From Candidatus Bathyarchaeota archaeon (GTDB taxonomy: Archaea > Thermoproteota > Bathyarchaeia > 40CM-2-53-6 > RBG-13-38-9): a stretch of 64,000 nucleotides of DNA. Positions 1 to 64,000 of this stretch are shown here, in pieces. The stretch is from contig CAWECG010000004.1 of NCBI GenBank assembly GCA_963807605.1, positions 1-64,000 of the forward strand. Reading direction: 5' to 3'. The notes beneath the pieces were generated by a model. That model was not told where the DNA came from, did no database searches, and saw nothing but the letters and a program-made list of their open reading frames with translations. How positions within the stretch are numbered: the stretch's first letter is position 1; each line of letters starts with the position of its first letter. Made by a program: the position numbers and the translations under genes.

Positions 1-2374
1 CGGTTATCACAAATGCAATCAATGCATACGCCCAAATGAACATGGCGAGTCCCCAACCCATTGCAGGCAGTAGGATGCCGTATACGGTGATTATTGTCGC
101 AATTATCTGCGTTACAACTACTGCCGTTAACAATTGGATTGAAGGCTTGATTGACCAAAACGATTTCTTTGTACGAGCAACGAACACCGTCAAGTGACCC
201 GCCACAGAGAGTTTCAAGTAGATAAACGATTGAAGAACCGTGGGAGTAAGTAGGAACACTCGTTGGCCGATGTATAGGATCAGAAAAGATGAGACTACTC
301 CAATGAGCCCAAGAAAAGTGGCAATACCCAACGTACGCCTCATATCCCACTTTTCCGGCTCGTTAGAGTACCGTACGTTGTCATATGCAATGGTCATTAT
401 AGGAGCATCGTTCAGCAAAGCTAACAGAACTATCATCAATGCTGTGACCGGGTAGAAGCCGAATACGATAATGGATACTGTGATGAAGAATAGCACGCGA
501 ATAGTCTCTGCAATACGATAGATGGAATAGTTATCCATCCTCTGAAAGATCTTCCGGCTCTCCTTAATGGCGTCAATAATAACTGACAGGCCTGGTCTTG
601 TGAGGACGATGTCTGCGGCAGACTTCGCAGCGTCCGTTGCGCCTGCAACTGCGATTCCGCAGTCAGCCTCTTTAAGGGCTGGCGCGTCGTTCACGCCGTC
701 ACCCGTCATTCCAACGATGTGACCCTTGTGCTGTAATAGCTCGACGATGCGGTACTTGTGTTCTGGGAAGACTTGTGCGAAGCCGTCGGCGTTCTCAACA
801 CTTCGCTCCGCCTCTCTGTCTGGTTTACCGACGAAGGCTGAGGCTAAAACAATGTTATCCCCCAACTTCATCTCTGACGCGATTTCCTTCGCTATTGCCA
901 GATGGTCGCCCGTGACCATCATGACGCGCACGCCCATGAATTGAGCCGTCCTGATTGTAACAGCGGAGTCTTCTCTGGGGGGGTCGTAAAGCGGAATTAA
1001 GCCCGCAAACTGCCAGTTTCCTTTGGAATCAGTTCGAGCCACGCCTAGAGTTCGGTAGCCCTTTGTCGCAAGTGAATTGACCTTCTCGTCGACCGTAGCC
1101 TCAATCGGCTCTTTGTTGGCTACCAGTGACATGATGACTTGGGGAGCACCTTTTGAGACCTTGAATTCGTTCCCTTGCGTATCCTCTACGGTGGCTTCTG
1201 TGCGCTTTGCCACGGGGTCGAATGGATGAAATGCAGTCACTTTAAATGAGCTTAGACGTGCTGCGGCTCCTGTGGTTGTCTGCGCCTTGCTTATCACCGC
1301 ATTATCTATCGGATCCTGATCTTCCTTCCTTGATGCAAGCGAACCGAAAACGAGTACATCGTCCTCGGTGAATGCGTGGAAGGCATTGACCTCGGCTACG
1401 GAAAGCTCATTTTTGGTTATTGTGCCGGTCTTGTCGGCGCAGAGGACATCCATGCCAGCCATTTCTTCTATTGCAACCAGCTTGCTCACAATCGCTTCCT
1501 TCTTAGCTAGGGCGGTTGCCCCCACCGCCATTGTGACGGTTAGTACCGCTGGCAATGCGACCGGGATCGCGGCTACTATGAGGACGAGTGTAAATTGAAG
1601 GGTCTCCGGTATGCTCTCATGCCGGAAGAGCGCTACGAGAAAAATAACTGCGACCAGTGAGACTGCGAGAAGGATCAGGAAATCTCCAATCTTGATAACG
1701 GCCTTCTGGAAGTGACTGTGTTCTTGAGCTGCTTCGACGAGTTTAGCAGTCTTGCCAAAGTAGCTATTTGCGCCCGTGGCAGCTACTAACGCATCCATTT
1801 CTCCCTGCCGAACAATCGAACCAGCATACGTAACATCGGAAGTCATCTTCTCCACTGGCAGAGATTCTCCGGTCAGCGCGGATTCGTCTACTTGCAGATA
1901 ATCGCCCTTCACTAGCTTAGCGTCGGCTGGAACGATGTCTCCGAGACGAATTCGGATTACGTCGCCCGGTACGAGTTCTCGCGCGGACACTTCTTGCCAA
2001 TTGCCGTCGCGTAGAACCCGTGCTTTCAGGGCCAACTTTTGCTTCAACAGCTCTATCGCATTGTCCGCTTTCTTCTCCTGCCAAAACCCGACCACAGCAT
2101 TCAACAGTAGCAACGCCGTGATGACCCAGACGTCCTCCCAGTGACGAATATACGCAGAGAGGATGACTGCAACCTCAATCATCCAGGGGATCGGTCCCCA
2201 GAAATATTTCAAGAATTTGAGAAGAGGGTTAGTCTTCTTCTCGGGAATCTCATTGTACCCGTTCTCTTGAATTCGCTTTTTTGCCTCGGCGACCGAAAGT
2301 CCACCTTCGCTTGACGACAATTTGCGAAAGAGTTCGCTAACCGTAGCCTTTTTTGCATCTTCTTCATCAGTCAT
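1..2374 (-). CDS. Plasma-membrane proton-efflux P-type ATPase (type IIIA); 3' end runs off the window
   Basis: Minus-strand reading: MTDEEDAKK...KYFWGPIPWMIE, LCADKTGTIT phosphorylation motif (~1415-1445), TGES, DPPREDS, MTGDGVNDAPALK. Missing from the ORF track because no stop lies in the window. An in-frame GTG at 2419 is an alternative start. Confidence 0.95.
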   Translation of the reverse strand, partial: MTDEEDAKKATVSELFRKLSSSEGGLSVAEAKKRIQENGYNEIPEKKTNPLLKFLKYFWGPIPWMIEVAVILSAYIRHWEDVWVITALLLLNAVVGFWQEKKADNAIELLKQKLALKARVLRDGNWQEVSARELVPGDVIRIRLGDIVPADAKLVKGDYLQVDESALTGESLPVEKMTSDVTYAGSIVRQGEMDALVAATGANSYFGKTAKLVEAAQEHSHFQKAVIKIGDFLILLAVSLVAVIFLVALFRHESIPETLQFTLVLIVAAIPVALPAVLTVTMAVGATALAKKEAIVSKLVAIEEMAGMDVLCADKTGTITKNELSVAEVNAFHAFTEDDVLVFGSLASRKEDQDPIDNAVISKAQTTTGAAARLSSFKVTAFHPFDPVAKRTEATVEDTQGNEFKVSKGAPQVIMSLVANKEPIEATVDEKVNSLATKGYRTLGVARTDSKGNWQFAGLIPLYDPPREDSAVTIRTAQFMGVRVMMVTGDHLAIAKEIASEMKLGDNIVLASAFVGKPDREAERSVENADGFAQVFPEHKYRIVELLQHKGHIVGMTGDGVNDAPALKEADCGIAVAGATDAAKSAADIVLTRPGLSVIIDAIKESRKIFQRMDNYSIYRIAETIRVLFFITVSIIVFGFYPVTALMIVLLALLNDAPIMTIAYDNVRYSNEPEKWDMRRTLGIATFLGLIGVVSSFLILYIGQRVFLLTPTVLQSFIYLKLSVAGHLTVFVARTKKSFWSIKPSIQLLTAVVVTQIIATIITVYGILLPAMGWGLAMFIWAYALIAFVIT

Positions 2375-2566
2375 GGCATATGCCTCTGTCGTCGTTACAG
2401 CACTTTGAGCATCGACCACAATACTGACAGAGACCCTTCGGAGCCTCTTCACCGCAGGACGGACACAAAGGAACCAAACGCATCAATATCTATTCGTACG
2501 AGAGAGTATCTAAACCGACCTCGTTTTCTGATAAAGAATGAATCCTAATCATCATGAACGAGGGGA

Positions 2567-3136
2567 CTAGCCTCTTCTCAAAGTGCATGTCGTGCAGTGT
2601 GTTCCGCCGTAGCCACCGGTTAGGTTCCTGATGATCGATGGGTAGGCGTTGATGCCTTGCTCGTAAATATCCTTCTTATGCGGGAAGAAGCCTCCTTCAC
2701 GTTTGAGGTCTTCATAATCTTTCTTGGCTTGGTCTAGTAGTCTGCCGTATCTGACAGAGTCATTGCTCGCGCTCGATGCAAGGTTTGTAAGGACATCTTT
2801 TACGATTCGTTCAACTTCGACAGCGAGTATGCTGCCATCCCTTATGCAGAGGAAATTCGACGCATACAACATTTGTTCCAAGGTGCTGATGTTTATGATA
2901 TCGAAACCTTTCGCTTTCATCTAGTCATGCAGATTAGGTTCTTCTTTCTGTTTCTTATAGATGCCTTCAGATTCGCGTCGGTAAACCTCCATTTGACCTC
3001 TCTTCAGAAGCAGTTCCGAACCAACAACGACGCCGCTTGAGGCCAAGTTGAAGTATGTGTCGAGATGCATGTCGATCATCGGATCTCTCCTCTCGCCGGG
3101 GATAAGCGGATGATTGGGCTGATGCGCCACGCCAAC
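2567..3136 (-). pseudogene. Arginine deiminase-like (amidinotransferase fold) C-terminal remnant
   Basis: MHLDTYFN and NLTGGYGGTHC motifs. The two ORFs (2921-3130, 2567-2920) are in frame across a TAG at 2921-2923. The N-terminal part is missing. Confidence 0.75.
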
Positions 3137-3605
3137 TTAGCGCGATGATATGGGAAGTGTTTTTGCAGAGGAGGCGTTCATGCCATTCTATGAGCGCCTG
3201 CATTTATGGATTGGATCTGAGTGGCTCAATTCATGCAACAATCTTGAGGTAGCTGGTAGAAAGATAATTATTGATGAATGGATAATTATGTTATTGTCAG
3301 GCCTAGAGAAACCTCCTCGTGAAAGCGCTGTCCCTTAAGGTGGACGTTAGCGCGATTGAGGGGAGCCTGGATGCGAAGCCATAATGCACCACCCGTGAAC
3401 GAATAGGCGCATGCCAAACATACTCATCCAGGAGAGAAAGATAGAAGAGAGGTCTTCACATAGGCGCGCTGGAGTATTTGCAGTTCGGTTCTTCTTCCAC
3501 GCATATCTGGACAAATACATCGGAATGGAACCCAGAGAAAAAGCGCGCAGGGGGCCGAAAGCGGTAACGCCTGAAGATAGGCAGAAGTGAAGTGATAGGG
3601 ATCAG

Positions 3606-4448
3606 TTGTCTTTCGAAATACAGGAACTTTCGGACGTCATAAGAGTAATTGTTCTGCTGAGAATGAGAATAGGAAGGCCGGTACAGAAGACCGTCTTGAA
3701 GGACCGTATCGACAGAAGGTACGCCCGTTTTGTTCGAGTTGAGATGCGTGATCTAGACAAGGCTCTAGATGAGCTGGCTTCCGAGCGGCTCATCACCATA
3801 GACGGTGAGATGGTTCAACTAACAGAGCAGGGCACTCATCTGGCCGGGCAATGGCGAAGCCTGCTGCTAAAGCGAGAACCTATCCTCGAGGTTGTCGCAG
3901 GACTCGCTGACGGTTCCATAACAGCGCTAGTCGTCATCCTTTCATCCTTCACGGCTGGTTTAACAGTCAGCGCAACTAGCTTCACGGGTTTACTCACTAC
4001 AGCAGTCGTTGCCATAACAAACTTCTCCAGTTTTCTACTTGGCGGAATGACAGCTGACCTAGCAGACATCATGACCTTACAGACATTGATGAACTACAGT
4101 CTTAGCGACATTCCGGATAAGAAGGAGCGAGAACGTTCGCTCATCCTGGTCAAACGTTTGTTCAGTATTCTACATCGGGAGGTGACTAATTCCAATATCT
4201 CCGGAGCTGTAACCTGTAGCATCACGACATTTCTCACAGGAATTACCCCCCTCACCGTCTATCTGGTTTTACCTCCACCGCTTGGTATCATCGTGTCGCT
4301 TGGCATCGTTGGGGCTGTCGTGGGTATCTTTCTTGTACGTTATCGTTCAAAGAAAGCTAGACTAAACTGGAAGATAACGTTGCTCCAGACAGTCACAGTT
4401 ATCGTAATTGCAGTTATCGTTTCACTGCTGCTCACTAAAGTCAGATAA
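3606..4448 (+). CDS. Membrane protein: N-terminal winged-helix-like region fused to a VIT1/CCC1-like TM domain
   Basis: N-terminal DLDKALDELASERLITIDGEMVQLTEQG is wHTH-like. EVVAGLADGSIT resembles the VIT1 G..DG motif, followed by ~5 TM segments. Confidence 0.55.
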   Translation: MSFEIQELSDVIRVIVLLRMRIGRPVQKTVLKDRIDRRYARFVRVEMRDLDKALDELASERLITIDGEMVQLTEQGTHLAGQWRSLLLKREPILEVVAGLADGSITALVVILSSFTAGLTVSATSFTGLLTTAVVAITNFSSFLLGGMTADLADIMTLQTLMNYSLSDIPDKKERERSLILVKRLFSILHREVTNSNISGAVTCSITTFLTGITPLTVYLVLPPPLGIIVSLGIVGAVVGIFLVRYRSKKARLNWKITLLQTVTVIVIAVIVSLLLTKVR

Positions 4449-4504
4449 TAGAATGTGCCTCGTGTTTCTGATCGCGTTTCATTAAAGTGCTGATTTCGTT
4501 AGCA

Positions 4505-4906
4505 CGCGCTATAACTAATGCGATCATGGGGAATAAAGCGATCACATAGCTGGCCAACCCTATGCTGACCGTAGCCCCTACGACTAGACTCTCAAATATC
4601 CATAACCAACCTGTTACGAACCCAGCAAGGGGGGAGATCGTTTTGTTAAGGGTAAATATAGATGCTGCCTTCTTCTGGGAATATGGAGCTGAGTCTAGCA
4701 TAGCTGTAGGCTGTGAAGGAGACAATACCTGCAATGATTATGGATATTGTAATCGCTGGTCCGGCTAATCCGGCGGCAACCCCTGAGATAACGAATACAC
4801 CAGCGCCTATCATTGCGCCGATAGCCAACGCAGTGGCATCAAAAAGGTTTAGTGTCGTCTTCAATTTAAAATCTCTTATTCCTGATGCTATCCCATTTCT
4901 CTCCAT
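4505..4906 (-). pseudogene. APC amino-acid permease N-terminal fragment, frameshifted and truncated
   Basis: LNLFDATALAIGAMIGAGVF...YARLSSIFPEEGSIYIY continues in another frame as LAGFVTGWLW. Similarity ends near 4510. Confidence 0.8.
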
Positions 4907-4994
4907 CTGCTTTACGTTCTAAATCGATGCTAGTACGGTGGAGCGTGCGTTACTCGCATTATATCGGCGCATGAGGCCACAAAAGTTTTCGGCC

Positions 4995-5282
4995 TTAATA
5001 ATCCTCAGCCGATGTTAATCCGAGTTCAGCCAAGTGCTTGAGCAAGTTTTGATATTCATCGCTTTCTTTGTAAACTTTAGCATGAAAAGTGGAATGTGCG
5101 ATGCCCAGCTCACGCAGAGCAATTCTTTCCTTTCTTGTTAGTTTATCTGAGGCTCCTGTAATTATGATGTGCTGTTTCTCACTCTTAACATTTAATGTAC
5201 TACACCTCTTCTTTATTGCTTTCTTTATCAGCTTGACTCTATCATCTATGCCCTCTGCGATTGGTGGTTTTGCGTGTGACAT
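4995..5282 (-). CDS. Hypothetical protein
   Basis: Protein-like ORF (from MSHAKPP); no motif recognised. Confidence 0.4.
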   Translation of the reverse strand: MSHAKPPIAEGIDDRVKLIKKAIKKRCSTLNVKSEKQHIIITGASDKLTRKERIALRELGIAHSTFHAKVYKESDEYQNLLKHLAELGLTSAEDY

Positions 5283-5496
5283 GAGCCATCCTCTCGATTC
5301 ATGACTTCTGAACAAACCTCTAGCATGCGAGATATAAGAGGAATCTTACCGAATCCAAAGAATTCACTTTCTACATGGCTATTAGAGCGCGACCCCCGCG
5401 CCCCGTTGACCACCATGTCATCTGAATAGCGCACGCGTGAAAGCAAATTCAGACCGATTATCGCTCCAGAGAACCAAAAACGAGTCGTAGTATTGT

Positions 5497-5799
5497 CTAG
5501 ACTTTAGGGAATGATACCCTTCCGCTGAAGCTGTATCGGACAGGCGCTGTGTCTGACGCTTTGTATTCAAAATTCTCTAGCTTTCCAAGATCCGCTAGGA
5601 GATGTCCCTCTTTTGTTCTAGCCTCACAGTCGACAGGCACTCCTTCCTGCCTTATAGCGTCTAAGCCGTTGACTATTCTCCGGCCTGTATCTTCCAAAGC
5701 ATGTCCCTTGAACTCAAAACCTGGAAAGCCCATCCCTAGATTGGTAACGTAGTTGAGGCGTATTTCTTGTATGATTATATTGCCTATCTTGACATGCAA
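5497..5799 (-). CDS. Hypothetical protein
   Basis: 100 aa ORF with natural composition; no motif recognised. Confidence 0.45.
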   Translation of the reverse strand: MHVKIGNIIIQEIRLNYVTNLGMGFPGFEFKGHALEDTGRRIVNGLDAIRQEGVPVDCEARTKEGHLLADLGKLENFEYKASDTAPVRYSFSGRVSFPKV

Positions 5800-5855
5800 T
5801 TTTGATACTTATCATTATTGCGCATCTACGAATATAGGTGTTTGCTGCCTGACCG

Positions 5856-5875
5856 CGATAACGCGCGCGTTATCG
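5856..5875. repeat. Perfect 20-bp palindrome CGATAACGCGCGCGTTATCG; the longest member of the (CG)n tract family
   Basis: Read directly from the sequence. Confidence 0.9.
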
Positions 5876-6124
5876 ACGGTTAGTATGAATGGTGCTGCAT
5901 CCAAGTTCCTTACTGTTATGTTTACATGTTCATCTTCGTTTACAGAGACTATCTGAGGACAAAACTTATCGTATCTCTTCCCTCCAAGGTCTAGTGCGCG
6001 CGTTATTAGTGTAGGCTTCGCGTGTTCCTAAGTTATGCCGGTGCAGAAACTTTAAGCTCTATCTCGCTAAGAGGCATGATAGGCATCTTCAACGCGCGCT
6101 TCACCCTTTAAAGAGAAGTCAGCG

Positions 6125-7804
6125 ATGTTTGACTTAGCGAAAGATAATCCGATATTTTATCATGTGCTGGTTAGTGTTGTAGGTGTCGCTGCGGGCATCC
6201 TGACTTGTGCTTTCTATCTGGTATACCTGACCTTATGGTCAGAGATCACCAGAATCATAGAGTACTATAGACCCTTCGTTTTTGTTTCTGCCTTTCTAGC
6301 CTTGGGTTTGTCTTACTTACTAGTCAGACTTTTCGCAGAAACAAAGATCACAGGGAGTGGAACTCATACTGTCCTAGAGGTTTTCCACCTTAGAAATGGC
6401 GATGTGAGTTTTCGCGACGCATTGATCAAGCCCTTAGCGTCCATGTTTACCCTAGGATTCGGAGGAAGCGCTGGACCAGAGGGTCCCAGCTTGCTTCTCG
6501 GTGGGGGCGTAGCCTCGGGAATCTCAAAAAAGTTCAAAGTCAAAACAAGTTTCATGCGAAGCATATTTATCTCTGGTGCTGCTGCTGGTCTGTCCGCGAC
6601 GTTTAGAACTCCCCTGACCGGAATACTTTTCGCGTTGGAAATCCCTTATAAACGAGGATTTGAAAGGGAGACATTTATCGATGCTTCCATCGCCTCAATT
6701 GTGTCTTATCTTGTCGCAGTGACAATTCTGGGTAGTGAGAGGATTTTCAAGATTGTAGAGAATGTTCAACTATCTTTAGACAATATTCTTTTGTCTCTAC
6801 TCTTGGGGCTGCTATGCGGCGTCTATGCCCTATTTTTCGTCAAGACTTTCAATCTATTCGGAAGATTTGGATCGGAGATTAGAAAGAAAGCTGGAAGTTA
6901 CGGAATGATCGCTTTGGGTAGCATCATGTTGGGGGCAGCAGGATATTTCTCTCTTTTCAGCATTGGTGTAGGCCTGAATTTTGTCGACGCTCTCGTCTAT
7001 GGGGAAGCCATGACATTGACCTTTTTAGTCATTCTGATTCTAGTAAGGACTTTTGCAACCTGTGTAACCTTGAATTTCGGTGGTGGTGGGGGGCTCTTTT
7101 TCCCAACAATAGTTATTGGTGCAGGCATTGGTTACCTTTTCTCCACTATTTCAGGGACACCCTCGCAGGAGCTCTTTATTGCGATAGCTATAGCTGCTTT
7201 ACTGGCTGGAACGCACAAGATGCTTCTTACGCCCGTCGCTTTCATAGTTGAAACATTGGGGGGCGGTTATGCCATACCTGCCCTGCTTGCTAGCAGTGTA
7301 AGTTACTTGGTGTCGGGAAAGTCTTCGTTCTATCCCCTTCAACTTGATACAAAACTGAAGTATGAAGAGCTTGCCCTTCAAAGGTTCTACGTCGACGCGA
7401 AGAAATCGATTCCAGAACGCTTGCGTACCACTATGGCAAAGGACTTTATGACAAAGAATGTCTTAGCTCTAAACTTGGGAATGAACGTTAAAGATGCCTT
7501 AGGGAAGTTCAGTACGACACACTTCAGAGTCTTACCCGTTATAGATCAAGAATATGACGTTGTTGGATATGTGACTCTAGAAGATCTCGGACACATAAGA
7601 AAGATGCATTATGAGAAAGATATTTCAGAAATCTTGACTCATAAGCCTTTAACCGTCTATGAAGAGACTAGTCTGGAGAAAGTTGCCGATTCTATGATTG
7701 AGCGTGACGAAGACCACGTCTTCGTGACGGATAATAAGGGGAAACTCCTAGGAGTAATTGCAAGCATTGACGTGGTAAGAAAAATATTGGAGCTTTCCGC
7801 ATAA
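6125..7804 (+). CDS. CLC chloride channel/antiporter with C-terminal CBS pair
   Basis: GSGT, GSAGPEGP and GGGGGLFFP signatures; CBS domains (MAKDFMTKNV..., LLGVIASIDV). Confidence 0.92.
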   Translation: MFDLAKDNPIFYHVLVSVVGVAAGILTCAFYLVYLTLWSEITRIIEYYRPFVFVSAFLALGLSYLLVRLFAETKITGSGTHTVLEVFHLRNGDVSFRDALIKPLASMFTLGFGGSAGPEGPSLLLGGGVASGISKKFKVKTSFMRSIFISGAAAGLSATFRTPLTGILFALEIPYKRGFERETFIDASIASIVSYLVAVTILGSERIFKIVENVQLSLDNILLSLLLGLLCGVYALFFVKTFNLFGRFGSEIRKKAGSYGMIALGSIMLGAAGYFSLFSIGVGLNFVDALVYGEAMTLTFLVILILVRTFATCVTLNFGGGGGLFFPTIVIGAGIGYLFSTISGTPSQELFIAIAIAALLAGTHKMLLTPVAFIVETLGGGYAIPALLASSVSYLVSGKSSFYPLQLDTKLKYEELALQRFYVDAKKSIPERLRTTMAKDFMTKNVLALNLGMNVKDALGKFSTTHFRVLPVIDQEYDVVGYVTLEDLGHIRKMHYEKDISEILTHKPLTVYEETSLEKVADSMIERDEDHVFVTDNKGKLLGVIASIDVVRKILELSA

Positions 7805-8108
7805 GGAATCTACGCGCGCGTAATCCGTATGAAGCTCCTTCGCCACCGTAGCTACCTTAGCCGCGGCGCCAGAAGCATGCACTAGCCTAAGAAGTCGCCA
7901 TCTGACTTGTCTTGAGATTTGCTGGAAGCATTGACATGTTATCTATCTTTATTGATTAGGCCAAGTATATCCAAATCTCTCAAAGCGTTTTTCGATTTTC
8001 TGTAGCCGTGTTGTGCAGTAGATTTCCAAGACGTGGAAGCCAAAATCTAAAAGTAGATTGTGTCATTCAATTGTAACAACAAGCAATTGTCCAGCGTGAT
8101 AGCGACCT

Positions 8109-8840
8109 TTGAAATCAATGGAAGTGTACAGTGAAGAGAAAATCGAGAGTGAGCATCACGCGCGACGCACATTTCTTTCCGATTTCATCTTAGGAAGTCA
8201 AGACGGTCTTGTGAACGTTCTTGGTATCATTTTAGGAATGTCTGCGGCTACTCAGAATCTCCGGTTGATCTTCGTCGCAACTCTGGCTGCATTAGGAGCG
8301 GAATCGATATCGATGGGTGCGGTCGCGTACACGTCAACCGCCTCAAGGCGCCGTTTGTACTTGAGAGAAGTGGAACGCGAGAAGGGCGAAATGCGAGATG
8401 TTCCTGACCAAGAGCAACACGAAGTGCTAGAAATACTGAAAGGATGGAACTACAAGGGGGAAGAACTTGAGGAGCTGATGCGTCTGCTCGCCACAAACCC
8501 AAAAGCTATGTTAGAATTAATGATGTCATACGAGCTTGAGCTTGCCCCGGTTGGAGAGCATGAAGCTCGAAGAAGCTTCCTAACTGTCCTAACATCAACG
8601 TTGATGGGATCCTCTGTCCCTATCCTACCGTTCCTGTTCATTGGACACAATGTCATGGCCGGAACCTTCAGCTCCGTCATTATCAGTGGCACGGCCCTGT
8701 TCCTAATCGGATGGTTTGGAGCTAAAGCCACCATGGGATCACTCTGGAAAAACGGTCTAGAAATGGCGGCAATCGGTTTAGCCGCCGGGATCGCTGGCTT
8801 CCTAATCGGCTACTTACTCGGTGCCACTCCCGGATTATAA
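8109..8840 (+). CDS. VIT1/CCC1 family Fe/Mn transporter
   Basis: DFILGSQDGLV, AESISMGAVAY, acidic cytoplasmic loop, MMSYELEL. Confidence 0.9.
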   Translation: MKSMEVYSEEKIESEHHARRTFLSDFILGSQDGLVNVLGIILGMSAATQNLRLIFVATLAALGAESISMGAVAYTSTASRRRLYLREVEREKGEMRDVPDQEQHEVLEILKGWNYKGEELEELMRLLATNPKAMLELMMSYELELAPVGEHEARRSFLTVLTSTLMGSSVPILPFLFIGHNVMAGTFSSVIISGTALFLIGWFGAKATMGSLWKNGLEMAAIGLAAGIAGFLIGYLLGATPGL

Positions 8841-9121
8841 TCCTACGAGTGGTACAGATTTTTTAGCGCGGCTATTACGAGAAGGTGGTGCAGATGCATG
8901 GATTATCAAAGCAGTATCCTAGACGCAAGAATCCCACTCGCTGCACTCCTCTGCCCAATATATTTCCTGAGTCTGAGAAAGTGCAGGCTGAAGGTTTGAG
9001 CGCGCGCGCTCTACTGATGAGCGAATGTGCGCGCGTAAGCAAGTTCTTCTAACGTGCCAGCTTCCCTTTTTAGGTTCCTGGAAGGTCATACCGAAGTCGA
9101 TTAAGACGGTTTTGGCTTCAT

Positions 9122-10200
9122 TGCTGTGTTGCGCGACTAGGTTTCAGTGATGTTTTTCGCTTTTGTTGGCTGTCTTCAGGTTTCGTCTAGCCGTGTGTTG
9201 CTGTGGTTGTTTCTATCAGCATGTTGTATAGTGAGGCTTTGATCATCATCTCCTGTGCCATGTTTTGCATCGTTTTGGCTGAGACGTATTCTCCGAAGGT
9301 TCGCTTCAGCGATGAGAAGGCTGATTCAGCCATCCATCTATACCCGTAGCCATGATTGTGTTTCCAGGCTTCAGGGTCTTTGAGGTATTCTTGGGCTACG
9401 AGCTTTCTGGGCATGCATCCTCCGGCCCTGCTGGATGTGTTCTTGCGCACCTTGATGGCTGGCTCAATCCCTTTTGCGTTGAGATAGCGGAAGTTGCTTT
9501 TCATATCGTATGCTCCGTCACCAATTGCCTTGGCGACCTTACCTTTCTTGGAGGCTTCATCAACAAGCGGCTGGAGCATCCCTCCGTCACCTGTCTTCTC
9601 ATCCGTCACCTTCAAGGCGAGTATCTTCTTCCGCTTTACATCAACGGCGATATGGATCTTGAGGTATCCGCGTCTCACCTTCCATTTATGGCGTATCCAT
9701 TCGCCGCGGTTAGCCACCTTGATGCCTGATGCGTCCACCGCCAGGACTATGTCGTCGCCATAATCTTTCTCATCCAGCTTCACATCTAACCTGTTCACGC
9801 GTCTATCTATGGTTGAATAGTCAGGCACATGGATCCTTGAGTCGAATCTTCTCAGGGCTTTGAGGAATCCTTCTGTCTGCCTGTAGGGTAGGTGGAATAG
9901 CAGGTGCATGTAGCCTAGAAGCCTGATGAAGATCTCAGGGTAGACGTATTGTCCACCTTCCTTCCCAGTATTCATCTTTTCAAGCTCAATGTTCCACCTG
10001 TCAAGGATGCGTGGGTCAAGCAGGATCTCCCCACGCTTCACGAGACCCTCATTGATGCGTCTCCAATCTCTAGCAGCCAATCACAATCGTGGAATAGTTC
10101 TCTCACAGGCAATATAGATCATCCAACCACTTCCACGTCAATAAACCGAAAACTCAAACCTACATCCATAAACAAAAATGTCTAGTCATGCAACACAGCA
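9122..10200 (-). mobile_element. Complete IS5-family element with 19-bp imperfect TIRs and 8-bp target duplication
   Basis: Left TIR TGCTGTGTTGCGCGACTAG (9122-9140); right CTAGTCATGCAACACAGCA (10182-10200); GGCTTCAT duplicated at 9114-9121 and 10201-10208. Confidence 0.93.
9187..10080 (-). CDS. IS5-family DDE transposase
   Basis: W...NEGLVKRGE, PDYSTI, AVDASG, KIHIAVD, GDGAYD, Y..RWMAESAFS. Confidence 0.95.
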   Translation of the reverse strand: MAARDWRRINEGLVKRGEILLDPRILDRWNIELEKMNTGKEGGQYVYPEIFIRLLGYMHLLFHLPYRQTEGFLKALRRFDSRIHVPDYSTIDRRVNRLDVKLDEKDYGDDIVLAVDASGIKVANRGEWIRHKWKVRRGYLKIHIAVDVKRKKILALKVTDEKTGDGGMLQPLVDEASKKGKVAKAIGDGAYDMKSNFRYLNAKGIEPAIKVRKNTSSRAGGCMPRKLVAQEYLKDPEAWKHNHGYGYRWMAESAFSSLKRTFGEYVSAKTMQNMAQEMMIKASLYNMLIETTTATHG

Positions 10201-10272
10201 GGCTTCATCAGGGGCAGCAGGTCTGAAAACAGTCTTAACTTCAGGTTTCGATGCGTGCGCACACACAGGGGG

Positions 10273-12066
10273 CTACGTCACCACGCTAAGCCTCAGAATC
10301 ATACCTATGAGTGCCCACGACAATGAGTCTTTGAACTCTTTGGGTTCCATCCACCCGTGACAAACTTTGTTCCTTATGTTTGCAAATCTCTGCGTTAGTC
10401 TAATCTCCAGATAGTCAACCAGATCATCGTTCAATGCTCCATTAGCCCTAGCCTCCGCAAGCAGTCCTGCAAGCAACTTCTCCTGCAACAGATCAACACC
10501 GACTCCTACCTTTGCCGCTGCTAGCTTCCGATCTACCAGAATCTTCCTCAATGTTTCCTCGACTTGCGGAGTGAGTACATGGACCGAACTAACGTAGTCG
10601 TTCGCAAAATGCCTTTCCAGTCCTATCCTAATTATCTCTTGGCCGTTGTCGGATATGTTCTTCGATTGCCGTAGGAAATCGGTGAACGCTTTGTCATCTA
10701 GTTTCGATCCATAAAGTCGACTCATGAGATTGGCAAATATCATTTCAAAGACCTGTGATTGAATATTGAACTGCTCAGATGTTTTGTATTCGAGTATTTC
10801 ATTTTCCTGCGTCAAAGTGTGGGTTGGTAAGTCTCTGTGACTGACGGTAATTGGAATCAAGAAGGTAAGGGGTGCGTTCTCTCTCATCTGTTTAACAGTT
10901 TCTTGGACTTTCGTCATCTTAGGAATCAGTGATCCGTCCACCGAAACTTGTTGTAGAATCTCACTAGCAGACTTGTCCATCAATCCACGTCTGATATCCT
11001 CCGCAACCTCATCGACGCGAATGCCTGTTGATACACTAATCTCGCGGAACTCCCCTCGCTTCTCGGCTTCTTGATGGCATTCACGAATTCTCCCGGTCAA
11101 TTCTTCGACTTTGCCACTCATTCCTAGCTCGGAGTAGATTCTTAGGGCGTCCTCCAGAAAAATCGACTCAGCGATCTTGCTTGATGCTCCTCTGCTGTCT
11201 GCTTCGTCAACAAAGGATTCGGCAACAGCGATTCTCAGTCCACGTGCCCCTGCTGAATCCGTCAACTTAGTGAGGAGAACACCATCCTCCAGGTAGCTCC
11301 GTTGCCAGTGTCTCTGGCCCTTAGATTGCCACTTGCCTGCAAGAGTTGTAGCGTTCTGAAGGGTTTTTGTGTAAATTTCCCGGACTGTTGCATTCTCTCT
11401 GAGGTCTTTGTTCGTGTGAATATCCTTGGCCAGACTTGCAAGGACTTCGATAAAATCGCTCGTACCTCTTCCATTGACACCGGCAGAAATCGATTTGTCA
11501 ATCGTCTCCCGGATAGTCTTGAGAATCGCTAGTGTGTCGAGGGGTGGTTTTAGGCTAAGCGACAGTGACAGTCGAGCAGCGAATTCGAAACAGAACGCGG
11601 TCGTTTCGTATTCATCTAGATACCAACTCTTGTTAACGTAAAGTTTCGCTGCTTCTAGGAAATATCTTGTCGCTTCTTCAATGTACTTGACCTCCCGAGC
11701 GAAGCACCAGACAACATAGGCATACCGCGCGAGTTCCATCGGATCTTTGCTCTCGTTCAGCCGCTGTTGGTAGTATGGCACGTCGTCTCTTCTCCAACCT
11801 CGAAATGGTTGGTTCAGGTTGCACATGCACCATCCCCAAAGATTACGGTCGTCACCTCTCCTGCCCAACCCACTATTGAGCAGGTAAAACTCTGACTTGG
11901 TCTGTTCCAACTTCTCCGCATTGCCTTCTTTCTCAAACTTCTGAGCAAGCAAACCATACTTCTCCCGTTTCTGATATGGGTAGTAGCCCTCAGGCTGCAC
12001 TTCTGAGTCTGCAACGTTCGTAGGTTTGTACAGCTCCTGAGCGTTTGTTCTGATTGTGATGCTCAT
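10273..12066 (-). CDS. DUF4209-like protein with C-terminal HEPN-type RxxxxH motif
   Basis: Helical N-terminal region, SSVHVLTPQVEETLR, then NIRNKVCHG near the C-terminus. Confidence 0.7.
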   Translation of the reverse strand: MSITIRTNAQELYKPTNVADSEVQPEGYYPYQKREKYGLLAQKFEKEGNAEKLEQTKSEFYLLNSGLGRRGDDRNLWGWCMCNLNQPFRGWRRDDVPYYQQRLNESKDPMELARYAYVVWCFAREVKYIEEATRYFLEAAKLYVNKSWYLDEYETTAFCFEFAARLSLSLSLKPPLDTLAILKTIRETIDKSISAGVNGRGTSDFIEVLASLAKDIHTNKDLRENATVREIYTKTLQNATTLAGKWQSKGQRHWQRSYLEDGVLLTKLTDSAGARGLRIAVAESFVDEADSRGASSKIAESIFLEDALRIYSELGMSGKVEELTGRIRECHQEAEKRGEFREISVSTGIRVDEVAEDIRRGLMDKSASEILQQVSVDGSLIPKMTKVQETVKQMRENAPLTFLIPITVSHRDLPTHTLTQENEILEYKTSEQFNIQSQVFEMIFANLMSRLYGSKLDDKAFTDFLRQSKNISDNGQEIIRIGLERHFANDYVSSVHVLTPQVEETLRKILVDRKLAAAKVGVGVDLLQEKLLAGLLAEARANGALNDDLVDYLEIRLTQRFANIRNKVCHGWMEPKEFKDSLSWALIGMILRLSVVT

Positions 12067-12225
12067 TTCCTCGGGATATCTCTTCCCTAGACACTTGTTG
12101 AAGTCTGTAGCGCGCGCGGGCTTATCGTTTGCTCCTAACCAGAAAGGCTGGGAGCTTGATGCCCTGAAAGCCTTCGCTCAGGCCTGGACTTCCTGAGATA
12201 ACTTGTGGTCGTTTTCGCCATTTTA

Positions 12226-12371
12226 GTCGTCAAGAAAGTCGTCACTATCGTCGTCAAACAATAATTAGCAAAAAAAAAATTTTTTTGTATTATGCGCTGC
12301 ATGATTTCTTGTGAGCAGATGGTGACGACGATGACGATGTTGACGGATTAGTTGACGGTGAAAGTGACGAA
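12226..12371. repeat. Inverted clusters of GTCGTCA/TGACG short repeats around an A10T7 tract
   Basis: GTCGTCA at 12226, 12238, 12250; A/T tract 12270-12286; TGACG at 12323, 12332, 12341, 12353, 12365. Confidence 0.75.
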
Positions 12372-12683
12372 AACAGCGACACTGCCGAGTAGCACGCGCT
12401 GATAATGGTGAGTGGAAGTTAGATATCGTCAGAAACCAAAACAGTGATTCATCAAACAATTGGATGGCGGGTTAATAGTCACCGAAGAATGCTACTGCCA
12501 TGTTAGCGCGCGCGACCGTGTCGACAGTGAACTCACAGGGATACAGTCCCGAGGTAACGCAAGGATTCAACACACGCGGGCATTCCTAGCCGTCGAATCG
12601 CGCAGTAATGACACAATGGATTCTATTAAGCGCGTTTAATACTACATGAGACAGCGGTATTGAATCTTCTGATTAACTTGACG

Positions 12684-13571
12684 TTAAGTGGTTTGCCTGA
12701 TCAGTTTGATCTCGTATATGCTAGGCCACAATTTTCCGGTTACAAACAACCGATCATTTTCAGCGTCATAAGCGATACCGTTAAGTTCAGCGACAGGCTG
12801 ACTGTGCGCTCCTAAAAGTCCTTGAAGATTTATCCATCCGATCACTTGACCTGTCTGAGGATTAATCCTAGCGATGAAGTTGGTTAGCCAGACATTAGCG
12901 TATATCTCCCCTTTGACGTATTCCAGTCCGTTGAGGTTGGTCACAGGCCCAGCATTGTCATATACTTTAACCTGACCTATCTCCTCAAAGCTTAGAGGAT
13001 CTAGGAAATGAAGTGTCGATGTACCGTCGCTTACGATCAAATGCCTTTCATCATGTGTCATGCCCCAGCCCTCAAATGGATAGCTGAAATTCTGTAGCAA
13101 CTCAAAGCTATCTTTATCGTAGACAAAACCGACATGGGATTGCCATGTCAACTGGATGATCTTGTTTCCATAAATGGTTACGCCCTCGCCGAAAAATTGG
13201 TCTGGCAACGTACGAATCTGCAGAATCTTTCCTGTCTCCAATTCCACTCTGCGCAGAGAGGAGCGTCCATTAAGCCCAGTTCCTTCATACAAAAAGCCAT
13301 TCTCGTAAACCAAGCCTTCTGTGAAGGCGTTTGGGTCATGAGGATAGACGTTGACCACTCTGTACGTATAAACTGGAACAAGATCAGAATTTGTGAAATA
13401 AGTAAAGGTTGAAGTTGAGTAAGCCTCGGTTTGCAGGGAAGTGAGATTAGAAGTTGTTGAAAACGGAGTTTGCAGAGGTTGATGGTTCGATAAATCTGAG
13501 AAAGAATAAATCAAGAAGGCCCCTGATAATGCAAGGAGCCCTAGTAATGATACTCTGAAGAGATTATGCAT
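12684..13571 (-). CDS. Glutaminyl-peptide cyclotransferase (plant/bacterial type), membrane-anchored
   Basis: YPHDPNAFTEGL, FFGEG, QLTWQ, EGWGMT, SDGTS, ANVW, LNGIAYD, TGKLWP; N-terminal hydrophobic segment. Confidence 0.93.
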   Translation of the reverse strand: MHNLFRVSLLGLLALSGAFLIYSFSDLSNHQPLQTPFSTTSNLTSLQTEAYSTSTFTYFTNSDLVPVYTYRVVNVYPHDPNAFTEGLVYENGFLYEGTGLNGRSSLRRVELETGKILQIRTLPDQFFGEGVTIYGNKIIQLTWQSHVGFVYDKDSFELLQNFSYPFEGWGMTHDERHLIVSDGTSTLHFLDPLSFEEIGQVKVYDNAGPVTNLNGLEYVKGEIYANVWLTNFIARINPQTGQVIGWINLQGLLGAHSQPVAELNGIAYDAENDRLFVTGKLWPSIYEIKLIRQTT

Positions 13572-13924
13572 TTATCGAAAATAGGCCCCTTCCACTTACT
13601 CTCTGTTTTTCATCCAATCGCTTTCCTTTAGGTTGGGGAAGATATTGCGAATATCAGGCTTCTCTTAGGCTCTTTCTTATGAAATCCTACCCTTAAAGAC
13701 TTGCGAGTGCTCATGCAAATGGTAGCACAGCTGGCATGGAAATTATGTGCGTGTCAGCGCGCGCGAAGGTGAAATTAATTGGTCTGAACAATTGAAGAGA
13801 TCGACTTCTGAACTCACGAGCATGTCAGGAATTATGAATTTAACATCCGAAGAGGCATGGGAATTTTGTATGGATCCCCCTAGGGAGAAGGGGGCATGTT
13901 ACGGATCCGAGTCAGTATGATAAA

Positions 13925-14065
13925 TTCTTCAAAGACCTGGGCTATACCATCGGACCCCTGTTGGCTGGCAGATTGATAGAGTTGATCAACGTCAAGAATA
14001 CCTTTCTTCTGGTCGGAGGAACATTCATCCTATTATTACCTGTTAATCTTGCTCTGCACGACTGA
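13925..14065 (+). pseudogene. MFS transporter C-terminal remnant
   Basis: FFKDLGYTIGPLLAGRLIELINVKNTFLLVGG reads as the last two MFS helices; no start codon. Confidence 0.5.
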
Positions 14066-14117
14066 GCAAAAGCTTATTGAGTTTTCATGGCATCTACCTC
14101 TGTTGGGGGAGGAGACT

Positions 14118-15239
14118 GTGTCGGTTAGCTTGGGAAAGATTATGGGGATCACTGTGAGGATACATTACACGCTATGGTTTGTTTTTCTTCTTATTGCTTG
14201 GTCGTTAGCGACTGGTTACATGCCTTTGGAATATCCCGGTCTCGGCACAGTGACTTATTGGAGCATAGGTGTAGCCTCAGCGGTAATCCTTTTCGCATCG
14301 GTCTTAATTCACGAGCTAGCTCATTCGTATGTTGCCAAGAGGTATGGTCTTCCGATAAGGCGGATTACCCTCTTCTTCTTTGGGGGCGTATCGGAAATGA
14401 CTCAAGAACCAGCTGATCCTAAGACAGAGGTTCGTATGGCCGCCGCGGGTCCCTTAATGAGTTTTATTATAGCTGCATTCTTAGGTGTGCTTTCGCTAAT
14501 CTCCGGTGATATACATGCGCCGATCGCAGTGACTGCAACGCTGAGATATGGCGGATTGATAAATGCTGTCCTTGGTGTTTTCAATCTACTGCCCGCCTTC
14601 CCGCTTGATGGTGGGAGAGTTCTTCGTGGAAGCATCTGGAAGAAAACGAGAAGTCTATACCGCTCAACAGTTTCAGCTACGCGCATCAGTGAGTACTTGT
14701 CCTATCTAATGATGGGCTTAGGATTGGTCTCCGTAATCTTCGGCAACTTTCTCAGCGGGATATGGTTGGTCTTCATTGGCTGGTTCATAAAATCCGGAGC
14801 AGAAGAGAGTATGCAACGGACACTCATTGATGAGGCATTATCAGGCGTTACTGTTGAAGAAATAATGGCTAAAGACCTGATTACAGTCCCCCCTAGCATC
14901 ACAGTCCATCAGCTTGTAGCCGACTATTTTCTTGTTCACCGTCACGGAGGCTATCCAGTCATCCAGGACGGAAAGCTATTTGGAATAATTACCATGCAAG
15001 GTGCACGTTCGATTCCCAAAGAGAGATGGGAGACGACAACTGTTAAGGAAGCGATGGTTCCATGTGAACGTACTGTAACGCTTGAACCAACCGCATCAGC
15101 GTTGGATGCCCTCAACAAGATGGCTCTCAAGAACATCGGCAGGATCCTAATAGTCAAAGACGGACGTTTAATCGGCATCGTAACACGGGGAGACTTGATG
15201 CGCATCATAAGAACAAAGCAAGAGCTAGGGCTTGCCTGA
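14118..15239 (+). CDS. Site-2 protease (M50) with CBS domains
   Basis: HELAH, AAAGP, FNLLPAFPLDGGR, CBS pair; GTG at 14118 follows GGAGG. Confidence 0.93.
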   Translation: MSVSLGKIMGITVRIHYTLWFVFLLIAWSLATGYMPLEYPGLGTVTYWSIGVASAVILFASVLIHELAHSYVAKRYGLPIRRITLFFFGGVSEMTQEPADPKTEVRMAAAGPLMSFIIAAFLGVLSLISGDIHAPIAVTATLRYGGLINAVLGVFNLLPAFPLDGGRVLRGSIWKKTRSLYRSTVSATRISEYLSYLMMGLGLVSVIFGNFLSGIWLVFIGWFIKSGAEESMQRTLIDEALSGVTVEEIMAKDLITVPPSITVHQLVADYFLVHRHGGYPVIQDGKLFGIITMQGARSIPKERWETTTVKEAMVPCERTVTLEPTASALDALNKMALKNIGRILIVKDGRLIGIVTRGDLMRIIRTKQELGLA

Positions 15240-15362
15240 CGATCAAACAGCGCGCGCTGGAAGCGGATCTAGACAAAATAAGGCGCCAAAAGACAAACCT
15301 AGATATTGGACGGATTCTAATAAAGATCTGATAGGCATAAAATAACTAGTGACGCGATCCTT

Positions 15363-16535
15363 ATGCGAAATGAGACGGGTAAGATTATGAAATGGTGCAT
15401 CCTCCTTCTACTACTGTACTGTGTTATGAATATCCCACCAGCAAAATCCTATGCAGTCTCAGTTGCGACTAATAGTTCAGTATACAATTTGGGCGATCCC
15501 GTTGTCATAAGTGTCAAAATTCTTGAGCGCGACTATGATAGCATACAGGCCACAATTGTCGTTCGCACCCCCGAGAAGGAGGTGTCTTATCTTCTCGGAT
15601 ACATGACAGAAGACACGCGCAACTTGACTGCAACTGGCATAACAACTGTATACGGGAATTACTCTGTAATCGTGACTGCAGAAGCTATAAGCTATCCTCC
15701 AACAGGCAACCCAACAATCTCCCATGTAGAATATGCCACAACAACATTTTCGGTGGAACCGCCTGACTTTAGCGTGTCAGCACTTCCTCTCCGCCTGTCG
15801 TTAAATCAGGGTGAGAACAGCAGCCTAGACCTGGAAGTGACACCTATAGGAGCCTTCGACAACCCCGTCACCTTGACTGTTTCAGGACTTCCAAGTGGAG
15901 CATCTTCTGAAGTAACCGTACAATCAGGCAAGCCACCTTTCAAATCCCGGCTAACAATAAGCACGTTAGCATCGATGCCTGAAGGTAGCTACACAGTAGC
16001 GCTAAACGCATCCGGGGGAGACAAAACTCACGCCTTGTCGATTCAGCTGATTGTAGAAAAGAAGCCGAAGCTGGAGAGCAACACCACCATAGCTATTTCT
16101 CAGGACCTGTTAGGTAAGGTCACTGTTAAAGGATCTCTCATACCCACTGTAGAAGGAACCGAAGTAATTCTGACATATTATGGTCCACAAGAAGAACAAA
16201 TAAACAGGAATGCTACCGTGCTGAAAGATGGTTCATTCACAGATGTCTACACTGCCGATCTAGCTGGCAAATGGACTGTGAAAGCAGTTTGGGCTGGAAA
16301 CGAAGAATATACGGCCTCTCAAAGCGAGGAGAGAACGTTTATGAAAACAAGCCTAATTCCAGAATTTCTTTCTGGCCAAAACATCCTGATAATCATCATC
16401 GCAGTAGTAGCGATATTTGCCGTTATTGTAGTCTGGAAGCAGAGAGACAAAGTCACTAAGCTTAAGGCACTTCTAATGTCTTCAATCCGAAGTAAACCAG
16501 AGAGGTCCGACGTTGTACTAGATACGAAAAGGTAA
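15363..16535 (+). CDS. Cell-surface protein with Ig-like domains and C-terminal TM anchor
   Basis: Signal peptide, PDFSVSA.P / VTLTVSGLPSG beta-rich domains, IPEF motif followed by TM segment and basic tail. Confidence 0.75.
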   Translation: MRNETGKIMKWCILLLLLYCVMNIPPAKSYAVSVATNSSVYNLGDPVVISVKILERDYDSIQATIVVRTPEKEVSYLLGYMTEDTRNLTATGITTVYGNYSVIVTAEAISYPPTGNPTISHVEYATTTFSVEPPDFSVSALPLRLSLNQGENSSLDLEVTPIGAFDNPVTLTVSGLPSGASSEVTVQSGKPPFKSRLTISTLASMPEGSYTVALNASGGDKTHALSIQLIVEKKPKLESNTTIAISQDLLGKVTVKGSLIPTVEGTEVILTYYGPQEEQINRNATVLKDGSFTDVYTADLAGKWTVKAVWAGNEEYTASQSEERTFMKTSLIPEFLSGQNILIIIIAVVAIFAVIVVWKQRDKVTKLKALLMSSIRSKPERSDVVLDTKR

Positions 16536-16664
16536 AGGCAGAGCGTGATGCTATAGAGTGAGCGAGAACTTTCACGGGGAGCAACAAGTAACAATTTTGT
16601 GAGTTTTCGAGCGTAGCGAGCCATCCGTAAAATAAAGAGAGGGTTTGGGAGATTCTTCTCCCAA

Positions 16665-16703
16665 CATGAGGAGGAGGAATAGATTGTGTGTGCTCACCAG
16701 CTA
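16665..16703 (+). repeat. Dispersed repeat copy A (right half)
   Basis: CATG..GGAGGAATAGATTGTGTGTGCTCACCAGCTA. Confidence 0.8.
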
Positions 16704-16872
16704 TACTGACTACTGTAGCCTCTTCGCAACTCATCCTGAGATTGAGCGGCCATGCAAACGCAGACCAGACCTGCTCGCGAAGTTGAAACGCCAGGAGAGT
16801 CTTAACAGGAAGAATCTATTTTTGATCAGCTTAGGGTTTAGGTCTCCTTGGAGATATTGCCGACAGCAAGGA

Positions 16873-17196
16873 TCATTCTGCTCTTCGCAGGATGTCGTTT
16901 CCTTTAATTCTCACTTCATAAGATGGTTCGTCTTTGATCGTTGGGCGCCGAAAGAGCATCTTGGGGCCTGAAACGACTTTTCCTGTGGTTACATCGAATT
17001 TGCATCCGTGCCTTGAACAAGTCAGTATGTTACCATCTAAGGAACCTTTCGAAAGGTCTCCGCCAGCATGAGTACATATGCTTCCTATCGCGTAGTAGTT
17101 ACCCTTCACATTTGATAGCAAGATTTCCTTTTGCGAATTCATCTTCATTTTCCCAGCTGGAATCTCAGAAGTCTCAGCGATCTTAACGAACTCCAG
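16873..17196 (-). CDS. Rieske [2Fe-2S] ferredoxin
   Basis: CTHAGG...CSRHG ligands. The frame extends to a CTG at 17196 (LEFVKIAETSEIPAGKMK) after GGGAGGT. Confidence 0.88.
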   Translation of the reverse strand: MEFVKIAETSEIPAGKMKMNSQKEILLSNVKGNYYAIGSICTHAGGDLSKGSLDGNILTCSRHGCKFDVTTGKVVSGPKMLFRRPTIKDEPSYEVRIKGNDILRRAE

Positions 17197-17282
17197 ACTC
17201 TAAACCTCCCTGCAATACATTGTATAGCAACCGACATAAAGTCGATCTCAGCTTAGGGTCTTTCGGATCTGGGTCTCTCCAT

Positions 17283-17376
<94 letters not shown>

Positions 17377-17566
17377 ACAGGGGATATAGGTAAGGAGGGG
17401 GTTTGCTGGGGTACGTTGAACCCTCTGTTTTCGACGTTGAACTTTAAACGTTGAAGTGGTTTTTGGCTTTTTTGGGTTTTGACGGGTTCAGCGTTGGCGT
17501 ATTTTTAGTGGCTGGATTGAAATTGTCTTGTTTGATTAGCAACTTAGCAACTGATAACATGCAAAG

Positions 17567-17842
17567 TTAGGCATAATTAGCAAGATATTTCTTTATAGCG
17601 AGCCCCGCTCTGAATTTGTGGAACGCGTCTGCTGCAGCTTTGTTGACTTTTCTAAGTGATTCCACTACCATGTCTGACAGTTTCTGCGCATCAACAACAG
17701 CCATCTTCTCCACTTTCATACTTACTTCCTTCGCTACTTTTTCGGACTCTTCAATGGTTGCACCAGCCTCCTTGCACCCCGCTATGATCTTTGAGTCCAG
17801 GTATTCCTCTGTTTTTCCGATCCTTTTCTTCACATCAACCAT
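17567..17842 (-). CDS. Stand-alone ATP-cone domain protein
   Basis: VKKRIGKTEEYLDSKIIAGCKEAGA matches the ATP-cone VxKRxGxxExF..KI pattern. Confidence 0.75.
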   Translation of the reverse strand: MVDVKKRIGKTEEYLDSKIIAGCKEAGATIEESEKVAKEVSMKVEKMAVVDAQKLSDMVVESLRKVNKAAADAFHKFRAGLAIKKYLANYA

Positions 17843-17928
17843 ACTTTATCACCTCTCTATTCTTTTTGATTTCTGAAATAGAAAAACGGGGGAAACTGGG
17901 AGTGTATGCCTCCCAGGTTACTTTCGGT

Positions 17929-18453
17929 TTATGCCTTAACGTAAGGCTGGTACGCGAATAGTGTTTCGCTTCTCCAGATGCCCTCGGTATGGGCGATCTG
18001 TTCGTCAGTCGCTTTCATGAGCTGCTCATAGTTCTGAGCCTTGTAACTCATGATGATATCGAACTGACCTGGGAAACTCCACGCGTCGTGTAAGGCTGGT
18101 AGCCTCTTCAGCTTCTGTAAAACTTCCGGTAATGGTTTGTTGATTGATAATAGGCTGAATGCCCAAACGCCCTGCGCGTCAAGCTTCTGACCGTTAACGA
18201 ATCCATCATTTGCCGTGTAAGTGTTGGTAGCGTTCACTCCATGGATGCTGCGTATTTTGTTAATTGTGCTGTATAGTTGTTCTGGGTTACTGGTCTTTAT
18301 TCGCATGACAATATCGTATCGACCGGTCACTTGTGCGGAGAACTCTATCTCGCTGTACTTTCGTAATTCCTCAACCACCTGTGGCACACGGTCACGCTGA
18401 ACCTTGGCGAACACGTAAGTCGGGAACATTTTATTTTCTTGCATTGCATTCAC
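17929..18453 (-). CDS. Tandem Lrp/AsnC ligand-binding (RAM) domain protein without HTH
   Basis: VTGRYDIV...IRSIHGVNATNT, then a second repeat FPGQFDII...EGIWRSET. Confidence 0.8.
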   Translation of the reverse strand: MNAMQENKMFPTYVFAKVQRDRVPQVVEELRKYSEIEFSAQVTGRYDIVMRIKTSNPEQLYSTINKIRSIHGVNATNTYTANDGFVNGQKLDAQGVWAFSLLSINKPLPEVLQKLKRLPALHDAWSFPGQFDIIMSYKAQNYEQLMKATDEQIAHTEGIWRSETLFAYQPYVKA

Positions 18454-18558
18454 CTACTAACCTTGAGTATGAGTTAGTATCGGTTATATATGCATCAGAC
18501 TTATAAGTCTTGTTACTTAAAGATATGTTTGTAACATTCACCAATTCAGGCATGAGCC

Positions 18559-19236
18559 ATGAAAATTGTAAGACCAACGATATCCGAAGTCGTAGTGGAT
18601 CTCTTAACGCGAAACCATCCCGTTTCCCAACACATTCGGATGGGACTCATCAACTACCATGCCCTAGCTGCAAGAATCAAGCCTACCGTAGATCGGATCA
18701 CTGGAAGGAACGTGAACGTTAACACAATAGTCGTGATTATCAAGAGGTTTTCGGACGCACAGTCGAAGCTTCGGCTACCACCCACCATGTCCATACTTAG
18801 AAATTCAAAGATGACGTTGAGTAGCGGAGTGGTCGACGTAACCATCAACCCTAAGAGAGAAGCGTTCATCAACGAATTAAAGACGCTCGCGGAATTATCT
18901 ACCGAACTGAATGAACGCCCACATATCTTTCCGCTCGTAAGCTCCATCAAGATCGTAGCCGACGCAAACGATTATGAGAAGCTGAAGGCAGCACTGAAAG
19001 GCCGATACCCCCTAAAGCCTCGAATGAAAACGGCGAAGATTACGATACGTCTATCTGAGGAAGCTGAGAAATCTCCTGGAATCGCAGCGCACATAACTGA
19101 CCTGCTCTACCGTAACGGAATAAACATCATAGACGCATTCATAGGATACGAAGACATCATTCTCATACTCGACGAGCCAGATGGACCACGAGCATACATG
19201 ATACTGGAAGAGGAGGCCAGCGAGGGCCGTAAATAA
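18559..19236 (+). CDS. Archaeal helical-N-terminus/ACT-domain regulatory protein
   Basis: GLINYHALAARI and SPGIAAHITDLLYRNGINII (ACT). Confidence 0.8.
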   Translation: MKIVRPTISEVVVDLLTRNHPVSQHIRMGLINYHALAARIKPTVDRITGRNVNVNTIVVIIKRFSDAQSKLRLPPTMSILRNSKMTLSSGVVDVTINPKREAFINELKTLAELSTELNERPHIFPLVSSIKIVADANDYEKLKAALKGRYPLKPRMKTAKITIRLSEEAEKSPGIAAHITDLLYRNGINIIDAFIGYEDIILILDEPDGPRAYMILEEEASEGRK

Positions 19237-19351
19237 GCTTGCCATTATGCACGATGTCTCATAGTGAATTGTCGATGAACACTCGGTACCAGGAAATGCG
19301 AAGAAAATAGGAAACAGGCAAACCTTCGGAATCAGCCAAGCGTTGACAGTC

Positions 19352-19430
<79 letters not shown>

Positions 19431-19655
19431 GTCATGGACTTCCTTTCGAGTTTATAACGCATAAAAACAGGATCAGAGACCATCTACCCGAGATTATCAT
19501 GGCGACATCGAAGGTCAGTATGAGAGACGCCTACAACATGCTTAGAATAACGCAGAAGGACAGGAAATGGAATTCAGTAGAACAGTTTTATCCAGAGACA
19601 AATACCGGTTACATTGAAGCCCTCGAAGAAATCTGGAATTACCGCGATAACGTCT

Positions 19656-19695
19656 AGGAATCCATTGTGTGTGCTCACCAGCTATGGCACGCACA
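19656..19695 (+). repeat. Dispersed repeat copy D (right half)
   Basis: AGGAATCCATTGTGTGTGCTCACCAGCTATGGCACGCACA. Confidence 0.85.
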
Positions 19696-19756
19696 AAAAA
19701 AAACTAAAACCTAATGGTCCGAATTACGATGCCTGCACCAAAGGATACACACACGT

Positions 19757-20263
19757 TCAATAGGCTTCCGGGGGTCTACTTACTCTTCTAACAAGCCTAG
19801 CCATTCTCCTTCCGAACTCGACACACGACTTCTTGCATCTATCATCGAGTTTCCCAATAGCAACCGGTCCATAATGACCATCTTCTGGAGAACCCTGTAT
19901 CACCATACCATGGATCAATAACGCATCCAAAATGGTCAGGATCGTCGTCTCACCGCCCCCCGCAATATTTCCTGAAGATGAAAAAGCCCCACCAACTTTG
20001 CCCTCCAGTTTTCCATGGAGTCTAACGCTCTCGTCAATGAATGCTTTTATCTCCCCAGCCATTGTACCGTAGTATGTCGGAGATCCTATCACCACGACCT
20101 CTACATCCAAAAGCTCCTCAACCTGTGTCTCTTCAACTGGCTTAACGACGACACTAATACCATCCAACTTCATGCCTTCAGCAATTAGTTCGGCCATTCT
20201 TTTCGTGTTGCCGGACTTTGAGAAGTAAATAACGATACCTTTGGGCATTCTTATCCTCTTCAA
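19757..20263 (-). CDS. Flavodoxin/WrbA-like NAD(P)H-dependent oxidoreductase
   Basis: YFSKSGNTKRMAE, GSPTYYGTM, GGGETT, HYGPV. Confidence 0.9.
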   Translation of the reverse strand: MKRIRMPKGIVIYFSKSGNTKRMAELIAEGMKLDGISVVVKPVEETQVEELLDVEVVVIGSPTYYGTMAGEIKAFIDESVRLHGKLEGKVGGAFSSSGNIAGGGETTILTILDALLIHGMVIQGSPEDGHYGPVAIGKLDDRCKKSCVEFGRRMARLVRRVSRPPEAY

Positions 20264-20298
20264 AATATAATCTTAAGCACGCGCGCTGCGTGTGCTTG

Positions 20299-21141
20299 TT
20301 ATGTTGTCTCTTTTGGCTTGATTCCGCTGACTTTTATGCTCAAAATTGAATTTGCGAGTTCTTCTATCTCGTCGCGTTGCAGTCCTGATTTCTTGATGAT
20401 CTCCTTCGCGTTCGGGTCGTTGGATATATCTCCAATGGGAAAAGGTGTCTCGTCGACGGTCTGTATTTTGTGAAACCCTGCTTGTTGGATGGCCTTTAGG
20501 TATTCTTCTTTCTTGATGGCTCCAGCAACACAGCCAACGTATGCCTCGATAGACTCCTTTATGGCGCTGGGAAGTTCTCTCGTCAGGACTATGTCTGAGA
20601 TAATGAATCTGCCTCTTGGCTTCAACACTCTGAATGCTTCTGCAAAGACTCGCCTTTTGTCAGTTGACAGATTGATGACACAATTTGAGATGACCACGTC
20701 GATCGAGTTGTCAGCCGCAGGAAGGTTCTCGATCTCTCCGATTCTGAACTCCACATTCTCATAGTTTTCCTTCTCAGCATTTTGCCGAGCTCCTTCTATC
20801 ATCTCAGGCGTCATATCTACGCCGATGACTTTTCCCCTGTTGCCAACTTTGTTTGCGGCGAGGAAACAATCGAACCCGGCTCCCGATCCAAGATCCAGAA
20901 CCGTCTCTCCTTCTTTCAGCGACGCGATGGCAACAGGGTTTCCACAACCCAATCCCAGATTTGCACCTTCAGGGACTGCCCTAAGCTCATCGTCCGTGTA
21001 GCCTATCTTCTTGCTCAGCGTCTCCGGAAGACTGCAGCAGCTGGCGACGTCACAACAGGATCTCTCCGTTCTAGCTAGTTCTCCATATTTCTGTCGTACA
21101 ACCTTCTTGATCTGATCCTCTTTCATCCTAAACACATCCAA
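20299..21141 (-). CDS. arsM: Arsenite S-adenosylmethionine methyltransferase
   Basis: ANLGLGCGNP, LDLGSGAGFDCF, ISNCVINL, YVGCVAGA; Cys-rich N-terminus. Confidence 0.95.
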   Translation of the reverse strand: MDVFRMKEDQIKKVVRQKYGELARTERSCCDVASCCSLPETLSKKIGYTDDELRAVPEGANLGLGCGNPVAIASLKEGETVLDLGSGAGFDCFLAANKVGNRGKVIGVDMTPEMIEGARQNAEKENYENVEFRIGEIENLPAADNSIDVVISNCVINLSTDKRRVFAEAFRVLKPRGRFIISDIVLTRELPSAIKESIEAYVGCVAGAIKKEEYLKAIQQAGFHKIQTVDETPFPIGDISNDPNAKEIIKKSGLQRDEIEELANSILSIKVSGIKPKETT

Positions 21142-21143
21142 TT

Positions 21144-21425
21144 CTATTCCTGTAATATCTCCTTCATCATAGGCCCAAGCATATCTCGCACCATGGCTGC
21201 CATATCTTCAACTTTAACCAGAGAGATGCAGCACACTTTTCCCTGCTTCTCCCAACTCACGACTCCCAGCTTATCTCCAACGTGGATTCCGGCCTTTTCT
21301 CTGACGTCCTTCGGAAGCACCATCTGCCCTCTATCATCTACGCTAACAACAGATTCCACCTTGCAGCAGCCAACTCTGCCACTTTCTACTATGCAAGTAG
21401 GCCTAACCCTGTGTTTTCCAACCAT
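21144..21425 (-). CDS. hgcC: AbrB-fold protein resembling the HgcAB-associated protein HgcC
   Basis: CCKVESVVSVDDRGQMVLPKDVREKAGI...KVCCISLVK...MLGPMM. Confidence 0.75.
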   Translation of the reverse strand: MVGKHRVRPTCIVESGRVGCCKVESVVSVDDRGQMVLPKDVREKAGIHVGDKLGVVSWEKQGKVCCISLVKVEDMAAMVRDMLGPMMKEILQE

Positions 21426-21466
21426 GATTGTTCTCCACTAAACTCTCCGCATCGGCTAATTAAGTA

Positions 21467-21482
21467 TTCTGATTATTCAGAA
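21467..21482. promoter_or_regulatory. Inverted repeat TTCTGA-TTAT-TCAGAA upstream of hgcC-arsM; candidate operator
   Basis: Dyad ~40 bp upstream of the start codon, in an AT-rich promoter region. Confidence 0.4.
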
Positions 21483-21601
21483 AAATCATAATTTTCTACA
21501 GATTGAGACTGAAGCGCGCGCGTAGTTAAACATTTGAGGCTATATGTCTTGCTGCCCGTGGACAAGAGATACCCAAGATAGAGATTAGTGAGCGTGCGCG
21601 C

Positions 21602-21895
21602 GTGCTAGGGAATACGCGGTTAGAGCTAGAACACTTCGACAAAGACTTTGATAGACTCACAGATCCGAAGAACAAGGTCAAACGAGGATACCTACTATTC
21701 TTCGTGAGAAGACAAGACTTCAAGGGCTCAGGTATGCTGCCGATAATCAATCAGTTGCCGAAAAGATTTCAAGAGAAAGCTGAAAAGAGTCGAGACCGCA
21801 CAAGCAACCTTGCGATCGTCTACGCTGAATCTCAATGCCGAGACTCCGGTCGTCCCATAGTGATACCTGAAGACCAATCATCTTGGATCGGATAG
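21602..21895 (+). pseudogene. Hypothetical gene fragment, possibly the C-terminal part of a larger protein
   Basis: Protein-like ORF that begins within the GCGTGCGCGCGTGC tract. Confidence 0.3.
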
Positions 21896-22416
21896 CGCGT
21901 ACGTTTTCGCTCAGACCATCAACGAAATGCTGATTATCCCTTAGTCCGAATATGTAGATATTTGAAGAACCCTAGTCGAGATGTTCCTAACATTGGAATA
22001 TTGGGTGATCTGAAGCGTCGCCGCGCGCGCTTTCTTGCATCCGTTTTGACTGGGGGCTAGTCTTCTTCTTAAAGACCTGCCAGTCCTCCCCAGCCTTAAG
22101 ATCCCCCGGCCTAGTAAGCGATAATGCCGGCTTACTCGAAATCTCCTTCACGGCAGCATCTGCCAAGTTAGGATCCAGTTTCTTAAGGGCTAGGTAAGAT
22201 TCATTCAGCACGCGCGGCAGGAGCCTCTACGAGCAAGAGGTTAAGAAATACCAAATCCCTGAATACGTGTACGCACTGAGACTCTTCCATCATGTTACCG
22301 TAATCGTAGAAACAACCCTTAGAAACCACCACAGTCATTTTGTTGAATATGTGGATCCCGGGCGTAAAATGGAACTGCGTCAAGATCCTAAATGACCTGA
22401 CAAGAGGTCAGATGGT

Positions 22417-23202
22417 TTGAATAAAATCAGGAAAGTTAAACCTCTCGATGCCTACCCTCCAGAGGATGGCAATTATCTTAGAGGAAACGACTATTCGCCT
22501 GTCGCAATAATCATTCTACTCCACACCGATTACGAAAAGATGCCTGATTTTCTGAAAGAATTGTCCAAAATTGCTATAGAGGCTGGTGCGGCCTTAGCAG
22601 GCTTCCTTCAGACAGAAAACGTAGGCATAGAGAAGATCATCTGCAATGTCATCGCTAACCCTAACATTAGATATGTAGTGTTGTGCGGGGTTGAGTCGGC
22701 AGGCCACCATCCCGGACAGACTTTTGAATCATTTATGAAGAATGGTGTTGATGATAAGAGGCAAATCATAGGGGCGGTGTCTCTGACTCCATTCCTCTAT
22801 AATGTTTCACTTGAAGCCTTAGAGAGGTTCCGCAAACAGATACAATTGGTGAGCCTATTAACTGATGACGACAGAAGAATCAGGATCGATCCTGAAACAG
22901 TCAGGAAAGTGATCGATGCCTGCATACAGGAAAACCCCACACCGATCCTAACCTTCACTTTACACGATCTTGGAGCCTACCCTGAGGCGCCCATATGCCA
23001 AGAGATTACTTGGAGAGTGGAGAGACCTTGGGCCAATTATCCTCAAGAAGAATCCGAAAAGTTGGAAAAGATAAGGGAGATTGCCTCCATTAGACGAAAA
23101 GAGGAAAACGAGTTGGAGAAGCGTCGTCAAAAAGATGTAGAGTTCCTGGGGTTGTTGTTTCCAAAAGGGATGCCCGAAAAGAAGAATGAAAACAAGAAAT
23201 AG
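22417..23202 (+). CDS. mtrA: MtrA-like corrinoid-binding protein without TM anchor
   Basis: AGAALAG.LQTENVGIEKII.NVIANPNIRYVVLCGVESAGHHPGQ, IIGA...PFL.N..EALERFRKQI; charged C-terminus instead of a TM helix. Confidence 0.85.
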   Translation: MNKIRKVKPLDAYPPEDGNYLRGNDYSPVAIIILLHTDYEKMPDFLKELSKIAIEAGAALAGFLQTENVGIEKIICNVIANPNIRYVVLCGVESAGHHPGQTFESFMKNGVDDKRQIIGAVSLTPFLYNVSLEALERFRKQIQLVSLLTDDDRRIRIDPETVRKVIDACIQENPTPILTFTLHDLGAYPEAPICQEITWRVERPWANYPQEESEKLEKIREIASIRRKEENELEKRRQKDVEFLGLLFPKGMPEKKNENKK

Positions 23203-23507
23203 GCCATGGGAGGTCTATCGAAATCTCAAGAGATAGACATCGCGGCATGAAGAACAAAACGATGTTAGCCTGCTCAAAAGTTTCTATCGATTCTTTCTGA
23301 GTTTCTTGATCGAAGCCTGTAATCGCATCTGAGTCTCGCTCAGAAACATCTCTCGTGTTCGAGAGCCCTTACTACTATCACTCAGGTTTACACTCTGACT
23401 TGTTGTGTTCTAAACGCGCGCGCTAAAACTAGTGCGAATTCAAAGTATTGTCGTACAGCAAGAATTATATATTTAAGAACGTTAATCTGGAGCGCGACTG
23501 GTAGCAG

Positions 23508-23906
23508 ATGACCATGGAAATAGTGGAGAACCGGCTAAAGCGGCTTTTGGAGTCCGGCCTTAGAGGTTCATGCAGACCGACCGAACGCATCCTGCAACTG
23601 AAAAGGATATTGCGGACTCTGGACGAGTCGAGATTGAAGCACGTGGCGAACGTCTTTTCGGGGCTTGGCGACAGAACTCGTCTGAAGATCCTTAGACTCA
23701 TAGCTAAGGAGGAACTTTGCTCCTGTGAGGTCATGGCTGCACTGGAGTTGACGCAACCAACCGCCTCCCATCATCTGGGAATTTTGGAGAGAGCCGGGTT
23801 GGTCTCTAGTCGTCGTGAGGGAAAGTGGGTCTTCTATAAATTAGCTGATCCTAGAGTTGAAATCTTACTGTCAACGGGCCTAGAGGTCGCAGAGGAATGT
23901 TACTAA
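23508..23906 (+). CDS. arsR: ArsR/SmtB transcriptional repressor
   Basis: LGDRTRLKIL, ELCSCEV, TQPTASHHL, RREGKWVFY. Confidence 0.92.
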   Translation: MTMEIVENRLKRLLESGLRGSCRPTERILQLKRILRTLDESRLKHVANVFSGLGDRTRLKILRLIAKEELCSCEVMAALELTQPTASHHLGILERAGLVSSRREGKWVFYKLADPRVEILLSTGLEVAEECY

Positions 23907-23951
23907 CGTGAAAGAACGACCAGCTGATGTTTAGTCTCTGAGAGCGAGTGA

Positions 23952-25025
23952 GTGCCGATGGAAAAAGAGACTGGATTAGGATGGATTGAGAAGCTTCTGG
24001 CTTTGTGGGTAATAATCTGTATTGTTATTGGCCTTTCTCTGGGCAAATATCTACCTGAATTCAGTAAACATCTTGAGATCGGTATTCCAATTGGTTTGTT
24101 TCTGATGATTTACCCAGCAATGACAAAAATAGAGCTAGAGGAGCTTAAGGAGGCTATTAGGAGCAAGAGACAGGTTGGAATAATCGCGTTCTTCAACTAT
24201 GCCATTAATCCCTTCTTGCTCTACGCGTTGGGATTCGTTTTCTTTGAAAAAATCCTTCCTTACTTCGGTCTGATTACATCCGAAGCTGCAAGGTACCTTT
24301 GGACAGGATTGATCCTGCTGGGGGTCGCTCCATGCATTGCCATGGTCCTCGTTTGGACTGATCTTGCCAAAGGAAACGGACCGCTTGGAATAGTGCTTAT
24401 GGCTTGGAACTCAATAATCCAAGTTATCACAACCCCACTCTATATCGCATTACTAGTGGGCACATACATAGCCATAGACATATTCTCCATAGGTCAGAGT
24501 GTTTTGCTATACTTGGGCCTCCCACTACTATTTGGGGTCATAACTCGCAGAGAAGTGATAAAACGCAAATCCGAAGAATGGCTGAACAAGGAGTTGATAC
24601 CGTACTATAATGTCATACAGTTGCTTGCGCTTCTTTTTACTATGGTTGTTATGTTTTCCCTGAAAGGTGGAGTAATAATAGATAATCCAAATCTCATTTG
24701 GCAGATGGCTATACCTGTGGTCATTTTCTTCTTCCTGCTGTTCAACCTTGTCTATTTCACAACTAGACGTTTAGGCTACAACTATGAAGATTCCACCACG
24801 ATGGGATTCCACTGTACGGGCAGAAACTTTGAATTGGCCATTGCAATAGCGCTAACTGCATTCGCATCTATGCCAATGGTCGCAGTCTCTACAGTAGTGG
24901 GTCCCCTCATTGAGATTCCGGTAATGCTCACAATAGTGTGGATAGCCCTCAGAAGAAGAAGACAACTTGAAATGAAAATCGAATTACCGCCCACCAAGAA
25001 AGTCGGAAAGGGCGGAATCTGTTAA
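23952..25025 (+). CDS. acr3: Acr3 arsenite efflux transporter
   Basis: MIYPAM, APCIAMVLVW, GRNFELAIA, VGPLIEIPVM. Confidence 0.95.
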   Translation: MPMEKETGLGWIEKLLALWVIICIVIGLSLGKYLPEFSKHLEIGIPIGLFLMIYPAMTKIELEELKEAIRSKRQVGIIAFFNYAINPFLLYALGFVFFEKILPYFGLITSEAARYLWTGLILLGVAPCIAMVLVWTDLAKGNGPLGIVLMAWNSIIQVITTPLYIALLVGTYIAIDIFSIGQSVLLYLGLPLLFGVITRREVIKRKSEEWLNKELIPYYNVIQLLALLFTMVVMFSLKGGVIIDNPNLIWQMAIPVVIFFFLLFNLVYFTTRRLGYNYEDSTTMGFHCTGRNFELAIAIALTAFASMPMVAVSTVVGPLIEIPVMLTIVWIALRRRRQLEMKIELPPTKKVGKGGIC

Positions 25026-25117
25026 TCTATAAGCAAACCGAAAAGAGTTCACAATATGATGAGCAAGCGCGCGCTAACATAACGATTATCAAAGAATGAA
25101 CTCGGAGAAACAGAAAA

Positions 25118-25264
25118 ATGAAAAATAGAAAAATAAAGAGAATCGTTAGAGAAGGTTACGCCAAGCTCGCTAAGCAGCCCAGTTCCTGTTGCACTCCTAC
25201 TAGTACATGTCGCGGAAGCGTTGACTTGGTCGAGGATATCAGTAAGAAGAACGCGCGCGCTTAG
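25118..25264 (+). pseudogene. arsM: 5' fragment of a second arsM, truncated at a (CG)n tract
   Basis: MKNRKIKRIVREGYAKLAKQPSSCCTPTSTC...ISKK aligns by eye with the ArsM N-terminus MKEDQIKKVVRQKYGELARTERSCC...LSKK, then runs into ACGCGCGCGC and a TAG. Confidence 0.8.
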
Positions 25265-25348
25265 GCTCCAGCGCTCACTAAATTCAAATCCAGAATAGTT
25301 GTATTATAAACACCTGCAACTGTAAGCCGCCTTAGGGGGATCCACAAA

Positions 25349-25708
25349 ATGGATAAAACGAAGCACGAACCCGCAGAGAAAAAGCAACCAGAAGCTACGC
25401 GCTTGGTAATATTCTTGCCGGGAATAGAGAGATCGACTGAGAAAACACTTCGAGTCGCCGCTGTGACCGACGAGGGAAAGATCGATACTACCAGAGATGA
25501 CACCGTAGAACTTTCAATAAACAATGAGGGTCGCATGCGCTTCAAGGACTCATCAAAAAATGTGCAACTCAAATTGATTAATGGAGAAGCGAATGCGACG
25601 GTTATATCAGATCAGTCACATGGAGTCTCAATCTTCAAAGCCAGGTGGATAGGTGGGAAGACACCTCTTCAGCCAATACAAGTAACTTCTATCTTTGTTC
25701 CTGGATGA
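25349..25708 (+). CDS. Hypothetical beta-rich protein upstream of arsC
   Basis: 119 aa ORF co-oriented with arsC, 30 bp upstream of it. Confidence 0.55.
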   Translation: MDKTKHEPAEKKQPEATRLVIFLPGIERSTEKTLRVAAVTDEGKIDTTRDDTVELSINNEGRMRFKDSSKNVQLKLINGEANATVISDQSHGVSIFKARWIGGKTPLQPIQVTSIFVPG

Positions 25709-25738
25709 GTATGTTTGGCCCATAGTTGGTGAGCAAGT

Positions 25739-26149
25739 ATGAAGCGACTGTTATTCGTGTGTGTCGAGAACGCTGGGAGGAGTCAAATGGCTGAGGCTTT
25801 CGCCAATCACTATGGAAAGGGAAAGGTAGTTGCGTCTAGCGCTGGTGTGAAATTGGCTGAAAGGGTGAATCCTCTGGTCGTTGATGTGATGAAAGAGAAA
25901 GGAATCGATATATCTGGAAACAAGCCAAAGCTGCTGAGCCCAAAGATGGCGGAAGTGGTTGATCAAATCATATCGATGGGCTGCAGCGTGGAAGAGGTCT
26001 GCCCGGCAATACGCGCGCGCGTCAGGAATGTAGTGGATTGGGATCTAGAAGATCCGAAAGGAAAGCCGATGGAGAAGGTTCGAGAGATAAGAAACGAAGT
26101 AGAGCGAAAAGTGTTGAGGTTACTCGCTGAAATCGAAGAGCCCGACTGA
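25739..26149 (+). CDS. arsC: Thioredoxin-type (LMW-PTP fold) arsenate reductase
   Basis: FVCVENAGRSQMAE, MGCSVEEVCP, WDLEDP. Confidence 0.93.
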   Translation: MKRLLFVCVENAGRSQMAEAFANHYGKGKVVASSAGVKLAERVNPLVVDVMKEKGIDISGNKPKLLSPKMAEVVDQIISMGCSVEEVCPAIRARVRNVVDWDLEDPKGKPMEKVREIRNEVERKVLRLLAEIEEPD

Positions 26150-26192
26150 AGCCGATACTTAGCACGCTGCACAATAGGCACGCGCGCGCGTA

Positions 26193-26272
26193 GTGTGTTC
26201 CTTGGTGAGAGCGTCGTAATTTGAACCCTCATGGGAGGAATAGTGTGTATGCTCACCATCTAGACTACACAC
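26193..26272 (+). repeat. Dispersed repeat copy E (full)
   Basis: GTGTGTTCCTTGGTGAG-AGCGTC-GTAATTTGAACC...GGAGGAATAGTGTGTATG-CTCACCATCTAGACTACACAC. Confidence 0.85.
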
Positions 26273-26549
26273 AATTACCTTGGCCTAATCCTCACGTCGA
26301 GCCGAAGCGTTCCTCGGCTTCATACACAGGGGGAGGACCCGTCAGAATGTTTTGTTTGAGTATGGTCTCTGCGTACGCGTTCTGGGGGGAGAAAGGGTTT
26401 GTCCACTAATGCCGACCATTGTCAGTAATATTTGTGACTAACCCAACGTTAAGTAGGACCCTTGTGTCAGTTGTTATGACTGGAGTATACTTGAAATCAA
26501 ATACTATCTTTGCCATAGTCTTACTCTATCGTCTGGGGATGCGCAGTTC

Positions 26550-27209
26550 ATGAAGCTTAGTAGAAGAGCGCTGTTACGTTCAATTCCATTCATAGGTGCT
26601 GCCATTGTTACGGGTTCATGGTGGTTTCTGAACGAGAGAAGACAGAATACAGTAAGTCAGATTCTAACAGGGGAAACGACTGTCCAATCCCGAACCATGA
26701 CTGGCTCATCTGAAACTACAACGATTCCAACTGAAACAAGTACGTTCACTGGAAAGCCTTTCGAGTTTCAAGTAACATGGAATGGAGACGGGCCAACCGA
26801 GGTAAATCTGGCAGATTACCGGCTAACAGTCGATGGAGACGTTTCAAATCCTCTACAACTTACCATAGAAGATCTACGTCGTATGCCCGCCGTCAAAAGG
26901 ACTGTGAACATCGCATGTGTCACGGGATGGAATACCGACGTCCCATGGGAAGGCATACTCTTAACATATCTTCTCGACCTAGCAGGAGCGCCCACGAGCA
27001 TCGATCACCTCACGTTTGAAAGCGTCACAGGTTACAAAATAGACGTTAGCGGAAGTCAGCTAGCAAATCCCGATAATATGATTGCCTTGAAGGCCGGTGA
27101 TGCTCCGTTAAGTGAAGCACATGGATACCCAACTAGACTTGTAGTCCCCACATTCCCCGGTGAAGACTGGGTAAAGTACGTGAAAAGAATAACCTGCACA
27201 AAGACGTGA
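26550..27209 (+). CDS. Sulfite-oxidase-family molybdopterin protein with Tat signal
   Basis: MKLSRRALLR signal, YRLTVDGDV.NP, IACVTGW (Mo ligand Cys), HGYPTRLVVP, WVKYV. Confidence 0.9.
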   Translation: MKLSRRALLRSIPFIGAAIVTGSWWFLNERRQNTVSQILTGETTVQSRTMTGSSETTTIPTETSTFTGKPFEFQVTWNGDGPTEVNLADYRLTVDGDVSNPLQLTIEDLRRMPAVKRTVNIACVTGWNTDVPWEGILLTYLLDLAGAPTSIDHLTFESVTGYKIDVSGSQLANPDNMIALKAGDAPLSEAHGYPTRLVVPTFPGEDWVKYVKRITCTKT

Positions 27210-27265
27210 ATGCTTTTCTAAAATCAGAGCGATCACCAGACTCGTGAATTCAGTAATAACTGTGC

Positions 27266-27510
27266 TCACGTAGCCATAGCCTTCAGCTTGGCTAGTAAAA
27301 GCTCTCTGACCTCTGGATCCTCCAGGAGATTGTCCATCACGCTATAGATCTTCGATTCTTCTTCATGTAGTTGGATGGCCGTTTTCATGTCTAATGGGAA
27401 TCCACACCGTGAGCAGAAGCTGCTGGTAGGCGAATTTGACTCTTGACAGCCCAAACACTTCCTGATTTTCAACTTGTGCTCTTCGTTGTTCACTTCATCT
27501 TCAGTCTTGA
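27266..27510 (-). pseudogene. C-terminal Zn-ribbon tail remnant of an archaeal tyrosine recombinase/integrase
   Basis: KCLGCQESNSPTSSFCSRCGFPLD...LLEDPEV resembles the tail typical of archaeal site-specific integrases; catalytic domain absent. Confidence 0.6.
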
Positions 27511-27794
27511 TGCTCAGGTATCTTTAGCAAAAACCCTGGTTTCTTTTCGCCGGTAGACGGAAGCTGAAGGACTCTCCGTCCTCTTCAATGCTCTCTATAG
27601 CGTCTTCTCTTTGGGACTACTGGCTAGCTTGTGGTACCTGCTCATCTCAGAGCTCATCAGAGCGAGAAGAATAAGCCAATGGACAGGGAGGCTTCAGATG
27701 CCAGATATTAAATTATTCTGCGATCGCGAGTTTGAGTCTAAACGGCGAGTCAGGGGAAAGGATTCAAACGCGTCTTTATCGGCAAACCCTGCTG

Positions 27795-29423
27795 CTAATG
27801 TGTGATGGTGGTCTCGACGGTTATGTCTACTAAGTGATACCCGGTTGAGCCGCTTGGAAATGGGCTCTGGATATTGGCGGTCTGGGTTTTCCCCGTCTTG
27901 TCCGTCGCTCGTACAATGATATGGTAGTCGCCTTTTGTCGGGGGGTTCCATTCGGTTGCCCAGAAAACCCACGTGTATCCTGATAAAGGGTCTTTGAGGC
28001 TGGCGGTCTCCCAGGTTGTGCCACCGTCTGTGCTAACCTCAACCTTCATTATTCCGCGACTGCCTGCGAAAGCTATGCCGGCGATCGGCGCCATGCTGCC
28101 CGCCAGCACTTTCGAGGAGCCCAGCTCCACAAACCTCCTTCTAACCGGGCTATCTCCGGGGATGACTATGGTTGATTGAGTATGGTACTCGGCGTTGTTG
28201 CTCCAGCCCCTCCTCTGCCAGAAGCCTTGATGAACCTGGTCGACAATTTCAATGTCCGTTACCCATTTCGCGTTCAACATGCCATATAGGCCGGGAACAA
28301 TAGCCCTCAGAGGCCGGCCGTGTTCCTGTGGAAGAGGCACGCCGTTCATCTCGTACACCAATAGGGTGTCATCAAGAAGCGCTCTCTCCATAGGGATTCC
28401 AACATCGTAGTCGTCGGCGCATCTGAAAACCACGTACACCGCCCCAGACTTAACCTGCGCCTTCTCAAGCAAATCCTTCAAGCGGATTCCTTTCCAGAGG
28501 GCGTTGCTGATCAGATCACCTCCAACTTCGTTGCTTACGCACTCAAGCGTGTTGTACTGATCGACCGCCTGCATCGACTTCAAGTCCGCGTAGCTGAGAG
28601 TCAGCGGGTTGTTGACCAAACCGTGTAGAGAAAGCTTCCAGGCATAAACGTCAATCGCCGGCGGTGAGAGGTTCACGTCCACCCTGTAGAATTGATCGTT
28701 AGCAGTCACTTCTGACGCAACAAATGAAGTTAGCATCGGATCCGCGAAAATACCTTTAGTTTCTGACGGAGGCCTCACAACCTCCGATGTTGGGGTCTGC
28801 TGGCTTGACGGGAAAAAGATATCAAGTCCATAGAAGAGAATAATGGACGCGACTGTGCCTGCGGCAGCCGCGCGGATAAGCAGCCTTCTTCTGTAACCCA
28901 TCCCTGACAAAGCTGTAGGTGTTCCCTCTTGAACAGCGCTCGCTTCGTGGAATGTCATGGCAGATAAGTAGGTTAGGGAGAAGCCGAAGACCAACTGGGC
29001 GGGGAGAAGATAGAGAGCCGCTAGCTGAATTGAGATAGACTGGGTCGAAATCTCGGTTATCCCTAGAAAGGTGACCGATGCGAGCAGCAAAATCAAGTAA
29101 GCGAGCAGCGAGAATCCTAGAGCTTTAGGCACGTATCCCTTTCCGGCAAACCTGGGTCGTAAGCCTTGAAGAATCGCTCCAAGAACGCCGTAGATAGCAA
29201 GATTGACACAGATCGCGCCTATCAACACAGAATACTTGGCAACAGAGCCAAGCGCCTCCACGGCTCGCGACTCTATTTGCACAGGTGTTATGGAGAACAG
29301 GGTTTGTGCAGCAAGTTCAGGAACAAACAATCCGCCCGATAGGATCCTGAGAAGAAAAGAGAGGAAGATCGCAAAAGCCCCTGCCGTAACCCCTATCCAG
29401 AACCCTCGAGCCTTGTCGTCCAT
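27795..29423 (-). CDS. Polytopic membrane sulfite-oxidase-family molybdoenzyme
   Basis: Several N-terminal TM helices, internal YRRRLL, FYRVD, TLECVSNEVGGDLISNA.W.G, HGRPLR.IVPGLYG, Mo-co dimerisation domain. Confidence 0.92.
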   Translation of the reverse strand: MDDKARGFWIGVTAGAFAIFLSFLLRILSGGLFVPELAAQTLFSITPVQIESRAVEALGSVAKYSVLIGAICVNLAIYGVLGAILQGLRPRFAGKGYVPKALGFSLLAYLILLLASVTFLGITEISTQSISIQLAALYLLPAQLVFGFSLTYLSAMTFHEASAVQEGTPTALSGMGYRRRLLIRAAAAGTVASIILFYGLDIFFPSSQQTPTSEVVRPPSETKGIFADPMLTSFVASEVTANDQFYRVDVNLSPPAIDVYAWKLSLHGLVNNPLTLSYADLKSMQAVDQYNTLECVSNEVGGDLISNALWKGIRLKDLLEKAQVKSGAVYVVFRCADDYDVGIPMERALLDDTLLVYEMNGVPLPQEHGRPLRAIVPGLYGMLNAKWVTDIEIVDQVHQGFWQRRGWSNNAEYHTQSTIVIPGDSPVRRRFVELGSSKVLAGSMAPIAGIAFAGSRGIMKVEVSTDGGTTWETASLKDPLSGYTWVFWATEWNPPTKGDYHIIVRATDKTGKTQTANIQSPFPSGSTGYHLVDITVETTITH

Positions 29424-29956
29424 CGCGTACTCCTTACCGCTCTACTAGCCTCGCCAATAAATAAATGTCGGTTGACCCTAACGATAAGGCGTGGTCGGAT
29501 CGAACCGTCGATAGTTTCTGAAAGGGAGATAGTACACATCAGCCCTAGACAGGGAAACTTTCTCTCTTGATGTTTGTAAATTCTCTTCCGCTTTTCTAAT
29601 TGCTGATGCGTTAGATCAATGCTGAAAGTCTCCCTCAGTAGCCTTGCACAAAAGAGCATCCGTTGTGTAGCCTGTTCTACACTCTACGTCTAATATCTGA
29701 AGTCTTTCGCATACCCTAGTTCTATGACAAGATCTCTCATACCCTCCTTGCAGAAATTGTATGTTTACGCAATCATGGATCTTTGAGAAGTAGCTGTGGA
29801 ACATTATTGCCCTACATTCATCCGCAAGAAAAGGAAGTTCTCGACATCGAGTGGTTATCTTCTTCGAAAAATCTTCTTTCAAAATGATGATATACGCAGC
29901 GCGCGCTAATAATAATCACACTAAAATACCAAAATGACAGATATTTAGTGCGTCGT

Positions 29957-29981
29957 CGCTCACCAAGGAATAAGCACACAC
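29957..29981 (+). repeat. Dispersed repeat copy F (half-site)
   Basis: GCTCACCAAGGAATAAGCACACAC abuts the SDR stop codon. Confidence 0.65.
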
Positions 29982-30734
29982 CTAGCCGTTTAGATGGTTG
30001 AATATGGCTTCTGGGTTGTGTTGTGCTGATCTGTAAAGTTCTTGGGCTTCGCCTATGATTATCTCCTCCTTATCGGCCCTTACTCCTTCTATTATTGCCG
30101 CTGCGACTTCTTTGGAGCTGATTCCCCGGTAGGCTTCCTTTTCGCCGGCGAAGCCGCGGTCGAGTTCGGTGTCGGTGGTTGGGGGGACGGCCTCAAACAC
30201 TCTGATCGACGTGTCTTTGAGTTGGTGGCGTAGTGAGATCGTGAAGGAGTGGATGGCTGCCTTGGTTGCGCAGTAGATTGGCATCGTGGCGATTGGTACA
30301 AACGCTAGTCCAGATGAGATGTTTATGATTGCGGCTTTCTGCCTTCTCATGAGCTTGGGTGTGAATAGGGCGCAAAGGCGTATGGGTGCACAGAGGTTTA
30401 TCATCACTTCATCGTTTTTGGCGAGTGTAGGCTTGGCTGCTGTTGGTGACGTGAAATCCCTCTGCCGTTGAATTCCAGCATTGTTGACTAGCATGTTAAG
30501 GTGTGGAAAGTGTGCTATTGCCCAGTGGAGTAAATCTTGTCTCTCTGATTCGATGGAAACGTCGCACTGCCTGATATGGATTGCCGGTAGCTTGCGCTTT
30601 GCGTCCCGCAGTCGACTCTTACGGCGCCCGCACACTATCACCTCACTTCCTGCTCCAACAAACTTCTCAGCCAGGGCTAACCCTATGCCTGTGGCGCCGC
30701 CAGTAATCAGAATAGTGTTCTCATCAATGTTCAA
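29982..30734 (-). CDS. Short-chain dehydrogenase (DltE-like)
   Basis: ITGGATGIG, NNAGIQ, SSGLAF.P, YCATKAA. Confidence 0.93.
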   Translation of the reverse strand: MNIDENTILITGGATGIGLALAEKFVGAGSEVIVCGRRKSRLRDAKRKLPAIHIRQCDVSIESERQDLLHWAIAHFPHLNMLVNNAGIQRQRDFTSPTAAKPTLAKNDEVMINLCAPIRLCALFTPKLMRRQKAAIINISSGLAFVPIATMPIYCATKAAIHSFTISLRHQLKDTSIRVFEAVPPTTDTELDRGFAGEKEAYRGISSKEVAAAIIEGVRADKEEIIIGEAQELYRSAQHNPEAIFNHLNG

Positions 30735-30848
30735 ACATGCTTCAGCTCCACGGACCTTTCTGTCAACATGTCCAAATATTTCTTGCTGGAGGGATTCTTC
30801 CCCTGACTATTGAAGAAGGTAGAACCAGAAGATGAGGTGTCTCTTTTT

Positions 30849-30906
30849 TGTGTGTGGCCTAGCTGGTGAGCACACACAAAATTCATGACTCAACGGTTCA
30901 AATTAC
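30849..30906 (-). repeat. Dispersed repeat copy G (minus strand)
   Basis: Reverse complement reads GTAATTTGAACCGTTGAGTCATGAATTTTGTGTGTGCTCACCAGCTAGGCCACACACA. Confidence 0.88.
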
Positions 30907-31009
30907 TGGCTTCGAAATCCCGCCAGTGGAAGCGTACGGGTCGTTCAATGTTAGGAGATGAGTGGAAATACTGTTGGCCATTGACATTCACCGGGAGGGG
31001 GTGTGTCCC

Positions 31010-31120
31010 TCAGAAAAGTGCGGCTTTGCGTTCTTTCTTCTTCTCGCGTGCTTTCGCCACCTTCCTCTCTCTACTAGCCGTCCACGCTTTCTTAGCTCCC
31101 CTACTTCTCTTGCCTGCCAT
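31010..31120 (-). CDS. Small basic protein (36 aa)
   Basis: MAGKRSRGAKKAWTASRERKVAKAREKKKERKAALF, preceded by a GAGGTGA Shine-Dalgarno. Confidence 0.6.
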   Translation of the reverse strand: MAGKRSRGAKKAWTASRERKVAKAREKKKERKAALF

Positions 31121-31246
31121 ACATTAGTCACCTCTCATATACAACATAGCACTAACACTCGAATAAGCAACTTCCGACAATAGCGCGCGCTATGTTATGA
31201 CTGTCTAGAATTCAGAAGAATGGGCCTCTCCAGTCATGAGTATAGA

Positions 31247-31693
31247 CTATCTGACTATAGTTACTGAGCAAAGTGCGTGACGCGCGACCTTCTCGGCTAC
31301 GCTACCCAACTGGAATCGTGTTTTTCCAAGACCCGTGCTTCCTATTATCACTAAATCGAAATCTCTTGCATACGATACTATCTCTTCTGCAGGATCTCCA
31401 GTAACAGCAACGGTCTCGAATTCTATCTTATCAGACTTGGCTTTGTCACCCGCGATTCTAAAGATGTCTGCACTCGCTCTCTCTGGATAGGTAGCAATAG
31501 CAGCATTGATATCATCCAGCTTGTAGAATTTCTTGATCTCCGCATCATTTAGAAATTCTCTAAACTTCTCTTCTTCAGTCACATGCATGATACAGATCTT
31601 CGCGTGCTGTCCCTTCGCCAAGTCCAAGGCGAAGTCCAAGGTCTTATACGAGTGTTCAGAGCCGTCTAACGGCACAAGAATCTTTCTTAACAA
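31247..31693 (-). CDS. Universal stress protein
   Basis: KILVPLDGSEHS, GDPAEEI, IGSTG...LGSVAEKVARHA.CSV. Confidence 0.93.
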   Translation of the reverse strand: MLRKILVPLDGSEHSYKTLDFALDLAKGQHAKICIMHVTEEEKFREFLNDAEIKKFYKLDDINAAIATYPERASADIFRIAGDKAKSDKIEFETVAVTGDPAEEIVSYARDFDLVIIGSTGLGKTRFQLGSVAEKVARHALCSVTIVR

Positions 31694-31811
31694 TTCTCAG
31701 AAAACCTCCCGCTAATCACTATCAATACTGATTTGCTTAAAAAATGCGTCGTAGGCCCTATAGAGGTGTTATGGTAATAAGCGAGCGCGGGCGATGTACC
31801 CCTTGCCACAC

Positions 31812-31880
31812 CTGGTGAGGGCGTTTAGGATTTGAATCGTTAGAGCGAACTATTTTTGGTGGTGGTGTGCTCACCAGCTA
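31812..31880 (+). repeat. Dispersed repeat copy H (full)
   Basis: CTGGTGAG-GGCGTTT-AGGATTTGAATCGTTAGAGCGAACT-...TGGTGGTGTG-CTCACCAGCTA. Confidence 0.85.
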
Positions 31881-31943
31881 AGTTTAATTATCTAGTAATA
31901 CCTCATAACGCGTGGACTATTGACGCAAAGGTGTTGAATCGGG

Positions 31944-32609
31944 TTGGAGAAAAGAGAATTCCTCAAATTCGCGGGAATCGGAGCTATAGCAGCAGCTGCA
32001 GGAGCGGTGGCTGAATACATATCTTCACCATGGGTACCACGCTCTACGCCGACCTGGCTAGCGGAGAAGACGGAGCAAAACCTGAAAAACGCCTTTTCAG
32101 GCGAGAGCCAAGCCAACATAAGGTATACACTCTTCTCGACAACAGCTGCTGACGAAAACCTCGATAATGTCGCAAGACTCTTCAAGGCGATAGCTTATGC
32201 AGAGCAGATGCATGCACGCAATCACTTCGAAAACCTCAAGAACTTGAAGGAGGCGGCTATGACATACGGCATGGCCGGCTTTGGTCCCGGAGATACTTCG
32301 AAGAACTTGGACATTGCAATTGACGGAGAGACCTTTGAGATAACACAGATGTATCCTGCTTATCTGGAGAAAGCAACTCAAGAAAACAATGGAGACGCAG
32401 AACAGTCTTTCCACTTTGCATTGGAAGCCGAGAAAATACACGTGAACATGTTCAAAGAGGCAAAAGGAGCAGTCGACTCAGGCAAAGACATCAACATTGA
32501 AAAGATCCACGTATGTAGTGTGTGCGGCAACACAGGAGAGGGTGAAGCCCCAGACGTTTGCCCAATATGCGGCTCACCAAAACAGAAATTTGTACTATTT
32601 CAGAATTAA
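31944..32609 (+). CDS. Rubrerythrin with Tat-like N-terminal extension
   Basis: AFSGESQA, AEQMHA, GETFE..MYP, AEKIH, C..CG / CPICG; N-terminal KREFLK plus hydrophobic stretch. Confidence 0.92.
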   Translation: MEKREFLKFAGIGAIAAAAGAVAEYISSPWVPRSTPTWLAEKTEQNLKNAFSGESQANIRYTLFSTTAADENLDNVARLFKAIAYAEQMHARNHFENLKNLKEAAMTYGMAGFGPGDTSKNLDIAIDGETFEITQMYPAYLEKATQENNGDAEQSFHFALEAEKIHVNMFKEAKGAVDSGKDINIEKIHVCSVCGNTGEGEAPDVCPICGSPKQKFVLFQN

Positions 32610-32677
32610 TACCTCACACCAAAGGATACACGCGCAGGCTATACAAGTAAGAAATGGGTCCAAGTTCCGCCAGGCTT

Positions 32678-33367
32678 TCATGCATGGAACTTGTTCAAGA
32701 TTGCCGTGATTTGAGTTTCATACCGCATTGTTAGCTTACCTATTACCCAACCCACAGCAGATCCAACTATTACGTCGAAAGGCCAGTGCACCCCCACGTA
32801 AACTCTGCTTATGGCTATCAAAAACGCCAGTATGTAGAGTGGTACCTTCAGACTCTTCCACTTGGATCCAAGGATCACGGCAGTTGTAAAACCATTTTTT
32901 GCATGTCCACTTGGAAAACTTCCTCCACCCTCAATGTCCAATGCTCTAGCTCCTTGTACGGCCAACGATGGCCGCGCTCTCGGAAACACGACTTTGACGG
33001 GCAAAAGAATCAAACCTCCTATGACTATACCGACAGCCAACAGTAAAGATTCCCGTCTCCTCTTTGCCACCCAGAGAAGCACCGATACAAACAACATGAA
33101 AACTGTTGAGCCCACGTGAGTGATAGCTACCATAACAAGATCTAGAGAAGGCCATGATAGACGTTCATTCACCATGACAAAGCTTACAAGATCCCAATTT
33201 CGCAACCAAAGAGGAAACAAGTCTATCTTCGTCGGTTGAATCTTGGTAATGTAAAGTTCGTCAAATAGCTCGACCCCTACGAGCATTGCAACCATAAGCA
33301 AAAAGATGACAAAAGATCGGTACCTTGATCGATTCAATTTGAGTCTTTCACCAAAATTGAACCACAA
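32678..33367 (-). CDS. PAP2-family membrane phosphatase
   Basis: K..FPRARP, SFPSGH, SRVYVGVHWPFDV. Confidence 0.92.
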   Translation of the reverse strand: MWFNFGERLKLNRSRYRSFVIFLLMVAMLVGVELFDELYITKIQPTKIDLFPLWLRNWDLVSFVMVNERLSWPSLDLVMVAITHVGSTVFMLFVSVLLWVAKRRRESLLLAVGIVIGGLILLPVKVVFPRARPSLAVQGARALDIEGGGSFPSGHAKNGFTTAVILGSKWKSLKVPLYILAFLIAISRVYVGVHWPFDVIVGSAVGWVIGKLTMRYETQITAILNKFHA

Positions 33368-33435
33368 CGCAAGCGTTATTGTCTCTTTGCTATTGCCAAG
33401 AAGAAGCGCGCGCTAAGGAGGAGACCTGCCACTTC

Positions 33436-34860
33436 TTAGTTAGCGTTTAGCCCTTTCTTGATCATGCTGTAGGAATGCATTGCCATCGCAGCCTTCGCAG
33501 TTCTGGAAGGCGATGGATAGGTTGGGACCCCTTTTCTTCTGAGAACCTCGATTCCCTCTTTCGTGCTTCGTTCTCCCATCCAGAACGCAAGCACGGGTTT
33601 GCTGTGCTTGTCTGTGACCTCCGCGACCGCACGTGCAGGTTGGGCTGCGGTCACTATGCCCTGAGATACGAAGATGCATATTGCACAGTCGATGATCGAC
33701 TCACTCAGGATCGTGTCTAGCACGTTCTTGTAGCAGTCATAATCTGCCGCCCCGGTCATGTCTACTGGGTTTGAGGTTGAGGCTATCGCAAGGAGATTGT
33801 TTCTTATCTTGTCTTGGGTCTCGGCAGGCAAGAGTGGAATTTGGAGGCCGAGCTTGCTGCACCAGTCTGAGACCATCACGCCCAGTCCCCCCGCGTTGCT
33901 TATGATTCCGATGTTCTTTCCGTTTGGCAACGGCTGGTTTGATAGTGCGATTGCAGCATCGAATATCTCTTCAACATCGTGAACCCTGAGTATACAAGCT
34001 TGCTTTAGGCCTACATCGACAACGCCGTCTGAGCCTGCGATCGAGCCTGTGTGCGATAGGGATGCTCTGGCTCCTGCCTCGGAGGACCCAGCCTTCAGAA
34101 CCACTATCGGCTTCTTTCTAGCGATCCGCTTTCCGACATCTATCAGTTTTCGTCCGTCTTTGATGCCCTCGATGTAGGCGCCGATGACCTTTGTCTGAGG
34201 ATCCATTGCCAAATAGGCTAGGATATCGGAGATGCTGATGTCGGATTCGTTTCCGAGGTTTATGAATTTTGAGAAGCCTATCTCTCTATTGTAGGCCCAA
34301 TCCAGTGTTCCACAACACATCGCACCACTTTGGGATACAAAAGCGATCGGACCCTTCAGGGCACCAGTGAAAGTGAACGTAAGGTCTAGATTTATGTCGG
34401 TATTTACTATTCCAAAGCAGTTTGGACCGAGCAGCCTTATCTTCTTCTTTCTGGCGATGTCGACCAGTTGCGCCTGTAATTCCTTGTTTCCGCTCTCGGC
34501 GAATCCTGCTGAGATTACTATCGCGCCCGCGGCGCCTTTCCTCGAGACTTGCTCTAGAGTCTCAATAACTAGGTTAGATGGAACGATTATCTCGGCCAGA
34601 TCAAACTCATCGGGTATCTCGTCGACAGTCGTGTATGATTTTTGCCCGAAAATCGTGGTCAGTTTGGGATTGACAAGGTAGATCTTGCCTTGATAGCCGC
34701 TGTTTAATGCGTTTCTTGCTATCGCACCGCCAACCTTGTTGATCTTGTCCGAGGCGCCTACTATAGCCACCGACTCAGGCTCAATCAGCCTCTTCAGTTG
34801 CTCATAGGTTTGTGCAATGAAGTTGTCATCGTAAGGCTGGCTCATATCCGAGTTGCTCAA
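33436..34860 (-). CDS. acdA: ADP-forming acyl-CoA synthetase, alpha subunit
   Basis: PESVAIVGAS, GPNCFG, SQSGA, SHTGSIAG (phospho-His), NAGGLGV, NPVDMTG. Confidence 0.9.
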   Translation of the reverse strand: MSNSDMSQPYDDNFIAQTYEQLKRLIEPESVAIVGASDKINKVGGAIARNALNSGYQGKIYLVNPKLTTIFGQKSYTTVDEIPDEFDLAEIIVPSNLVIETLEQVSRKGAAGAIVISAGFAESGNKELQAQLVDIARKKKIRLLGPNCFGIVNTDINLDLTFTFTGALKGPIAFVSQSGAMCCGTLDWAYNREIGFSKFINLGNESDISISDILAYLAMDPQTKVIGAYIEGIKDGRKLIDVGKRIARKKPIVVLKAGSSEAGARASLSHTGSIAGSDGVVDVGLKQACILRVHDVEEIFDAAIALSNQPLPNGKNIGIISNAGGLGVMVSDWCSKLGLQIPLLPAETQDKIRNNLLAIASTSNPVDMTGAADYDCYKNVLDTILSESIIDCAICIFVSQGIVTAAQPARAVAEVTDKHSKPVLAFWMGERSTKEGIEVLRRKGVPTYPSPSRTAKAAMAMHSYSMIKKGLNAN

Positions 34861-34918
34861 GGATCACATCGTTTCGAAGGATATATAACAGGCTTGCAGG
34901 AAAGACCAATCGTCTCTG

Positions 34919-35182
34919 GTGATTATATTGATTTTCATCGTTTTCGCAAGCATTGAGGCTGCAAGAGAAAAGGAAGCATATCTCTCCGTGGCAGAGATAT
35001 CAAAACTCCCCGGCGTTAAAAGTGTATACTTGACTTTTGGCGGTCACGACTTTGTCGTGATCCATGAGGCGCCAGACCTTCCAGCCGCGGTCCAAACTGC
35101 CGTCAAGATCAGAAACATCCCTGGCGTGACAGACACTGAGACCATAATATGCATGGACATTCACGAAGTATTCAAGACCTGA
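34919..35182 (+). CDS. Lrp/AsnC ligand-binding domain protein
   Basis: TFGGHDFV, IRNIPGVTDTET. Confidence 0.8.
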   Translation: MIILIFIVFASIEAAREKEAYLSVAEISKLPGVKSVYLTFGGHDFVVIHEAPDLPAAVQTAVKIRNIPGVTDTETIICMDIHEVFKT

Positions 35183-35376
35183 AATATGGATCTCCATGAA
35201 TATGCTGAAGCAGCCGGCTCAGCGTCTGGACCCCCCCTGAAGCGGGACTTCTTAGCGCGCGCGACTCACCTTCTGTCAATGGGTGCCCGCTAATTGTTTT
35301 TTGAAGGTTGAGATAATTATTTGGCGCTGCTTAGGAGTGAACTTTATAGGAAGTTCAAACTGTAGAATTATTCTGT

Positions 35377-35766
35377 TTAGCCAGTCCGGGTTGTCTCTTC
35401 CTCGATAGTTAGAGCCTTAATCGGGCTTAGTTCAATTCCAGAGCCGGATTCATCGACTATAAGATCTTTCAGCACCTTCGTAACGTGTTCAATTTCGCTC
35501 TCTTGGATGCTCTCATCAACGTATAGGTTTATTTTGCCGCGTGGAGAAATCTGAACATGAGCCAACCTACCAAAACCTTTTCTTGATTTTTCACGGTTCT
35601 TTGAAGTTTCTGAAGGTCTTTTCACTTCAAAGAAGACAACGTCTTTCTCGGAGTCTAAGAATACGACTCTTTTATCCCGAGATATTCTCGTCACTGTCTT
35701 GTCGTAATGGATTTGCCTCCTTGCTTGATAGACGACCTGTTCTTTGTGTGAATGTTGCTTCTTCAT
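35377..35766 (-). CDS. Hypothetical protein
   Basis: 129 aa ORF divergent from parB. Confidence 0.5.
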   Translation of the reverse strand: MKKQHSHKEQVVYQARRQIHYDKTVTRISRDKRVVFLDSEKDVVFFEVKRPSETSKNREKSRKGFGRLAHVQISPRGKINLYVDESIQESEIEHVTKVLKDLIVDESGSGIELSPIKALTIEEETTRTG

Positions 35767-35837
35767 GATCCAACAGTAAGATGGGGTAGGGGTGGACCTG
35801 TATAACTATATTCAAAAAACAAGGGAGGTGATTTCAT

Positions 35838-36767
35838 ATGTTTGTTGATAATATTCGGGAAGTCGATGTTTGGGGGCTTGATCCTAATCCTTTCCAGGCT
35901 AGGATCGAATATCCCGAGTCAGAGTTGAGGGATCTTGGCAAGTCTATCAAGGAGAAAGGTATGCTTGAACCAATAATAATACGTTCAAAAGGTGATCGTT
36001 ACGAGATCGCTGTAGGAGAGAGACGTGTCAGAGCTTGCAGGCTTGCGGGCATAAAGAAGATCATGGCTATAGTAAAGGAGCTGTCTGATGAGCAGATGGC
36101 CGAGTATGTACTGATCGAGAATCTTCAGCGAAAGGATCTCAATGCTATCGAAGAAGCAAAAGGGTTCAAGACTCTCCAGGAAAGGTTCGGCTGGACACAG
36201 GAAAAGATCGCTGACCAGCTCGGTCGAGGATTGACCAGAGACATAGTAGCACAGAGACTGCGTCTCTTAACCATCCCACTAGAGTTGCAAAAACATGTGT
36301 CGCACGACACAATTACGCCAACACACGCTGAGACTCTAGCCAGGCTGGACGATGATCAATCCTTGCTCAAAGAGACTACCGCCAAGGTAATCGAACAGAA
36401 TCTGTCGACAAAACAGACAGAACAACTCGTCAAAGACGTTATCGGTAAGCAGGAAATTCGTAAGCGCATCCAAGACTACGTAAGCAGTGAAGAATTCATA
36501 CTTCTCTTCCAGCATATTGCTAATGCAGCACTCCTTGAATCAGGCTCCGTATGTCCTGTTCCCAGCTGTAACCGTAGAGTGGAGTACTCAGAGCGCGTAG
36601 ACGAGAAAGAAGGTATTATTATTGGAAGACTTGTGTGCGAGGTCTGCGGCTATGAGTTTGGAATCTCTTACGGACCACTATTTGATCTCCTACTCAAGAT
36701 AGATGAGCGGCGTGAAGCCGAGAAAGCACTTGGAAACACGAATGAACGGAACAGACTAGCCGAATAG
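35838..36767 (+). CDS. parB: ParB/Spo0J-family protein with C-terminal Zn ribbon
   Basis: NPFQAR, GERRVRA, ENLQRKDLNAIEEA, HTH WTQEKIAD, CPVPSC...CEVC; GGAGGTGA RBS. Confidence 0.9.
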   Translation: MFVDNIREVDVWGLDPNPFQARIEYPESELRDLGKSIKEKGMLEPIIIRSKGDRYEIAVGERRVRACRLAGIKKIMAIVKELSDEQMAEYVLIENLQRKDLNAIEEAKGFKTLQERFGWTQEKIADQLGRGLTRDIVAQRLRLLTIPLELQKHVSHDTITPTHAETLARLDDDQSLLKETTAKVIEQNLSTKQTEQLVKDVIGKQEIRKRIQDYVSSEEFILLFQHIANAALLESGSVCPVPSCNRRVEYSERVDEKEGIIIGRLVCEVCGYEFGISYGPLFDLLLKIDERREAEKALGNTNERNRLAE

Positions 36768-36964
36768 AAGCTCTATCGGAGTTCTGGAAGTACACAGATA
36801 GCTGATATGTCTTTGCAGGTCAACATCGAGTGCGTCTCCCAGTCCGAACGCGCTTGGCAAGCAACTTTAGGAGGAGCACGTGCTCCTCCCTTTTTTCATA
36901 TTACTGATCAGATATCACTGTGCTTTTCCGGTTTGAATTCTACGCGCTCGCTTTTTGTGGCGGA

Positions 36965-37081
36965 CCGGGCGGAGTCGTCCTACCAACTAACAAGCTTGAG
37001 ATCCTAACACCCTACCTAACATCAGCAGGACTAGTCGCTGCGGTATCCGCAGTTGTAGTGGTTAAGAGAAGAAGAGCCTAG
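36965..37081 (+). pseudogene. Orphan C-terminal membrane-anchor module, copy 1
   Basis: PGGVVLPTNKLEILTPYLTSAGLVAAVSAVVVVKRRRA*. Confidence 0.7.
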
Positions 37082-37148
37082 TCGCTCGAGTTCTGTCAAG
37101 TCTACGGGTGATTTGTCTCCCTGTTAACAGCCGGGTGACATCATCGGA

Positions 37149-37409
37149 CTAGCGCGCGCGTGGTCGGCCTTTTTTGGCCGCTTCCTCATATCTCTTCAGT
37201 TCGCTCAGAGTTTTGCCTTTGTTGTTGTGGTAGTCGGGGTTGTTTGGATTTAGTTTGATTGCGATTTCGTACTCACTGTCCGCTTCCCCAAATCTCTCCA
37301 GGTAGATCAAAGTGTTGCCTTTGTTGTTGTGGTAGTCGGGGTTGTTTGGATTTAGGGAGATTGCCATGTCGTACTCCTCAACCGCTTCCTCAAATCTCTG
37401 CTCACACAA
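37149..37409 (-). pseudogene. TPR-repeat fragment
   Basis: Two 34-aa TPR units (102-nt period; LNPNNPDYHNNKG); ends in a (CG)n tract. Confidence 0.75.
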
Positions 37410-37771
37410 TTATTTAGAAAAAGCAGTCCCTTCAATATATGCGTTTAATCTGCTTTTTATATCTCATCGTGGCTTCGACCATTATTTGTTATAGATTTAG
37501 TATACCTAAGTATTCTTCATTATGGCTTCAGGAACATGGCTTCGCTCAGCCTTATAGTAAGTGGATGGTATGCAGATTATGGGTGTGCTCGACTCTATGC
37601 TGGGCAGCTATAATGCTGGGGGTTCAGTGTGTAAGATAGAGCGTGCACTGAATTTTATGTCGAGGATTATGTGGAATCAGTCCTTTCGTTTTTATGATTC
37701 TTTATACTTGCATAAAGACGGGCCTCCTGACACCGCTCTTCTAAAGCTCTTTGTCGGATAAGTCTGGAGAG

Positions 37772-37888
37772 CCTGTCGGCGGGCTAGTGACGCCGATGAA
37801 CAAGCTTGAGATTCTAACACCCTACTTAGCGTTAGCAGGACTTATAGCATTATCAGCGGTTGTAGTGGCTAAGAAAAAAAGAGCTTAG
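37772..37888 (+). pseudogene. Orphan C-terminal membrane-anchor module, copy 2
   Basis: PVGGLVTPMNKLEILTPYLALAGLIALSAVVVAKKKRA*. Confidence 0.7.
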
Positions 37889-37942
37889 TCGCTCGAAAGG
37901 CAATTATCCAACGTGGCGACTACGCTTTAGTCTATAGCGCGC

Positions 37943-38050
37943 GCGGCCGTGGTCTAGTCTGGTCTAGGACGGGAGATAAAGAACTTTGCCCGAGCTTCCC
38001 ATTCTAGGAGAGAGCTCTTAGCCCGGGTCCGAATCCCGGCGGCCGCACCA
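37943..38050 (+). tRNA. tRNA-Gly(CCC) with two introns (30/31: 37976-37994; 37/38: 38002-38012) and encoded CCA
   Basis: Acceptor GCGGCCG/CGGCCGC+ACCA, D-stem GTCT/GGAC, anticodon stem GGAGC/GCTCT with CCC after removing both inserts, T-stem CCGGG/CCCGG; BHB-like motifs at both introns. Confidence 0.9.
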
Positions 38051-38571
38051 TTCTCCTGCGCATTGACGAGCGGATTAGTGAGCTTCAGGAGTTCTCGCAC
38101 TATCTGTACGGCACCATTTTTCTTGCATATTCGGATTCACATAGTTAGAGTCTCACAAGCGGATCCTGCCTATGCCAAGGAGCAAAAATCAGATCGATTA
38201 TCTGCAAAGGTTAATTGGAAAGAGAGATGATTAGCTTAATGACCTTGGGCCATAAATCACTGATCGAATGGACTGATTCAACATGAAATCTTGCCACTCG
38301 GTGTACTAGATACGTAGCACGACTATGAAGTCCTGCGGAGAATTCTGATAATCTGTGTTGCCAAGGGTGACTGGTTTGATCCACACGTCGAACTCGATTA
38401 TCAATCCTTTGTCAGCGTCGACAATTGAACCACTGGATTCTGTATCCGTTTCTAGAACCAAGATTCCTCGATTCCCTTTTGTCCGCCATGAGTGAGCCGA
38501 GTCTTCAGTCTCGTCTGCTAGTTCAGAGAAATATCTTCAATGCCCGCCAAGAATCAACTTGCGCTGTTTTC

Positions 38572-39351
38572 TTAATTGCAGAGGACTATCCCTGTTGGGT
38601 CTATCTTGTGAAGGATCTTCAATTCTTTTCTCGTAGGGACTTCGCTTATTCCCACATTTTCGGGCACTATCAACTCGAAGCAGCAGTTCTTCCTAATCTC
38701 ATCAATATGTACGCCTGGATGAAGGGAGATCAGCATCATTCGTTTTGTCGTCTCATCAAATCCATACACTCCGAGCTGGGTTATGACTCTGTAGGGACCG
38801 GTATCTTCTGCAAGTCCTATTCTTTCTCTCTCGCCAGGCCCTGTCAAGTACCCAGGGGTCGTCATGAAATCTAGTCTGTTGACAAACCTCTTCTTGTCTT
38901 GTCTCATTATTATAATGTTCTCATGGCATAGGGACCCTATGTCGTTTGCCCCGCCACTGCCTGGAAGGCGTACCTTTGGTCTTTCATATTCACCAATCAC
39001 AGTTGTATTGATGTTGCCGAACATGTCTATCTGAGCTGCACCCAAGAAACCATAGTCTACAAATCCAGCTTGGAGGGCCGACATAACGTCATGCATACTT
39101 GAAGCGGCTACGCCCTGATAGAAAGTTCTGGAATCCCCCACAGATACCGGCAAGACAGGACTTTGAGGACCTATGCCTCCGGCCTCATACATTACAAGTA
39201 GGTTTGGTGCATGAGTCTTCTGAGCCAGCATCGCAGCTATCACAGGAAGACCAGTTCCTACAAATACTGATTTTCCATCCTTCAACATCTTTGACGCTAT
39301 CGACGCCATCAATTCGACTTGGGTGTAACTAGTTCTTCCCTCGCCCATCAT
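38572..39351 (-). CDS. gctB: Glutaconate CoA-transferase-like subunit B
   Basis: FVGTGLP, YEAG (catalytic Glu), GAAQID.FGNINTT, LPGSGGAND. Confidence 0.88.
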   Translation of the reverse strand: MMGEGRTSYTQVELMASIASKMLKDGKSVFVGTGLPVIAAMLAQKTHAPNLLVMYEAGGIGPQSPVLPVSVGDSRTFYQGVAASSMHDVMSALQAGFVDYGFLGAAQIDMFGNINTTVIGEYERPKVRLPGSGGANDIGSLCHENIIIMRQDKKRFVNRLDFMTTPGYLTGPGERERIGLAEDTGPYRVITQLGVYGFDETTKRMMLISLHPGVHIDEIRKNCCFELIVPENVGISEVPTRKELKILHKIDPTGIVLCN

Positions 39352-40355
39352 CTCGTCCTCTTCAAGTTTCGGCCAGCCGTTCTCTCAATACTCTCTAAGC
39401 GTCTCAATTTCTTCTGTCCGCCTATGAGCCTAAGATACTGACTAAACGAGTCAACTGAATAGACATATTTCTCAAGATACTCTCTGACACCATCGTCGCT
39501 CTTGGAAAGGCTAAGCCATTCAGAGATATGTTCTTCATCAAAGAAGTATTGGAGGGGCATTTGACATGGGTGTGCGCCGTAGGGCGCCTCGACAACCGCA
39601 TCGACGTAGTAGAATGGAATTGTGGTCTTCCAGGGTTTACTACTGACGTCTCTGTGAGGAATTATCTCTTCTGTGGTGAGAATAAGTCTGCGAGAAGCGC
39701 GTGAAAGCTCGAAATCTTCAACCAACGCACCATCAATTTGAGCATTGCCGTACTTGTCGCAACGATGAACGTGAACAAGTCCGACATCAGGATTGCATGA
39801 GGGGATCAAGGTCAAAGGCTTGCCCGTGAACGGGCATCGAATAATCTTTGCTGAACTCTTCTCGAATGTATTCGTTCCAGACAATATTCTTGAAGGGACG
39901 AAGGGAATGCCCATCATGCCTGCCAAGAAACGCCACTGATATCCCGCATTGCTTATCTCAGAGACAACTCTGCATTTCCCAGCCTCAACTGCCCTTCTGG
40001 ATGCATTAGATAACCCTCTTAGCTCGTGTCCGAAAGAGTAGGCCACCTCGACCTTGTCTACACATCCTGCAGCCACCAATAGGTCGATGTCGTGTACCGC
40101 TGTCTTGCCTGCCATGGTTAAGTCATTCTTTTGCTGTCTGATCAATTCATAGACGATAGACATCGAGACTCTGATTTGCCCGAAGCCGCCGGACGCTATG
40201 AAATCTCCAGAATTAACAAATTTCGAGACTGCATCTTTCGCGCTCATTTGCTTGTCAATGAGTTCTCTCGACTTGTTCTCGAAGTTCCATCTTCGGTTTT
40301 CATCAGGATCCCTGAAACCAACCAGTTTTCCGTGACCTTCAGCAATAATATCCAA
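39348..40355 (-). CDS. gctA: Glutaconate CoA-transferase-like subunit A
   Basis: IASGGF, AGMMGIPFVP, PDVGLVHVHRCDKYGNA, VVEAPYGAHP; overlaps subunit B by 4 nt. Confidence 0.88.
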   Translation of the reverse strand: MDIIAEGHGKLVGFRDPDENRRWNFENKSRELIDKQMSAKDAVSKFVNSGDFIASGGFGQIRVSMSIVYELIRQQKNDLTMAGKTAVHDIDLLVAAGCVDKVEVAYSFGHELRGLSNASRRAVEAGKCRVVSEISNAGYQWRFLAGMMGIPFVPSRILSGTNTFEKSSAKIIRCPFTGKPLTLIPSCNPDVGLVHVHRCDKYGNAQIDGALVEDFELSRASRRLILTTEEIIPHRDVSSKPWKTTIPFYYVDAVVEAPYGAHPCQMPLQYFFDEEHISEWLSLSKSDDGVREYLEKYVYSVDSFSQYLRLIGGQKKLRRLESIERTAGRNLKRTR

Positions 40356-40748
40356 TCAATCGACACCCGAAGTTTGGTGGACTTCACACTCTCCGTGACT
40401 TAAACGTTGGTTTTCCTGGAGAAGGGAAATGCGCGCATTGGATCCTGACCGGTCCACCAAGCTCAAGCACGCGATAGTCGACAAGACGGATGTGCCAGAT
40501 TCAAGAACTTTGCTCTTCAGACTATGGTGCTGATTCAGCTCACCGCTACCATAATGCCTCCTCTAGTCTTATCGAACACCAGCGATGAGTCCATCGTAAC
40601 TGTATCTGACGTATCCTGTCGGTCATGTTAAGCTGAGCGCACGTTCAACGACGCTATCCAACCTAGGTACTCTATGTTTCTAGACAATATGCTATGGTTG
40701 CTTCTACGTGTGCGCTTAAGTTGCTGTTACAAGATAGCCGCGGGCACC

Positions 40749-41495
40749 ATGAAGCCCGTTCTTTTTTTATTAATACTGTCTATTGTGCTCACGCCGTCTT
40801 TCGCTCCATCAGGAGCGCTATCAAACTCTGCTTTGAGGTTTAACAAGACTGGAACGAGTTTAAACTGGTCAGGTTATGTGGTCGAAACAAGTCTTACTTC
40901 ACCACAGAAGGGAGCTGTAACAGATGTTAAGGGCACGTGGATACTTCCTTCAGTTCATCATTGGATCATGCCGAACGCTGCTTCCTCTGTTTGGATAGGG
41001 ATAGATGGTAATTCCTCTATTGAACAAATAGGAACTGATTCTGACTATTCTTCAGGAACGCCAACATATTATGCTTGGTATGAAATATATCCAAATAATG
41101 CTGTAATGGTAAACCTGAAGATTTCTCCTGGAGACAAGATATCCGCCGAAGTCAAATACCTGGGACAAGATAACTTCCGACTGATGATTAATGACACAAC
41201 GACTGGGAAGAGTTTTTCAACAACTCAAAAAGCGCCCGCAGCTCAAGAATCGTCTGCTGAATGGATAGTGGAGGCGCCATCTTATGCATATTTCATTCTG
41301 CCATTAGCAAATTTTGGAACTGTTACTTTCACAAACGCTCAGGCAACTCTGAACGGACATACCGGTACGATAAGCGATGCTGCATGGAAATATGAGGCAA
41401 TAAATATGACTACGTCCTCCGGGACCATCAGAGCCCAACCATTGACTCTCGCAAGTAGCGGAACAAGCTTCTCAGTGATATGGCATCGGTTATAG
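40749..41495 (+). CDS. G1-family glutamic endopeptidase (eqolisin), secreted
   Basis: Signal MKPVLFLLIL, SLNWSGY, WIGIDG, IEQIGT, YYAWYE, SSAEWIVEAP, LANFGTVTF. Confidence 0.88.
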   Translation: MKPVLFLLILSIVLTPSFAPSGALSNSALRFNKTGTSLNWSGYVVETSLTSPQKGAVTDVKGTWILPSVHHWIMPNAASSVWIGIDGNSSIEQIGTDSDYSSGTPTYYAWYEIYPNNAVMVNLKISPGDKISAEVKYLGQDNFRLMINDTTTGKSFSTTQKAPAAQESSAEWIVEAPSYAYFILPLANFGTVTFTNAQATLNGHTGTISDAAWKYEAINMTTSSGTIRAQPLTLASSGTSFSVIWHRL

Positions 41496-41601
41496 AGCAG
41501 CACCTTTTCTTGAAACGTTACATAGCCTCTCTCGTTTCCCAATTCAACATGCGCGCGTTCAAAGATGATTTAATCGGTCATAATATGTGTTACGCGCGCG
41601 C

Positions 41602-42727
41602 TAGCCTCTTGCAATATTCTTGGGCTTAACATGAAGATGTATACGTGTTTTTGATCATAAGATCGATGAGCTTTACACCCACTCATGCCGTTTCTGGTGA
41701 AAAAGAAGTGAGCGAGTGTAAGGCTCTGTATGATCTGTTTCAGGCTTTGGATTTAACGTTTGTAGAACAAGTCTTAGAAAGAAGCTATGGAAGAAGAAGC
41801 AGCGTCGGCAGACCCCATAGAAATTTACTTGGAATGTTCAAAGCAGAGCTTGTCAAACGGCTAAGACACATAGAAAGCTACGAGGAACTATACCGACTTC
41901 TATGGAGCGACGGTGAACTCTGCAAACTCTGCGACATCAAGGAATCAGAGAATCCATATCACCCATCAATACTTCTGAGGTTTCGACGTAGAATAGGCCC
42001 TCAAGGATTTCACCGCCTCATGAACCGTCTGATCAAACAGCTTGACCACATGGACATTCTGGACTCTGAAATCCTAGCGTTAGACGTCACATTCATCAAA
42101 GCTTACAGTCGAAGAGATCCTCACAATACCCAGTGTGGATTATCCGATTCTGAAGCCAGATTACGAAAACAAGGTAGAAACGTGATCTTAGGCTACGGCA
42201 TACACCTTGCTGTAGACACCATCAGCGAGATGCCGCGGGCAGTCACCATAGAACCTGCAAATGTAAATGAGAAAAAAGTTGCACCCCACCTCCTCCATAA
42301 AGCATTGAAGAAGAAACATAGGTGGAAGAGCATGACTGCAGACTCACAATACTCCAGCGAAGCTTTCAGAGACAAGGCAAGATCTATGGGCATAGAACCA
42401 ATCATACCTTACCCTAGAAACCAGATGAAGGGCAAACAGGTTCTACGAATCGACCGGAAGTTCCGCTCACACGGACCTGCCCGTCTGAAACAACTGTATA
42501 AACGTCGATCCTCAGTGGAGAGAACATTCTCAAGACTCAAGACACACTTCGGATTGTCTCAGCTTCGAACACGCGGCCTAAGAAACGTCATATCACATGT
42601 ACTTCTCTGTCTGCTGGCTCTACTGGCAACTGCCTTATCCGCGATCAAGCACGGACACATCGATAAAATGCGGTCACCAATCCAGTTCACAAAATTAACA
42701 CAGAAAATATAATATTGCAAGAAGCTC
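41602..42727 (+). mobile_element. IS element (DDE, IS4/IS5-superfamily-like) with ~16-bp TIRs, inserted in a (CG)n tract
   Basis: AGCCTCTTGCAATATT (41603-41618) vs AATATTGCAAGAAGCT (42711-42726); GCGC on both flanks as probable target duplication. Confidence 0.85.
41645..42712 (+). CDS. DDE transposase
   Basis: ALDVTFI, GYGIHLAVD, ADSQY, YKRRSSVERTFSRLK. Confidence 0.93.
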   Translation: MFLIIRSMSFTPTHAVSGEKEVSECKALYDLFQALDLTFVEQVLERSYGRRSSVGRPHRNLLGMFKAELVKRLRHIESYEELYRLLWSDGELCKLCDIKESENPYHPSILLRFRRRIGPQGFHRLMNRLIKQLDHMDILDSEILALDVTFIKAYSRRDPHNTQCGLSDSEARLRKQGRNVILGYGIHLAVDTISEMPRAVTIEPANVNEKKVAPHLLHKALKKKHRWKSMTADSQYSSEAFRDKARSMGIEPIIPYPRNQMKGKQVLRIDRKFRSHGPARLKQLYKRRSSVERTFSRLKTHFGLSQLRTRGLRNVISHVLLCLLALLATALSAIKHGHIDKMRSPIQFTKLTQKI

Positions 42728-42916
42728 GCGCGTTATGTCTTGGCGGAGCTTCGCCTCAGACAGGGGTCTGCCATAGTGCTGGTGATATTTGGCCAAGATA
42801 GTCTATCGATCGACCCCTTCACCGTCCGACAGGAGCGGCTTAAGGATGTACTCAAGGCGCGCTGGAATATATGCGCTAGGGGACGCTGAATGATAACTGA
42901 AGAATTCTGAAATAGG

Positions 42917-43300
42917 TCAAGCTACAATGAGCTTTACGTATTCTATCCTATCGTTTTTTTGGAATATACCTTTTAACTCTCTTATTCTGCCTGCCTCACC
43001 ATCGAGTACGAATAGTTCCAGACATTTCCCTTCCTTGAACCGGTTATGTAGTTGAGTATAAATTATGTCTAAGAAATCATGCTTCACATTTGTGACTAGG
43101 TCTTCGGCATCATGTTCGTGAATTAACAGAAGCACTCCGCGCACCCTATCTGTTGGCTCCTCCTTCTCCTTGTTTTCAGCTAGCAGGATTCTTAGTCCTG
43201 CTCTGATGACTTCTGATCTGCCTGAGAATCCCATTTCTCTACGAACTCTGTCGACTTCCTTAAGCATTGCATCGTTCAGAGATATGGTCACTATAGCCAT
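42917..43300 (-). CDS. NikR-like ribbon-helix-helix metalloregulator
   Basis: MAIVTISL...GFSGRSEVIRAG, H.H, QLHNR...CLELF; start at ATG 43300. Confidence 0.85.
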   Translation of the reverse strand: MAIVTISLNDAMLKEVDRVRREMGFSGRSEVIRAGLRILLAENKEKEEPTDRVRGVLLLIHEHDAEDLVTNVKHDFLDIIYTQLHNRFKEGKCLELFVLDGEAGRIRELKGIFQKNDRIEYVKLIVA

Positions 43301-43474
43301 GATTTCACAACACGTATGGACATTAATAACATACATATAAGTAAGGTGCAGTTTAATATTAAGATTGTAGCTCAAAGTTAATATGAATCCTGGCGCATAT
43401 CCTTCTCAGTGAATTGAGTTGGCATATCTTCGTCTGCCAAGGTCAGTCAAGCTCTCACTTGCGAGGAAAAGATC

Positions 43475-44383
43475 TTGAGGCGCCTCGCGAAATCGCTTGT
43501 TGTAACCGGAACAGCCATTGTTGTGATTCTTGCTCTAATATCAAATGTCAGCATTAGAACCCCCGCTGAAAATGGGGTAACGATAACAGCGACATTCTTC
43601 CCGATTTACGACTGGGCACGAAATGTTGCTGGCGACAAAGCTACTGTAAGAAACCTGACGCCGTCAGGAATGGATCCACATGACCTAGATCCAAAACCTG
43701 AAGATCTAGCAGTCATAATTGCATCTACCGTCTTTGTTCACAGCGGAAGCGCGGGCATGGAACCATGGCTTTCCAAAGTACTCCCGATGATAAATCAAAC
43801 CAAAACAACCGTTGTCGATGTTAGCCTTGGAGTGGATCTCCTTTACGGCCAGGGTGGAGTTGCTGACCCACACTTTTGGTTAGATCCAAGTGGAGCCGTG
43901 ACCGGAGTACAGAACATCGAGCTCGGGCTAGAGAAGGCGGATCCGACAAATGCAGTGTACTACAGGCAGAATGCTCAAACCTACATAACGCGTTTAGAGG
44001 CTTTGCATGAAGCCTTTGTCGCGAATATAACGACTGCGAGAATACGCACCATCTTAACATTTCATGAGTCATTCGACTACTGGAAGAGAGCTTACAACTT
44101 GACCGAGGCCACAATATACGGATACGAGCCTGAAGGTGAGCCAAGTGCAGCACACATGCAGGAGCTTGTTAGACTGGCCGGCACGTACAAGATCACGACA
44201 GTCCTGGCGAGCAACTTGGATGATCCACGGTGGTGTCAAGTATTAGCAGATCAGATTGGTGGTAAGGTCCTCATTCTGGATCCATTGGAAGGCCCAACCG
44301 CAGAACAGGCGAAAATGGGAAATTACACATACATAGACCGTCTGTATTACGACTTAGGAGTGCTGAGAACAGCTCTGGCCTAG
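43475..44383 (+). CDS. Zn/Mn ABC transporter substrate-binding protein
   Basis: DPHDLDP, DPHFWLDP, FHESF, EGEPS. Confidence 0.9.
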   Translation: MRRLAKSLVVTGTAIVVILALISNVSIRTPAENGVTITATFFPIYDWARNVAGDKATVRNLTPSGMDPHDLDPKPEDLAVIIASTVFVHSGSAGMEPWLSKVLPMINQTKTTVVDVSLGVDLLYGQGGVADPHFWLDPSGAVTGVQNIELGLEKADPTNAVYYRQNAQTYITRLEALHEAFVANITTARIRTILTFHESFDYWKRAYNLTEATIYGYEPEGEPSAAHMQELVRLAGTYKITTVLASNLDDPRWCQVLADQIGGKVLILDPLEGPTAEQAKMGNYTYIDRLYYDLGVLRTALA

Positions 44384-44403
44384 CAAGGCTAGAGATTCAA
44401 GCC

Positions 44404-45153
44404 GTGACTCGAATGGAACCGATTGTCGAAACAAGAAATCTATCTGTCAACTTGGGCGGTGCAACCGTTCTCGATAATATCTCCTTGGAAGTTGTCAAAG
44501 GCGACTTCATTGCTTTGATGGGACCGAATGGGGCGGGAAAGACCACTCTGATTAGAACGATTCTTGGGCTCATACCCTCTTTCAGTGGGAGAGTCCTGCT
44601 ATTTGGAAAGGACATCAAGCAATTCAAGGAGCACTATAAAATAGGGTATGTCGCACAAGGAGTCTATTTTGAGAAAAGCTTTCCAATCAACGTATCCGAG
44701 ATTGTATCTCTCGGCTTGGTCGCGAGGGTTGGGCTATTGCATCGACTTGGCGAGAGGGAGAGACTAAGTGTCGAGAGAATAACTAAGAAGATGGGCCTAG
44801 ACGGCCTTGAAACAAAACGCGCAACCGAACTTTCTGGGGGGCAACAACAGCGCGTCCTTATCGCCAGGGCTTTGGTTGGCCAACCCGACCTTCTCATCCT
44901 TGATGAGCCAACGGCGAGCACCGACGTAGCGTTCAGGGAGAGATTCTGGGAAACGATTGGAAAACTGAATACAGAGGAGAGTATAACGATAATCATTGTG
45001 ACCCATCAGTCTGACATAACCCCGCCGCTAAACGCAAAAATTGCGATATTGAATAAGAAGCTGATTCATTTCTGTGGGTGGGAGGAATGTAAGAATTCAA
45101 CTGTGTGTTCTGCACTAGCCGGTATCCATGCCGAAGGTCACTCGAGAGGTTAG
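44404..45153 (+). CDS. Zn/Mn ABC transporter ATPase
   Basis: GPNGAGKTT, LSGGQQQR, LDEP. Confidence 0.93.
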   Translation: MTRMEPIVETRNLSVNLGGATVLDNISLEVVKGDFIALMGPNGAGKTTLIRTILGLIPSFSGRVLLFGKDIKQFKEHYKIGYVAQGVYFEKSFPINVSEIVSLGLVARVGLLHRLGERERLSVERITKKMGLDGLETKRATELSGGQQQRVLIARALVGQPDLLILDEPTASTDVAFRERFWETIGKLNTEESITIIIVTHQSDITPPLNAKIAILNKKLIHFCGWEECKNSTVCSALAGIHAEGHSRG

Positions 45154-45156
45154 GAA

Positions 45157-45996
45157 TTGGAACTCGGACTACTAGGGTCCATATTTGTTCAAAGAGCCCT
45201 GATTGCCGGTGTTATGTCCGCAATCATCGCCGGAACAATTGGAGCATTCCTAGTCCAACGCAGGCTATCCCTTTTAGCAGACAGTCTATCTCACACGTCA
45301 TTCGGAGGAATAGCACTTGGCCTTTACTTGGGAGTCAACCCCCTAATCTCAGCTCTTGCCGTGTCACTTCTTGGAGCGGCTACACTTAGCGAACTGCGAC
45401 GTCGAACTACCATGTCAGGAGACGCTATGACGGCTGTAATCTTCTCCTCAGGCCTCGCGTTGGGCGTAATAATTGTGAGTTTAGGCAAGGGATTTACCGT
45501 GAATGTCTTCGGTTTTCTCTTTGGCAGCATTCTTCTTATCGGTTGGGAAGACCTGATGATAACGACCGTAATACTGCTTACCGTCCTAGTGGTAATCATC
45601 CTCTACTACAAGGAACTGGTGTACATGATCTTTGACGAGGACAGTGCTCGAGCCAGCGGTGTGCCGGTAGCAGCCCTCGATTACCTGTTGATTGGATTGG
45701 CCTCAGCAGCTGTTGTGGGTTCGATTAGAGCTGTGGGGGTGCTGCTTATTTCAGCTCTTATCGTCATGCCAAACTTGGCAGCCGCTGCAATAGCCCACAG
45801 CTTTAAAGAGTCGATCTTCATTGCTCAAGCATTTGCCATAATCTCCGTCTTGGCAGGGATACTGGTATCATTCTATCTGGATTTAGCAGGCGGAGCTACC
45901 ATAGCTTTGGCAGCGATCCTAATCTTTGCGGGAACGGTCACAATCAAACAAGGCTGGACTCGATTCTATTCGTTCAAGCCGAAGAACGAAACATGA
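45157..45996 (+). CDS. Zn/Mn ABC transporter permease
   Basis: DSLSHTSFGG, FLFGSIL, FDEDSARASGV. Confidence 0.93.
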   Translation: MELGLLGSIFVQRALIAGVMSAIIAGTIGAFLVQRRLSLLADSLSHTSFGGIALGLYLGVNPLISALAVSLLGAATLSELRRRTTMSGDAMTAVIFSSGLALGVIIVSLGKGFTVNVFGFLFGSILLIGWEDLMITTVILLTVLVVIILYYKELVYMIFDEDSARASGVPVAALDYLLIGLASAAVVGSIRAVGVLLISALIVMPNLAAAAIAHSFKESIFIAQAFAIISVLAGILVSFYLDLAGGATIALAAILIFAGTVTIKQGWTRFYSFKPKNET

Positions 45997-46307
45997 AGCA
46001 GAAGCGACACGCGCGTAATTTCAAACGCAAAACACTGCGAGCCCCTAGGCCCGCCACTATAGAAGCACGCATTGGCCCTGTTAGCGAGCGCTTGATGCTA
46101 CAACTGCTTTAAATAGAATTCCAACTTGGACAAGGTCTGGTCCCTCCGTCAGAAATGCACCAATTATCACGTGTTCAGGTCGTGGGCTCCAGCTCGCGTG
46201 GTGACAAGCTGCTATGGGAGCTTAGCAACGACGGGACTGAGAGAAGCCCTTGCATCTTATCGGGTTGATCCCCGACATAACTTTGGCAACAAACATATTA
46301 GTTCTCA

Positions 46308-46769
46308 GTGACGGAATGTTCGGAGTGGAAGAAGATGATAGATGGTATGATTCTGGAGCATGTCGGCATAGTGGTTAAGGATCGTGACGCATCTGTTGAC
46401 TTCTACACTAAGGTAATGGGTTTCACGATCCTTCGAAAGTATGAGACAGATGAAATGCGTGTAGCGTATCTCTATTTGGGTGACGAGCTCCTAGAACTCA
46501 ATGAGTATCACGCGAAGGACAAACCTCTGGGGTTGTCGCATCTGGGTCTTAGGGTAGACGACATGGACAAAGCTATGGCTGAGCTCAAACAGCATGGCGC
46601 AGAGTACATCAGTGGCCCAATAAAATTCCAGCCGAAGATATATGCCACCGCAAATGTGACTAGTGAGAAGCTGCTGAGAGCACTTAGACCCCCAGACGAA
46701 AAGCCTTACTGGAGAATATCGATGTTTCGTGATCCGAATGGGGTGATCCTTGAGTTGTTGGAGCGCTAG
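46308..46769 (+). CDS. VOC/glyoxalase family protein
   Basis: EHVGIVV, LELNE, SHLGLRVDD, FRDPNGVILEL. Confidence 0.9.
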   Translation: MTECSEWKKMIDGMILEHVGIVVKDRDASVDFYTKVMGFTILRKYETDEMRVAYLYLGDELLELNEYHAKDKPLGLSHLGLRVDDMDKAMAELKQHGAEYISGPIKFQPKIYATANVTSEKLLRALRPPDEKPYWRISMFRDPNGVILELLER

Positions 46770-47063
46770 GAAAGAGCCTCCCCTATGCACTATCGTTTCT
46801 TATTGATGAAGCGAACCTGCAGTATCGGATCGTGGCCGCTGTCCTTATAAAGAGGAATCCTGCATATACGCAGCAAAGGTCATTCGGTGGCGTTTTCGCT
46901 AACAAGAATGAACCATTGAAGACTAAACGAGCTCTCACGCAGCATTTCCCGCAGAAACGTCATAGTGCAAAACTGAATTATTCGATCGGTTTGGTTGGTC
47001 GCATTTTCGGGCTAGCACAAGAGACTTGCGGCTTTTGTTGCCGAGCCAAAGTGAAAAGTACAG

Positions 47064-48170
47064 ATGAGTAGTTTCGAAGACATGGGCTTGAGCCCAGAGA
47101 TCGTAGATGCACTTGACGATCTAGGATTCAAGAAGCCGTTTCCAATCCAAGAGAAAGTAATTCCGATTCTTTGGAGTGGAAGCGATGTAATTGGGCAAGC
47201 GCGTACAGGTACCGGTAAGACCGCGGCTTATGGTCTGCCTCTCTTAGAGATTATCGATGAGACCCAGCATGCTGTCCAAGCGTTGATAGTCGTCCCAACA
47301 CGTGAACTTGCAGTTCAAGTAACACAGGACATAAACTCCTATGCGAAGAAGACCAACAAACGTGCTCTGGCATTGTATGGAGGCGTATCCATCTACGCTC
47401 AGCTAGACGGGCTGAGGGATAATCCGCAGATCATCGTCGGAACGCCTGGCAGACTCCTAGATCATCTAGAGCGCGGTTCGCTTAAGTTAGATCACCTCTC
47501 ATGCGTGGTTTTGGACGAAGCCGATAGAATGCTTGATATGGGCTTTATCGAGGATGTCGAACTGATCCTGCACGCCATTAAGGGAAGACATCAAACCGCC
47601 CTCTTTTCAGCAACCATCCCAGAGAGCGTGCTTAAACTCGCTCGGAGGTATATGAAGAATCCTCGCGAGATTCTGACCGAGTCCGAGGATCTCAACGTCA
47701 AGGAAATCGACCAGTACTTCCTCGCCACAGACTCGAAGAAGAAGATGGAATCGCTTCTGAAACTCCTACGCTCCAAGAATATAGGTCGAGCAATAATCTT
47801 CTGTCGCACCAAGCAAGATACTTTCTGGTTAGACCGAGTGTTACATTCTAGGGGTCTGCCATCAGTAGCCATAAATGGCGACCTCTCCCAAGATCAACGT
47901 GACTGGGCCATGGACGCCTTCGAGAATGGACGACGACCCATACTGGTAGCGACGGACTTAGCGGGTAGAGGTCTGGATATCGAAGGGATAACTCACATCA
48001 TAAACTTTGATGTACCAGATGACCCTTACACTTACTTCCACAGAATTGGTAGGACTGGAAGAGCGGGGAAGAAAGGAATCGCGATAACCTTAGTCCCTCC
48101 TGAACAACGCTCCAGTTTTGAGAGTATACGAAAATTGGGTGGCGACGCAATCAAGCCGCTCAGTTGGTAA
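47064..48170 (+). CDS. DEAD-box RNA helicase
   Basis: ARTGTGKT, PTRELA, TPGR, DEAD, SAT, HRIGRTGR. Confidence 0.96.
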   Translation: MSSFEDMGLSPEIVDALDDLGFKKPFPIQEKVIPILWSGSDVIGQARTGTGKTAAYGLPLLEIIDETQHAVQALIVVPTRELAVQVTQDINSYAKKTNKRALALYGGVSIYAQLDGLRDNPQIIVGTPGRLLDHLERGSLKLDHLSCVVLDEADRMLDMGFIEDVELILHAIKGRHQTALFSATIPESVLKLARRYMKNPREILTESEDLNVKEIDQYFLATDSKKKMESLLKLLRSKNIGRAIIFCRTKQDTFWLDRVLHSRGLPSVAINGDLSQDQRDWAMDAFENGRRPILVATDLAGRGLDIEGITHIINFDVPDDPYTYFHRIGRTGRAGKKGIAITLVPPEQRSSFESIRKLGGDAIKPLSW

Positions 48171-48177
48171 GACGAGA

Positions 48178-48456
48178 TTGAGAATAAGTGACATCAATGT
48201 TGGAATGAGAAAAGTAAACCTCCAAGGGAAGATTATGGATATGAATGGTTTCATGATAGTTCTGGATGATGGGTCTGGCCGAACCTTTGTAAGATACCGA
48301 GCAAAGGACGTTGATGGAGAAATACAGACTGGTGATCGGATTCAAGTCCAGAACTGTCGGGTTGTCAATTACTCTGGAATTCTGCAAGTCCGACTGGAAC
48401 GCGACGGACGGATAGTTAACCTGTCAAAATCTCCAGCCAAGTTACGCATTTCCTGA
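48178..48456 (+). CDS. Single OB-fold nucleic-acid-binding protein
   Basis: RISDINVGMRKVNLQGKI, LDDGSG, GDRIQVQN..V..YSG.LQ. Confidence 0.75.
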   Translation: MRISDINVGMRKVNLQGKIMDMNGFMIVLDDGSGRTFVRYRAKDVDGEIQTGDRIQVQNCRVVNYSGILQVRLERDGRIVNLSKSPAKLRIS

Positions 48457-48538
48457 GATCTTTCTTACCGCCGTGTTCAAACCATCCTTCTATCTTCGAG
48501 ACCTAAAGGTCTCATATCTGTTCGTCCTAGTCGGTTAC

Positions 48539-48940
48539 TCAAGATTTGACGGTTGGCATTCTTTGGGCATCCAGTTTTCGAATGAGTTTGATGACTTGGA
48601 ATGAAATGCGCGGCGTGATTTGGAACTTATCTTGATGTGGACAATAAGCATCCAAAACCACCTTCGCTTCGTCTAAATCGAAAACGAATGGGTACAGTCG
48701 ACAACCTTCAGGCCGATCCTTGTAAATAGTGCATCGACGACCATCATGAAAAACACATCTGCCCATCGAATTCTTTAGCAGCCACACCCCGCTCCTCTTG
48801 GTGATGAAGAAATCCCTGAAACCCAGTCCTCCTATTCGCAAGATGTCTGAATCACAGAGCGGCATCTCGGTGTTCAAGCAGCATCTGATGCACTCGTAAT
48901 CTGTACAACAGTTCGCCACCTTGTTTATCACCGGACTCAT
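48539..48940 (-). CDS. YkgJ-family cysteine-cluster protein
   Basis: CIRCC, RCVFH...CTIY.DRPEGCRLYP. Confidence 0.88.
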   Translation of the reverse strand: MSPVINKVANCCTDYECIRCCLNTEMPLCDSDILRIGGLGFRDFFITKRSGVWLLKNSMGRCVFHDGRRCTIYKDRPEGCRLYPFVFDLDEAKVVLDAYCPHQDKFQITPRISFQVIKLIRKLDAQRMPTVKS

Positions 48941-49138
48941 CCTAGCCGTTTTGATAGGATTGCGCTAATTTCGTCTTGGAGCTCTGCTGGGCATCTCTTC
49001 GTTAACGTGGTACTCTTTAATCTATGTTCTCAGTATGACGCTTGACTTGGGCATGCTCTAGTGGGCGCATTTACTTGCCGAGTTAGTAGACGTGAAATCC
49101 AAGAGAAGGAGACTCTCAAGAAGAATTAGGCTAGCTCT

Positions 49139-50113
49139 TCATAGCTTCGCGGACGAATCACCAGAATTAAGGCTGACGTTAAGCTTTTGAAGAAAAGGTA
49201 TCACGTCCCATCTTGCATCCTTTCCAGTCACATCGATCCAGACTTTTCTTTCAAGGATTTTTTCCAGTTCGATCTCAGCATAGAGTATCTCATCCCTATT
49301 GTAAGACGGTCCTGCAAGGTAGTTTCCCGTAGGATCTATGATTCCGCTTCCACCGTAGAAATCCCAGTTCGCGTCGGTGTCATCAGAAGAGTCCGGTTTA
49401 CCGCTCAGGTACTGAGAGGAGGCAAGAACATAACATTGACATTCGATAGCATACTGCCGAATCGAAGTGTCCATCATATATCTCGGAAGCAGACTCCAAC
49501 CAGGATAACATGCAACATGGATCTCCTCGCGTTGGATCATCATGACTGATTTTAGCACAGGATTCAGATGTTCGGCGCATATCAAGCCGCCAACCCTTCC
49601 GAAAGGTGTGCTAAAGACACACTGCAAGTCCTCTGGTGAACCGCTTGTCCAGAAGACCTTCTCGCGATAAACTGGTGTAAGTTTCCGGTGCTTGCCTATC
49701 AGCTTCCCCTCAGAGCTGATGAATACCAGTGAATTATAAATCGAATTCACATTGCTGTGATCTCTCTCGTTAACCCCCAAACAGACCATCGATTCCACAG
49801 ACTTGGCAACTTGACAGAGTTGGGTGATTTCAGGTCCGGGAACAACTATGGATTCTCTAACAAATTCCAGCCATTTCCTGTTCCACGCAACGGGTGGTCT
49901 GGCCTCAATTGCCCAGTTCGGATATCCAGGAACAAATGTCTCCGGAAAGACTATTACCTTGGCGCCTCTTGCGCTGGCATCCTCGATGAGTTGACAAACC
50001 TTCTCCAGAGACGCCTTTTTGTTTTGAGGATAGTGAGGGGCTGTTTGGACCACAGCCACTTTGTATTTCTTCTTTTCCATGAGAATGAAACCTTTGATTC
50101 TGTAAGCTTTCAT
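49139..50113 (-). CDS. Nitrilase / carbon-nitrogen hydrolase
   Basis: FPETFVPGYP, HRKLTP, LICAEH (E-K-C triad). Confidence 0.92.
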   Translation of the reverse strand: MKAYRIKGFILMEKKKYKVAVVQTAPHYPQNKKASLEKVCQLIEDASARGAKVIVFPETFVPGYPNWAIEARPPVAWNRKWLEFVRESIVVPGPEITQLCQVAKSVESMVCLGVNERDHSNVNSIYNSLVFISSEGKLIGKHRKLTPVYREKVFWTSGSPEDLQCVFSTPFGRVGGLICAEHLNPVLKSVMMIQREEIHVACYPGWSLLPRYMMDTSIRQYAIECQCYVLASSQYLSGKPDSSDDTDANWDFYGGSGIIDPTGNYLAGPSYNRDEILYAEIELEKILERKVWIDVTGKDARWDVIPFLQKLNVSLNSGDSSAKL

Positions 50114-50236
50114 GCGACTTATCTTTTTCTCTCGCGAGGAAAGTTACTGGTCGCTGGCTGCCGTGTTCCAGTGAATGCGTCGGGAAAATCCTCGAAGGGT
50201 TTGGAATATGCCGGAGTGTAATTCGAGGAATAATGC

Positions 50237-51433
50237 TTGCTCAAGAAAGGTTCTTGGGTAGGAACAAGGGTACAGGTTCCTCTGAACCATCAATTTCCAG
50301 GGGATATGATCCAATTGGATTACAGTGAGCGAGTCTCAAAGGCAAAAGAACTAATGGGCACTGAGAGGCTTGATGCCTTAATCCTCTCCCGGCCCAACGA
50401 GTCTCGGAGCCTTTACTACCTCACAGGTGTAGACAGATTCTGCGCCCACCTGATACTCCCTAGGGAGGGAGGCAATACGCTGCTTATTCTTGACCAGGAT
50501 TTTTTGGACGCCGAGAAGATAGCCTACGCAGATGAGATTCAAACATTCACTTCCGCAAAATCACAATTTGAGGCGATTGCCGAAGTACTCAAAGAAAGCG
50601 GACTGAAGGAAGGCGCAGTCGGTGTCGAGAAACCCTTCCTTAACCAGAGCTTCTATGAGTCGCTCAGAGCGGTACTTCCATCAACCTTTCAGATCAAAGA
50701 TGCGACAAAGGTAACCGGTCAACTCAGGCTCATTAAGACTGAGGATGAAATTGCGCGAATTAGGAAGGCTTCGGCCATTGCCGCCAGGACTCTTGAGGTC
50801 GCAAGGCAAGCGGTCAAGCCGGGAGTGACGGAGAATGAGATAGCGGCAACTGTCGAGTATGAATTGAGGAGAGGCGGTGCAGAGACTACTGGAATGTCAA
50901 CGTTTATCTCTTCCGGACCAAGGACCAAAGCTGCTCACCCACCAGCCTCTAGCCGGAAGCTCCAGAACGGTGAGGTAGTCTTCATCGATCTTCACCCAAG
51001 AGTCCAAGGCTACTGCAGCGACCTTGCAACATCCTTCATGACGGGACCAACAGACGCCGAGACAACCAGACAATTCAAGCAGGTTCTTGAATCCAGAGAT
51101 GCCGCAATTCAGGTGGTAAAGGTCGGCGACAGATTCTCTTCGATTCATCTTGATTACTTCAAAAGGCTGACCAGCTATGGAATCGTCATCCCGACTATTC
51201 CATTCTTCAACAATCTTCACGGCGTCGGCGTCGCAGCCAACGACCCGCCTTCATTCTGGCATCCCATCGATGCACATATCACGCTTGGAATGGTCTTCGC
51301 CTTGGCCCAATCACCAGTTCAACCCAAAACGCCTGAAGGGATTGGAATAAGATTCGAGGACACTTACCTTGTTACAGAATCAGGGATCGAGCGACTAACC
51401 TCATTTGAGCACGGAACTAATTTGTCCCGGTGA
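50237..51433 (+). CDS. M24 (Xaa-Pro peptidase/creatinase-fold) protein
   Basis: YYLTG, RLIKTEDEI, GYCSDL, HGVG, GIRFED; true start may be downstream (~50305). Confidence 0.85.
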   Translation: MLKKGSWVGTRVQVPLNHQFPGDMIQLDYSERVSKAKELMGTERLDALILSRPNESRSLYYLTGVDRFCAHLILPREGGNTLLILDQDFLDAEKIAYADEIQTFTSAKSQFEAIAEVLKESGLKEGAVGVEKPFLNQSFYESLRAVLPSTFQIKDATKVTGQLRLIKTEDEIARIRKASAIAARTLEVARQAVKPGVTENEIAATVEYELRRGGAETTGMSTFISSGPRTKAAHPPASSRKLQNGEVVFIDLHPRVQGYCSDLATSFMTGPTDAETTRQFKQVLESRDAAIQVVKVGDRFSSIHLDYFKRLTSYGIVIPTIPFFNNLHGVGVAANDPPSFWHPIDAHITLGMVFALAQSPVQPKTPEGIGIRFEDTYLVTESGIERLTSFEHGTNLSR

Positions 51434-51483
51434 AGAAGGTCAAGGGTTACGCGTACGTTTCCAACACGTTTTTATTGGAATAT

Positions 51484-51502
51484 GCTATAACATCGTTATA
51501 GC
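51484..51502. promoter_or_regulatory. Perfect dyad GCTATAAC-ATC-GTTATAGC; candidate operator
   Basis: Lies between a TTTTTATT box and the start of the HTH regulator. Confidence 0.55.
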
Positions 51503-51514
51503 CGAGTGTCATAG

Positions 51515-51847
51515 TTGAGACCTCCATGCGAAGAGATAGTTCAACAATTTCTCCCAGCGTTCCGGTCTCTTGTGGCAAAGGAACTTATCGAGAGGCACAA
51601 CTTCTCACAGGTTGAGGTGGCGAAGAGATTGGGAACCACTCAAGCTGCAATAAGTCAGTACCTCGGCTCAAAAAGAGGCTTTAAGGATACAACCAAACTC
51701 AGGTCGACATCCAAAGTGAGAATGGCCGCAAGCCAGGTTGCCAAAGACCTAGCAGAGAATAAACTAACCGATTTTGACGTGATTATGACTTTCTGTAAAC
51801 TTTGCATTGCTCTTCGCGACAACCAAGACCTGTGCCGAATCACCTAG
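51515..51847 (+). CDS. Archaeal XRE-type HTH regulator
   Basis: MRPPCE...LPAFRSLVAKEL, SQVEVAKRLGTTQAAISQY, CKLC. Confidence 0.88.
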   Translation: MRPPCEEIVQQFLPAFRSLVAKELIERHNFSQVEVAKRLGTTQAAISQYLGSKRGFKDTTKLRSTSKVRMAASQVAKDLAENKLTDFDVIMTFCKLCIALRDNQDLCRIT

Positions 51848-52018
51848 TTTTAGTCTTATCGCGAACATTCAATCGGTCAACGGTCTGATTAGATCCTCAC
51901 GCGAGCTTGCAGGCGTTCTATGAAACCCTTCGGGTCCCATGGAAATTCTATTCTTAGCTCACGGAATCGGGAAACAAAGAAATCAGGTAGACGATCGAAC
52001 CCTCACGCATAACGTTTT

Positions 52019-52876
52019 TTGCCTTCAACACACCCTGAGTTCACGGTAAGGCATTTGTCAGCAACAGCAAAGGCCGAAGTCTATAAGGTCAACGTCGGGG
52101 AGGACCTGGCCTCAGTTGTTGAAGAGGAAGTTGCGGTTGAGGCTCCAGCCAACATCTACCTTAACAAGCAACATCTGGTCACCCTGCTCTCTTCTCCCAC
52201 CATGCTCTGCGAGTTGGCAGTGGGACACTTGTTTTCGGAGGGGATACTCAAAGACAAAGAGACGATCAAGGAAGTCTTGGTTGCCGGGACAGACGTTCAC
52301 GTGAAACTCAAAACTGGGGCCAAAGTTGAACTTGAACGTATCAAGATCGGTAGGGTTGTCACGACAGCGTGTGGTTCACTCGTCGATTATCTGGCATTGC
52401 TCGCACAGATCAAGACAAAGATCTCAGCACAATATTCAGTCTCCACAAGTGACATAGAGAGAATGATCACTGAGCTCAACAATAGCTCTAGAGTCTTCAG
52501 GGCTACGGGTGGGATCCATTCTGCAGCCATATTCAAGGGCACGACGATGGTTGCTTTCGCTGAAGATGTTGGACGCCACAATGCTGTGGATAAGGTTGTA
52601 GGAGCCTCTGTTCTAAAAGGTGTGAATTTTGGTACGTCCGTCCTTGTTACCTCTGGAAGGCAGACGGCGGATATAGTCGCAAAGGCGGCTCAGATGGGGA
52701 TACCGTTTTCGATATCCATCTCTGGGCCGATCCACTCCGGGATAAAGCTCGCTGAGAAGGTTGGTATAACCCTCATCTGCTTCGCGCGAGGAAGAAGATT
52801 CAACATCTATACCTCACCAGAGAGGGTGAGATTGCCCAACGGTGCACCGATCAAGACCAAGCCCCAATCTTCTTAG
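52019..52876 (+). CDS. fdhD: Formate dehydrogenase accessory sulfurtransferase
   Basis: TTACG, ATGGIHSAA, EDVGRHNAVDK, TSGR. Confidence 0.94.
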   Translation: MPSTHPEFTVRHLSATAKAEVYKVNVGEDLASVVEEEVAVEAPANIYLNKQHLVTLLSSPTMLCELAVGHLFSEGILKDKETIKEVLVAGTDVHVKLKTGAKVELERIKIGRVVTTACGSLVDYLALLAQIKTKISAQYSVSTSDIERMITELNNSSRVFRATGGIHSAAIFKGTTMVAFAEDVGRHNAVDKVVGASVLKGVNFGTSVLVTSGRQTADIVAKAAQMGIPFSISISGPIHSGIKLAEKVGITLICFARGRRFNIYTSPERVRLPNGAPIKTKPQSS

Positions 52877-52907
52877 GTTTTCGATAGGCGAGCACGTTCA
52901 AATCTTT

Positions 52908-53540
52908 CTAAAGAAACTCCTTCATCTCAGTAATTCGTGAGATGAAGGAGACTCCTTCGGCCTTTATGGCGTCGATCTGAAACGGATTATTCGCAACAGC
53001 TATCACGTTGATGCCCGCTTTCCTGGCAGCCGTCACGTCGTATATGGAATCGCCAACGATGAGACAGTCATTAGGTTCAACGCCTAACCGCTCAGATGCG
53101 AGGATGAATATCTCAGGGTTTGGTTTGGCCTCTTCAACGTCATCTGCTGAGAGGATAATGTCGAAGTATCCTTCAAGGCTGAATTCCTTGAGAACTCTTA
53201 ATACGCTTAGCTTATCGGCTGAGGTTGCCAAACATAATTTGAGCCCTTTCAGTCTCAAATATCTAAGGGTCTCCTCAACGCCCTCAAAAACTCTGACAGC
53301 GCGTGTTGTCTGAATGAAAGCAATCCTCTTCTCTTTCACTATTTCGTCAATGTGTCTGTGCTCTGTCTCGGGTAAGATCTCTGTAAGTATCTGTTTTGCA
53401 GGCTTACCGAAGCGTCGGTATATTTCAGTATCCTCTACGCTCAGTCCAAACTTGGATAATGCTCTTCGGAAAGATTCTAGGTGAGCCCGATAACTGTCCA
53501 CTAGAGTTCCGTCAAAGTCGAAGATTACTGCTAAAACCAG
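52908..53540 (-). CDS. HAD-family phosphatase
   Basis: Frame extends to LAVIFDFDGTLVDS; KPNPEIF, VGDSIYD. Confidence 0.9.
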   Translation of the reverse strand: MVLAVIFDFDGTLVDSYRAHLESFRRALSKFGLSVEDTEIYRRFGKPAKQILTEILPETEHRHIDEIVKEKRIAFIQTTRAVRVFEGVEETLRYLRLKGLKLCLATSADKLSVLRVLKEFSLEGYFDIILSADDVEEAKPNPEIFILASERLGVEPNDCLIVGDSIYDVTAARKAGINVIAVANNPFQIDAIKAEGVSFISRITEMKEFL

Positions 53541-53768
53541 TTCTTATCCCGGCACTTCGGTGACGGCCGTATCCATAAGCATCTGGTTAGGAGCAGCCAA
53601 TATCCAAAAGGACGGCCTAGACGGATTTTGATTGCTCTTCGAGCTTCCGGGCGCAGGATCTGCAACAAAAAGAGTGTTCTTTTCCATCTACGGTCTTCTT
53701 GTAGGTTGCGAGCTCGCAGGCCTCTCCCTCAATCAGAGCATTACAGAAATGGCACTTTTCACTCGAAG

Positions 53769-54146
53769 TCATTTTTGTTGCCCTCTCTTCTTGAGGTAAT
53801 CGTTTATCGCTGCGTGAAGGGCATCAGCCGCCAAGTTCGAACAATGCATCTTTATCGGTGGAAGCCCACCGAGATTGTCCGCGACATCTGATCGGGTAAT
53901 CTTCAGAGCTTCATCTAAGGTCTTACCTCTTGCAAGTTCCGTTGTCATGCTGCTTGTGGCTATAGCTGCACCGCAGCCAAAGGTCTTGAACTTCAAATCA
54001 ACTATTCTGTCATCCTTGACCTTGATGTAGATGGTCATTAGGTCACCGCATACGGGATTTCCTACGGTCCCCACGCCGTCGGCGTCTGGAATCTCGCCTA
54101 CGTTTCTTGGATTTCTGAAGTGTTCGATGACTTTCTCGCTGTACAT
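53769..54146 (-). CDS. iscU: Fe-S cluster scaffold IscU/NifU
   Basis: YSEKVIEHFRNPRN, GNPVCGD, FGCGAAIA, PPIKMHCS. Confidence 0.95.
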   Translation of the reverse strand: MYSEKVIEHFRNPRNVGEIPDADGVGTVGNPVCGDLMTIYIKVKDDRIVDLKFKTFGCGAAIATSSMTTELARGKTLDEALKITRSDVADNLGGLPPIKMHCSNLAADALHAAINDYLKKRGQQK

Positions 54147-54334
54147 TAGTCCTTCACTTACGATCTTATTCTCTTGAGCTCACGAGTCCGTGAATAGTCT
54201 CTGCCTCGCTATGCTCATCGCGTTCTATTCAATCTCACGTAAAGGATCGTATAAGCTCTCTTATGGACTTTCGTGACGGTACTTCTTTCTTATCGGTAGG
54301 AAACTCCGGCACAGTTACTTGCGTTCGTCTGAGT

Positions 54335-54571
54335 CTATTTATTCTTCTTCATGAATACGTGGATCTCTTTACCTTTCTTTTGGATCGCGAGTACCTCTTG
54401 GCCTGTGCTTCTTGCTAGGCTTTGAAGGTCTGATTCCGCCGCGGGGTCGTCCGCAACGATCTCAAGCGTTTGCCCCACCGCGATCTTTTCCAACTCGACC
54501 TTAGTCTTGAGGACCGGTACCGGGCAGTACAAGCCCAAATAATTGAGTTGCTTATCAGCCTTTAGTGACAA
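54335..54571 (-). CDS. tusA: TusA-family sulfur carrier
   Basis: GLYCPVP, ADDPAAESD. Confidence 0.9.
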   Translation of the reverse strand: MSLKADKQLNYLGLYCPVPVLKTKVELEKIAVGQTLEIVADDPAAESDLQSLARSTGQEVLAIQKKGKEIHVFMKKNK

Positions 54572-54695
54572 GTCTTACCATCAATCACTTCTAACCTCAT
54601 ACTAAGTTCTAAACTTTGCTTATCCCAGACATCTGCGAGAATGATCCAAAAAGCGTTTTTAGTTCACATTGAAGATCCTCCTTAAGGTGCAGCTA

Positions 54696-55175
54696 ATGGA
54701 ACACCTATGGGCTCCCTGGAGGAGGACTTACTTTGAACAGCCAAAAAGTGACGAATGCATCTTTTGTCTAATGTGCAAGAAGCAAAACGATCCCGTTGAC
54801 TACGTCCTTTATAGGGGAGAGGCTGTGCTCATCAGCCTGAACCGATTCCCCTACAACGTCGGCCACACAATGATCATCCCGTACAGGCACCTAGAGAATG
54901 TCGAAGAACTCAGCAGTAAGGAGTCTGCAGAGATCTTTCAACTATTAAAACTCTGCATCTCTATGCTGAAAATCGTCCTGAAGCCGACCGGATTCAACAT
55001 TGGGGTAAACATCGGGAAGGCTGCGGGGGCTGGCGAGCAGCACCTTCATTTTCACATCGTTCCAAGATGGGTTGGCGATACAAACTTCATGCCTATTCTC
55101 ACAGACACAAAAGTCCTCTCAGAGAGCTTGGACAAAGTATGGCGTGAACTCTCGCAAGAGATCAAGAAGCGTTGA
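54696..55175 (+). CDS. HIT-family nucleotide hydrolase
   Basis: LWAPWR, CIFC, PYNVGH, HLHFHIVPRW.GD. Confidence 0.93.
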   Translation: MEHLWAPWRRTYFEQPKSDECIFCLMCKKQNDPVDYVLYRGEAVLISLNRFPYNVGHTMIIPYRHLENVEELSSKESAEIFQLLKLCISMLKIVLKPTGFNIGVNIGKAAGAGEQHLHFHIVPRWVGDTNFMPILTDTKVLSESLDKVWRELSQEIKKR

Positions 55176-55370
55176 CCGTTGAACCTAAGTCACGTGGGGT
55201 ATTGCTGACCATTATGCAGCGAAAAATGTCTCATCTTCGTATTGGGCTGAGGTTGAACACCAAGACTCACCAGCGGGCAGATCCCGACCAGGCACTCCCC
55301 CTGCAAGATCCCTGGCGTTGTCGTCAAAATCACCGAAAATGCTAAAACTACATAACAAAAAAAGACCCTC

Positions 55371-55802
55371 ATGGCAAAGAAACCGACACATAGACTCAAA
55401 ATAAGAGTCAGAGCCGGTGATACCGACTATACGGGGCTCGCTTTCAACGCTCGAATAGTGGAATGGTTCAGCACTGGAAGAATTGAGCTTCTCCGGTCGA
55501 GAAAGATCACATATTTGAACGACGCACGTCTTGCCGTCGAAGGGAAACCGCAGAAAGTCTCCTTAGTCGTCGGTGAGGTCTACGCCAGATTTCACGCCCC
55601 TGTCAGATTCGATGAACTTGTCGAACTCAAGGTAAGCATCATTGAGGTGAGGGATAAGACGGTTAAGTTCGATTACATTGTCAAAAGCGTTCCAGACAAG
55701 AGGCTCCTTGCAACGGGCAACAGTACATCTGTCTGCGTAGATCGAGGAACAATCAGATCAGCCAAGATTCCCCCAAGAATGGCCGAACTGCTTAATGCCT
55801 AG
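55371..55802 (+). CDS. 4HBT-like hotdog thioesterase
   Basis: RVRAGDTDYTG, F.APVRFDE. Confidence 0.82.
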   Translation: MAKKPTHRLKIRVRAGDTDYTGLAFNARIVEWFSTGRIELLRSRKITYLNDARLAVEGKPQKVSLVVGEVYARFHAPVRFDELVELKVSIIEVRDKTVKFDYIVKSVPDKRLLATGNSTSVCVDRGTIRSAKIPPRMAELLNA

Positions 55803-56044
55803 ATTTGAACTTTGACTGATCCGTGTACCTTTCGATTGAAAACCTTTAACGCCGAAGTCCGCGCGTCATACTCTCGATAGATCAACAGAGGTTGGTAATG
55901 AATCGAGACGAAGATTACGCGACTCAAAAAAGTATCCTGCTCACTTGCAAGGAATTTTAGCAGCCAAACACTCGAATTGTACGTAGGTAGAGGATAAATA
56001 CTGGGCAGTGGGTGATAGTGGGATAACTCTGGAGAAAAGATCGA

Positions 56045-56518
56045 TTGGCCGAAGTTGCGAAACAAAAGATCCTAGTGTTTGACAAACGTGTCTGCACTGG
56101 CTGTAGACTCTGTGAACTTGCATGCTCCTTCGCGAAGTTCAATAACACATACAGCTACCAGAAGACACACATCCGACATGTTATAGAGTTTGATCGAGGC
56201 GAGATCGAGTGCCAGTACTGTCAGCACTGTGAGGAACCATTATGCATGGCATCCTGCCCAGCCAAAGCCATACACAAAGACGAGAATACTGGCATAGTGA
56301 AAATCAACCACTTGGAATGCATCGGTTGCCAAACGTGCAATATAGTATGTCCGGCACGCATACCAAAATTCTATGCTGAAAAAAAGATATCGATGAAATG
56401 CGACCTCTGCGATGGCGATCCAGCCTGCGTCAAATACTGTTCACCTATGGCGATAAGTCTCGTGACAAGAGAGGAAGCGGACAACTTACTAAAACAGATC
56501 TATGGCGGGAGAAAGTGA
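56045..56518 (+). CDS. 4x[4Fe-4S] electron-transfer protein (HycB/CooF-like)
   Basis: CTGCRLCELAC, CQHCEEPLCMASCP, CIGCQTCNIVCP, KCDLC.GDPACVKYC. Confidence 0.9.
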   Translation: MAEVAKQKILVFDKRVCTGCRLCELACSFAKFNNTYSYQKTHIRHVIEFDRGEIECQYCQHCEEPLCMASCPAKAIHKDENTGIVKINHLECIGCQTCNIVCPARIPKFYAEKKISMKCDLCDGDPACVKYCSPMAISLVTREEADNLLKQIYGGRK

Positions 56519-56645
56519 ACTCCTTGATAGACGGATCAAAATCACGCAAGGGGTATCGTTCCAGAAATCCGGCACATGAGATAATATTTGACCGCGGTTC
56601 TCTTCTACAGAGTTGCTTAGCATACTGACTCTCGAGGTGCTGCTG

Positions 56646-57312
56646 AAGTTGGCTCAAGAAAAAGAAGTGCTCCAAAGTTTACGGAAAGAGTTGGCAACTA
56701 ATTTCATCGCAGAATCGAGAATGTCCACAGACAGGCCAGTAGCCATAATCAACAAAGAAGCTCTACTTCAAGCTCTCAGGATATTGGTGGAGAAATACGA
56801 TTCGAGATTGTGCACGATAACCGCCATAGATAACGGACTAGACTTCGAACTAATCTATCACATGAGCATAAAAGGGCTAGTAATCAATGTAAAGACCACA
56901 GTCCCCAAAGAAGAGTCAGAAATAGTCTCCATCACAAAGATCATCCCCGGCGCAGCCACGGCTGAAAGGGAGATATGCGACCTCTTCAAGATTAACTTCA
57001 AAGAACTCGCCGATTCACGAGCACTCATAGTCCCATACGAGTGGCGAGACACCAAGGTTCCCCTGAGAAAGCCAATGGGCGGGATAGTCACAGAGTACCA
57101 GAAACCGACAGTTGAGACCCTCATGCAGCAGGGCCAAGTCTTCACCATGCCTTCCAGTGTCAAAGCTCACAGACAAAACCTGAAACTTCCAGGAGATCCA
57201 GACGACCATGGCCAGACCCGAAGCCCTCAAGGAACTCCACGAGATAGCTGAGGAAGTCAAGTTCGACAAGAGAGTAGGCTACGACTGGTTGAGGAAGAAG
57301 TTGAGGTACTGA
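56646..57312 (+). CDS. NuoC/EchD-like hydrogenase subunit with HdrC-like C-terminal tail; +1 frameshift near 57192
   Basis: RLCTITAID...ELIYH, SIT...PGA...EREICDLF.I.F, PLRK. After removing one G it reads LPEIQTTMARPEALKELHEIAEEVKFDKRVGYDW to TGA 57312. Confidence 0.75.
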
Positions 57313-57315
57313 TCC

Positions 57316-58206
57316 TTGGAGTCCAAGAAGGAATACTCCATGTTCTGGGGTTGCTGGGTCCCCTCAAGACAGCCAAGCATAGAGGCTGCCTGCAAATCAG
57401 TCTTGAGCAGATTCAAAATTGGAATCAGAGATATGGAAGGGGTCTCGTGTTGCCCCGACCCCGTCGTCACCGAGAGACTTCAACGCGAGATGTGGTTAGC
57501 CTTGGCCGCAAGAAACCTCTCGATAGCCGAAAAGTCTGGAACGGCTCTAGCTACAATCTGCAATGGATGCTATGAAACCTTCTTCGAAGCAATAGAGACA
57601 ATGAAAACCGATGAAGGTCTGCGAGGAAAGGTAGAGAATGCCCTTGACAGAATAGGAACGACCCTGCCTCAAAAAACAGAGCTCAGACACATAATCGAGA
57701 TCCTAGGCCAAGACATCGGAGTCGAAGAGATCGCAAAGCTAAGCTCAAAAAGGCTTAGGAAATTGAATGTTGCCGTACATCCTGGCTGTCATCTGTACAG
57801 ATCTCACAGCCGGGAGGAAGTTCAACACAAACCAGAGATGTTTGAGCAGATCGTCGCAGCAACAGGAGCAAACCTCGTAGACTATGGAATAAAGAGGTTC
57901 TGCTGTGGATACCCCCACCGAGTGGTTGAGGAAGAGTTCTCCCTGAAGATGATGCTTGCCAGAAAACTCCAAAGAGTCTGGGACGCAGATGCAGACTGCG
58001 TCGTGGTATCCTGTCCAGCATGCAATATACAATTTGAGTTTGGACAGCTTGAACTTAAACGAAAATATAACATAGCCTTCGGCTCAGGGATCCCCGTAAT
58101 CCACATAGTCGAACTCGTTGCCCTGGGTCTGGGCATTAAACCCGAAGAAATCGGACTTCAGACACACAGAGGCCCAACTTCAAACATTACCTCAAAGTTG
58201 GAGTAG
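57316..58206 (+). CDS. hdrB: Heterodisulfide reductase subunit B
   Basis: Two intact CCG domains: FWGC...SCCPDP...CNGC and HPGCH...CCG...CPAC; QFEFGQ. Confidence 0.92.
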   Translation: MESKKEYSMFWGCWVPSRQPSIEAACKSVLSRFKIGIRDMEGVSCCPDPVVTERLQREMWLALAARNLSIAEKSGTALATICNGCYETFFEAIETMKTDEGLRGKVENALDRIGTTLPQKTELRHIIEILGQDIGVEEIAKLSSKRLRKLNVAVHPGCHLYRSHSREEVQHKPEMFEQIVAATGANLVDYGIKRFCCGYPHRVVEEEFSLKMMLARKLQRVWDADADCVVVSCPACNIQFEFGQLELKRKYNIAFGSGIPVIHIVELVALGLGIKPEEIGLQTHRGPTSNITSKLE

Positions 58207-58213
58207 GTTAAAT

Positions 58214-59367
58214 ATGTCATTCATTCTTCCAATAGGCCCCTTCCATCTGGCACTCAAAGAGGCAGCATATTTCAAACTTGAAGTTGAGGGCGAAAGATAG
58301 TCGGCGGAGACTTCAAATTCGGATACATGCACAGAGGAATCGAGGATCTTGCGACAAAGAAATCCTACCACCACAACATCTTCCTAGCAGAGAGAGTCTG
58401 CGGAATCTGCAACACCGTCCATTCTACGTGTTACACTCAAACAGTTGAGGCCCTGATGAACATCGAACCTCCAGAACGGGCCAAGTACATCAGAACAATC
58501 GTCTTCGAAACAGAAAGGCTTCAGAGTCATCTGCTCTGGTTCGGAGTAGGAATGCACGAGATCGGCTACGACACTGCCTACATGTACATGTGGCGAGAAC
58601 GAGAAAATGCTGTGGAAATACTAGAGGCTGTTTGTGGAAAGAGGGTGAACCTTGGGATAAACACGATAGGCGGGGTTAGAAGAGATATCACACCTGACAA
58701 AGAGGGCTTGATAAAGACAAAACTAGATCTCATTGAAAGGGCAGTCAATAAGATTGGCAAATTCCTCATTGAAGATAGAGTCTTGAAAGCACGAGTCAAA
58801 GATGTCGGGGTGCTCACAAAGGATGAGGCCAAGAAACTGTGCGTCGTTGGCCCAACGGCGAGGGGCTCAGGAATCGATATGGACACAAGAAGAGATGACC
58901 CATATGCTGCCTACCCTTATATTGACTTCAACGTTCCAGTGGAAGAGAACGGCGATGTGCTCTCGCGAACATTGGTCAGACTTTCAGAACTCTTCCAATC
59001 GATAAGGATCATCAGGCAAGCCTTGAGAGACCTTCCCAAAGGCCCAGTATCGGTGAAGGAACTTCCATTTCCTAGAATCAACGACGCATTTGGGAGAGTC
59101 GAAGCTCACCGTGGGGAACTTCTATACTACATCCGGTCAAACGGCACGAATTATCCTGAAAGAGTAAAGATACGCACGCCTTCAGTAGTGAACAATAATT
59201 CAATTTTGCCCATGGCTCTTGGCGAGACGATTGCTGATTTTCCAATAATATTGGCGAGTATCGACCCCTGCTTCTCTTGCACAGACAGGGTAACCATAGT
59301 CGACACCAAGAAGAATGTGAGCAAGACTGTTGCTCTATCCAGCCTCGGCAGGAGTGGAAATCAATGA
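58214..59367 (+). CDS. Group 4 [NiFe]-hydrogenase large subunit; -1 frameshift at ~58295
   Basis: PIGPFH.ALKE start, GYMHRGIE, L1 RVCGICNTVH, L2 DPCFSCTDR plus C-terminal extension; GAAAGATAG needs one more A to read EKIV. Confidence 0.9.
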
Positions 59368-60278
59368 CCTCAGTCCTTGAGATCTTAATTGGCGTCTTCG
59401 TCTACCCAGGACTAATATTCTCCCTCGCCATCGGTGGAATGTTCTATTGGCTCTACCGGAAGATTCGGGCAAGATTACAGGCCAGACGAGGGCCACCATG
59501 GTACCAGTTCTTCATCGATCTAATCAAGCTCTTTTCAAAAGAATCCATAATCCCCTCCTCAGGGAGAGGCCTCCTAGTAGTGCTAGCACCCATAATTGCA
59601 ATCATCGGCCTCCTCTTCACTATCGTGATGTTGCCTCTGGGTTCAGCTCCCTTAGTGCAATTTGACGAAAGCCTGATAGTAGCACTTTACTTCCTTGCGT
59701 TCCCAGGATTGGCGATGATTATGGCCGGAGTCAGCTCAGGCTCACCTTATGGCACTGTCGGGTCAAGTCGTGAGGCTCGCATGATGATAGCCTACGAACT
59801 CCCCTTCGTCCTTTCCGCATTGACATTGGGTTTCTATCTGAAATCACTTAGCATCGCATCGATAACGCAGTACCAATTGGATCATGGGATGTTTGTATTC
59901 AAGTATCCACTGTCAACAATCGCCTTCATTCTCTGTCTACTTCCTAAGATCAGTCGGCGTCCCTTCGACGCTCCAGAGGCAGACACCGAGATAATCGCAG
60001 GACCATTAACAGAGTATTCAGGGGCGCTACTAGGTCTATTTGAAATAGTCAACGGCGTCAGGTGGTTTGTCCTTCCAGCTTTCGCTGTCACACTCTTCCT
60101 AGGGGGAGGAGCGAATATCATTGAATTCTTATTGAAATGCCTAGGCCTAGTCCTAATAATATCATTTATCGATGTAATTTATCCACGCTTCAGGGTCAAT
60201 CAAGGATTTGGATTCTTCTTAAAATGGGTTCTCCTGCTTGCTCTGATAGATTTCATAAGGAGTCTAATCCTGCCATGA
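59364..60278 (+). CDS. NuoH/HyfC-like membrane subunit
   Basis: RKIRARLQARRGPP, YELP, PFDAPEADTEIIAGPLTEYSG, PRFR. Confidence 0.93.
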   Translation: MTSVLEILIGVFVYPGLIFSLAIGGMFYWLYRKIRARLQARRGPPWYQFFIDLIKLFSKESIIPSSGRGLLVVLAPIIAIIGLLFTIVMLPLGSAPLVQFDESLIVALYFLAFPGLAMIMAGVSSGSPYGTVGSSREARMMIAYELPFVLSALTLGFYLKSLSIASITQYQLDHGMFVFKYPLSTIAFILCLLPKISRRPFDAPEADTEIIAGPLTEYSGALLGLFEIVNGVRWFVLPAFAVTLFLGGGANIIEFLLKCLGLVLIISFIDVIYPRFRVNQGFGFFLKWVLLLALIDFIRSLILP

Positions 60279-60820
60279 AGAGACACATAATCTCAGATGC
60301 TCTCCGAAGTCTAGTAAACCCATCTACAACAAAATATCCCAAGAAATCTTACACCCCTCCAGATGGCTACAGGGGCGCGGCTGAGTATGATTCGGAAAAA
60401 TGTGTGGGTTGCGCAGCCTGCTCCCAAGAGTGCCCACCTGAGGCCATCACATATAGTGATGGAGAAAAGACACGCAACATCAAGCTAAGCTATGGCCTCT
60501 GTTCATTTTGCGGTCGTTGTGAGGAGATCTGTCCATGGGACGCAGTCCACCTTACAAAGAAATTTGAACTAGCAGTCTTCAACCGAAAAGAGGCTGAAAC
60601 AGGGGTCGAGGTACCTTTCTTTGAGTGCACTGAATGCGGAAGGCCCTTCTTTCCTTCCCCGCAAATGAAAGCCTCGATCGAGAAAGTTAGAGAGACTCTA
60701 GAAAAGTATAAGATTAGAAAGGACGAGCTGGCCGGCCTAATCTCCATCTGTCCAACTTGCTCATTTGCTGTTGACAAAATGCCTGAGAGGCGAATGTTTC
60801 TGAGGAGACTTGTGGGGTGA
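60275..60820 (+). CDS. NuoI/HyfH-like ferredoxin subunit
   Basis: TTKYP, CVGCAACSQECP, CSFCGRCEEICP, additional CTEC/CPTC. Confidence 0.92.
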   Translation: MKRHIISDALRSLVNPSTTKYPKKSYTPPDGYRGAAEYDSEKCVGCAACSQECPPEAITYSDGEKTRNIKLSYGLCSFCGRCEEICPWDAVHLTKKFELAVFNRKEAETGVEVPFFECTECGRPFFPSPQMKASIEKVRETLEKYKIRKDELAGLISICPTCSFAVDKMPERRMFLRRLVG

Positions 60821-60824
60821 CTTG

Positions 60825-61505
60825 ATGACGGAGGGTCTGCGATCATTTGCTAGAAGAAAATCCCCCTGGGTTATGCATGTCCCATGCGGAGGATGCAATG
60901 GGTGCGACATAGAGATTGTTGCCTCACTCACACCAAAATATGATGTTGAGAGATTCGGAGTACTTCAGAAAGGCAGTCCACGACACGCCGACGTGCTACT
61001 CGTCACAGGTATAGTAACTGCCCAAGTGAAAGATAGGCTTAAGAGACTATATGATTTGACGCCAGGTCCCAAGCATGTTGTGGCGTTTGGCTCCTGCGCC
61101 TTAGATGGAGATATTTTCCGCCCCGGATATGGATTTGCAGGGCCCCTAGACGAGGTCCTACCGGTCAGCATCTACGTCCCAGGATGTCCACCACGACCTG
61201 AAGCCCTGATCGATGGCCTTAGCAAGTTACTAAGGCCGGCGCCTCGCAAAAAGAGAATTGTAACTGAAGTCTTCACCGGCGGAGAAACTGAGAGACCGTC
61301 AGCTGAACCGACGGATATGGGTGTCACGACCAAACGTGGTACCCGGAAGGGCTTCAACGAACAATTAGCCGAATTCATCTTATTCACAGGGCTCACACTT
61401 GCAGCACTAGGATTGTACTACGAAGGCTTCAATATTCTAGTTGTCGCAGCAATATTTCTGATGGGGCCTATTGTGAAGCTGCTGTCGAGTATTTTCAGGA
61501 GATGA
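60825..61505 (+). CDS. NuoB-like hydrogenase small subunit with C-terminal TM extension
   Basis: CGGCNGCDIE, SPRHAD, GSCA, PGCPPRPEA; hydrophobic tail FILFTGLTLAALG...ILVVAAIFLMG. Confidence 0.92.
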   Translation: MTEGLRSFARRKSPWVMHVPCGGCNGCDIEIVASLTPKYDVERFGVLQKGSPRHADVLLVTGIVTAQVKDRLKRLYDLTPGPKHVVAFGSCALDGDIFRPGYGFAGPLDEVLPVSIYVPGCPPRPEALIDGLSKLLRPAPRKKRIVTEVFTGGETERPSAEPTDMGVTTKRGTRKGFNEQLAEFILFTGLTLAALGLYYEGFNILVVAAIFLMGPIVKLLSSIFRR

Positions 61506-61708
61506 GATTCTAAGAGAATCTGCTGCTGCATGCGAACAATCTATCTTGGTCAAATTTATCTGAACCTCGTCGTAGAAAACGCGAACACAAAGTAGTGTGA
61601 CGCCAGACTACAGGTCTTATATTCATCCTGTACAGTTCTGTGTAGCGTATTATCGCTGTGAGCGGAATTTGCCTCGAATATTCGATCTAGGCAAAACGGG
61701 ATGTAACA

Positions 61709-61966
61709 ATGGGACTGTTCAAGAGACGAGATGAAAACGACGTATTCGCAGGAGGGGAAGAGGCGCCTCCTTTAGATAAACGAAGACGTCATATGCGTGC
61801 ACGCGTCTTCATGGCAGTCACGCTCGTTTTGATAACCTTAATCGACTGGTATGTAACCTCCTCCGTGCTATCCAGCAATACTCCATTTACATTTTGGCTT
61901 CTTTCTATTCTGCTGACAATACACATAGGCTGGATCCTGGTAGCCATCGCAATCCTTGCCCCATAA
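61709..61966 (+). CDS. Small 2-TM membrane protein
   Basis: Two hydrophobic segments. Confidence 0.55.
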   Translation: MGLFKRRDENDVFAGGEEAPPLDKRRRHMRARVFMAVTLVLITLIDWYVTSSVLSSNTPFTFWLLSILLTIHIGWILVAIAILAP

Positions 61967-62181
61967 TTCAGGAATGTAGAATGCGATTTGGAAAAACGAC
62001 TATGCACAAGCCAATTACTAGCACGAAACTAGGTACAGCCAAAACATCTGATCATTGATTGGTAATTGAATGCAAACAGCTTTCTGGGAAGTTGTGGCTA
62101 GTCCCATTGCCCTCGGGCTAACGACAAGTCTTTTAGATTGAAGTCAGGAATTAGCGTAGAGATATCCTAGAGCTGAACATA

Positions 62182-62475
62182 ATGGATTGGATTTCTATCT
62201 CTGAGGTTTTTGGAGCATTTTTCGCACTCGCCTCAATTATTCTTTCCCTGTGGATAATGGCCAGAGTGAAGCGTGGGGCCTCCGCATGGATATACCTCGG
62301 CATAACTTCATTTTGCATGTTCTTCGCTATGATTCTAGGTATTGCTGGAATGCTATTCCCCGTCAACCAAGATATCCAGCGTCTTGAACAATACATGTTC
62401 CTCTTGGCTGGTGCCTTGTCATTTGCCATTAGTGGAATCAAGCTCCAAGAGACGTTTACGTACAAGGAGCTTTAG
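62182..62475 (+). CDS. Small 3-TM membrane protein
   Basis: Three hydrophobic segments; RG.SAW.YLG motif. Confidence 0.65.
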   Translation: MDWISISEVFGAFFALASIILSLWIMARVKRGASAWIYLGITSFCMFFAMILGIAGMLFPVNQDIQRLEQYMFLLAGALSFAISGIKLQETFTYKEL

Positions 62476-62486
62476 AGGGAAGTCAC

Positions 62487-62762
62487 TTGAGTCCAATTGA
62501 GCCGCTTATCGACGCCGTGGTAGCTGCATGTTTTCTTTTCGGAGCAGTCTTCTACTTGATGGTAGCTTACGGTGAAAGGCGGGGCATGGCATGGAGATTC
62601 CTAGGAACTGCAGGCGCAATCTGGTTCGTAATACTCTTCCTAAAATTGATCAATAATATGGCCGAGTTTCCTTGGGTTTATGGAACGGTCCGAGCCGCGG
62701 TTGCACTGACTCTGGGAGTCTACCTTCTTGGAATAATCATCTTGGCAAGGAGTTTACAGTAG
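62487..62762 (+). CDS. Small 3-TM membrane protein, apparent paralog of the upstream gene
   Basis: Three hydrophobic segments; RGMAWRFLG motif. Confidence 0.65.
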   Translation: MSPIEPLIDAVVAACFLFGAVFYLMVAYGERRGMAWRFLGTAGAIWFVILFLKLINNMAEFPWVYGTVRAAVALTLGVYLLGIIILARSLQ

Positions 62763-62948
62763 ATCCAGAAGACTGGACTAATCCAACTCATACAGCACAC
62801 CCTTTTAGGTCACGTAAGCTCGCACGCATTAGAGAGCCCTCCCAGAGAACTGGATAGGGTACCTTAGCGCGTGCTCATTCAACATGGAAAACGTTGTACA
62901 AGGTTAAATATGACTTCGATCGGCTAACCAACTTCGAGGCTGTGTTAA

Positions 62949-63160
62949 TTGAGTGAGGGTAAGATTAGTCGTCGCAAGTATCTGAAGTATGGGTTCAACC
63001 CTCTGTTATCTCGCCAAGTATGCGTTGCTCACTGGATTCTCGGATCATTGTCATCAGATCATCTTTGGCATAGCCTTAATAAGTCTCGTACGGTGCTTCC
63101 GTACAGGAATCTTCGGACTCGTGAACAAGCTAGTCAAAAGAGAAAGAAGGTTGGAATAGT
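62949..63160 (+). pseudogene. Deletion scar: Tat signal of a binding protein joined to the LivM permease 3' end
   Basis: MSEGKISRRKYLKY, then in another frame HQIIFGIALISLVRCFRTGIFGLVNKL, directly before livG. Confidence 0.6.
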
Positions 63161-63901
63161 ATGCAGCAAGAGTGCATTCTGCACGTGGACAACGTGGTGA
63201 AAAAATTCGGGGGTTTGTATGCCCTCAGGAAAGTATCCTTTGATGTTGAACAGGGAAAGGTAGTTGGCCTAATCGGTCCAAACGGTTCCGGAAAGACTAC
63301 CCTTTTCAACTGCATATCCGGCATGTATGCTCCGGACGACGGCTCAATTCTTTTTCAGGGAGAGAATATAGTCGGGCTCAAACCTCACAAGATTGCGAGA
63401 AAAGGGATTGGCAGGACTTTCCAAATTGCCCGACCTTTCAGCGACATGACCGTAAGGGACAATGTCTACGTCGGGGCCGCATTTGGATGCACGACAAAAC
63501 ATGAGTCAGGGAAAATGAGTGACGTATGTATTGATGTTTTACGGATGACTAATCTTGAATCCAAGGCAAATGAACTTGCAGACTCGTTAACATTCGGCGA
63601 GAAAAGAAGGCTGGAAATAGCGAGAGCCTTAGCTCTCCGTCCTAAGCTACTCTTGCTCGATGAGACCATGGCGGGTCTTACCTCCACTGAAGTGGATCAT
63701 ACCCTCGAAATGATTCAGCGAATTACAAGGGAACTTGGATTAAGCGTCATGGTTGTCGAACATGTTATGCGAGCCATAATGGCCGTGTCGAACAAGGTCG
63801 TGGTCTTAAGCGAGGGAGAAAAGATAGCTGAAGGAACTCCTAAAGAAGTTGCTGAAGATCCTAAAGTACTAACCGCTTATCTAGGTGAAAGAGGCGACTG
63901 A
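63161..63901 (+). CDS. livG: Branched-chain amino acid ABC ATPase
   Basis: KFGGLYAL, GPNGSGKTT, GIGRTFQ, LDE.MAGL, VEHVM, AYLG. Confidence 0.93.
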   Translation: MQQECILHVDNVVKKFGGLYALRKVSFDVEQGKVVGLIGPNGSGKTTLFNCISGMYAPDDGSILFQGENIVGLKPHKIARKGIGRTFQIARPFSDMTVRDNVYVGAAFGCTTKHESGKMSDVCIDVLRMTNLESKANELADSLTFGEKRRLEIARALALRPKLLLLDETMAGLTSTEVDHTLEMIQRITRELGLSVMVVEHVMRAIMAVSNKVVVLSEGEKIAEGTPKEVAEDPKVLTAYLGERGD

Positions 63902-63904
63902 TCG

Positions 63905-64000
63905 ATGGACGTACTGCAAATTGAGAATTTGACAAGTGGCTACGGAGAAATTGAAGTCTTATGGTCAATCTCCATGAATGTTTCGGGCAAAGGTATAACT
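63905..64000 (+). CDS. livF: Branched-chain amino acid ABC ATPase, partial
   Basis: MDVLQIENLTSGYGEIEVLWSISM; runs off the window. Confidence 0.8.
   Translation, partial: MDVLQIENLTSGYGEIEVLWSISMNVSGKGIT

Follow-up and report, generated by a model that had tools for sequence, protein, structure and literature searches.

What are the short alternating CG tracts that punctuate one part of a 64,000-nt stretch of Bathyarchaeia DNA (the window), and how did they arise? In an initial annotation, they were taken for a lineage-specific recombination or gene-capture signal, lying like cassette boundaries in an accessory region, or for the site of a binding protein or methylase system. Comparison with homologous sequences suggests that the tracts are probably scars made at joints, and not cassette sites. 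The window belongs to genome G000, of which C1, C3 and C4 are contigs. The host is a sediment or soil archaeon; sequencing runs contained only small shares of the window and therefore allow no statement on habitat.

Number, form and distribution of the tracts

All 21 perfect tracts of at least 8 nt first listed in the window (8 nt, 7; 9 nt, 11; 10 nt, 3) and all six 7-nt tracts were recovered at exactly the same positions (Table 1), and zero tracts of at least 8 nt were present within 41602–64000, as had been claimed. The estimate of roughly one chance occurrence was also sound, a first-order Markov model giving about 0.74 for the window. Genome-wide, 320 tracts were counted, with 23 (order 1) or 31 (order 3) expected, and GCGCGCGC was the top over-represented 8-mer of G000 (17-fold). 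Tract length peaked at exactly 8 nt (198 8-mers vs. 127 7-mers), and the usual form was WA-GCGCGCGC-TW. Within one phase, lengths differed in 2-nt steps, and they varied from genome to genome. Flank comparisons in G000 and in a second genome, G168, showed no conservation past two flanking bases; no preferred distance to gene starts or stops and no preferred gene orientation were found around the tracts of G000. Rfam gave no match, and no description of the motif was found in literature searches.

Table 1 Tracts and associated features of the window
Feature	Position	Strand	Context
(CG)4 tract, TAA/TTA flanks	5862..5869	unstranded	intergenic
7-nt tract	5996..6002	unstranded	just left of 6015, start of CLC segment duplicated at C1:217023
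CLC channel segment	6015..7807	+	98.9% identity to C1:217023-218813
7-nt tract	6093..6099	unstranded	precedes CLC start codon
(CG)4 tract	7813..7820	unstranded	5 nt past end of duplicated CLC segment; other copy without tract
(GC)5 tract	9000..9009	unstranded	intergenic
7-nt tract	9029..9035	unstranded	intergenic
9-nt tract	12110..12118	unstranded	left end of 400-bp segment common to C3:169056
9-nt tract	12506..12514	unstranded	right end of 400-bp segment; three C-to-T changes in C3 copy
9-nt tract	13757..13765	unstranded	intergenic
(GC)4 tract	15250..15257	unstranded	directly past M50 peptidase stop
7-nt tract	20280..20286	unstranded	intergenic
9-nt tract	21514..21522	unstranded	intergenic
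7-nt tract	21596..21602	unstranded	matches in contigs of two other studies end at 21602
9-nt tract	22022..22030	unstranded	precedes mtrA-like gene
9-nt tract	23415..23423	unstranded	precedes arsR-acr3
(GC)4 tract	25067..25074	unstranded	follows acr3
9-nt tract	25252..25260	unstranded	flush with segment; copies at C1:353671 and C3:584765 without tract
arsC-like gene (PF01451), intact	25739..26149	+	in-frame tract inside
(CG)5 tract	26012..26021	unstranded	within arsC, in place of 4 nt CTTC
(CG)5 tract	26181..26190	unstranded	follows arsC; L387 homology stops at 26168; run X2 has loose ends at 26193
(GC)4 tract	29899..29906	unstranded	run X2 contig: 27532 joined to exactly 29899 via 9 other letters
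(GC)4 tract	31183..31190	unstranded	copy C3:712364 (100% over 79 nt) without tract and without preceding A
(GC)4 tract	33406..33413	unstranded	run X2 contig: 33358 joined to 33404
9-nt tract	35255..35263	unstranded	intergenic
9-nt tract	37152..37160	unstranded	follows parB
9-nt tract	37937..37945	unstranded	intergenic
7-nt tract	41551..41557	unstranded	intergenic
Left part of IS-split tract	41593..41601	unstranded	
IS-A, 1.1-kb DDE insertion sequence inside tract	41602..42727	+	
Right part of IS-split tract	42727..42732	unstranded	

Two of the early claims need a qualification. The tracts were mostly non-coding, but one lay within the intact arsC gene; and their confinement to accessory DNA was relative only, the most conserved bins of the genome having 1.0 tract per 20 kb vs. 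about 2.5–3 elsewhere. In G168 the spread was even. An assembly artefact, a worry raised at the outset, is contradicted by a short-read contig from a separate assembly (ERR10755942, possibly the same sample) that was 100% identical over 25690–28239 of the window, including two 10-nt tracts, and by the presence of the motif in many other MAGs. Nor was the signal specific to the lineage, as the motif occurred outside it too. Its distribution across Thermoproteota was patchy, even inside one genus. In g136, G413, G441 and G469 had motif counts of 118, 88 and 70, and G427, G476 and G509 had 0; positive and negative genomes also occurred side by side in g100 (G391 vs. G294), g114 (G349 vs. G386) and g16 (G101 vs. 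G031), and in family f1 (G000 and G003 vs. motif-free G005 and G011). G008, G012 and family f2 were motif-poor. Scanning genome and viral collections for a double motif returned mostly GC-rich chance matches, plus three Bathyarchaeia contigs.

New tracts at joints

The expected coincidence of tracts with rearrangement or gene-capture breakpoints was borne out. In G000, 39 of 791 repeat ends fell on tracts, vs. 3.2 in controls, and in G168 the figures were 11 of 276 and 1.35; in other samples, joints fell on 29899 and 33404. Where tract flanks had a close homologue, the homologue was tract-free in 73 cases and genuinely shared the tract in about 12. Among the flanks with a tract-free homologue at ≥90% identity (n = 66), 28 were flush with the tract, 22 of these ending in A and 24 having a microhomology of 0–1 nt. 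Another 14 carried one extra A, which came after T in 13, and about a third of the joints had 2–10 additional non-donor bases.

The clearest newly made scar of the window was found in arsC. The replacement of CTTC by (CG)5 kept the reading frame, so that the gene is two codons longer than its homologues; L387–L391 have the ancestral, tract-free allele (about 92% DNA identity), and L392 has the window allele. Similar small replacements, with flanks contiguous in the donor, were observed at C1:353532 (6 nt to 10 nt), at C3:74808 (6 nt to 9 nt, in frame) and in G168 (3 nt to 10 nt). New tracts also sealed deletions of 252 bp, of 945 and 2061 bp (both in G168) and of 2655 bp (run X1, joint 27294/29950). 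In G001, a captured 233-bp gene fragment, 98% identical to C1:475185–475417 of G000, lay between two tracts, and the C1 copy of the CLC segment had its own 11-nt tract flush at the start, which the window copy lacked. The direction of change, inferred from outgroups, is well supported for arsC and less so for pairwise duplicates. A minority of cases involved reuse of old tracts, as IS targets or as 8–9-nt microhomologies; the tract at 12110 is one of them, being present in both copies with different outer flanks. Tracts decayed by ordinary substitutions (about 125 one-mismatch sites vs. 30 in the control), and the differences in decayed copies were mostly transitions.

From these alignments, joining of two DNA ends was shown to add 7–12 new alternating C/G bases with almost no homology to either end. 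The contexts so shown were resealed breaks losing 3–6 nt, deletions of up to kilobases and captures of arbitrary fragments, and the kept end was usually A, or T plus an added A. Two features of filler-type end joining were seen, namely bases absent from either parental end and a range of contexts that takes in deletions and insertions as well as small breaks that were resealed. Mirror likeness of left and right flanks was no greater than in shuffled pairs, the two halves of a joint being independent.

Possible origins of the scars

The following series of steps is proposed. A primase- or terminal-transferase-like activity, aligning on 1–2 nt, would extend each 3′ end independently by about six bases, the tail reading (T)A-GCGC or (T)A-CGCG. 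Such tails would be self-complementary, and therefore any two tailed ends could pair via 2–5 GC pairs before being filled and ligated; varying overlaps would give lengths of 7–12 and mixed phases. Scars would persist mainly under weak selection and therefore punctuate mosaic regions, where they resemble cassette borders. A dedicated enzyme, laterally moving or repeatedly lost, that puts a (T)A(GC)n tail on any broken end with no outside nucleic-acid template is a tentative reading of this activity. It would amount to a "universal linker ligation" serving, equally tentatively, both break repair and homology-free gene capture in several Thermoproteota classes.

The scar may also be copied, a somewhat unlikely variant in which a broken end primes on an existing TA(GC)4TA palindrome or captures a free palindromic oligonucleotide through 1–2 nt of homology. 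It would resemble the templated insertions of polymerase theta or template switching, and, no more probably, the motif would breed itself. The A that follows T looks like alignment of ends to a template starting with TA, and the further non-donor bases would also fit; no template for this rule was found. Against copying, flank sharing among tracts was only slightly above shuffled values in G000 (113 vs. 85–109) and was 125 vs. 102–142 in G168, the joint halves were independent, and a fixed oligonucleotide would not yield mixed 7-, 9- and 11-mers.

In integron attC cassettes and pdif modules, a recurring site bounds gene modules. The modules of the window likewise seem to be bounded by a recurring site, captured pieces have tracts on both sides, tracts match breakpoints, and a few tracts are common to both copies where homology stops, as would be expected if pre-existing sites of an integron-, pdif- or HIP1-like cassette system were duplicated on insertion. 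This reading, the main one of the initial annotation, is now improbable, the arsC allele having largely disproved it. Donor copies were mostly tract-free, and new tracts appeared at deletions and at 3–6-nt replacements, within genes too. The tracts had no conserved arms around a core, and donors and recipients did not both carry the site ahead of recombination; unlike attC and pdif sites, the tracts had no imperfect hairpin and no adjacent recombinase, they decayed by ordinary substitution, and the pieces they bound were arbitrary fragments. The five integrases of G000 were in tRNA- or island-type contexts.

Footprints left by a mobile element with GCGC ends, either a MITE or an insertion sequence, that inserts and excises are hardly a probable source either. 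G000 has two related, IS5/IS1182-like families, IS-A and IS-B (14 copies), with GCGC on either side; IS-A, with 7 near-full copies, encodes DDE_Tnp_1 and DUF772 domains and has IS1182 and IS5 as nearest models, with scores below their cut-offs. Their flanks mirror the variety of the tracts in phase, length and W flanks, as expected of targets, and the small replacements delete target bases with no duplication. Searches of 8 motif-rich genomes of the order gave no match to the family, which motif-poor G012 and G008 do carry, and no multicopy tract-bounded element was seen in 1.6 Mb of the fragmented G168 assembly. Tracts serve as targets of both families, and IS-A is a follower, not the cause. 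IS1182/IS5-type elements targeting palindromes, such as IS1272, are known (PMC5678879); IS-A and IS-B similarly insert within a palindrome, but the tracts outnumber the IS by about 20 to 1 and occur also in genomes that gave no match to the family.

HIP1 (GCGATCGC) of cyanobacteria has a fixed length and a link to DNA methyltransferases, and biased point mutation has been proposed as its origin (PMC4390886); it shares with the tracts a strongly over-represented, GC-rich palindromic octamer, whereas the tracts vary in length and phase, are mostly non-coding and arise by indel at junctions. A protein binding site, or an origin in methyl-directed conversion of the kind suggested for HIP1, is very improbable here, since the short palindrome of preferred length 8 and its transition-type decay are outweighed by an origin in indels and not in point conversion, by the absence of any 5mC methyltransferase motif in a pattern scan of G000 (a weak test) and by the lack of preferred spacing and orientation noted above.

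The responsible enzyme and its significance

Ten candidate agents were tried, and each failed in co-distribution or was absent. The distribution of the IS-A family transposase does not follow the motif. Ku and LigD are both in G000, yet Ku was not found in G003 and G101, the LigD primase-polymerase was not found in G003, G101, G413 and G441, and neither Ku nor LigD was found in 1.6 Mb of G168. PolX occurred in 58 of the 64 genomes from a motif-poor family; in the host's own family, 1 of the 14 further genomes had it. A mobile PriS-like protein at C3:72234 was found in 5/105; a second one at C3:316905 occurred also in motif-free G005 and G011 and in many members of f2. Solo Cas1 (C3:803495) was frequent in motif-poor f2 and gave no match in f17 or f27, an RNase HII-like orphan (C1:350335) did not track the motif, and a nucleotidyltransferase-kinase fusion (C4:287693) occurred in negative genomes and gave no match in the positive genomes of g136. 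G000 has no reverse transcriptase. Shared loss of herA-nurA-mre11-rad50 was rejected, the operon being present in G168, and snap-back synthesis had no clear support, mirror excess being absent at tract flanks. Proteome intersection with G168, of which 1.6 of 1.98 Mb was covered, with N gaps, yielded no gene that was convincingly shared. PriS and PriL were present in motif-positive genomes and also in negative ones; in G000, PriSL is encoded at C3:1004488–1006975. The PriS tree followed taxonomy, with one uninformative positive-specific column (8 positive and 2 negative genomes); therefore, PriSL alone fails to explain the patchiness.

N-nucleotide and templated insertions made by TdT, polymerases mu and theta or bacterial LigD/Ku are random or copied from flanks. 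New bases at the joint, limited resection and little microhomology are common to those systems and the present one, which differs in its fixed, self-complementary sequence. Closer to the scars is PriSL of Saccharolobus islandicus, for which terminal transfer, annealing of ends via 2–4 GC pairs, a preference for C/G insertions at repaired breaks and scars of 1–2-nt indels or insertions have been described (PMC12019639). Both would be archaeal, Ku-independent end joining with terminal transfer, few-GC-pair annealing and a C/G bias; here, in contrast, a stereotyped 7–12-nt alternating linker stands between unrelated ends at hundreds of sites in a genome, and the motif is found in some lineages only, PriSL being universal. 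By analogy with this literature, PriSL or an accessory factor of it may be the tailing enzyme and is the best lead.

The tracts point to an undescribed route of break repair and foreign DNA uptake, with a bearing on both processes, including homology-free integration, in archaea without Ku. Since the pathway leaves a readable signature, all past joints of a genome could be mapped and counted, and the occurrence of positive and negative genomes within the same genus makes the enzyme discoverable by profiling. If the proposal is true, a polymerase giving arbitrary ends a fixed palindromic cohesive tail would represent a biochemical activity of a new kind and might find use in cloning. The end-joining reading would account for the mosaic of resistance, transport and redox genes seen in Bathyarchaeia, with no need for a cassette system.

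Number, form and placement of the tracts

The window opens contig C4 of a 2.65-Mb genome (G000), whose nearest named relatives are Bathyarchaeia, e.g. RBG_13_38_9. The initial annotation placed 21 perfect alternating C/G tracts (at least 8 nt, as throughout unless stated) and six 7-mers in the window; all its coordinates were correct, and its estimate that chance would produce roughly one was supported by an expectation of approximately 0.74 tracts. Against a Markov background, G000 carried 320 tracts versus 23–31 expected, and 8-mers outnumbered 7-mers. The commonest form was GCGCGCGC (n = 147), with A at position -1 in 85%, T at -2 in 46% and no conservation farther out. Tracts in G000 were mostly outside real genes and showed no preference in distance to gene starts or stops. 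They clustered in variable DNA, as had been proposed, although conserved regions also carried them, so that they do not mark accessory DNA exclusively. Versions with one mismatch were common, with transitions outnumbering each of the two transversion classes by two to one, the pattern expected of unselected scars.

Tracts at DNA joints

The suggestion that breakpoints fall on tracts was borne out in two genomes. In G000, 39 of 791 ends of repeated segments met tract edges versus 3.2 in shifted controls, the gap peaking at 0–1 nt; in G168, from another order, 11 did so versus 1.35 in controls. In contigs of other samples, joints with window sequence fall at 29899 and 33404, and matching contigs stop at 21602 and 31178. 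Where tract flanks had a close homologue elsewhere, the other copy was tract-free in 73 cases and tract-bearing in 26, the latter including 12 in which the same locus was fetched twice and 2 IS ends.

The arsC gene of the window is the strongest case for a tract made at a joint. In this in-frame allele with its ancestral state identified, 4 nt (CTTC) became (CG)5. The protein reads CPAI-RARV-RN at this point, against CPAI-LL-RN in a 93% identical protein and its close allies; each of the 14 homologues aligned with it, the window's own allele aside, was two residues shorter. Similarly, 6 nt were replaced by a 10-nt tract at C1:353532, 6 nt by a 9-nt tract at C3:74808, and 3 nt by a 10-nt tract in G168. 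Deletions of 252, 945, 2061 and 2655 bp were sealed by a tract absent from both breakpoints; the 2655-bp case may instead represent two separate deletions on either side of an old tract at 29899. In another archaeal genome, G001, two tracts enclosed 233 bp of a G000-type gene at 98% identity; the donor had neither tract. Segments of G001 (L135:1-4952) were 96–98% identical to G000 islands versus approximately 73% for core genes, indicating that genes recently passed from one species to the other.

Neither target-site duplication nor a recombination site can yield the micro-replacements in one step; HIP1, a cassette site and an IS footprint were each rejected by the tests run here. The earlier reading as cassette boundaries or a pre-existing gene-capture signal was not supported, as donors were mostly tract-free and the micro-replacements speak against a recombination site. 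Most probably, the tracts are scars made at the joint, and they behave like filler insertion in end joining. Old tracts occasionally serve again as short homologies, e.g. at window 12110.

Two related 1.1-kb DDE elements (transposases 41% identical, 14 near-full copies) lie inside tracts, where 4, 2 or 0 target bases may be duplicated. No member of this family turned up in 8 genomes of the order that are rich in the motif, and some motif-poor genomes carry it, indicating that it uses tracts. An IS5-family element (NF033579; window 9122-10201) has 8 copies at approximately 100% identity in G000, with no insertion at CG tracts.

Joint anatomy and candidate enzymes

Among 66 well-aligned joints, the tract directly abutted donor sequence in 28 (last donor base A in 22; microhomology of 0–1 nt in 24), 14 had one extra A (preceded by T in 13), and the remainder had 2–10 other bases inserted. 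The two sides of the joint were independent, mirror symmetry being no higher than in shuffled pairs; context shared between different tracts was near chance level, and both phases and mixed odd lengths were present. From the end rule, independent halves, mixed phases and lengths, and unselected decay, we infer that each DNA end would be tailed independently with (T)A followed by alternating G/C bases, and that the self-complementary tails would pair in differing registers before being filled in and ligated. This tailing form of the scar reading is somewhat favoured. Its main rival, that the ends may align to a short template, is compatible with the rule of A after T.

Ku and LigD, PolX, two extra PriS-like proteins, a solo Cas1 and a nucleotidyltransferase-kinase fusion, all encoded by G000, were rejected as tract makers because their distributions do not track the motif; the genomes compared were MAGs of 66–100% completeness, so absence of a single gene is soft evidence. 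Bacterial-type LigD/Ku/ligase operons are rare in archaea, and that of G000 was not found in the relatives tested. The solo Cas1 had no adjoining CRISPR or PolB; its many full and broken copies across the order, and its presence in 35 of the class's 401 genomes, almost all from this order, suggest a casposon-like mobile family. The fusion protein is conserved in Bathyarchaeia, the RNase HII-like protein had no Pfam match, and no reverse transcriptase was found in G000. A herA-nurA-mre11-rad50 operon is present in G168 and has no clear counterpart in the 94% complete G000, where only a weak mre11/rad50-like pair was seen (C1:514600-518000); an assembly gap may be responsible.

For a tailing enzyme, the best lead is the replicative primase PriSL (PriS plus PriL), a candidate because Saccharolobus PriSL repairs breaks via terminal transfer, annealing by 2–4 GC pairs, with C/G-biased insertions (PMC12019639). 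In the ten genomes compared, PriS phylogeny matches the species tree and no motif-linked PriS residues were found.

Features located in G000 (C, contigs; L, individual stretches of sequence)
Feature	Location	Remark
End-joining operon: LigD primase-polymerase, Ku, split ATP-dependent ligase	C1:589618-592231 (L152)	Complete, bacterial type
Stand-alone PriS-like protein, 258 aa	C3:316905-317681 (L198:4905-5681)	Conserved in 26/105 genomes of order
Solo Cas1, 402 aa	C3:803495-804703 (L197:5495-6703)	C-terminal extension
Putative nucleotidyltransferase-like N-terminus + kinase-like C-terminus, 547 aa	C4:287693-289336	Motif-based reading
Archaeal family, RNase HII-like N-terminal motif	C1:350335-350931 (L196:10335-10931)	
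DDE element within tract	window 41602-42727	One of 14 near-full copies
Second dispersed repeat	window 16675-16705, 17300-17380, 19365-19423, 19656-19700, 26216-26274, 30844-30906, 31827-31885	

Other repeats and spread of the motif

A second dispersed repeat is present in approximately 60–70 copies in G000; 1.6 Mb of G168 gave a single match. It comprises, in order, a TG or TGG run (TG up to 116 nt), GTGCTCACCA and either of two continuations, after which CA or CGA runs are common, and part of it resembles a reversed tRNA 3′ end. Its appearance is that of a mobile element family whose ends have recombined and whose simple repeats are unstable. Joints in X1 and X2, sequencing runs from other samples, also land on it, and they adjoin an integrase gene 3′ fragment (window 27284-27484) that matches residues 336-402 of the C3:391896 protein and has 82% DNA identity to C2:57076-57328. 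Window 36968-37896 holds two copies of a decayed unit, approximately 810 bp apart, and a 102-bp tandem duplication (37175-37378) lies between tracts 37152 and 37937. The ORF after acdA (35377-35766), previously labelled lrp, had no Pfam match and the label was not confirmed.

The form AGCGCGCGCT was abundant in 10 of 16 genomes of the G000 family, absent from G005 and G011 of that family, at background in all 59 genomes of a second family, and again plentiful in individual genomes of two further families. Two families belonging to other orders also have it in some of their members, and in a genus outside the class some members had 118, 88, 70, 33, 32, 18 and 16 copies and others 0–3. In G168 (39.8% GC), 1.6 Mb contained approximately 360 tracts, which were 6, 8, 10 and 12 nt long and likewise had the TA flank. 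The tract motif, of which no description was found in the literature searched, is a real and widespread feature.

Follow-up and report, generated by a model that had tools for sequence, protein, structure and literature searches.

A soluble MtrA-family protein encoded in the arsenic gene cluster of a Bathyarchaeia-like archaeon

Gene content and local history of the cluster

A soluble relative of the B12-binding subunit of a methanogen enzyme was found in the arsenic cluster of a non-methanogenic archaeon. The window, the whole stretch of 64,000 nucleotides that was analysed, came from a Bathyarchaeia-like, 94%-complete genome in which no McrA was found. The arsM, hgcC-like, mtrA-like, arsR, acr3 and arsC genes and the arsM fragment named in the original prediction were all present in their places (Table 1), together with two cluster genes absent from its list, the flavodoxin/WrbA-like gene and the conserved ORF ahead of arsC.

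Table 1. Features of the arsenic cluster in the window
Feature	Position	Strand	Details
Flavodoxin/WrbA-like protein	19757..20263	-	168 aa; Pfam Flavodoxin_5 7.7e-12, FMN_red 2.9e-11
ArsM, SAM-dependent arsenite methyltransferase	20299..21141	-	280 aa; NF008823 367 bits (cut-off 263); Methyltransf_31 1.3e-45
HgcC-family AbrB/SpoVT-type small protein	21144..21425	-	93 aa; NF040962 119.8 bits (cut-off 70); MazE_antitoxin/AbrB domain
Gap of ~1 kb separating divergent units	21426..22416	.	no recognisable gene
Soluble MtrA-like protein	22417..23202	+	261 aa, TTG start; PF04208 139 bits (above cut-off); NF002126 172 bits (cut-off 161)
Spacer with arsR-acr3 promoter box and CG tract	23203..23507	+	alignment with L003
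ArsR/SmtB metalloregulator	23508..23906	+	132 aa; HTH_5 3.9e-17; NF033788 97.5 bits (cut-off 55)
Acr3 arsenite efflux permease	23952..25025	+	357 aa; TIGR00832 270 bits (slightly under cut-off 282.8); SBF 4.4e-42
arsM N-terminal remnant, 48-codon ORF	25118..25264	+	BLASTP match to ArsM
Conserved ORF	25349..25708	+	119 aa; 76% identical in L003, 56% in L006
ArsC, low-molecular-weight phosphatase-type arsenate reductase	25739..26149	+	136 aa; LMWPc 7.6e-24

The flavodoxin/WrbA-like gene was the final gene of an hgcC-arsM-flavodoxin unit. All NCBIfam matches of its product scored under their cut-offs, and the protein is possibly a low-potential electron donor. In locus L075, a flavodoxin was located directly upstream of the MtrA-like gene, and in other Bathyarchaeia the flavodoxin adjoining ArsM was not conserved. 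The ArsM translation contained the cysteine motifs SCC, GCGNP, NCV, and GCVAG, and the HgcC-family protein, whose gene ended 3 nt ahead of the ArsM start, contained two vicinal Cys pairs. Across Bathyarchaeia, 27 of 29 loci had the HgcC family immediately upstream of a co-oriented ArsM gene; the partner of the HgcC-like gene is ArsM and not the MtrA-like gene. Small ORFs in the gap between the divergent units had no Pfam match. ArsR carried the motif ELCSCE, and Acr3, which was 90% identical to its L003 homologue, carried PCIAMV. ArsC had the CX5R-S loop and distal Cys pair of the LMWP type, and the NCBIfam ArsC models all scored under their cut-offs. The arsM remnant matched ArsM residues 6-45 at 43% identity (pairwise BLASTP, E = 3e-8) and was missed by standard tblastn; its stop codon was located inside or just past a CG tract. 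The conserved ORF had neither a Pfam nor an NCBIfam match, and its identification as arsM was ruled out by the lack of similarity to ArsM.

The CG tracts seen in the original prediction were real and dense, with seven (CG)4+ tracts in 21514-26181 versus 1.2 per 10 kb genome-wide; those in the gap began at 21514 and 22022. The suggestion that they marked an independent arrival of the MtrA-like gene had to be abandoned, since the block containing mtrA-like, the spacer, arsR, and acr3 (22432-25027) was collinear with the relative L003 at 78% DNA identity, and the spacer CG tract (23413-23424) was missing from the homologous L003 site. Upstream of 22432, no DNA similarity to L003 was found. The spacer contained an archaeal-type promoter box for arsR-acr3, TATATATTTAAGAAC, approximately 40 nt ahead of the arsR start, and both the A/T box and the arsR start region were kept in the L003 alignment. 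No region upstream of the MtrA-like gene in the window was conserved with L003. From these alignments, the MtrA-like gene is probably transcribed apart from arsR-acr3.

Fold, cofactor site and clade of the MtrA-like protein

Three parts made up the MtrA-like protein: residues ~1-175 formed an MtrA Rossmann-type domain, ~176-205 an extension specific to the clade, and ~210-261 a long charged helix and its tail. Its best PDB sequence matches were 5LAA (E = 2e-37) and 5L8X, and a Foldseek search with the AF2 model (pLDDT 84.4) returned the same two structures with E ~4e-19 and TM scores of 0.91-0.93. The modelled structure has the MtrA fold. The GH cobalt-ligand motif reported in the original prediction held up on alignment: His97 and Glu67 aligned with His84 and Glu54 of the cobalamin-bound structure 5LAA, the cobalt-ligation pair of MtrA (PMC4915002). 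In the solved structure of MtrA, this His-Glu pair supports the cobalt from its lower side; the MtrA-like protein retained the pair, and across the clade H97 was present in all 77 members and E67 in 73 of them. The meander motif of MtrA, GAIPF/YxEN, was changed to (A/S)xTP(Y/F)L(Y/F)N in the clade. No Cys pair or triad fit for As(III) binding was conserved among the clade members, only C169 being nearly invariant. The predicted absence of a membrane anchor was borne out, as the top 19-residue hydropathy in residues 170-261 was 0.59, compared with 2.2-2.7 in the canonical MtrAs L083-L085. The dN/dS of the gene versus L003 was 0.10, and it is under purifying selection.

In the MtrA phylogeny, the gene fell into a distinct single clade (SH-aLRT 98), with ars-linked loci distributed over all of its main subclades in both archaea and bacteria. 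Members scored above 307 bits with the clade HMM, whereas canonical MtrA and other PF04208 paralogues of the same methanogen genomes scored 92-133 bits. By these sequence comparisons, the clade is tight and apart from canonical MtrA and the other MtrA paralogues compared; Q65, T124, and Y/F128 were its signature residues. Archaeal and bacterial members shared 45-50% identity, and such conservation across domains of life suggests a catalytic role. No paper tying this clade to arsenic was found in the literature.

The protein shared its Pfam family, fold, and His-Glu cobalt-ligation network with MtrA of the Na+-pumping methyl-H4MPT:coenzyme M methyltransferase MtrA-H (PDB 5L8X, 8Q3V, 9QTQ), to which it was 36-40% identical over ~170 residues. 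Unlike MtrA, it lacked a C-terminal membrane helix, belonged to a separate clade with the extra conserved segment and the long charged helix, and was encoded next to ars rather than mtr genes. The cytoplasmic MtrA homologues of methanogens (such as that of Methanothermus fervidus, PDB 5LAA) are likewise soluble with a single cobalamin-binding domain; it is for these homologues that base-off/His-on cobalamin binding is known (Wagner, Ermler and Shima 2016, PMC4915002). They contain 170-180 aa and share 60-97% identity with the MtrA of the same organism (PMC4915002), whereas the protein of 261 aa described here was ~40% identical and grouped apart from the short soluble methanogen paralogues. 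MtrA homologues, most of them retaining His84, also occur in bacteria and in archaea that are not methanogens; that study gives neither a function nor an ars link (PMC4915002).

Linkage to ars genes, domain fusions and mtr genes

For the analysis of gene neighbourhoods, 76 loci were picked by similarity alone and annotated by mechanical ORF calls, and a locus was counted as linked when an ArsR, Acr3, ArsP-like, ArsM, or ArsC gene lay within 5 kb. Close homologs, whose separation from ars genes the original prediction had set as the finding against it, were ars-linked in 46 of the 76 loci. Among the loci with both flanks complete, 21 of 29 were linked versus about 3% expected (3.4% of the bases in the window's own genome were within 5 kb of such an ars-type match), although the loci are phylogenetically related and these counts overstate their independence. 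The linked loci carried at least ten phylum-level labels, and their host groups are mostly known from anoxic habitats, a distribution suggestive of a B12-dependent step, so far undescribed, in O2-free arsenic handling. Acr3 (31 loci), an ArsP-like permease (29), and ArsM (15) were recurrent neighbours; Thioredoxin_3 (20 loci), DsbD, AhpC/TlpA-like, OsmC, and GcvH were also found. Neither a methyltransferase nor a RACo/RamA-type activase was a regular neighbour. No ars gene was nearby in 30 of the 76 loci, 8 of which had full flanks; outside those 8, the unlinked Methanosarcina locus L061 had Cdc6, an integrase fragment, and a P-type ATPase around it. Two Planctomycetota genes (L053 and L035) encoded fusions of the MtrA-like protein to ArsC. 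An N-terminal 2x[4Fe-4S] ferredoxin was fused in L026, L027, L032, L037, L046, L069, and L078, and L082 carried a C-terminal PF04060 Fe-S domain.

As the original prediction stated, the window contained no other mtr genes. Genome-wide, the only PF04208 match was the MtrA-like gene itself, no mtrB-G genes were found, and a single stand-alone MtrH was located at C4:540000, 517 kb away among unrelated neighbours. The clade was patchy, occurring in 24 of 301 Bathyarchaeia genomes, and MtrH was present in 172 of the 301, including 17 of the 24 clade carriers. MtrH was absent from five bacterial genomes with ars-linked clade members.

Proposed function and alternative explanations

In the explanation that we favour, the gene encodes a soluble cobamide-binding MtrA-family protein whose distinct clade is an accessory part of ars clusters in microbes of mostly anoxic habitats, and which is neither part of a methanogen-type Mtr complex nor a core C1 enzyme; we give this explanation as a whole a probability of roughly 0.55. 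From the conserved residues, the fold, the fusions, and the gene neighbourhood, we infer corrinoid binding, methyl carriage, and arsenic as the substrate. Of the earlier reading, the ars-associated clade stood, backed by the linkage counts and the two ArsC fusions, and the caveat of separate arrival fell with the L003 collinearity.

A doubtful alternative is that the protein is no methyl carrier but a corrinoid-dependent enzyme that either reduces pentavalent organoarsenicals or breaks the C-As bond without O2; its cobalt would be fed by Fe-S clusters, as happens in reductive dehalogenases and QueG. The Fe-S fusions, which occurred in several lineages, the ArsC fusions, and the lack of a methyltransferase partner in the neighbourhoods would fit such an enzyme, but Fe-S modules are equally expected for the reductive reactivation of a methyl carrier (CFeSP, HgcB). 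Moreover, the strictly kept His-on ligation network is typical of methyl-transfer corrinoid proteins, whereas no protein His ligand to cobalamin is known in dehalogenases and QueG. In favour of this enzyme, the known C-As lyase ArsI needs O2, and anoxic paddy soil yielded no arsI transcripts (10.64898/2026.08.27.747368). Slightly more doubtful is a role in a general thiol/redox-stress regulon under ArsR-family control, or in cobamide storage or protection, with no direct action on arsenic. The many thiol-redox neighbours and the missing As-binding Cys motif agree with it, and not every ArsR-family regulator or PF03773 permease is specific to arsenic; against it, arsenic-specific neighbours (Acr3, ArsM, ArsC) were frequent, two members were fused to ArsC itself, and the archaeal-bacterial identity suggests catalysis.

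It is unlikely that the protein is a remnant C1 methyltransferase, a soluble MtrA that partners the stand-alone MtrH in methyl transfer linking H4MPT with either a thiol or the Wood-Ljungdahl pathway, its ars position being incidental. Such a role is the literature's view of MtrA/MtrH in non-methanogens (PMC9635834, PMC11291895, PMC9723677), and MtrH was present here and in most clade-carrying Bathyarchaeia. However, MtrH was distant from the MtrA-like gene, occurred in seven times as many Bathyarchaeia genomes as the clade, and was missing from the five bacterial carriers, and the ars linkage and ArsC fusions would be left unexplained. The HgcC-like neighbour suggests that the protein might act on mercury or some other metal(loid) as HgcA does, but this is highly improbable: the HgcA cap-helix motif was found nowhere in the 94%-complete genome, none of the other 75 loci had an HgcC-like gene beside the clade, the Bathyarchaeia HgcC family pairs with ArsM, and the MtrA-like protein had no similarity to HgcA. 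The parallel to HgcA drawn in the original prediction is an analogy, and the protein is not HgcA-like. Both systems would use a corrinoid protein for a toxic element together with a 2x[4Fe-4S] ferredoxin, fused in relatives of the MtrA-like protein, and HgcAB has been linked to ArsR-type control and the arsenic response; unlike the MtrA-like protein, HgcA has an unrelated, CdhD-like fold with a Cys cap helix and a membrane domain. Methyl transfer to As(III) would need a methyl cation, whereas a carbanion or radical is proposed for Hg.

For the favoured accessory role in arsenic handling, the protein would bind cobamide base-off/His-on, and, as for MtrA, its cobalt would pass from Co(I) to methyl-Co(III) and back, with a low-potential donor for re-reduction. 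Candidate donors are the fused ferredoxin or CFeSP-type Fe-S domains in relatives and a flavodoxin such as the one beside ArsM here. The methyl group would then be exchanged with an arsenical. We lean slightly towards a methyl cation passing from methyl-Co(III) to As(III), a methylation that would not depend on SAM, would be fed by ArsC, and would precede export; nearly as likely, Co(I) would take the methyl group from a methylarsenical in an oxygen-independent demethylation. In this archaeon, methyl-H4MPT could be the source from which the stand-alone MtrH charges the cobalt, but this cannot be a general rule. ArsM and ArsI, the known enzymes adding or removing arsenic methyl groups, are also encoded in ars clusters, but neither uses cobamide. 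Anaerobic demethylation, for which no enzyme is known, has been attributed to methylotrophic methanogens (PMC10579292, 10.64898/2026.08.27.747368).

Methylcobalamin methylates arsenite non-enzymatically and, reportedly, in the work of McBride and Wolfe in 1971, supplied the methyl groups for the dimethylarsine that Methanobacterium extracts formed.

The MtrA-like protein and its gene cluster

A mechanical ORF listing and profile searches of the window showed that the ars region consisted of two divergent units, whose genes are listed in the table. Every gene named in the original prediction was recovered, and its list had omitted only the flavodoxin and the conserved ORF of no assigned function. 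This ORF, considered as the arsM fragment, had no similarity to ArsM, and the true fragment was the 48-codon remnant. The ArsR, Acr3 and ArsC proteins carried their usual motifs.

Genes and gene remnants of the ars region in the window
Feature	Position	Strand	Evidence
Flavodoxin/WrbA-like protein	19757-20263	-	Profile searches
ArsM	20299-21141	-	NF008823, 367 bits
HgcC-family AbrB-type protein	21144-21425	-	NF040962, 119.8 bits (cut-off 70)
MtrA-like gene, TTG start	22417-23202	+	PF04208, 139 bits (cut-off 25); NF002126 subfamily, 172.3 bits (cut-off 161)
ArsR	23508-23906	+	ELCSCE motif
Acr3	23952-25025	+	PCIAMV motif
arsM N-terminus remnant, 48 codons	25118-25264	+	Similarity to ArsM
Conserved ORF, no assigned function	25349-25708	+	ORF listing
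ArsC, LMWP-type	25739-26149	+	CX5R-S loop

The MtrA-like protein of 261 residues belonged to the MtrA family by both profiles, and its AF2 model (pLDDT 84.4) adopted the Rossmann-type MtrA fold. Foldseek matched the model to the solved MtrA structures 5L8X (chain A, E = 3.6e-19, TM 0.91) and 5LAA (TM 0.93), with target-normalised TM scores and an rmsd of about 2.3 Å. In MtrA, the lower cobalt ligand is His84 and its hydrogen-bond partner is Glu54 (PMC4915002). The HMMER alignment placed His97 and Glu67 of the window protein at these positions, in agreement with the claim that the GH cobalt-ligand motif was kept, and among the members of the clade the histidine was present in 77 of 77 and the glutamate in 73 of 77. 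The MtrA domain of about 175 residues was followed by a stretch that is conserved across clade members (about 176-205) and by a long charged helix. The predicted lack of a membrane anchor was also confirmed, as residues 170-261 contained no hydrophobic stretch (maximum hydropathy 0.59), whereas the canonical MtrAs of methanogen genomes reached 2.2-2.7 within their last 25 residues. A dN/dS of 0.10 relative to the gene of the closest relative showed that the gene was under purifying selection. No conserved As(III)-binding cysteine pair or triad was found in the clade, and C169 was its only nearly invariant cysteine.

Known corrinoid proteins were compared with the window protein. As a candidate for the canonical MtrA of the MtrA-H complex, it scored 135.6 bits against the TIGR01111 equivalog cut-off of 249; canonical MtrA has a C-terminal transmembrane helix and mtrB-H neighbours, whereas the window protein had no hydrophobic C-terminus and only a distant MtrH. 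The cytoplasmic MtrA homologues of methanogens are shorter, with 170-180 residues and 60-97% identity to MtrA, while the window protein was 36-40% identical to the solved MtrAs, and its clade was separate from the short methanogen paralogues at L086, L088, L089 and L093. An HgcA-type protein would have a CdhD-like corrinoid domain, the cap-helix motif and a membrane domain; this motif was not found in the genome, and in profile searches the window protein matched MtrA models only. The window gene belongs to the MtrA family but is neither the canonical MtrA nor a short cytoplasmic methanogen homologue, and its clade is ars-linked and has no described function.

The window forms the initial 64 kb of contig C4 in a source genome of 2.65 Mb (94% complete), and the closest homologues of the protein were all named Bathyarchaeia or Bathyarchaeota. 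McrA was not found in this genome, and the window gene was its single PF04208 gene. The original prediction that the window held no other mtr genes could be extended to the whole genome, where the sole other mtr gene was one MtrH, 517 kb away between genes for a glycosyltransferase and a DUF6282 protein. The HgcA cap-helix motif N(V/I)WCA(A/G)GK was absent from the six-frame translations of the genome, and the PF03599 matches were two CdhD/CdhE-type pairs elsewhere on the same contig. Taken together, the missing McrA, the lone PF04208 gene, the distant MtrH and the absent HgcA motif indicated a non-methanogen that lacks an Mtr complex and in which hgcA was not detectable.

Linkage of the clade to ars genes

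A clade HMM was built from an alignment of 23 relatives. Members of the clade scored above 307 bits; the scores were 92-133 bits for canonical MtrAs and for other PF04208 paralogues that the same methanogen genomes encode. A maximum-likelihood tree of 84 sequences, from a quick search without bootstrap, recovered the clade as one group (SH-aLRT 98) on a long branch to the paralogues. Residues Gln65, Thr124 and Tyr/Phe128 were signatures of the clade, with Lys, Ile and Glu/Gln/Asn, respectively, in the other proteins. The conservation of the clade was unusually high: archaeal and bacterial members shared 45-50% identity, and the clade collapsed into few 50%-identity clusters of a library of 1.8 billion proteins.

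To analyze the neighbourhoods, the best 80 tblastn matches were taken, with one genome per species and selection by similarity alone. ORFs were called and clustered at these loci, and the clusters were named by Pfam and by BLAST to the window proteins. Linkage was defined as ArsR, Acr3, a PF03773 ArsP-like permease, ArsM or ArsC within 5 kb. A usable clade member was present at 76 loci, of which 46 were linked, the window's own included, and linkage rose to 21 of 29 where at least 5 kb was present on both sides, although these counts are not independent trials since the loci are mutually related. The lack of association between close homologues and ars genes, which had been named as the result that would speak against the prediction, was therefore not what we observed. 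The linked ars genes were mostly on the same strand as the clade member and often adjoined it; an ars gene other than ArsR was found at 41 of the 76 loci, and at least two ars gene types at 34. Of the 30 unlinked loci, 22 had one incomplete flank. In a control with the same queries and threshold, 3.4% of the bases in the window's own genome were within 5 kb of a match. At least ten phylum-level labels from archaea and bacteria occurred among the linked loci, comprising Bathyarchaeota, Nitrososphaerota, Methanobacteriota and an Asgard archaeon on the archaeal side and Acidobacteriota (8 of 8), Planctomycetota, Chloroflexota, Aerophobota, Bacillota and a deltaproteobacterial MAG on the bacterial side, and every main subclade of the tree contained linked loci. 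Chance linkage is unlikely because the linked loci are spread over domains and phyla. A clade member of Methanosarcina sp. UBA5 (locus L061) was not ars-linked and was flanked by a Cdc6/Orc gene, an integrase fragment and a P-type ATPase; a closely related Methanosarcinales copy (L079) was located about 5 kb from arsR-acr3.

The comparison with the closest relative, locus L003, bore on the origin of the gene. Positions 22432-25027 of the window aligned unbroken to L003 10016-12602 with 78% identity, and the collinear stretch contained the MtrA-like gene, a spacer of 305 nt, arsR and acr3. An A/T-rich promoter box before arsR was common to both spacers. The suggestion that the MtrA-like gene was an independent arrival was rejected by this collinearity. 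Upstream of 22432, no similarity to L003 was found, and a CBM96-like gene preceded the L003 homologue. The CG tracts said to flank the gene were indeed present and dense, with seven tracts of (CG)4 or longer in 21514-26181 (4.7 kb) against 1.2 per 10 kb genome-wide, about 12-fold denser, and 21 of the 57 tracts of the contig were located in its first 42 kb. However, they are not a sign that the gene had a separate origin, as the tract at 23413-23424 in the mtrA-arsR spacer had no counterpart in the homologous L003 spacer. The CG tracts are marks of local rearrangement, for example at the arsM stump, which was ended by the tract at 25252-25264. The cross-lineage linkage, the L003 synteny and fusions to ArsC marked the MtrA-like gene as a probable component of the ars cluster.

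Domain fusions and the proposed arsenic chemistry

At two Planctomycetota loci, L053 and L035, an LMWP ArsC domain was fused in frame to the MtrA-like domain, which tied this domain to arsenic. An N-terminal 2x[4Fe-4S] ferredoxin was fused to the MtrA-like domain at seven loci and in several database proteins, and a Dehalococcoidia locus (L082) carried a C-terminal PF04060 Fe-S domain, a type known from the acetyl-CoA pathway corrinoid/iron-sulfur protein. These Fe-S modules fit a cofactor that needs to be kept reduced. In the bacterial database proteins P0123, P0126, P0130, P0131, P0135, P0143, P0148 and P0153 (460-526 residues), a weak TusA-like N-terminus preceded the MtrA-like domain, which a long linker joined to a conserved, Cys-rich C-terminal module with the motifs ACDxDICH and PCQKTxGxCxIGxGC; this module had no Pfam match and could bind a metal or an Fe-S cluster. 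Additionally, proteins P0154-P0157 (about 461 residues) combined an MtrA-family domain with a thymidylate-synthase-like domain (PF00303); they had lower clade-profile scores and probably represent another subfamily.

The methylation of arsenic and its reversal in anoxic soils and sediments govern how toxic the element is, and they also govern arsenic in rice and straighthead disease. To our knowledge, these reactions have only two known enzymes, the SAM-dependent ArsM and the oxygen-requiring ArsI. In the chemistry proposed here, the MtrA-like protein would bind a cobamide, its cobalt would cycle between Co(I) and methyl-Co(III) with reactivation by a ferredoxin or flavodoxin, and an arsenical would accept or donate the methyl group. 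Like the coenzyme M thiolate that naturally accepts the methyl group of methyl-Co(III) MtrA, As(III) is a soft nucleophile, and methylcobalamin is known to methylate arsenite chemically; for these reasons, we lean slightly toward SAM-independent arsenic methylation over the reverse reaction. As ArsI depends on oxygen, it leaves a gap that the reverse reaction would fill. We tentatively propose, with a probability of about 40%, that the clade provides the catalytic cobamide protein for a so far undescribed, O2- and SAM-free arsenic methyl transfer, either the missing anaerobic methylarsenical demethylation enzyme or a methylcobamide:arsenite methyltransferase, and forms a new class of ars genes spread by transfer among anaerobic archaea and bacteria. 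Of the corrinoid-dependent metalloid methylation or demethylation originally predicted, the ars-linked family member with its fold, ligand residues and fusions was shown, whereas the arsenic methyl chemistry is what we infer. The mechanism is weakened by the fact that no methyltransferase or activase is a regular neighbour, that the clade lacks a conserved As-binding cysteine motif and that some of its members are unlinked.

Anaerobic demethylation of methylarsenicals has been attributed to methylotrophic methanogens, with a mechanism called unresolved (PMC10579292; 10.64898/2026.08.27.747368). The MtrA structure paper noted homologues in bacteria and non-methanogenic archaea and assigned no function to them (PMC4915002), and in papers about Asgard archaea or remnants of methanogenesis such genes were treated as C1 methyltransferases of unclear role, arsenic being unmentioned (PMC9635834, PMC11291895, PMC9723677). 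Two Atabeyarchaeia copies described in one of these papers were near arsR-acr3 in our locus analysis (L069). No paper linking the MtrA family or a corrinoid with ars genes or arsenic was found in a literature search of incomplete coverage, which does not prove absence. The nearest precedent was the ArsR-type, arsenic-responsive control of HgcA, an unrelated corrinoid protein, so that the clade would add a second corrinoid-protein link to ArsR-controlled arsenic responses besides hgcAB. A conserved, predicted cobamide protein in the ars operons of many anaerobic phyla is a concrete, clonable candidate for anaerobic arsenic chemistry and makes oxygen-independent arsenic methyl chemistry directly testable. 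It would also change the reading of "MtrA" matches in non-methanogens, which genome annotations call tetrahydromethanopterin S-methyltransferase subunit A and which are now taken as remnants of methanogenesis or C1 metabolism.

Candidate partners and neighbouring genes

Of 301 sampled Bathyarchaeia genomes, 24 contained the clade and 172 contained MtrH, with both in 17 of the 24, and MtrH was not found in five bacterial genomes with ars-linked clade members. MtrH was thereby ruled out as an obligate partner; it may load the cobalt of the MtrA-like protein in the window archaeon, and the clade does not depend on it. The patchy distribution of the clade resembles that of an accessory resistance gene more than that of core C1 metabolism. 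No fixed methyltransferase or activase partner was found among the neighbour clusters of the clade. Further recurrent neighbours were Thioredoxin_3, DsbD, AhpC/TlpA-like, DGC-domain, DUF169, OsmC and GcvH-like proteins, and the initially unexplained clusters were CBM96-like, aldehyde:ferredoxin oxidoreductase, radical SAM/SPASM, TPR and PfkB proteins or had no Pfam match. Genes for GcvH-like (lipoyl-carrier type) and OsmC-like proteins recurred in the archaeal ars-type clusters of L003, L007, L013, L069 and L078, beside Thioredoxin_3, AhpC/TlpA-like and DsbD genes, which suggests that a redox relay based on thiols or lipoyl groups operates in these clusters.

The NF040962 HgcC family, described as HgcAB-associated, occurred in 45 of the 301 Bathyarchaeia genomes. 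At 27 of 29 Bathyarchaeia loci (L105-L133), the HgcC-family gene immediately preceded ArsM on the same strand, and the HgcA motif was beside it at L130 only. The window copy, a 93-residue protein above the equivalog cut-off, likewise had ArsM and not hgcAB as its neighbour, and two vicinal cysteine pairs flanked its AbrB domain. Proteins of this family may bind metal(loid)s and serve the arsenic and mercury methyltransferases alike as a regulator or chaperone. HgcC-like genes were not found beside the clade at other loci at E 1e-5.

The upstream regions of the mtrA-like, arsR and hgcC genes had no operator-like repeat in common, and only the CG tracts recurred. A scan for sigma-70 promoters and terminators, which is uninformative for an archaeon, gave counts at the shuffle level. 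Another short ArsM-like fragment was detected by tblastn on contig C3 of the source genome (584182-584288), with 57-77% identity over short pieces. Just past ArsC, two molybdopterin-binding oxidoreductase genes were located at 26550-27209 (+) and 27795-29423 (-); both were of the sulfite-oxidase type (Oxidored_molyb) and clustered as paralogues, and the longer one had a Mo-co dimerisation domain.

Follow-up and report, generated by a model that had tools for sequence, protein, structure and literature searches.

The window analysed here is the first 64 kb (64,000 nt) of contig C4 in an archaeal assembly of 2.65 Mb and five contigs, and its G+C content is ~47%. Around position 25,000 it carries, in this order, the ACR3 gene, a short GC tract (T0, 25065-25075, core 25067-25074) that lies 40 nt past the ACR3 stop codon, a 176-nt piece of an arsM locus (25075-25250, forward strand), a further tract (T1, 25251-25262), a 5'-shortened copy of a repeated module (25263-25719, forward strand) containing a 119-aa ORF (25349-25708), and an arsC gene of the LMW phosphatase type (25739-26149, forward strand). 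An intact resident arsM of 280 aa is encoded on the reverse strand at 20299-21141. The tracts are runs of alternating G and C. Their most frequent version, with 106 copies in the genome, is A(GC)4T, a palindrome of 10 nt; this form is often preceded by T and followed by A, so that it becomes a TA-flanked 12-nt palindrome.

An arsM gene broken between codons 44 and 45

The ORF at 25118-25264 encodes 48 aa, and its last four codons and stop codon are supplied by the tract. When compared with the intact 274-aa ArsM of G001, a relative of the same genus, it aligned over residues 1-44 with 57% identity (E = 3e-17), and it was 49% identical to the ArsM of another relative (G007). The N-terminal segment of ArsM with its conserved cysteine pair is present in the ORF. 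The SAM-binding Rossmann methyltransferase domain is absent from it, as there was no Pfam hit and nothing downstream matches. The ORF is an ArsM fragment and not a functional member of the family, as inferred from sequence alone. Against the resident ArsM the alignment covered residues 5-44 with only 43% identity, indicating that the resident gene is not the source of the fragment.

DNA colinearity with the G001 arsM locus began at about 25073-25075, at the right edge of T0, continued through a 44-nt leader and codons 1-44, and stopped after 25250, which is the first base of codon 45. The original prediction that a second arsM stops matching exactly where a tract starts (25251) therefore held. 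The 12 bases of T1 matched neither the G001 arsM nor the copies of the module on contigs C1 and C3, and homology to the module started at 25263, with 98% identity to C1:353671-354131 and 91% to C3:584338-584765. These two copies have in common ~130 nt further upstream, without a tract there, and the G001 copy of the module was uninformative for this upstream part. Because the arsM piece is short relative to G001 and the module is short relative to its two paralogues, T1 joins two sequences that had both been cut. On C1 the module extends from one tract to another, and the final 34 nt of the window copy are part of a dispersed repeat. Note that this ~34-nt motif (25686-25719; 3404-3458) is common to the module end and to a 333-bp repeat described below, and is also present in the relative G002.

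In G001, ACR3 and arsM are separated by three ORFs (~1.7 kb), in place of which the window has 92 nt and a tract, and GCGCGC was absent from both G001 stretches examined in this region. No tract was found at the break position in the intact arsM of G001, of G007 or of the resident copy. Filler at a joint would be expected to consist of non-parental bases between two flanks, each of which stays colinear with a separate reference as far as the joint, and to be missing from the unbroken sequence. T1 meets the former expectation. The latter is met by the unbroken arsM of all three sources and by the arsC and spacer comparisons described below. The tract bases are thus found neither in intact arsM nor in the paralogues of the module to which it was joined.

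A search with intact ArsM located the next piece of arsM on contig C3 (C3:584181-584288, 108 nt, approximately codons 44-81), which was 86% identical to the G001 arsM DNA with one 4-nt deletion. A relic of the palindrome, altered by one transition, directly precedes this piece, a perfect A(GC)4T directly follows it, and the C3 copy of the module with the 119-aa ORF lies next to the piece. The first five bases of the C3 piece repeat those with which arsM ends in the window piece, suggesting one break point with a 5-nt overlap. An arsM that is intact in G001 is accordingly broken between codons 44 and 45 in this genome; its first 176 nt stayed beside ACR3, the next 108 nt lie on another contig, and both pieces are bracketed by tracts. 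The overlap is too small to prove that the two pieces originated from one gene. Independent arsM breaks at a hot spot remain possible, and the 5 nt might equally well reflect a target-site duplication made by a mobile element.

Tracts were also present inside sequence that is otherwise colinear with a reference. The arsC gene has an in-frame 10-nt tract (26011-26021), where seven codons replace five, giving a net gain of 6 nt with the reading frame kept; the five-codon form is common to a paralogue and to the orthologue in G027, neither of which has the tract. In two pairs of 90%-identical paralogues, 6 nt were replaced by a tract of 9-10 nt, and homology resumed on both sides. No flanking duplication was found at these three small replacements, where 4-7 nt were lost instead, nor at the tract-bounded modules 12110-12515 and 25075-25250. 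The spacer between an MtrA-like gene and arsR was colinear with the orthologous G001 spacer apart from 8-9 extra bases of a tract (23414-23424) that is missing from G001. Tracts were likely gained rather than lost, although this polarity rests on parsimony and few outgroups.

Tract distribution and the other gene remnants

In the window, 51 copies of GCGCGC were observed against 9.9 expected. Genome-wide, alternating GC runs numbered 768 at 6 nt or longer and 320 at 8 nt or longer, and the other all-GC 8-mers had 7-37 copies each. By a crude gene call, 76% of the 320 tracts of at least 8 nt are intergenic. All runs of at least 7 nt in the window lie before 42.9 kb. The first 43 kb is a patchwork of unrelated single genes, almost without synteny to G001 or to four other relatives, whereas runs of 7 nt or longer are lacking from ~47 to 64 kb, a region colinear with relatives; in this syntenic 17-kb core part, intergenic spacers are as numerous, yet no such tract occurs. 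Several tracts lie 9-15 nt past the stop codons of intact genes. Tract neighbours within 250 nt of each other numbered 42 of 320 against 19.7 under uniform placement; this count was not corrected for intergenic space, and we do not take it as evidence. One tract found in a conserved context, C3:844158, merely belongs to a duplicated segment.

Some tracts were altered, mostly by C-to-T or G-to-A transitions at CG, as seen at 12506-12514 versus C3:169449-169457 and in genome-wide counts. Such transition-biased decay would fit cytosine methylation of the tract. This example lies at one end of a 406-bp non-coding module (12110-12515) that is framed by two 9-nt tracts and shares 93% identity with C3:169056-169457. 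A gene for a CLC chloride channel with CBS domains (6015-7807) is likewise duplicated (C1:217023-218813, 98.9% identity); tracts lie 0-12 nt beyond the ends of the copies, at offsets that are unlike between the copies.

The relation between tracts and junctions was assessed across the whole genome. Where a paralogous alignment reached a tract of 8 nt or longer, it ended within 3 nt of the tract in 69 of 75 cases (92%) and spanned it in the other 6, compared with 26% for random intergenic 9-nt sites and 10% for random sites. Self-BLAST alignment ends fell within 3 nt of such a tract in 3.5% of cases against 0.18% of random positions, with a sharp peak at 0-3 nt. A screen for candidate truncation points by paralogy placed 5 of 154 within 5 nt of a tract, as compared with 21 of 3776 (odds ratio 6, p = 0.003; p = 0.04 when set against stop codons alone). 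This screen was noisy owing to domain-sharing proteins and the enrichment was modest. Tracts mark a subset of truncations, and most truncated genes are not at tracts.

The original prediction had rested on four truncated genes, of which arsM is one. The remnant of an APC-family permease gene (4444-4918, reverse strand; 4649-4918 plus a frameshifted 4444-4737) carries one frameshift and covers only ~130 N-terminal residues out of ~430. Alignments with five intact APC homologues end at 4513-4528, 2-17 nt from 4500-4511, which is a TA-flanked 12-nt palindrome with one transition. The genome contains 19 copies of this variant, whereas shuffled 10-mers average 1.3, and we therefore take 4500-4511 to be a decayed tract, as is very likely. 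The TPR gene piece (37149-37409, reverse strand) is truncated at both ends. Its ORF (37152-37409, TPR by Pfam) loses the repeat consensus near 37183, ~22 nt short of the tract at 37152-37160, and continues through that tract (its tail crosses 37151-37161) to a stop codon at 37149-37151. The pseudogene of the arginine-deiminase family (2570-3136, reverse strand) retains the part matching residues 249-436 of a homologue that is 437 aa long, and at a position (2921-2923) that is Tyr in homologues it reads an in-frame TAG. It starts exactly at 3136, and the GC at 3138 is only a 5-nt run, which forms the conserved end of a repeated element 333 bp in length (3138-3470, forward strand). This junction is therefore with the end of a repeat element and not with a free tract.

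Accordingly, the claims that the APC remnant ends at 4501-4510 and that the TPR fragment ends ~20 nt from the tract at 37152 both held, the former with a relic instead of a perfect palindrome; for the deiminase remnant, the coordinate held, with the end of a repeat in place of a free tract. A GC run of at least 5 nt is found within 4 nt of three of the four break points (uniform expectation 2.6% per point), and none of the 35 intact genes in the first 43 kb has a start or stop codon within 5 nt of such a run. When only strict runs (6 nt or longer) were considered, the arsM (3 nt) and TPR (23 nt) break points alone were near one. The four examples had been chosen after the fact. The broader claim that tracts sit at rearrangement junctions is supported independently of them by the 69 of 75 alignment ends and by the reference comparisons at T0 and T1, and it is this unbiased genome-wide test, not the four picked examples, that makes the pattern convincing.

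Several other features lie close to the TPR piece. Two fragments, 36967-37080 and 37799-37883, encode a C-terminal hydrophobic anchor with a basic tail resembling archaeosortase sorting signals, and such fragments recur at no fewer than five other loci. A one-mismatch tract (36942-36952) lies 15 nt before the former fragment. At 37943-38052 on the forward strand there is a tRNA-like gene with an acceptor stem, D and T arms, an internal insert (intron-bearing) and a CCA end, and a 6-nt GC run abuts its 5' end. Note that ARAGORN and Rfam gave no hits in the window, including this tRNA-like gene.

Two kinds of repeated element are associated with tracts. An insertion sequence of the IS5/IS1182 type (41592-42733, forward strand; transposase 41645-42712 by Pfam) sits inside a tract, and all seven of its copies have half-tracts on both sides, typically 6 + 6 nt. 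Half-tracts of this size would result if the element entered an 8-nt tract and duplicated 4 bp, suggesting that the element uses the tract and is not its source. The 333-bp repeat begins and ends with short GC runs. Its left end was counted at least 6 times in the genome and its right end ~10 times, copies occur in G002 and G003, and on contig C5 one left-end copy is followed directly by a Y1 transposase domain. Both elements likely are users of tracts rather than their source. A different IS5-family element (9120-10201, DDE_Tnp_1) is present in nine copies of 99.8-99.9% identity without flanking tracts.

A proposed scar of break rejoining, its difficulties and its rivals

On balance we favour, with moderate confidence, the reading that the four objects are real pseudogene pieces and that the GC tracts are scars of breakage and rejoining instead of earlier sites. 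In this view, A(GC)4T would be written de novo where ends are rejoined, by an enzyme that has not been identified. Each end of a double-strand break would gain a short self-complementary GC tail, and the tails of any two ends would pair and be sealed into one A(GC)4T-like unit. At arsM, the break was probably staggered: one such break in one arsM gene may have had both ends filled in, after which each end was joined elsewhere. An identical tail on every end would make unrelated fragments joinable, which would produce the patchwork of single-gene modules and pieces seen in the first 43 kb. As one reading frame of the TA-flanked palindrome contains a stop codon on either strand, truncated ORFs would end a few codons inside it. 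The 6-15-nt spread of tract lengths fits out-of-register pairing of self-complementary tails. The fixed modal length, A(GC)4T in 106 copies, speaks against untemplated synthesis and probably for a template or a measured product. Copies decayed by transitions, insertion sequences lying in tracts and copies in 12 other assemblies are signs that the tracts are real and of some age.

Some observations count against the scar reading. No enzyme was found, and five candidates did not co-occur with tract-rich genomes; in addition, ~22 nt of unexplained sequence separate the TPR end from its tract, and the deiminase joint belongs to a repeat element. The uniform modal length, the short arsM overlap that would suit a target-site duplication as well, the majority of truncated genes away from tracts and the inference of polarity by parsimony also count on this side. 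We tested co-distribution against the tract counts in 60 relatives. Copies of the 10-mer are patchy among these, with 119 in G001, 83 in G052, 63 in G003, 60 in G050 and 0 in two g5 genomes. Twelve other assemblies of different genera have 16-119 copies against 0-6 for a control word, and sister genera have no tracts. The IS5-like transposase was rejected as a determinant since it is not co-distributed with tract-rich genomes, and so was the Y1 (RAYT-type) transposase, whose PF01797 domain was found in 11 of 61 genomes without following tract density. Neither transposase was found in the tract-rich G003, G004, G007, G009, G010, G013 and G050; both are present in the tract-poor G012, and Y1 also in the tract-poor G006 and G058. 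Ku is present here beside a LigD-type polymerase, and neither was found in tract-rich relatives. Of two primase-like genes, one (C3:316908-317684) is a syntenic core gene without tract co-distribution, and the other (C3:72237-73133) is full length only in this genome (G000), G001 and the tract-poor G031. A template RNA linked to the primase-like gene was searched for in this genome and not found, nor was a reverse transcriptase found; canonical PriS is present. Note that the relatives are few and mutually related, and that fragmented assemblies lose repeats, so that negative results on co-distribution are weak.

Separately from the question of a determinant, the genes for Ku and the LigD-type primase-polymerase domain lie side by side at C1:590569-592249 (L024). 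Among the 60 relatives, Ku occurs only in another family (f2), the closest being 65-66% identical, and this distribution suggests that the pair may possibly have been acquired horizontally. Near the primase-like core gene (L026), a gene that is conserved upstream of it in G001, G002, G005 and G006 is replaced by unrelated sequence at C3:317685-317760, and a 10-nt tract lies 55 nt before the primase-like ORF.

The main rival holds that tracts are special sites that existed earlier, either fragile sites prone to Z-DNA or cruciform formation or a recombinase core as in cassette arrays, and that they anchored deletions and exchanges. In its favour, tract-bounded modules retain their tracts where they recur elsewhere (12110-12515 versus C3:169056), the 119-aa ORF module on C1 runs from tract to tract, two unrelated IS families lie inside tracts, indicating that the sequence is recognisable or accessible, and successive tract-anchored deletions could shorten both flanks without new synthesis. 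However, there is no tract in the orthologous G001 spacer or at the break in intact arsM, and arsC and the two 90%-identical paralogue pairs show a tract replacing a few bases with homology on both sides. Moreover, the tracts in different copies of one duplicated segment are shifted by 5-20 nt relative to one another, which is not expected of a fixed crossover, and a recombination site should be present in both partners beforehand, which the intact arsM and the fuller module copies, all without a tract, do not satisfy. We thus regard this rival as unlikely, and grade likewise the proposal that tracts are the ends or excision footprints of a mobile element, such as a GC-palindromic transposon, with the truncations resulting from insertions and adjacent deletions. 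The 5-nt overlap of the arsM pieces does resemble a target-site duplication, the GC runs of the 333-bp repeat adjoin T/A, one copy of a Y1 transposase is linked to this repeat, and footprints of inverted-repeat elements are inherently palindromic. On the other hand, the IS5-like and Y1 transposases are not co-distributed with tract-rich genomes (a weak absence, since insertion sequences are often lost in fragmented assemblies), the IS5-like half-tracts point to an element that uses the tract and does not supply it, and no flanking duplication accompanies the two tract-bounded modules or the three small replacements.

Coincidence is much less plausible than either of these. If tracts were ordinary intergenic signals, associated with terminators or promoters and therefore near any gene end, their mostly intergenic placement (76% at 8 nt or longer) and the several tracts 9-15 nt past intact stop codons would be accounted for. 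But no intact start or stop in the first 43 kb is within 5 nt of a run while three break points are, the 92% of alignment ends exceeds the 26% of the intergenic control, and tracts of at least 7 nt are lacking from the syntenic core, as are tracts from sister genera. An artefact, namely linker-like sequence at chimeric joins made in the library or assembly, is suggested by a fixed 10-nt palindrome between unrelated sequences, which resembles a synthetic linker. Against it stand 12 other assemblies with 16-119 copies, the existence of decayed copies, the seven IS copies inserted in tracts and the preserved arsC reading frame; it is practically ruled out, as far as this can be said without read data.

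Returning to the scar reading, it has a bolder version, in which some Bathyarchaeia would have a dedicated end-joining route that writes the GC decamer on any broken end, possibly from a template, and that repairs the genome and also shatters and reshuffles genes into accessory islands made of single-gene modules and gene pieces. The evidence leaves us rather more inclined to doubt this version than to accept it. Template-free joining of breaks in archaea is largely unknown, and a repair route leaving a fixed scar would, if true, be a new mechanism. The tracts would then be a readable record of past breaks and fusions in an abundant, uncultured group, in which gene loss, gene capture and the assembly of islands could be followed at single-base resolution. 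The evidence at arsM is unusually clear, with an intact orthologue and two successive pieces on different contigs, each sealed by a scar.

Comparison with known joining and repeat systems

The filler left by end joining, whether classical or mediated by polymerase theta, and the N and P nucleotides of V(D)J joints are random, copied from nearby or palindromic to the flank. The tracts resemble such filler in that a few non-parental bases lie exactly between two reference-colinear segments, often with a few bases lost or duplicated, and are unlike it in being one self-complementary unit at hundreds of joints. In Saccharolobus islandicus, the archaeal replicative primase PriSL carries out microhomology-mediated end joining through terminal transfer, primer extension and annealing, and yields small insertions and deletions (PMC12019639). 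Unlike the tracts, no fixed filler sequence was reported there. Telomerase heals broken ends, and interstitial telomere repeats are inserted at breaks. A defined short repeat is added to ends regardless of their sequence in this case too; however, the ends carrying tracts are rejoined rather than capped, and no reverse transcriptase or template RNA was found in this genome.

REP and BIME elements in bacteria are associated with RAYT (Y1) transposases. As short palindromic repeats with hundreds of mostly intergenic copies, the tracts meet the usual description of REP-type elements, and like them they are landing sites for insertion sequences and lie at rearrangement joints. They differ from REP/BIME in being 10 nt long without a loop, in lying inside genes at breaks where few bases were lost, and in the lack of co-occurrence with Y1. 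Integron gene cassettes are similar in that single-gene modules are separated by a short imperfect palindrome (attC). Unlike attC, the tract is missing from the parents at the crossover, the modules are cut at arbitrary internal positions, and no integrase dependence was seen in the window. A full-text literature search found no description of such tracts in archaea. Among the nearest mechanisms, namely end-joining filler, PriSL joining, telomerase healing and REP elements, none leaves one fixed self-complementary unit at internal joints.

Follow-up and report, generated by a model that had tools for sequence, protein, structure and literature searches.

The question raised by this locus is what enzyme results when the gene for an HdrB-like disulfide reductase subunit sits within a set of group 4 [NiFe]-hydrogenase genes, and whether such an enzyme would pump ions. 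The window, the whole stretch of DNA analysed here, comprises 64,000 nucleotides from a Candidatus Bathyarchaeota archaeon. ORF and Pfam domain analysis gave seven genes at the positions and in the order reported in an earlier note on this DNA, followed directly by three small ORFs:

56045–56518, + strand: HycB/HybA/DmsB-type polyferredoxin (Fd); Pfam Fer4_11 and related families, ~16–17 Cys
56613–57312 (ORF as called 56613–57251), + strand: NuoC-like subunit; Pfam Complex1_30kDa
57316–58206, + strand: HdrB-like disulfide reductase subunit; two Pfam CCG domains
58215–59367 (ORF as called 58327–59367), + strand: group 4 [NiFe]-hydrogenase large subunit; Pfam Complex1_49kDa and NiFeSe_Hases
59364–60278, + strand: NuoH-like integral membrane subunit; Pfam NADHdh, E 1.7e-68
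60275–60820, + strand: HycF/NuoI-like 2x[4Fe-4S] subunit; Pfam Fer4 families, CxxC...CxxC C-terminal extension
60810–61505, + strand: NuoB-like small subunit (proximal [4Fe-4S] cluster); Pfam Oxidored_q6, Cys motifs in the sequence
61709–62762 (61709–61966, 62182–62475, 62487–62762), + strand: three small hydrophobic ORFs; 2–3 TM helices each by TM scan

From the NuoC-HdrB junction onward, the genes are separated by 3 nt and 8 nt and then overlap by 4 nt, 4 nt and ~11 nt. The tight or overlapping spacing described earlier holds for these five junctions and fails for the Fd-NuoC gap of 95 nt, the sole wider one. As the note also stated, the operon contains no antiporter-like (NuoL/M/N-like), hdrA or canonical, full hdrC gene by ORF and Pfam analysis. 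We believe that the operon probably encodes a group 4 [NiFe]-hydrogenase that is anchored to the membrane, is connected electronically to an HdrB disulfide reductase and lacks an ion pump.

The large subunit carries the motifs RVCGIC and DPCFSC, which are both Ni-binding Cys pairs and supply the four Ni ligands noted earlier; these columns are invariant in homologues. Its best PDB matches were HycE (7Z0S_E, E 1.9e-82) and MbhL (6CFW_L, E 1.1e-79). HdrB aligned over its full length with the solved HdrB 5ODC_B (E 8e-62), with all CCG cysteines aligned and kept, and each CCG domain is the ligand set for a noncubane [4Fe-4S] cluster; against NCBIfam TIGR03288 it scored 254.6 bits, under the equivalog cut-off of 345. 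The polyferredoxin, the first cluster gene in all relatives, best matched the Fe-S subunits of AOR/WOR5 and HycB (7Z0S_B) in the PDB and HybA/DmsB/HydN-type proteins in NCBIfam. No NCBIfam HdrC model matched it, and it is not a canonical HdrC; it is predicted to hold up to four [4Fe-4S] clusters. For the HycF/NuoI-like subunit the best NCBIfam match was NF009053 (formate hydrogenlyase Fe-S subunit subfamily), over residues 16–174. A hydropathy scan predicted ~8 TM helices in NuoH, and the NuoB-like subunit has a 90-aa C-terminal extension ending in 1–2 predicted TM helices (residues 200–225), a tail present in the related genome G014 and missing in G002, G012 and G005. NuoH and this tail would hold the module on the membrane. 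The membrane-bound H2:disulfide oxidoreductase proposed earlier fits the full-length HdrB match, both Ni motifs and the NuoH helices.

The core order Fd-NuoC-HdrB-large subunit was found in 27 of 41 relatives, which are not independent samples, and in 38 of 301 sampled Bathyarchaeia genomes; it also occurs in Nezhaarchaeales. Because the same gene order is kept across many genomes, the arrangement is not due to chance, and hdrB proved syntenic in relatives, so that the earlier reading is not refuted on that count. We distinguish clusters with an antiporter (type A), those without it (type B, which includes the window's) and those with neither antiporter nor NuoH (type C). In type A clusters, which occur in sister lineages, an 851-aa NuoL-like Proton_antipo_M gene lies between Fd and NuoC, and the full order in Bathyarchaeia and Nezhaarchaeales is Fd-antiporter-NuoC-HdrB-LSU-NuoH-NuoI-NuoB. 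The window's family is without the antiporter, and a neighbouring family is additionally without NuoH; the HdrB-hydrogenase clusters of other families look fully soluble. In the large-subunit tree, types A, B and C form one clade (SH-aLRT 97), in which a B+C subclade including the window (support 100) is nested among antiporter-bearing lineages. In our best explanation, the operon also derives from the 'Ehd-like' HdrB-linked hydrogenases found in Thermoproteota but has no antiporter; loss of the pump is a parsimony argument, because the root and several inner nodes of the tree are unresolved.

The analysis directly shows which genes are present, their motifs and synteny, the purifying selection on them and their genome context; how the subunits touch, which way the reaction runs, what the substrate is and that no ions are pumped are inferences, set out below. 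The operon most likely specifies a membrane-anchored H2:disulfide oxidoreductase that does not pump and may act on a lipoyl protein. Taking formate hydrogenlyase (7Z0S) and Mbh (6CFW) as homologous templates, we propose that electrons would pass from the [NiFe] site of the large subunit to the proximal cluster of the NuoB-like subunit, on to the two clusters of the HycF/NuoI-like subunit and up to four in the HycB-like polyferredoxin, and finally to the two noncubane clusters of HdrB and the disulfide. The polyferredoxin would act as the electron wire from the NuoI-like subunit to HdrB, which would occupy FdhF's place in formate hydrogenlyase. No Proton_antipo_M gene lies near the cluster, and since a NuoL/M/N-like subunit is missing, ion translocation of a known kind is not expected; pumping is presumably absent.

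The earlier note saw no mcr in the window and suggested that the disulfide may differ from that of CoM/CoB. Both points agree with a search of the 94%-complete genome, in which McrA and ComA were not found, and the substrate is probably other than CoM-S-S-CoB. Also not found in the genome were MvhD/FlpD, DsrC, GcvT and GcvP, and it does contain maturation genes (HypD and two HycI), three GcvH-like proteins with a lipoyl-lysine motif, and LplA/BPL-family genes. The best candidate substrate is a lipoylated GcvH-type carrier protein; GcvH has been proposed as a disulfide carrier (PMC9723716). A GcvH-like gene adjoins the HdrB-hydrogenase cluster in 5/6 clusters of the L001 type, 3/3 of Nezhaarchaeales type A and 5/15 of the soluble type, and adjoins 0/76 group 4 loci without HdrB. 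The idea of a lipoyl carrier rests on these paralogous and more distant clusters, because no GcvH gene lies within ~5 kb of type B or C clusters (0/9). With lipoyl-GcvH as substrate, the reaction would be near equilibrium at environmental H2 levels and could go in both directions; this would account for the enzyme doing without a pump.

As assembled, the NuoC-like and large-subunit genes are interrupted by two 1-nt indels, which the earlier gene calls, right as to positions and order, had overlooked. DNA alignment with four relatives places an extra G at ~57191 in the NuoC-like gene, whose true C-terminus consists of 39 conserved codons in frame at 57193–57312, and a missing base at ~58293–58297 in the large-subunit gene, whose true start is the ATG at 58215 and whose N-terminal 26 codons are 58215–58292. 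The restored NuoC-like tail is 50–88% identical in relatives, where it is in frame (dN/dS 0.12). Large-subunit homologues are intact at 384 aa (P0001 is 97% identical), as are the genes in the same-genus genome G001. All operon genes, restored frames included, show dN/dS of 0.04–0.2 (NuoH, 0.09–0.10); the 26-codon piece gave 1.4, from too few sites. Genome-wide, 12 of 246 conserved ORFs (~5%) are frameshifted, ~1 per 18 kb of compared ORF sequence. This background together with the low dN/dS indicates that both frameshifts are most likely assembly errors. The operon might instead be decaying, with real frameshifts, no enzyme made, and the paralogous HdrB-hydrogenase operon (C4:420–427 kb) and an Fpo-like hydrogenase in its stead. 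The indels do fall within 1.1 kb, where the genome-wide rate predicts ~0.3 in 5.5 kb against the 2 observed, and the genome carries two other NiFe-type large subunits. We consider decay quite unlikely, however: frameshifts are frequent in conserved genes of this 5-contig assembly, as expected from indel-prone long-read data, strong purifying selection (dN/dS 0.05–0.12) acts on the restored frames that follow the two shifts, in which no further stops occur, and P0001 and G001 are intact.

The complex might alternatively be a reduced Fpo/Nuo-like complex and not a hydrogenase. Source annotations read 'NADH-quinone oxidoreductase subunit D', in NCBIfam the large subunit scores highest against NuoD/FpoD models (each under its cut-off), and Qi et al. 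2021 place hdrB2 inside reduced fpo operons of Bathyarchaeia. This is extremely improbable given the family-invariant Ni-binding Cys pairs, the NiFeSe_Hases match at the large-subunit N-terminus, the C-terminal extension after DPCxxCxxR with HycI-type proteases and HypD in the genome, and the lack of quinone- or phenazine-related subunits. A hydrogenase could also pump, by borrowing antiporter-like subunits whose genes lie elsewhere or by using NuoH, which is strongly conserved, and the three small membrane proteins as a minimal ion path. In G002 and G012 the cluster is followed at once, on the other strand, by antiporter-like and NuoK-like genes, of which one shows 47–48% identity to the type A antiporter, and in four genera the three small TM ORFs come after NuoB. 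But in the window's genome antiporter-like genes occur only at C4:257–262 kb and C4:422 kb, as parts of two further complete clusters, and share 25–37% identity with that of type A. As for the small ORFs, no Pfam family and no NuoA/J/K or Mrp family matched them; in G014, G005 and G013 they are kept directly 3' of NuoB, on its strand, and they are missing in G002, G012 and G066. They are possibly extra membrane subunits of uncertain membership in the complex, a link weakened by ~200-nt gaps and by general synteny conservation across the family. We regard pumping as very unlikely. Somewhat more weight, though it too is unlikely, goes to an H2-evolving direction, in which reduced ferredoxin via the polyferredoxin, or a dithiol such as a dihydrolipoyl protein via HdrB, would yield H2; the enzyme would then serve fermentation as a redox valve and would not take up H2. 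H2 evolution is typical of group 4 hydrogenases, and the closest solved relatives are FHL and Mbh; in the paralogous operon this module is joined to GcvH and a dehydrogenase of the GlcD/GlcF type; and, as calculated from textbook potentials, the lipoyl couple (~-290 mV) is near that of H2 when the H2 partial pressure is low. Against this, the direction is not fixed by anything in the sequence, the known roles of HdrB are limited to that of a reductase and to the reversible sulfur-oxidising sHdr system, and the operon encodes no dehydrogenase partner. We retain the non-pumping H2:disulfide oxidoreductase as the preferred reading.

The operon is real and conserved, and the enzyme type predicted for it (Ehd-like/Drh) is already known from genomes. 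Published HdrB-linked group 4 hydrogenases include Ehd, Ehe, pump-less Drh, Ehg and 'Ehd-like' clusters (PMC9723716), and both the Ehd-like clade, Bathyarchaeia included, and Drh had been described (PMC9723716, PMC6046458, PMC8407382). The novelty suggested earlier was thus overstated, and the likeness to Ehd was borne out. Hosts of Ehd or Ehd-like clusters are Methanomethylicia, and Bathyarchaeia, Culexarchaeia JZ-bin-30 and non-methanogenic Nezhaarchaeia (Kohtz et al. 2022, PMC9723716; PMC12700198). As in these, genes for HdrB and an Fe-S protein accompany the core of a group 4 hydrogenase; the large subunit from the window shares its clade (SH-aLRT 97) with the full-order clusters of Bathyarchaeia and Nezhaarchaeales, and a non-methanogen host is already reported for Ehd-like clusters. 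In contrast, the antiporter-like subunit that belongs to the Ehd definition is missing, and the Fe-S partner is a four-cluster HycB type, not a canonical HdrC. Placement inside the published Ehd-like clade is indirect, having been made without named Ehd sequences.

Drh, the 'disulfide-reducing hydrogenase' of Methanocellales (Lyu & Lu 2015, as cited in PMC9723716 and PMC6046458), is described there as a group 4-type hydrogenase that is membrane-associated, contains HdrB and lacks an ion antiporter subunit. It is proposed to use H2 directly for disulfide reduction, without energy conservation, and is up-regulated in syntrophic Methanocella (PMC6046458). By these descriptions, Drh differs in serving a methanogen, presumably with CoM-S-S-CoB, whereas the window's genome is without McrA/ComA. 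The pump-less state is probably convergent with Drh, again compared by description, since in the large-subunit tree it appears to arise inside the Bathyarchaeia Ehd-like clade. Another close system is Ehe of Culexarchaeia, together with the genome's own paralogous operon at C4:420–430 kb (Fd-HdrB-NuoK-like-antiporter-NuoCD-NuoH-NuoI-NuoB-GcvH-GlcD-HdrD). Here too, a group 4 hydrogenase is linked to HdrB and has a polyferredoxin of this type (45% identity), and the large-subunit tree makes it the sister clade (support 88), but the paralogous operon has an antiporter, a GcvH-like carrier, dehydrogenase partners, another gene order, fused NuoCD, and an HdrB only 34% identical to the window's. Among solved structures, formate hydrogenlyase (Hyc, 7Z0S) and Mbh (6CFW) come closest to the large subunit, and the former has HycF-like and HycB-like subunits in common with the operon. 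Unlike both, the window operon is without HycC/HyfB-type or Mrp-type antiporter subunits and has NuoC and NuoD split by hdrB, not fused; its peripheral catalytic partner is HdrB, where that of formate hydrogenlyase is FdhF.

The seven genes at positions 56045-61505 of the window are a real, conserved operon. An ORF and Pfam search of the window placed them, tightly packed, on the + strand in the following order.

Genes of the HdrB-linked hydrogenase operon (window 56045-61505)
Gene 1, + strand: polyferredoxin, 157 aa; Fer4_11, four Cys groups; HycB/HybA/DmsB type
Gene 2, + strand: NuoC-like protein; Complex1_30kDa
Gene 3, + strand: HdrB-like protein, 296 aa; two CCG domains
Gene 4, + strand: large subunit; Complex1_49kDa and NiFeSe_Hases
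Gene 5, + strand: NuoH-like membrane protein; NADHdh; about eight TM helices
Gene 6, + strand: NuoI-like 2x[4Fe-4S] protein; Fer4 families; best NCBIfam match the formate hydrogenlyase HycF subfamily
Gene 7, + strand: NuoB-like small subunit; Oxidored_q6; 90-aa C-terminal extension

The group 4 partner set (NuoB-, NuoC-, NuoI- and NuoH-like) is complete in the cluster. Both Ni-binding Cys pairs of the large subunit, RVCGIC and DPCFSC, are present in the window ORF, and 12 homologues show no variation in these Cys columns. HdrB aligned over its full length to the solved HdrB 5ODC_B (E 8e-62), with all ten cluster-ligating Cys positions aligned. Its score against the NCBIfam model for the CoB-CoM HdrB equivalog (TIGR03288), 254.6 bits, was under the cut-off of 345, and we therefore regard it as a diverged HdrB. 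The hydropathy scan that gave about eight TM helices in NuoH placed another 1-2 at the end of the NuoB C-terminal extension. No Proton_antipo_M gene was found by Pfam within or adjoining the cluster, and the antiporter-like genes of the window's own genome (G000) all lie in two other clusters. The cluster contains no hdrA and no recognisable hdrC; the polyferredoxin, which matched no HdrC in PDB or NCBIfam, may be the protein that papers name HdrC. The gene content and the lack of antiporter subunits described in the earlier note were thus borne out by the ORFs, the Pfam matches, the Ni motifs and the 5ODC_B alignment.

Downstream of NuoB, three small hydrophobic ORFs that matched no Pfam family occur here and in three other genera of the window's family (f1). 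Because synteny is generally high in this family, it is uncertain whether they belong to the complex. Upstream of the cluster lie a DDE transposase (IS element; 41645-42712, + strand) and an FdhD/NarQ-family gene (52019-52876, + strand). A formate dehydrogenase partner near the FdhD gene was rejected, as none is found between 30 and 56 kb of the window.

Two of the genes are broken in the assembly, which the earlier note had passed over. For the large subunit, the true start is ATG 58215; 26 codons on, a base absent from a GAAAG stretch (~58293-58297) throws the gene out of frame, the remainder forming a 346-aa ORF that begins MHRGIE; its homologues are intact at 384 aa, one of them at 97% identity. 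In the NuoC-like gene, an extra G at about 57191 leaves the true C-terminal 39 codons, conserved in all relatives at 50-88% identity, in another frame. DNA alignment with four relatives showed that both breaks are single-base indels found only in the G000 assembly. Comparison with a genome of the same family (G002) showed frame breaks of the same kind in 12 of 246 orthologous G000 ORFs (about 5%). Examples are at C4:305532, C3:990300, C1:496575-496609 and C4:381089-381111, some adjoining G5-G6 runs. G000 comprises five contigs totalling 2.65 Mb, a contig number that suggests long-read assembly, and its gene calls should be treated as indel-prone.

Measured against same-genus and same-family genomes, dN/dS was 0.04-0.2 for every cluster gene, and the restored frames downstream of the shifts gave 0.12 and 0.05-0.07. 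The value of 1.4 for the first 26 codons of the large subunit was obtained on too few sites to carry meaning. Programmed frameshifting was weighed as an explanation and dismissed, since no slippery heptamer occurs at either site and every relative has the genes in frame. Given the 12 broken ORFs and the low dN/dS, we take both shifts to be, probably, assembly errors.

By likeness to formate hydrogenlyase and Mbh, electrons would leave the [NiFe] site for the NuoB cluster, pass by way of the two HycF-like clusters to those of the polyferredoxin, and from there via the noncubane clusters of HdrB to a disulfide. HdrB would take the place that FdhF occupies in formate hydrogenlyase. The module would be held to the membrane by NuoH and the NuoB tail; lacking an antiporter-like subunit, it would have none of the known ion paths.

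HdrB orthologues were present in 27 of 41 close relatives and in 38 of the 301 genomes sampled from the class. In every orthologous locus fetched, tblastn synteny gave the same core order, Fd-NuoC-HdrB-large subunit. The earlier note had made its reading depend on hdrB being syntenic in relatives, and this was confirmed: the NuoC-like gene and the large subunit flank hdrB in all fetched clusters of Nezhaarchaeales and of the four Bathyarchaeia types, A to D, that we distinguish. In clusters of the type of L001, a paralogous HdrB-linked operon of G000, hdrB directly follows Fd. In type A, which was found in three families of the window's order (f3, f6 and f9) and four Nezhaarchaeales-type genomes, Fd and NuoC are separated by an antiporter gene (NuoL-like, 851 aa). 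The window belongs to type B, which is without the antiporter and occurs in eight other f1 genomes and, independently, in the relative G066; one type B relative is the Bathyarchaeota MAG JAGTQV01 (isolate QZM_B1_bin_58), and its name hints at a survey of hot springs. Type C, in two genomes of family f5 (L020 in G019, L021 in G027), is without antiporter and NuoH, the large subunit being followed directly by NuoI and NuoB. Type D, from eight other Bathyarchaeia families (L129-L142, L080), runs Fd-NuoC-HdrB-large subunit-NuoB-NuoI, and tblastn detected no NuoH, antiporter or other membrane subunit in it, so that it looks soluble. Close to several type D clusters there is another HdrB-like gene or a GcvH-like gene.

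In two f1 relatives, G002 (L046 10222-15139, minus strand) and G012 (L047), a convergent gene set lies directly downstream, made up of antiporter-like genes of 497, 637 and 233+ aa and a NuoK-like one of 202 aa. One of these antiporter-like genes shares 47-48% identity with the type A antiporter, and the set could be a separately encoded membrane module; G000 has no counterpart of it. In G066 (L126, C29:54000-66858), an L001-type operon with antiporter and a window-type operon without one stand back to back and divergent, with one intergenic region common to both.

In a maximum-likelihood tree built quickly from 64 large-subunit sequences, types A, B and C formed one clade (SH-aLRT 97). The window's B and C subclade (support 100) was placed among type A lineages, and the window's large subunit grouped with Nezhaarchaeales clusters. 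The L001-type clusters were sister (support 88), and type D formed its own clade (support 100). Because B and C are nested among type A lineages, parsimony favours an antiporter-bearing ancestor with later losses, as judged from a tree whose root and several inner nodes are not fixed. Type C is a further loss of the membrane arm inside the window's own large-subunit subclade.

The best named homologues are from Bathyarchaeia. McrA, ComA, MvhD/FlpD and DsrC were not found in G000, which is 94% complete; the earlier note had seen no mcr within the window. McrA was also missing from ten Thermoproteota genomes that carry HdrB-hydrogenase clusters and lie outside Bathyarchaeia. Maturation genes are present in G000, namely HypD (E 2.9e-135) and two HycI-type endopeptidases, as are two more NiFe-type large subunits. 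One belongs to L002 (C4:252700-262800; locus 6730-16846), an Fpo/Nuo-like 11-subunit cluster whose NuoD homologue keeps the ERICGIC and DPCMSC Ni motifs and is followed by a HycI-type protease gene, and which matches the Bathyarchaeia Fpo-like 11-subunit hydrogenase of Loh et al. (PMC7886697). The other belongs to L001 (C4:420000-430400; locus 6059-16403), a second HdrB-linked group 4 operon with the order Fd, HdrB, NuoK-like, antiporter, NuoCD (fused, with Ni motifs), NuoH, NuoI, NuoB, GcvH-like, GlcD (FAD oxidase type) and HdrD/GlcF-like. A 115-aa gene of this operon was tried as the lipoyl carrier and rejected as weakly NuoK-like, the GcvH-like gene being the 144-aa ORF after NuoB.

The gene content of G000 narrows the candidate substrates. 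It has no CoM/Mcr genes and no glycine cleavage system (GcvT and GcvP were not found), and it encodes three lipoylatable GcvH-like proteins, each with the lipoyl-lysine motif, along with LplA/BPL-family genes. One GcvH-like carrier ends a row of four DGC-domain genes (C3:541400-546100; L152 3434-8139), with an ArsR-type regulator upstream and two SAM methyltransferases downstream. Among group 4 loci, a GcvH-like gene lies beside five of six of the L001 type, all three Nezhaarchaeales type A loci with enough flank and 5 of 15 of type D, compared with 0 of 76 without HdrB. No type B or C cluster examined has one. A lipoyl carrier was raised as a hypothesis for Ehe by Kohtz et al. (PMC9723716). 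Since the type B and C clusters have no GcvH-like neighbour, a lipoyl carrier as the substrate of the window enzyme is a lead, not a result.

Estimates from textbook potentials give a release of about 24 kJ/mol for reduction of a lipoyl disulfide by H2 under standard conditions, falling to about nothing at low H2, and about 53 kJ/mol for CoM-S-S-CoB. With so low-energy a substrate, loss of the pump would be understandable. We tentatively entertain, as a possible though rather unlikely reading, that the window enzyme marks a stage in a natural series of membrane-arm losses within Bathyarchaeia (pump-bearing, NuoH-anchored and pump-less, without NuoH, fully soluble), the HdrB module common to these non-methanogens acting on the lipoyl disulfide of a GcvH-type carrier protein, not CoM-S-S-CoB. 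If so, it would be a near-equilibrium H2:lipoyl-protein oxidoreductase for which a pump is dispensable.

Many uncultured archaea, methanogens and non-methanogens, are predicted to have HdrB-linked group 4 hydrogenases, which may couple H2 directly to thiol/disulfide chemistry. To our knowledge, none of these enzymes has been biochemically characterised. The earlier note's reading of the cluster as an H2:disulfide oxidoreductase holds, but not its novelty, as such enzymes have been published (PMC9723716). The enzyme type is already in the literature, and the locus adds detail and no new question. That detail is a clean pump-less, still membrane-anchored form, whose sister lineages keep the pump or drop the whole membrane arm and so offer a natural comparison set for the contribution of that arm. 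Two by-products of the analysis are also of use, the membrane-arm loss gradient and the GcvH context.

As a group 4 [NiFe]-hydrogenase, the cluster has the Ni Cys pairs and partner subunits, and its genome the maturation genes, but the antiporter-like subunit is missing. Kohtz et al. 2022 (PMC9723716) described a family of HdrB-interacting group 4 hydrogenases comprising Ehd (Methanomethylicia), Ehe (Culexarchaeia), Ehg (Nezhaarchaeia), Drh (Methanocellales, without antiporter) and an 'Ehd-like' clade that includes Bathyarchaeia sequences. Qi et al. 2021 reported hdrB2 in reduced 'fpo' operons of hot-spring Bathyarchaeia (PMC8407382), and a 2025 paper reported Ehd-like complexes in non-methanogenic Nezhaarchaeia (PMC12700198). 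In the phylum of Halorhabdus (locus L095), 401 sampled genomes were searched, and none of the best 20 large-subunit loci has hdrB. Many large-subunit matches in that phylum carried the mark '1 TGA inside'; selenocysteine was rejected, the TGA being the normal stop codon directly behind the C-terminal motif.

Within this family, L001 resembles Ehe of Culexarchaeia. The canonical HdrB of HdrABC has two CCG motifs, for two noncubane [4Fe-4S] clusters, in common with the window HdrB, which differs in falling under the equivalog cut-off, in a cluster without hdrA or a recognisable hdrC and a genome in which no FlpD/MvhD was found. With Ehd and Ehd-like enzymes the cluster shares a co-located and conserved hdrB, whereas the antiporter, a criterion of Ehd, is absent from it and from the other f1, f5 and G066 clusters. 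Drh, which was given the name 'disulfide-reducing hydrogenase', is up-regulated in syntrophic growth (PMC6046458). By description, it is likewise an HdrB-linked membrane hydrogenase without antiporter, but its host is a methanogen with CoM-S-S-CoB and G000 is without McrA and ComA. In the 64-sequence tree the pump-less clade falls among the Ehd-like clusters of Thermoproteota, and a pump-less state common with Drh by descent is very unlikely, Drh being compared by description only. Judged from sequence, the window cluster is a predicted descendant of the Ehd-like group that would work like Drh.
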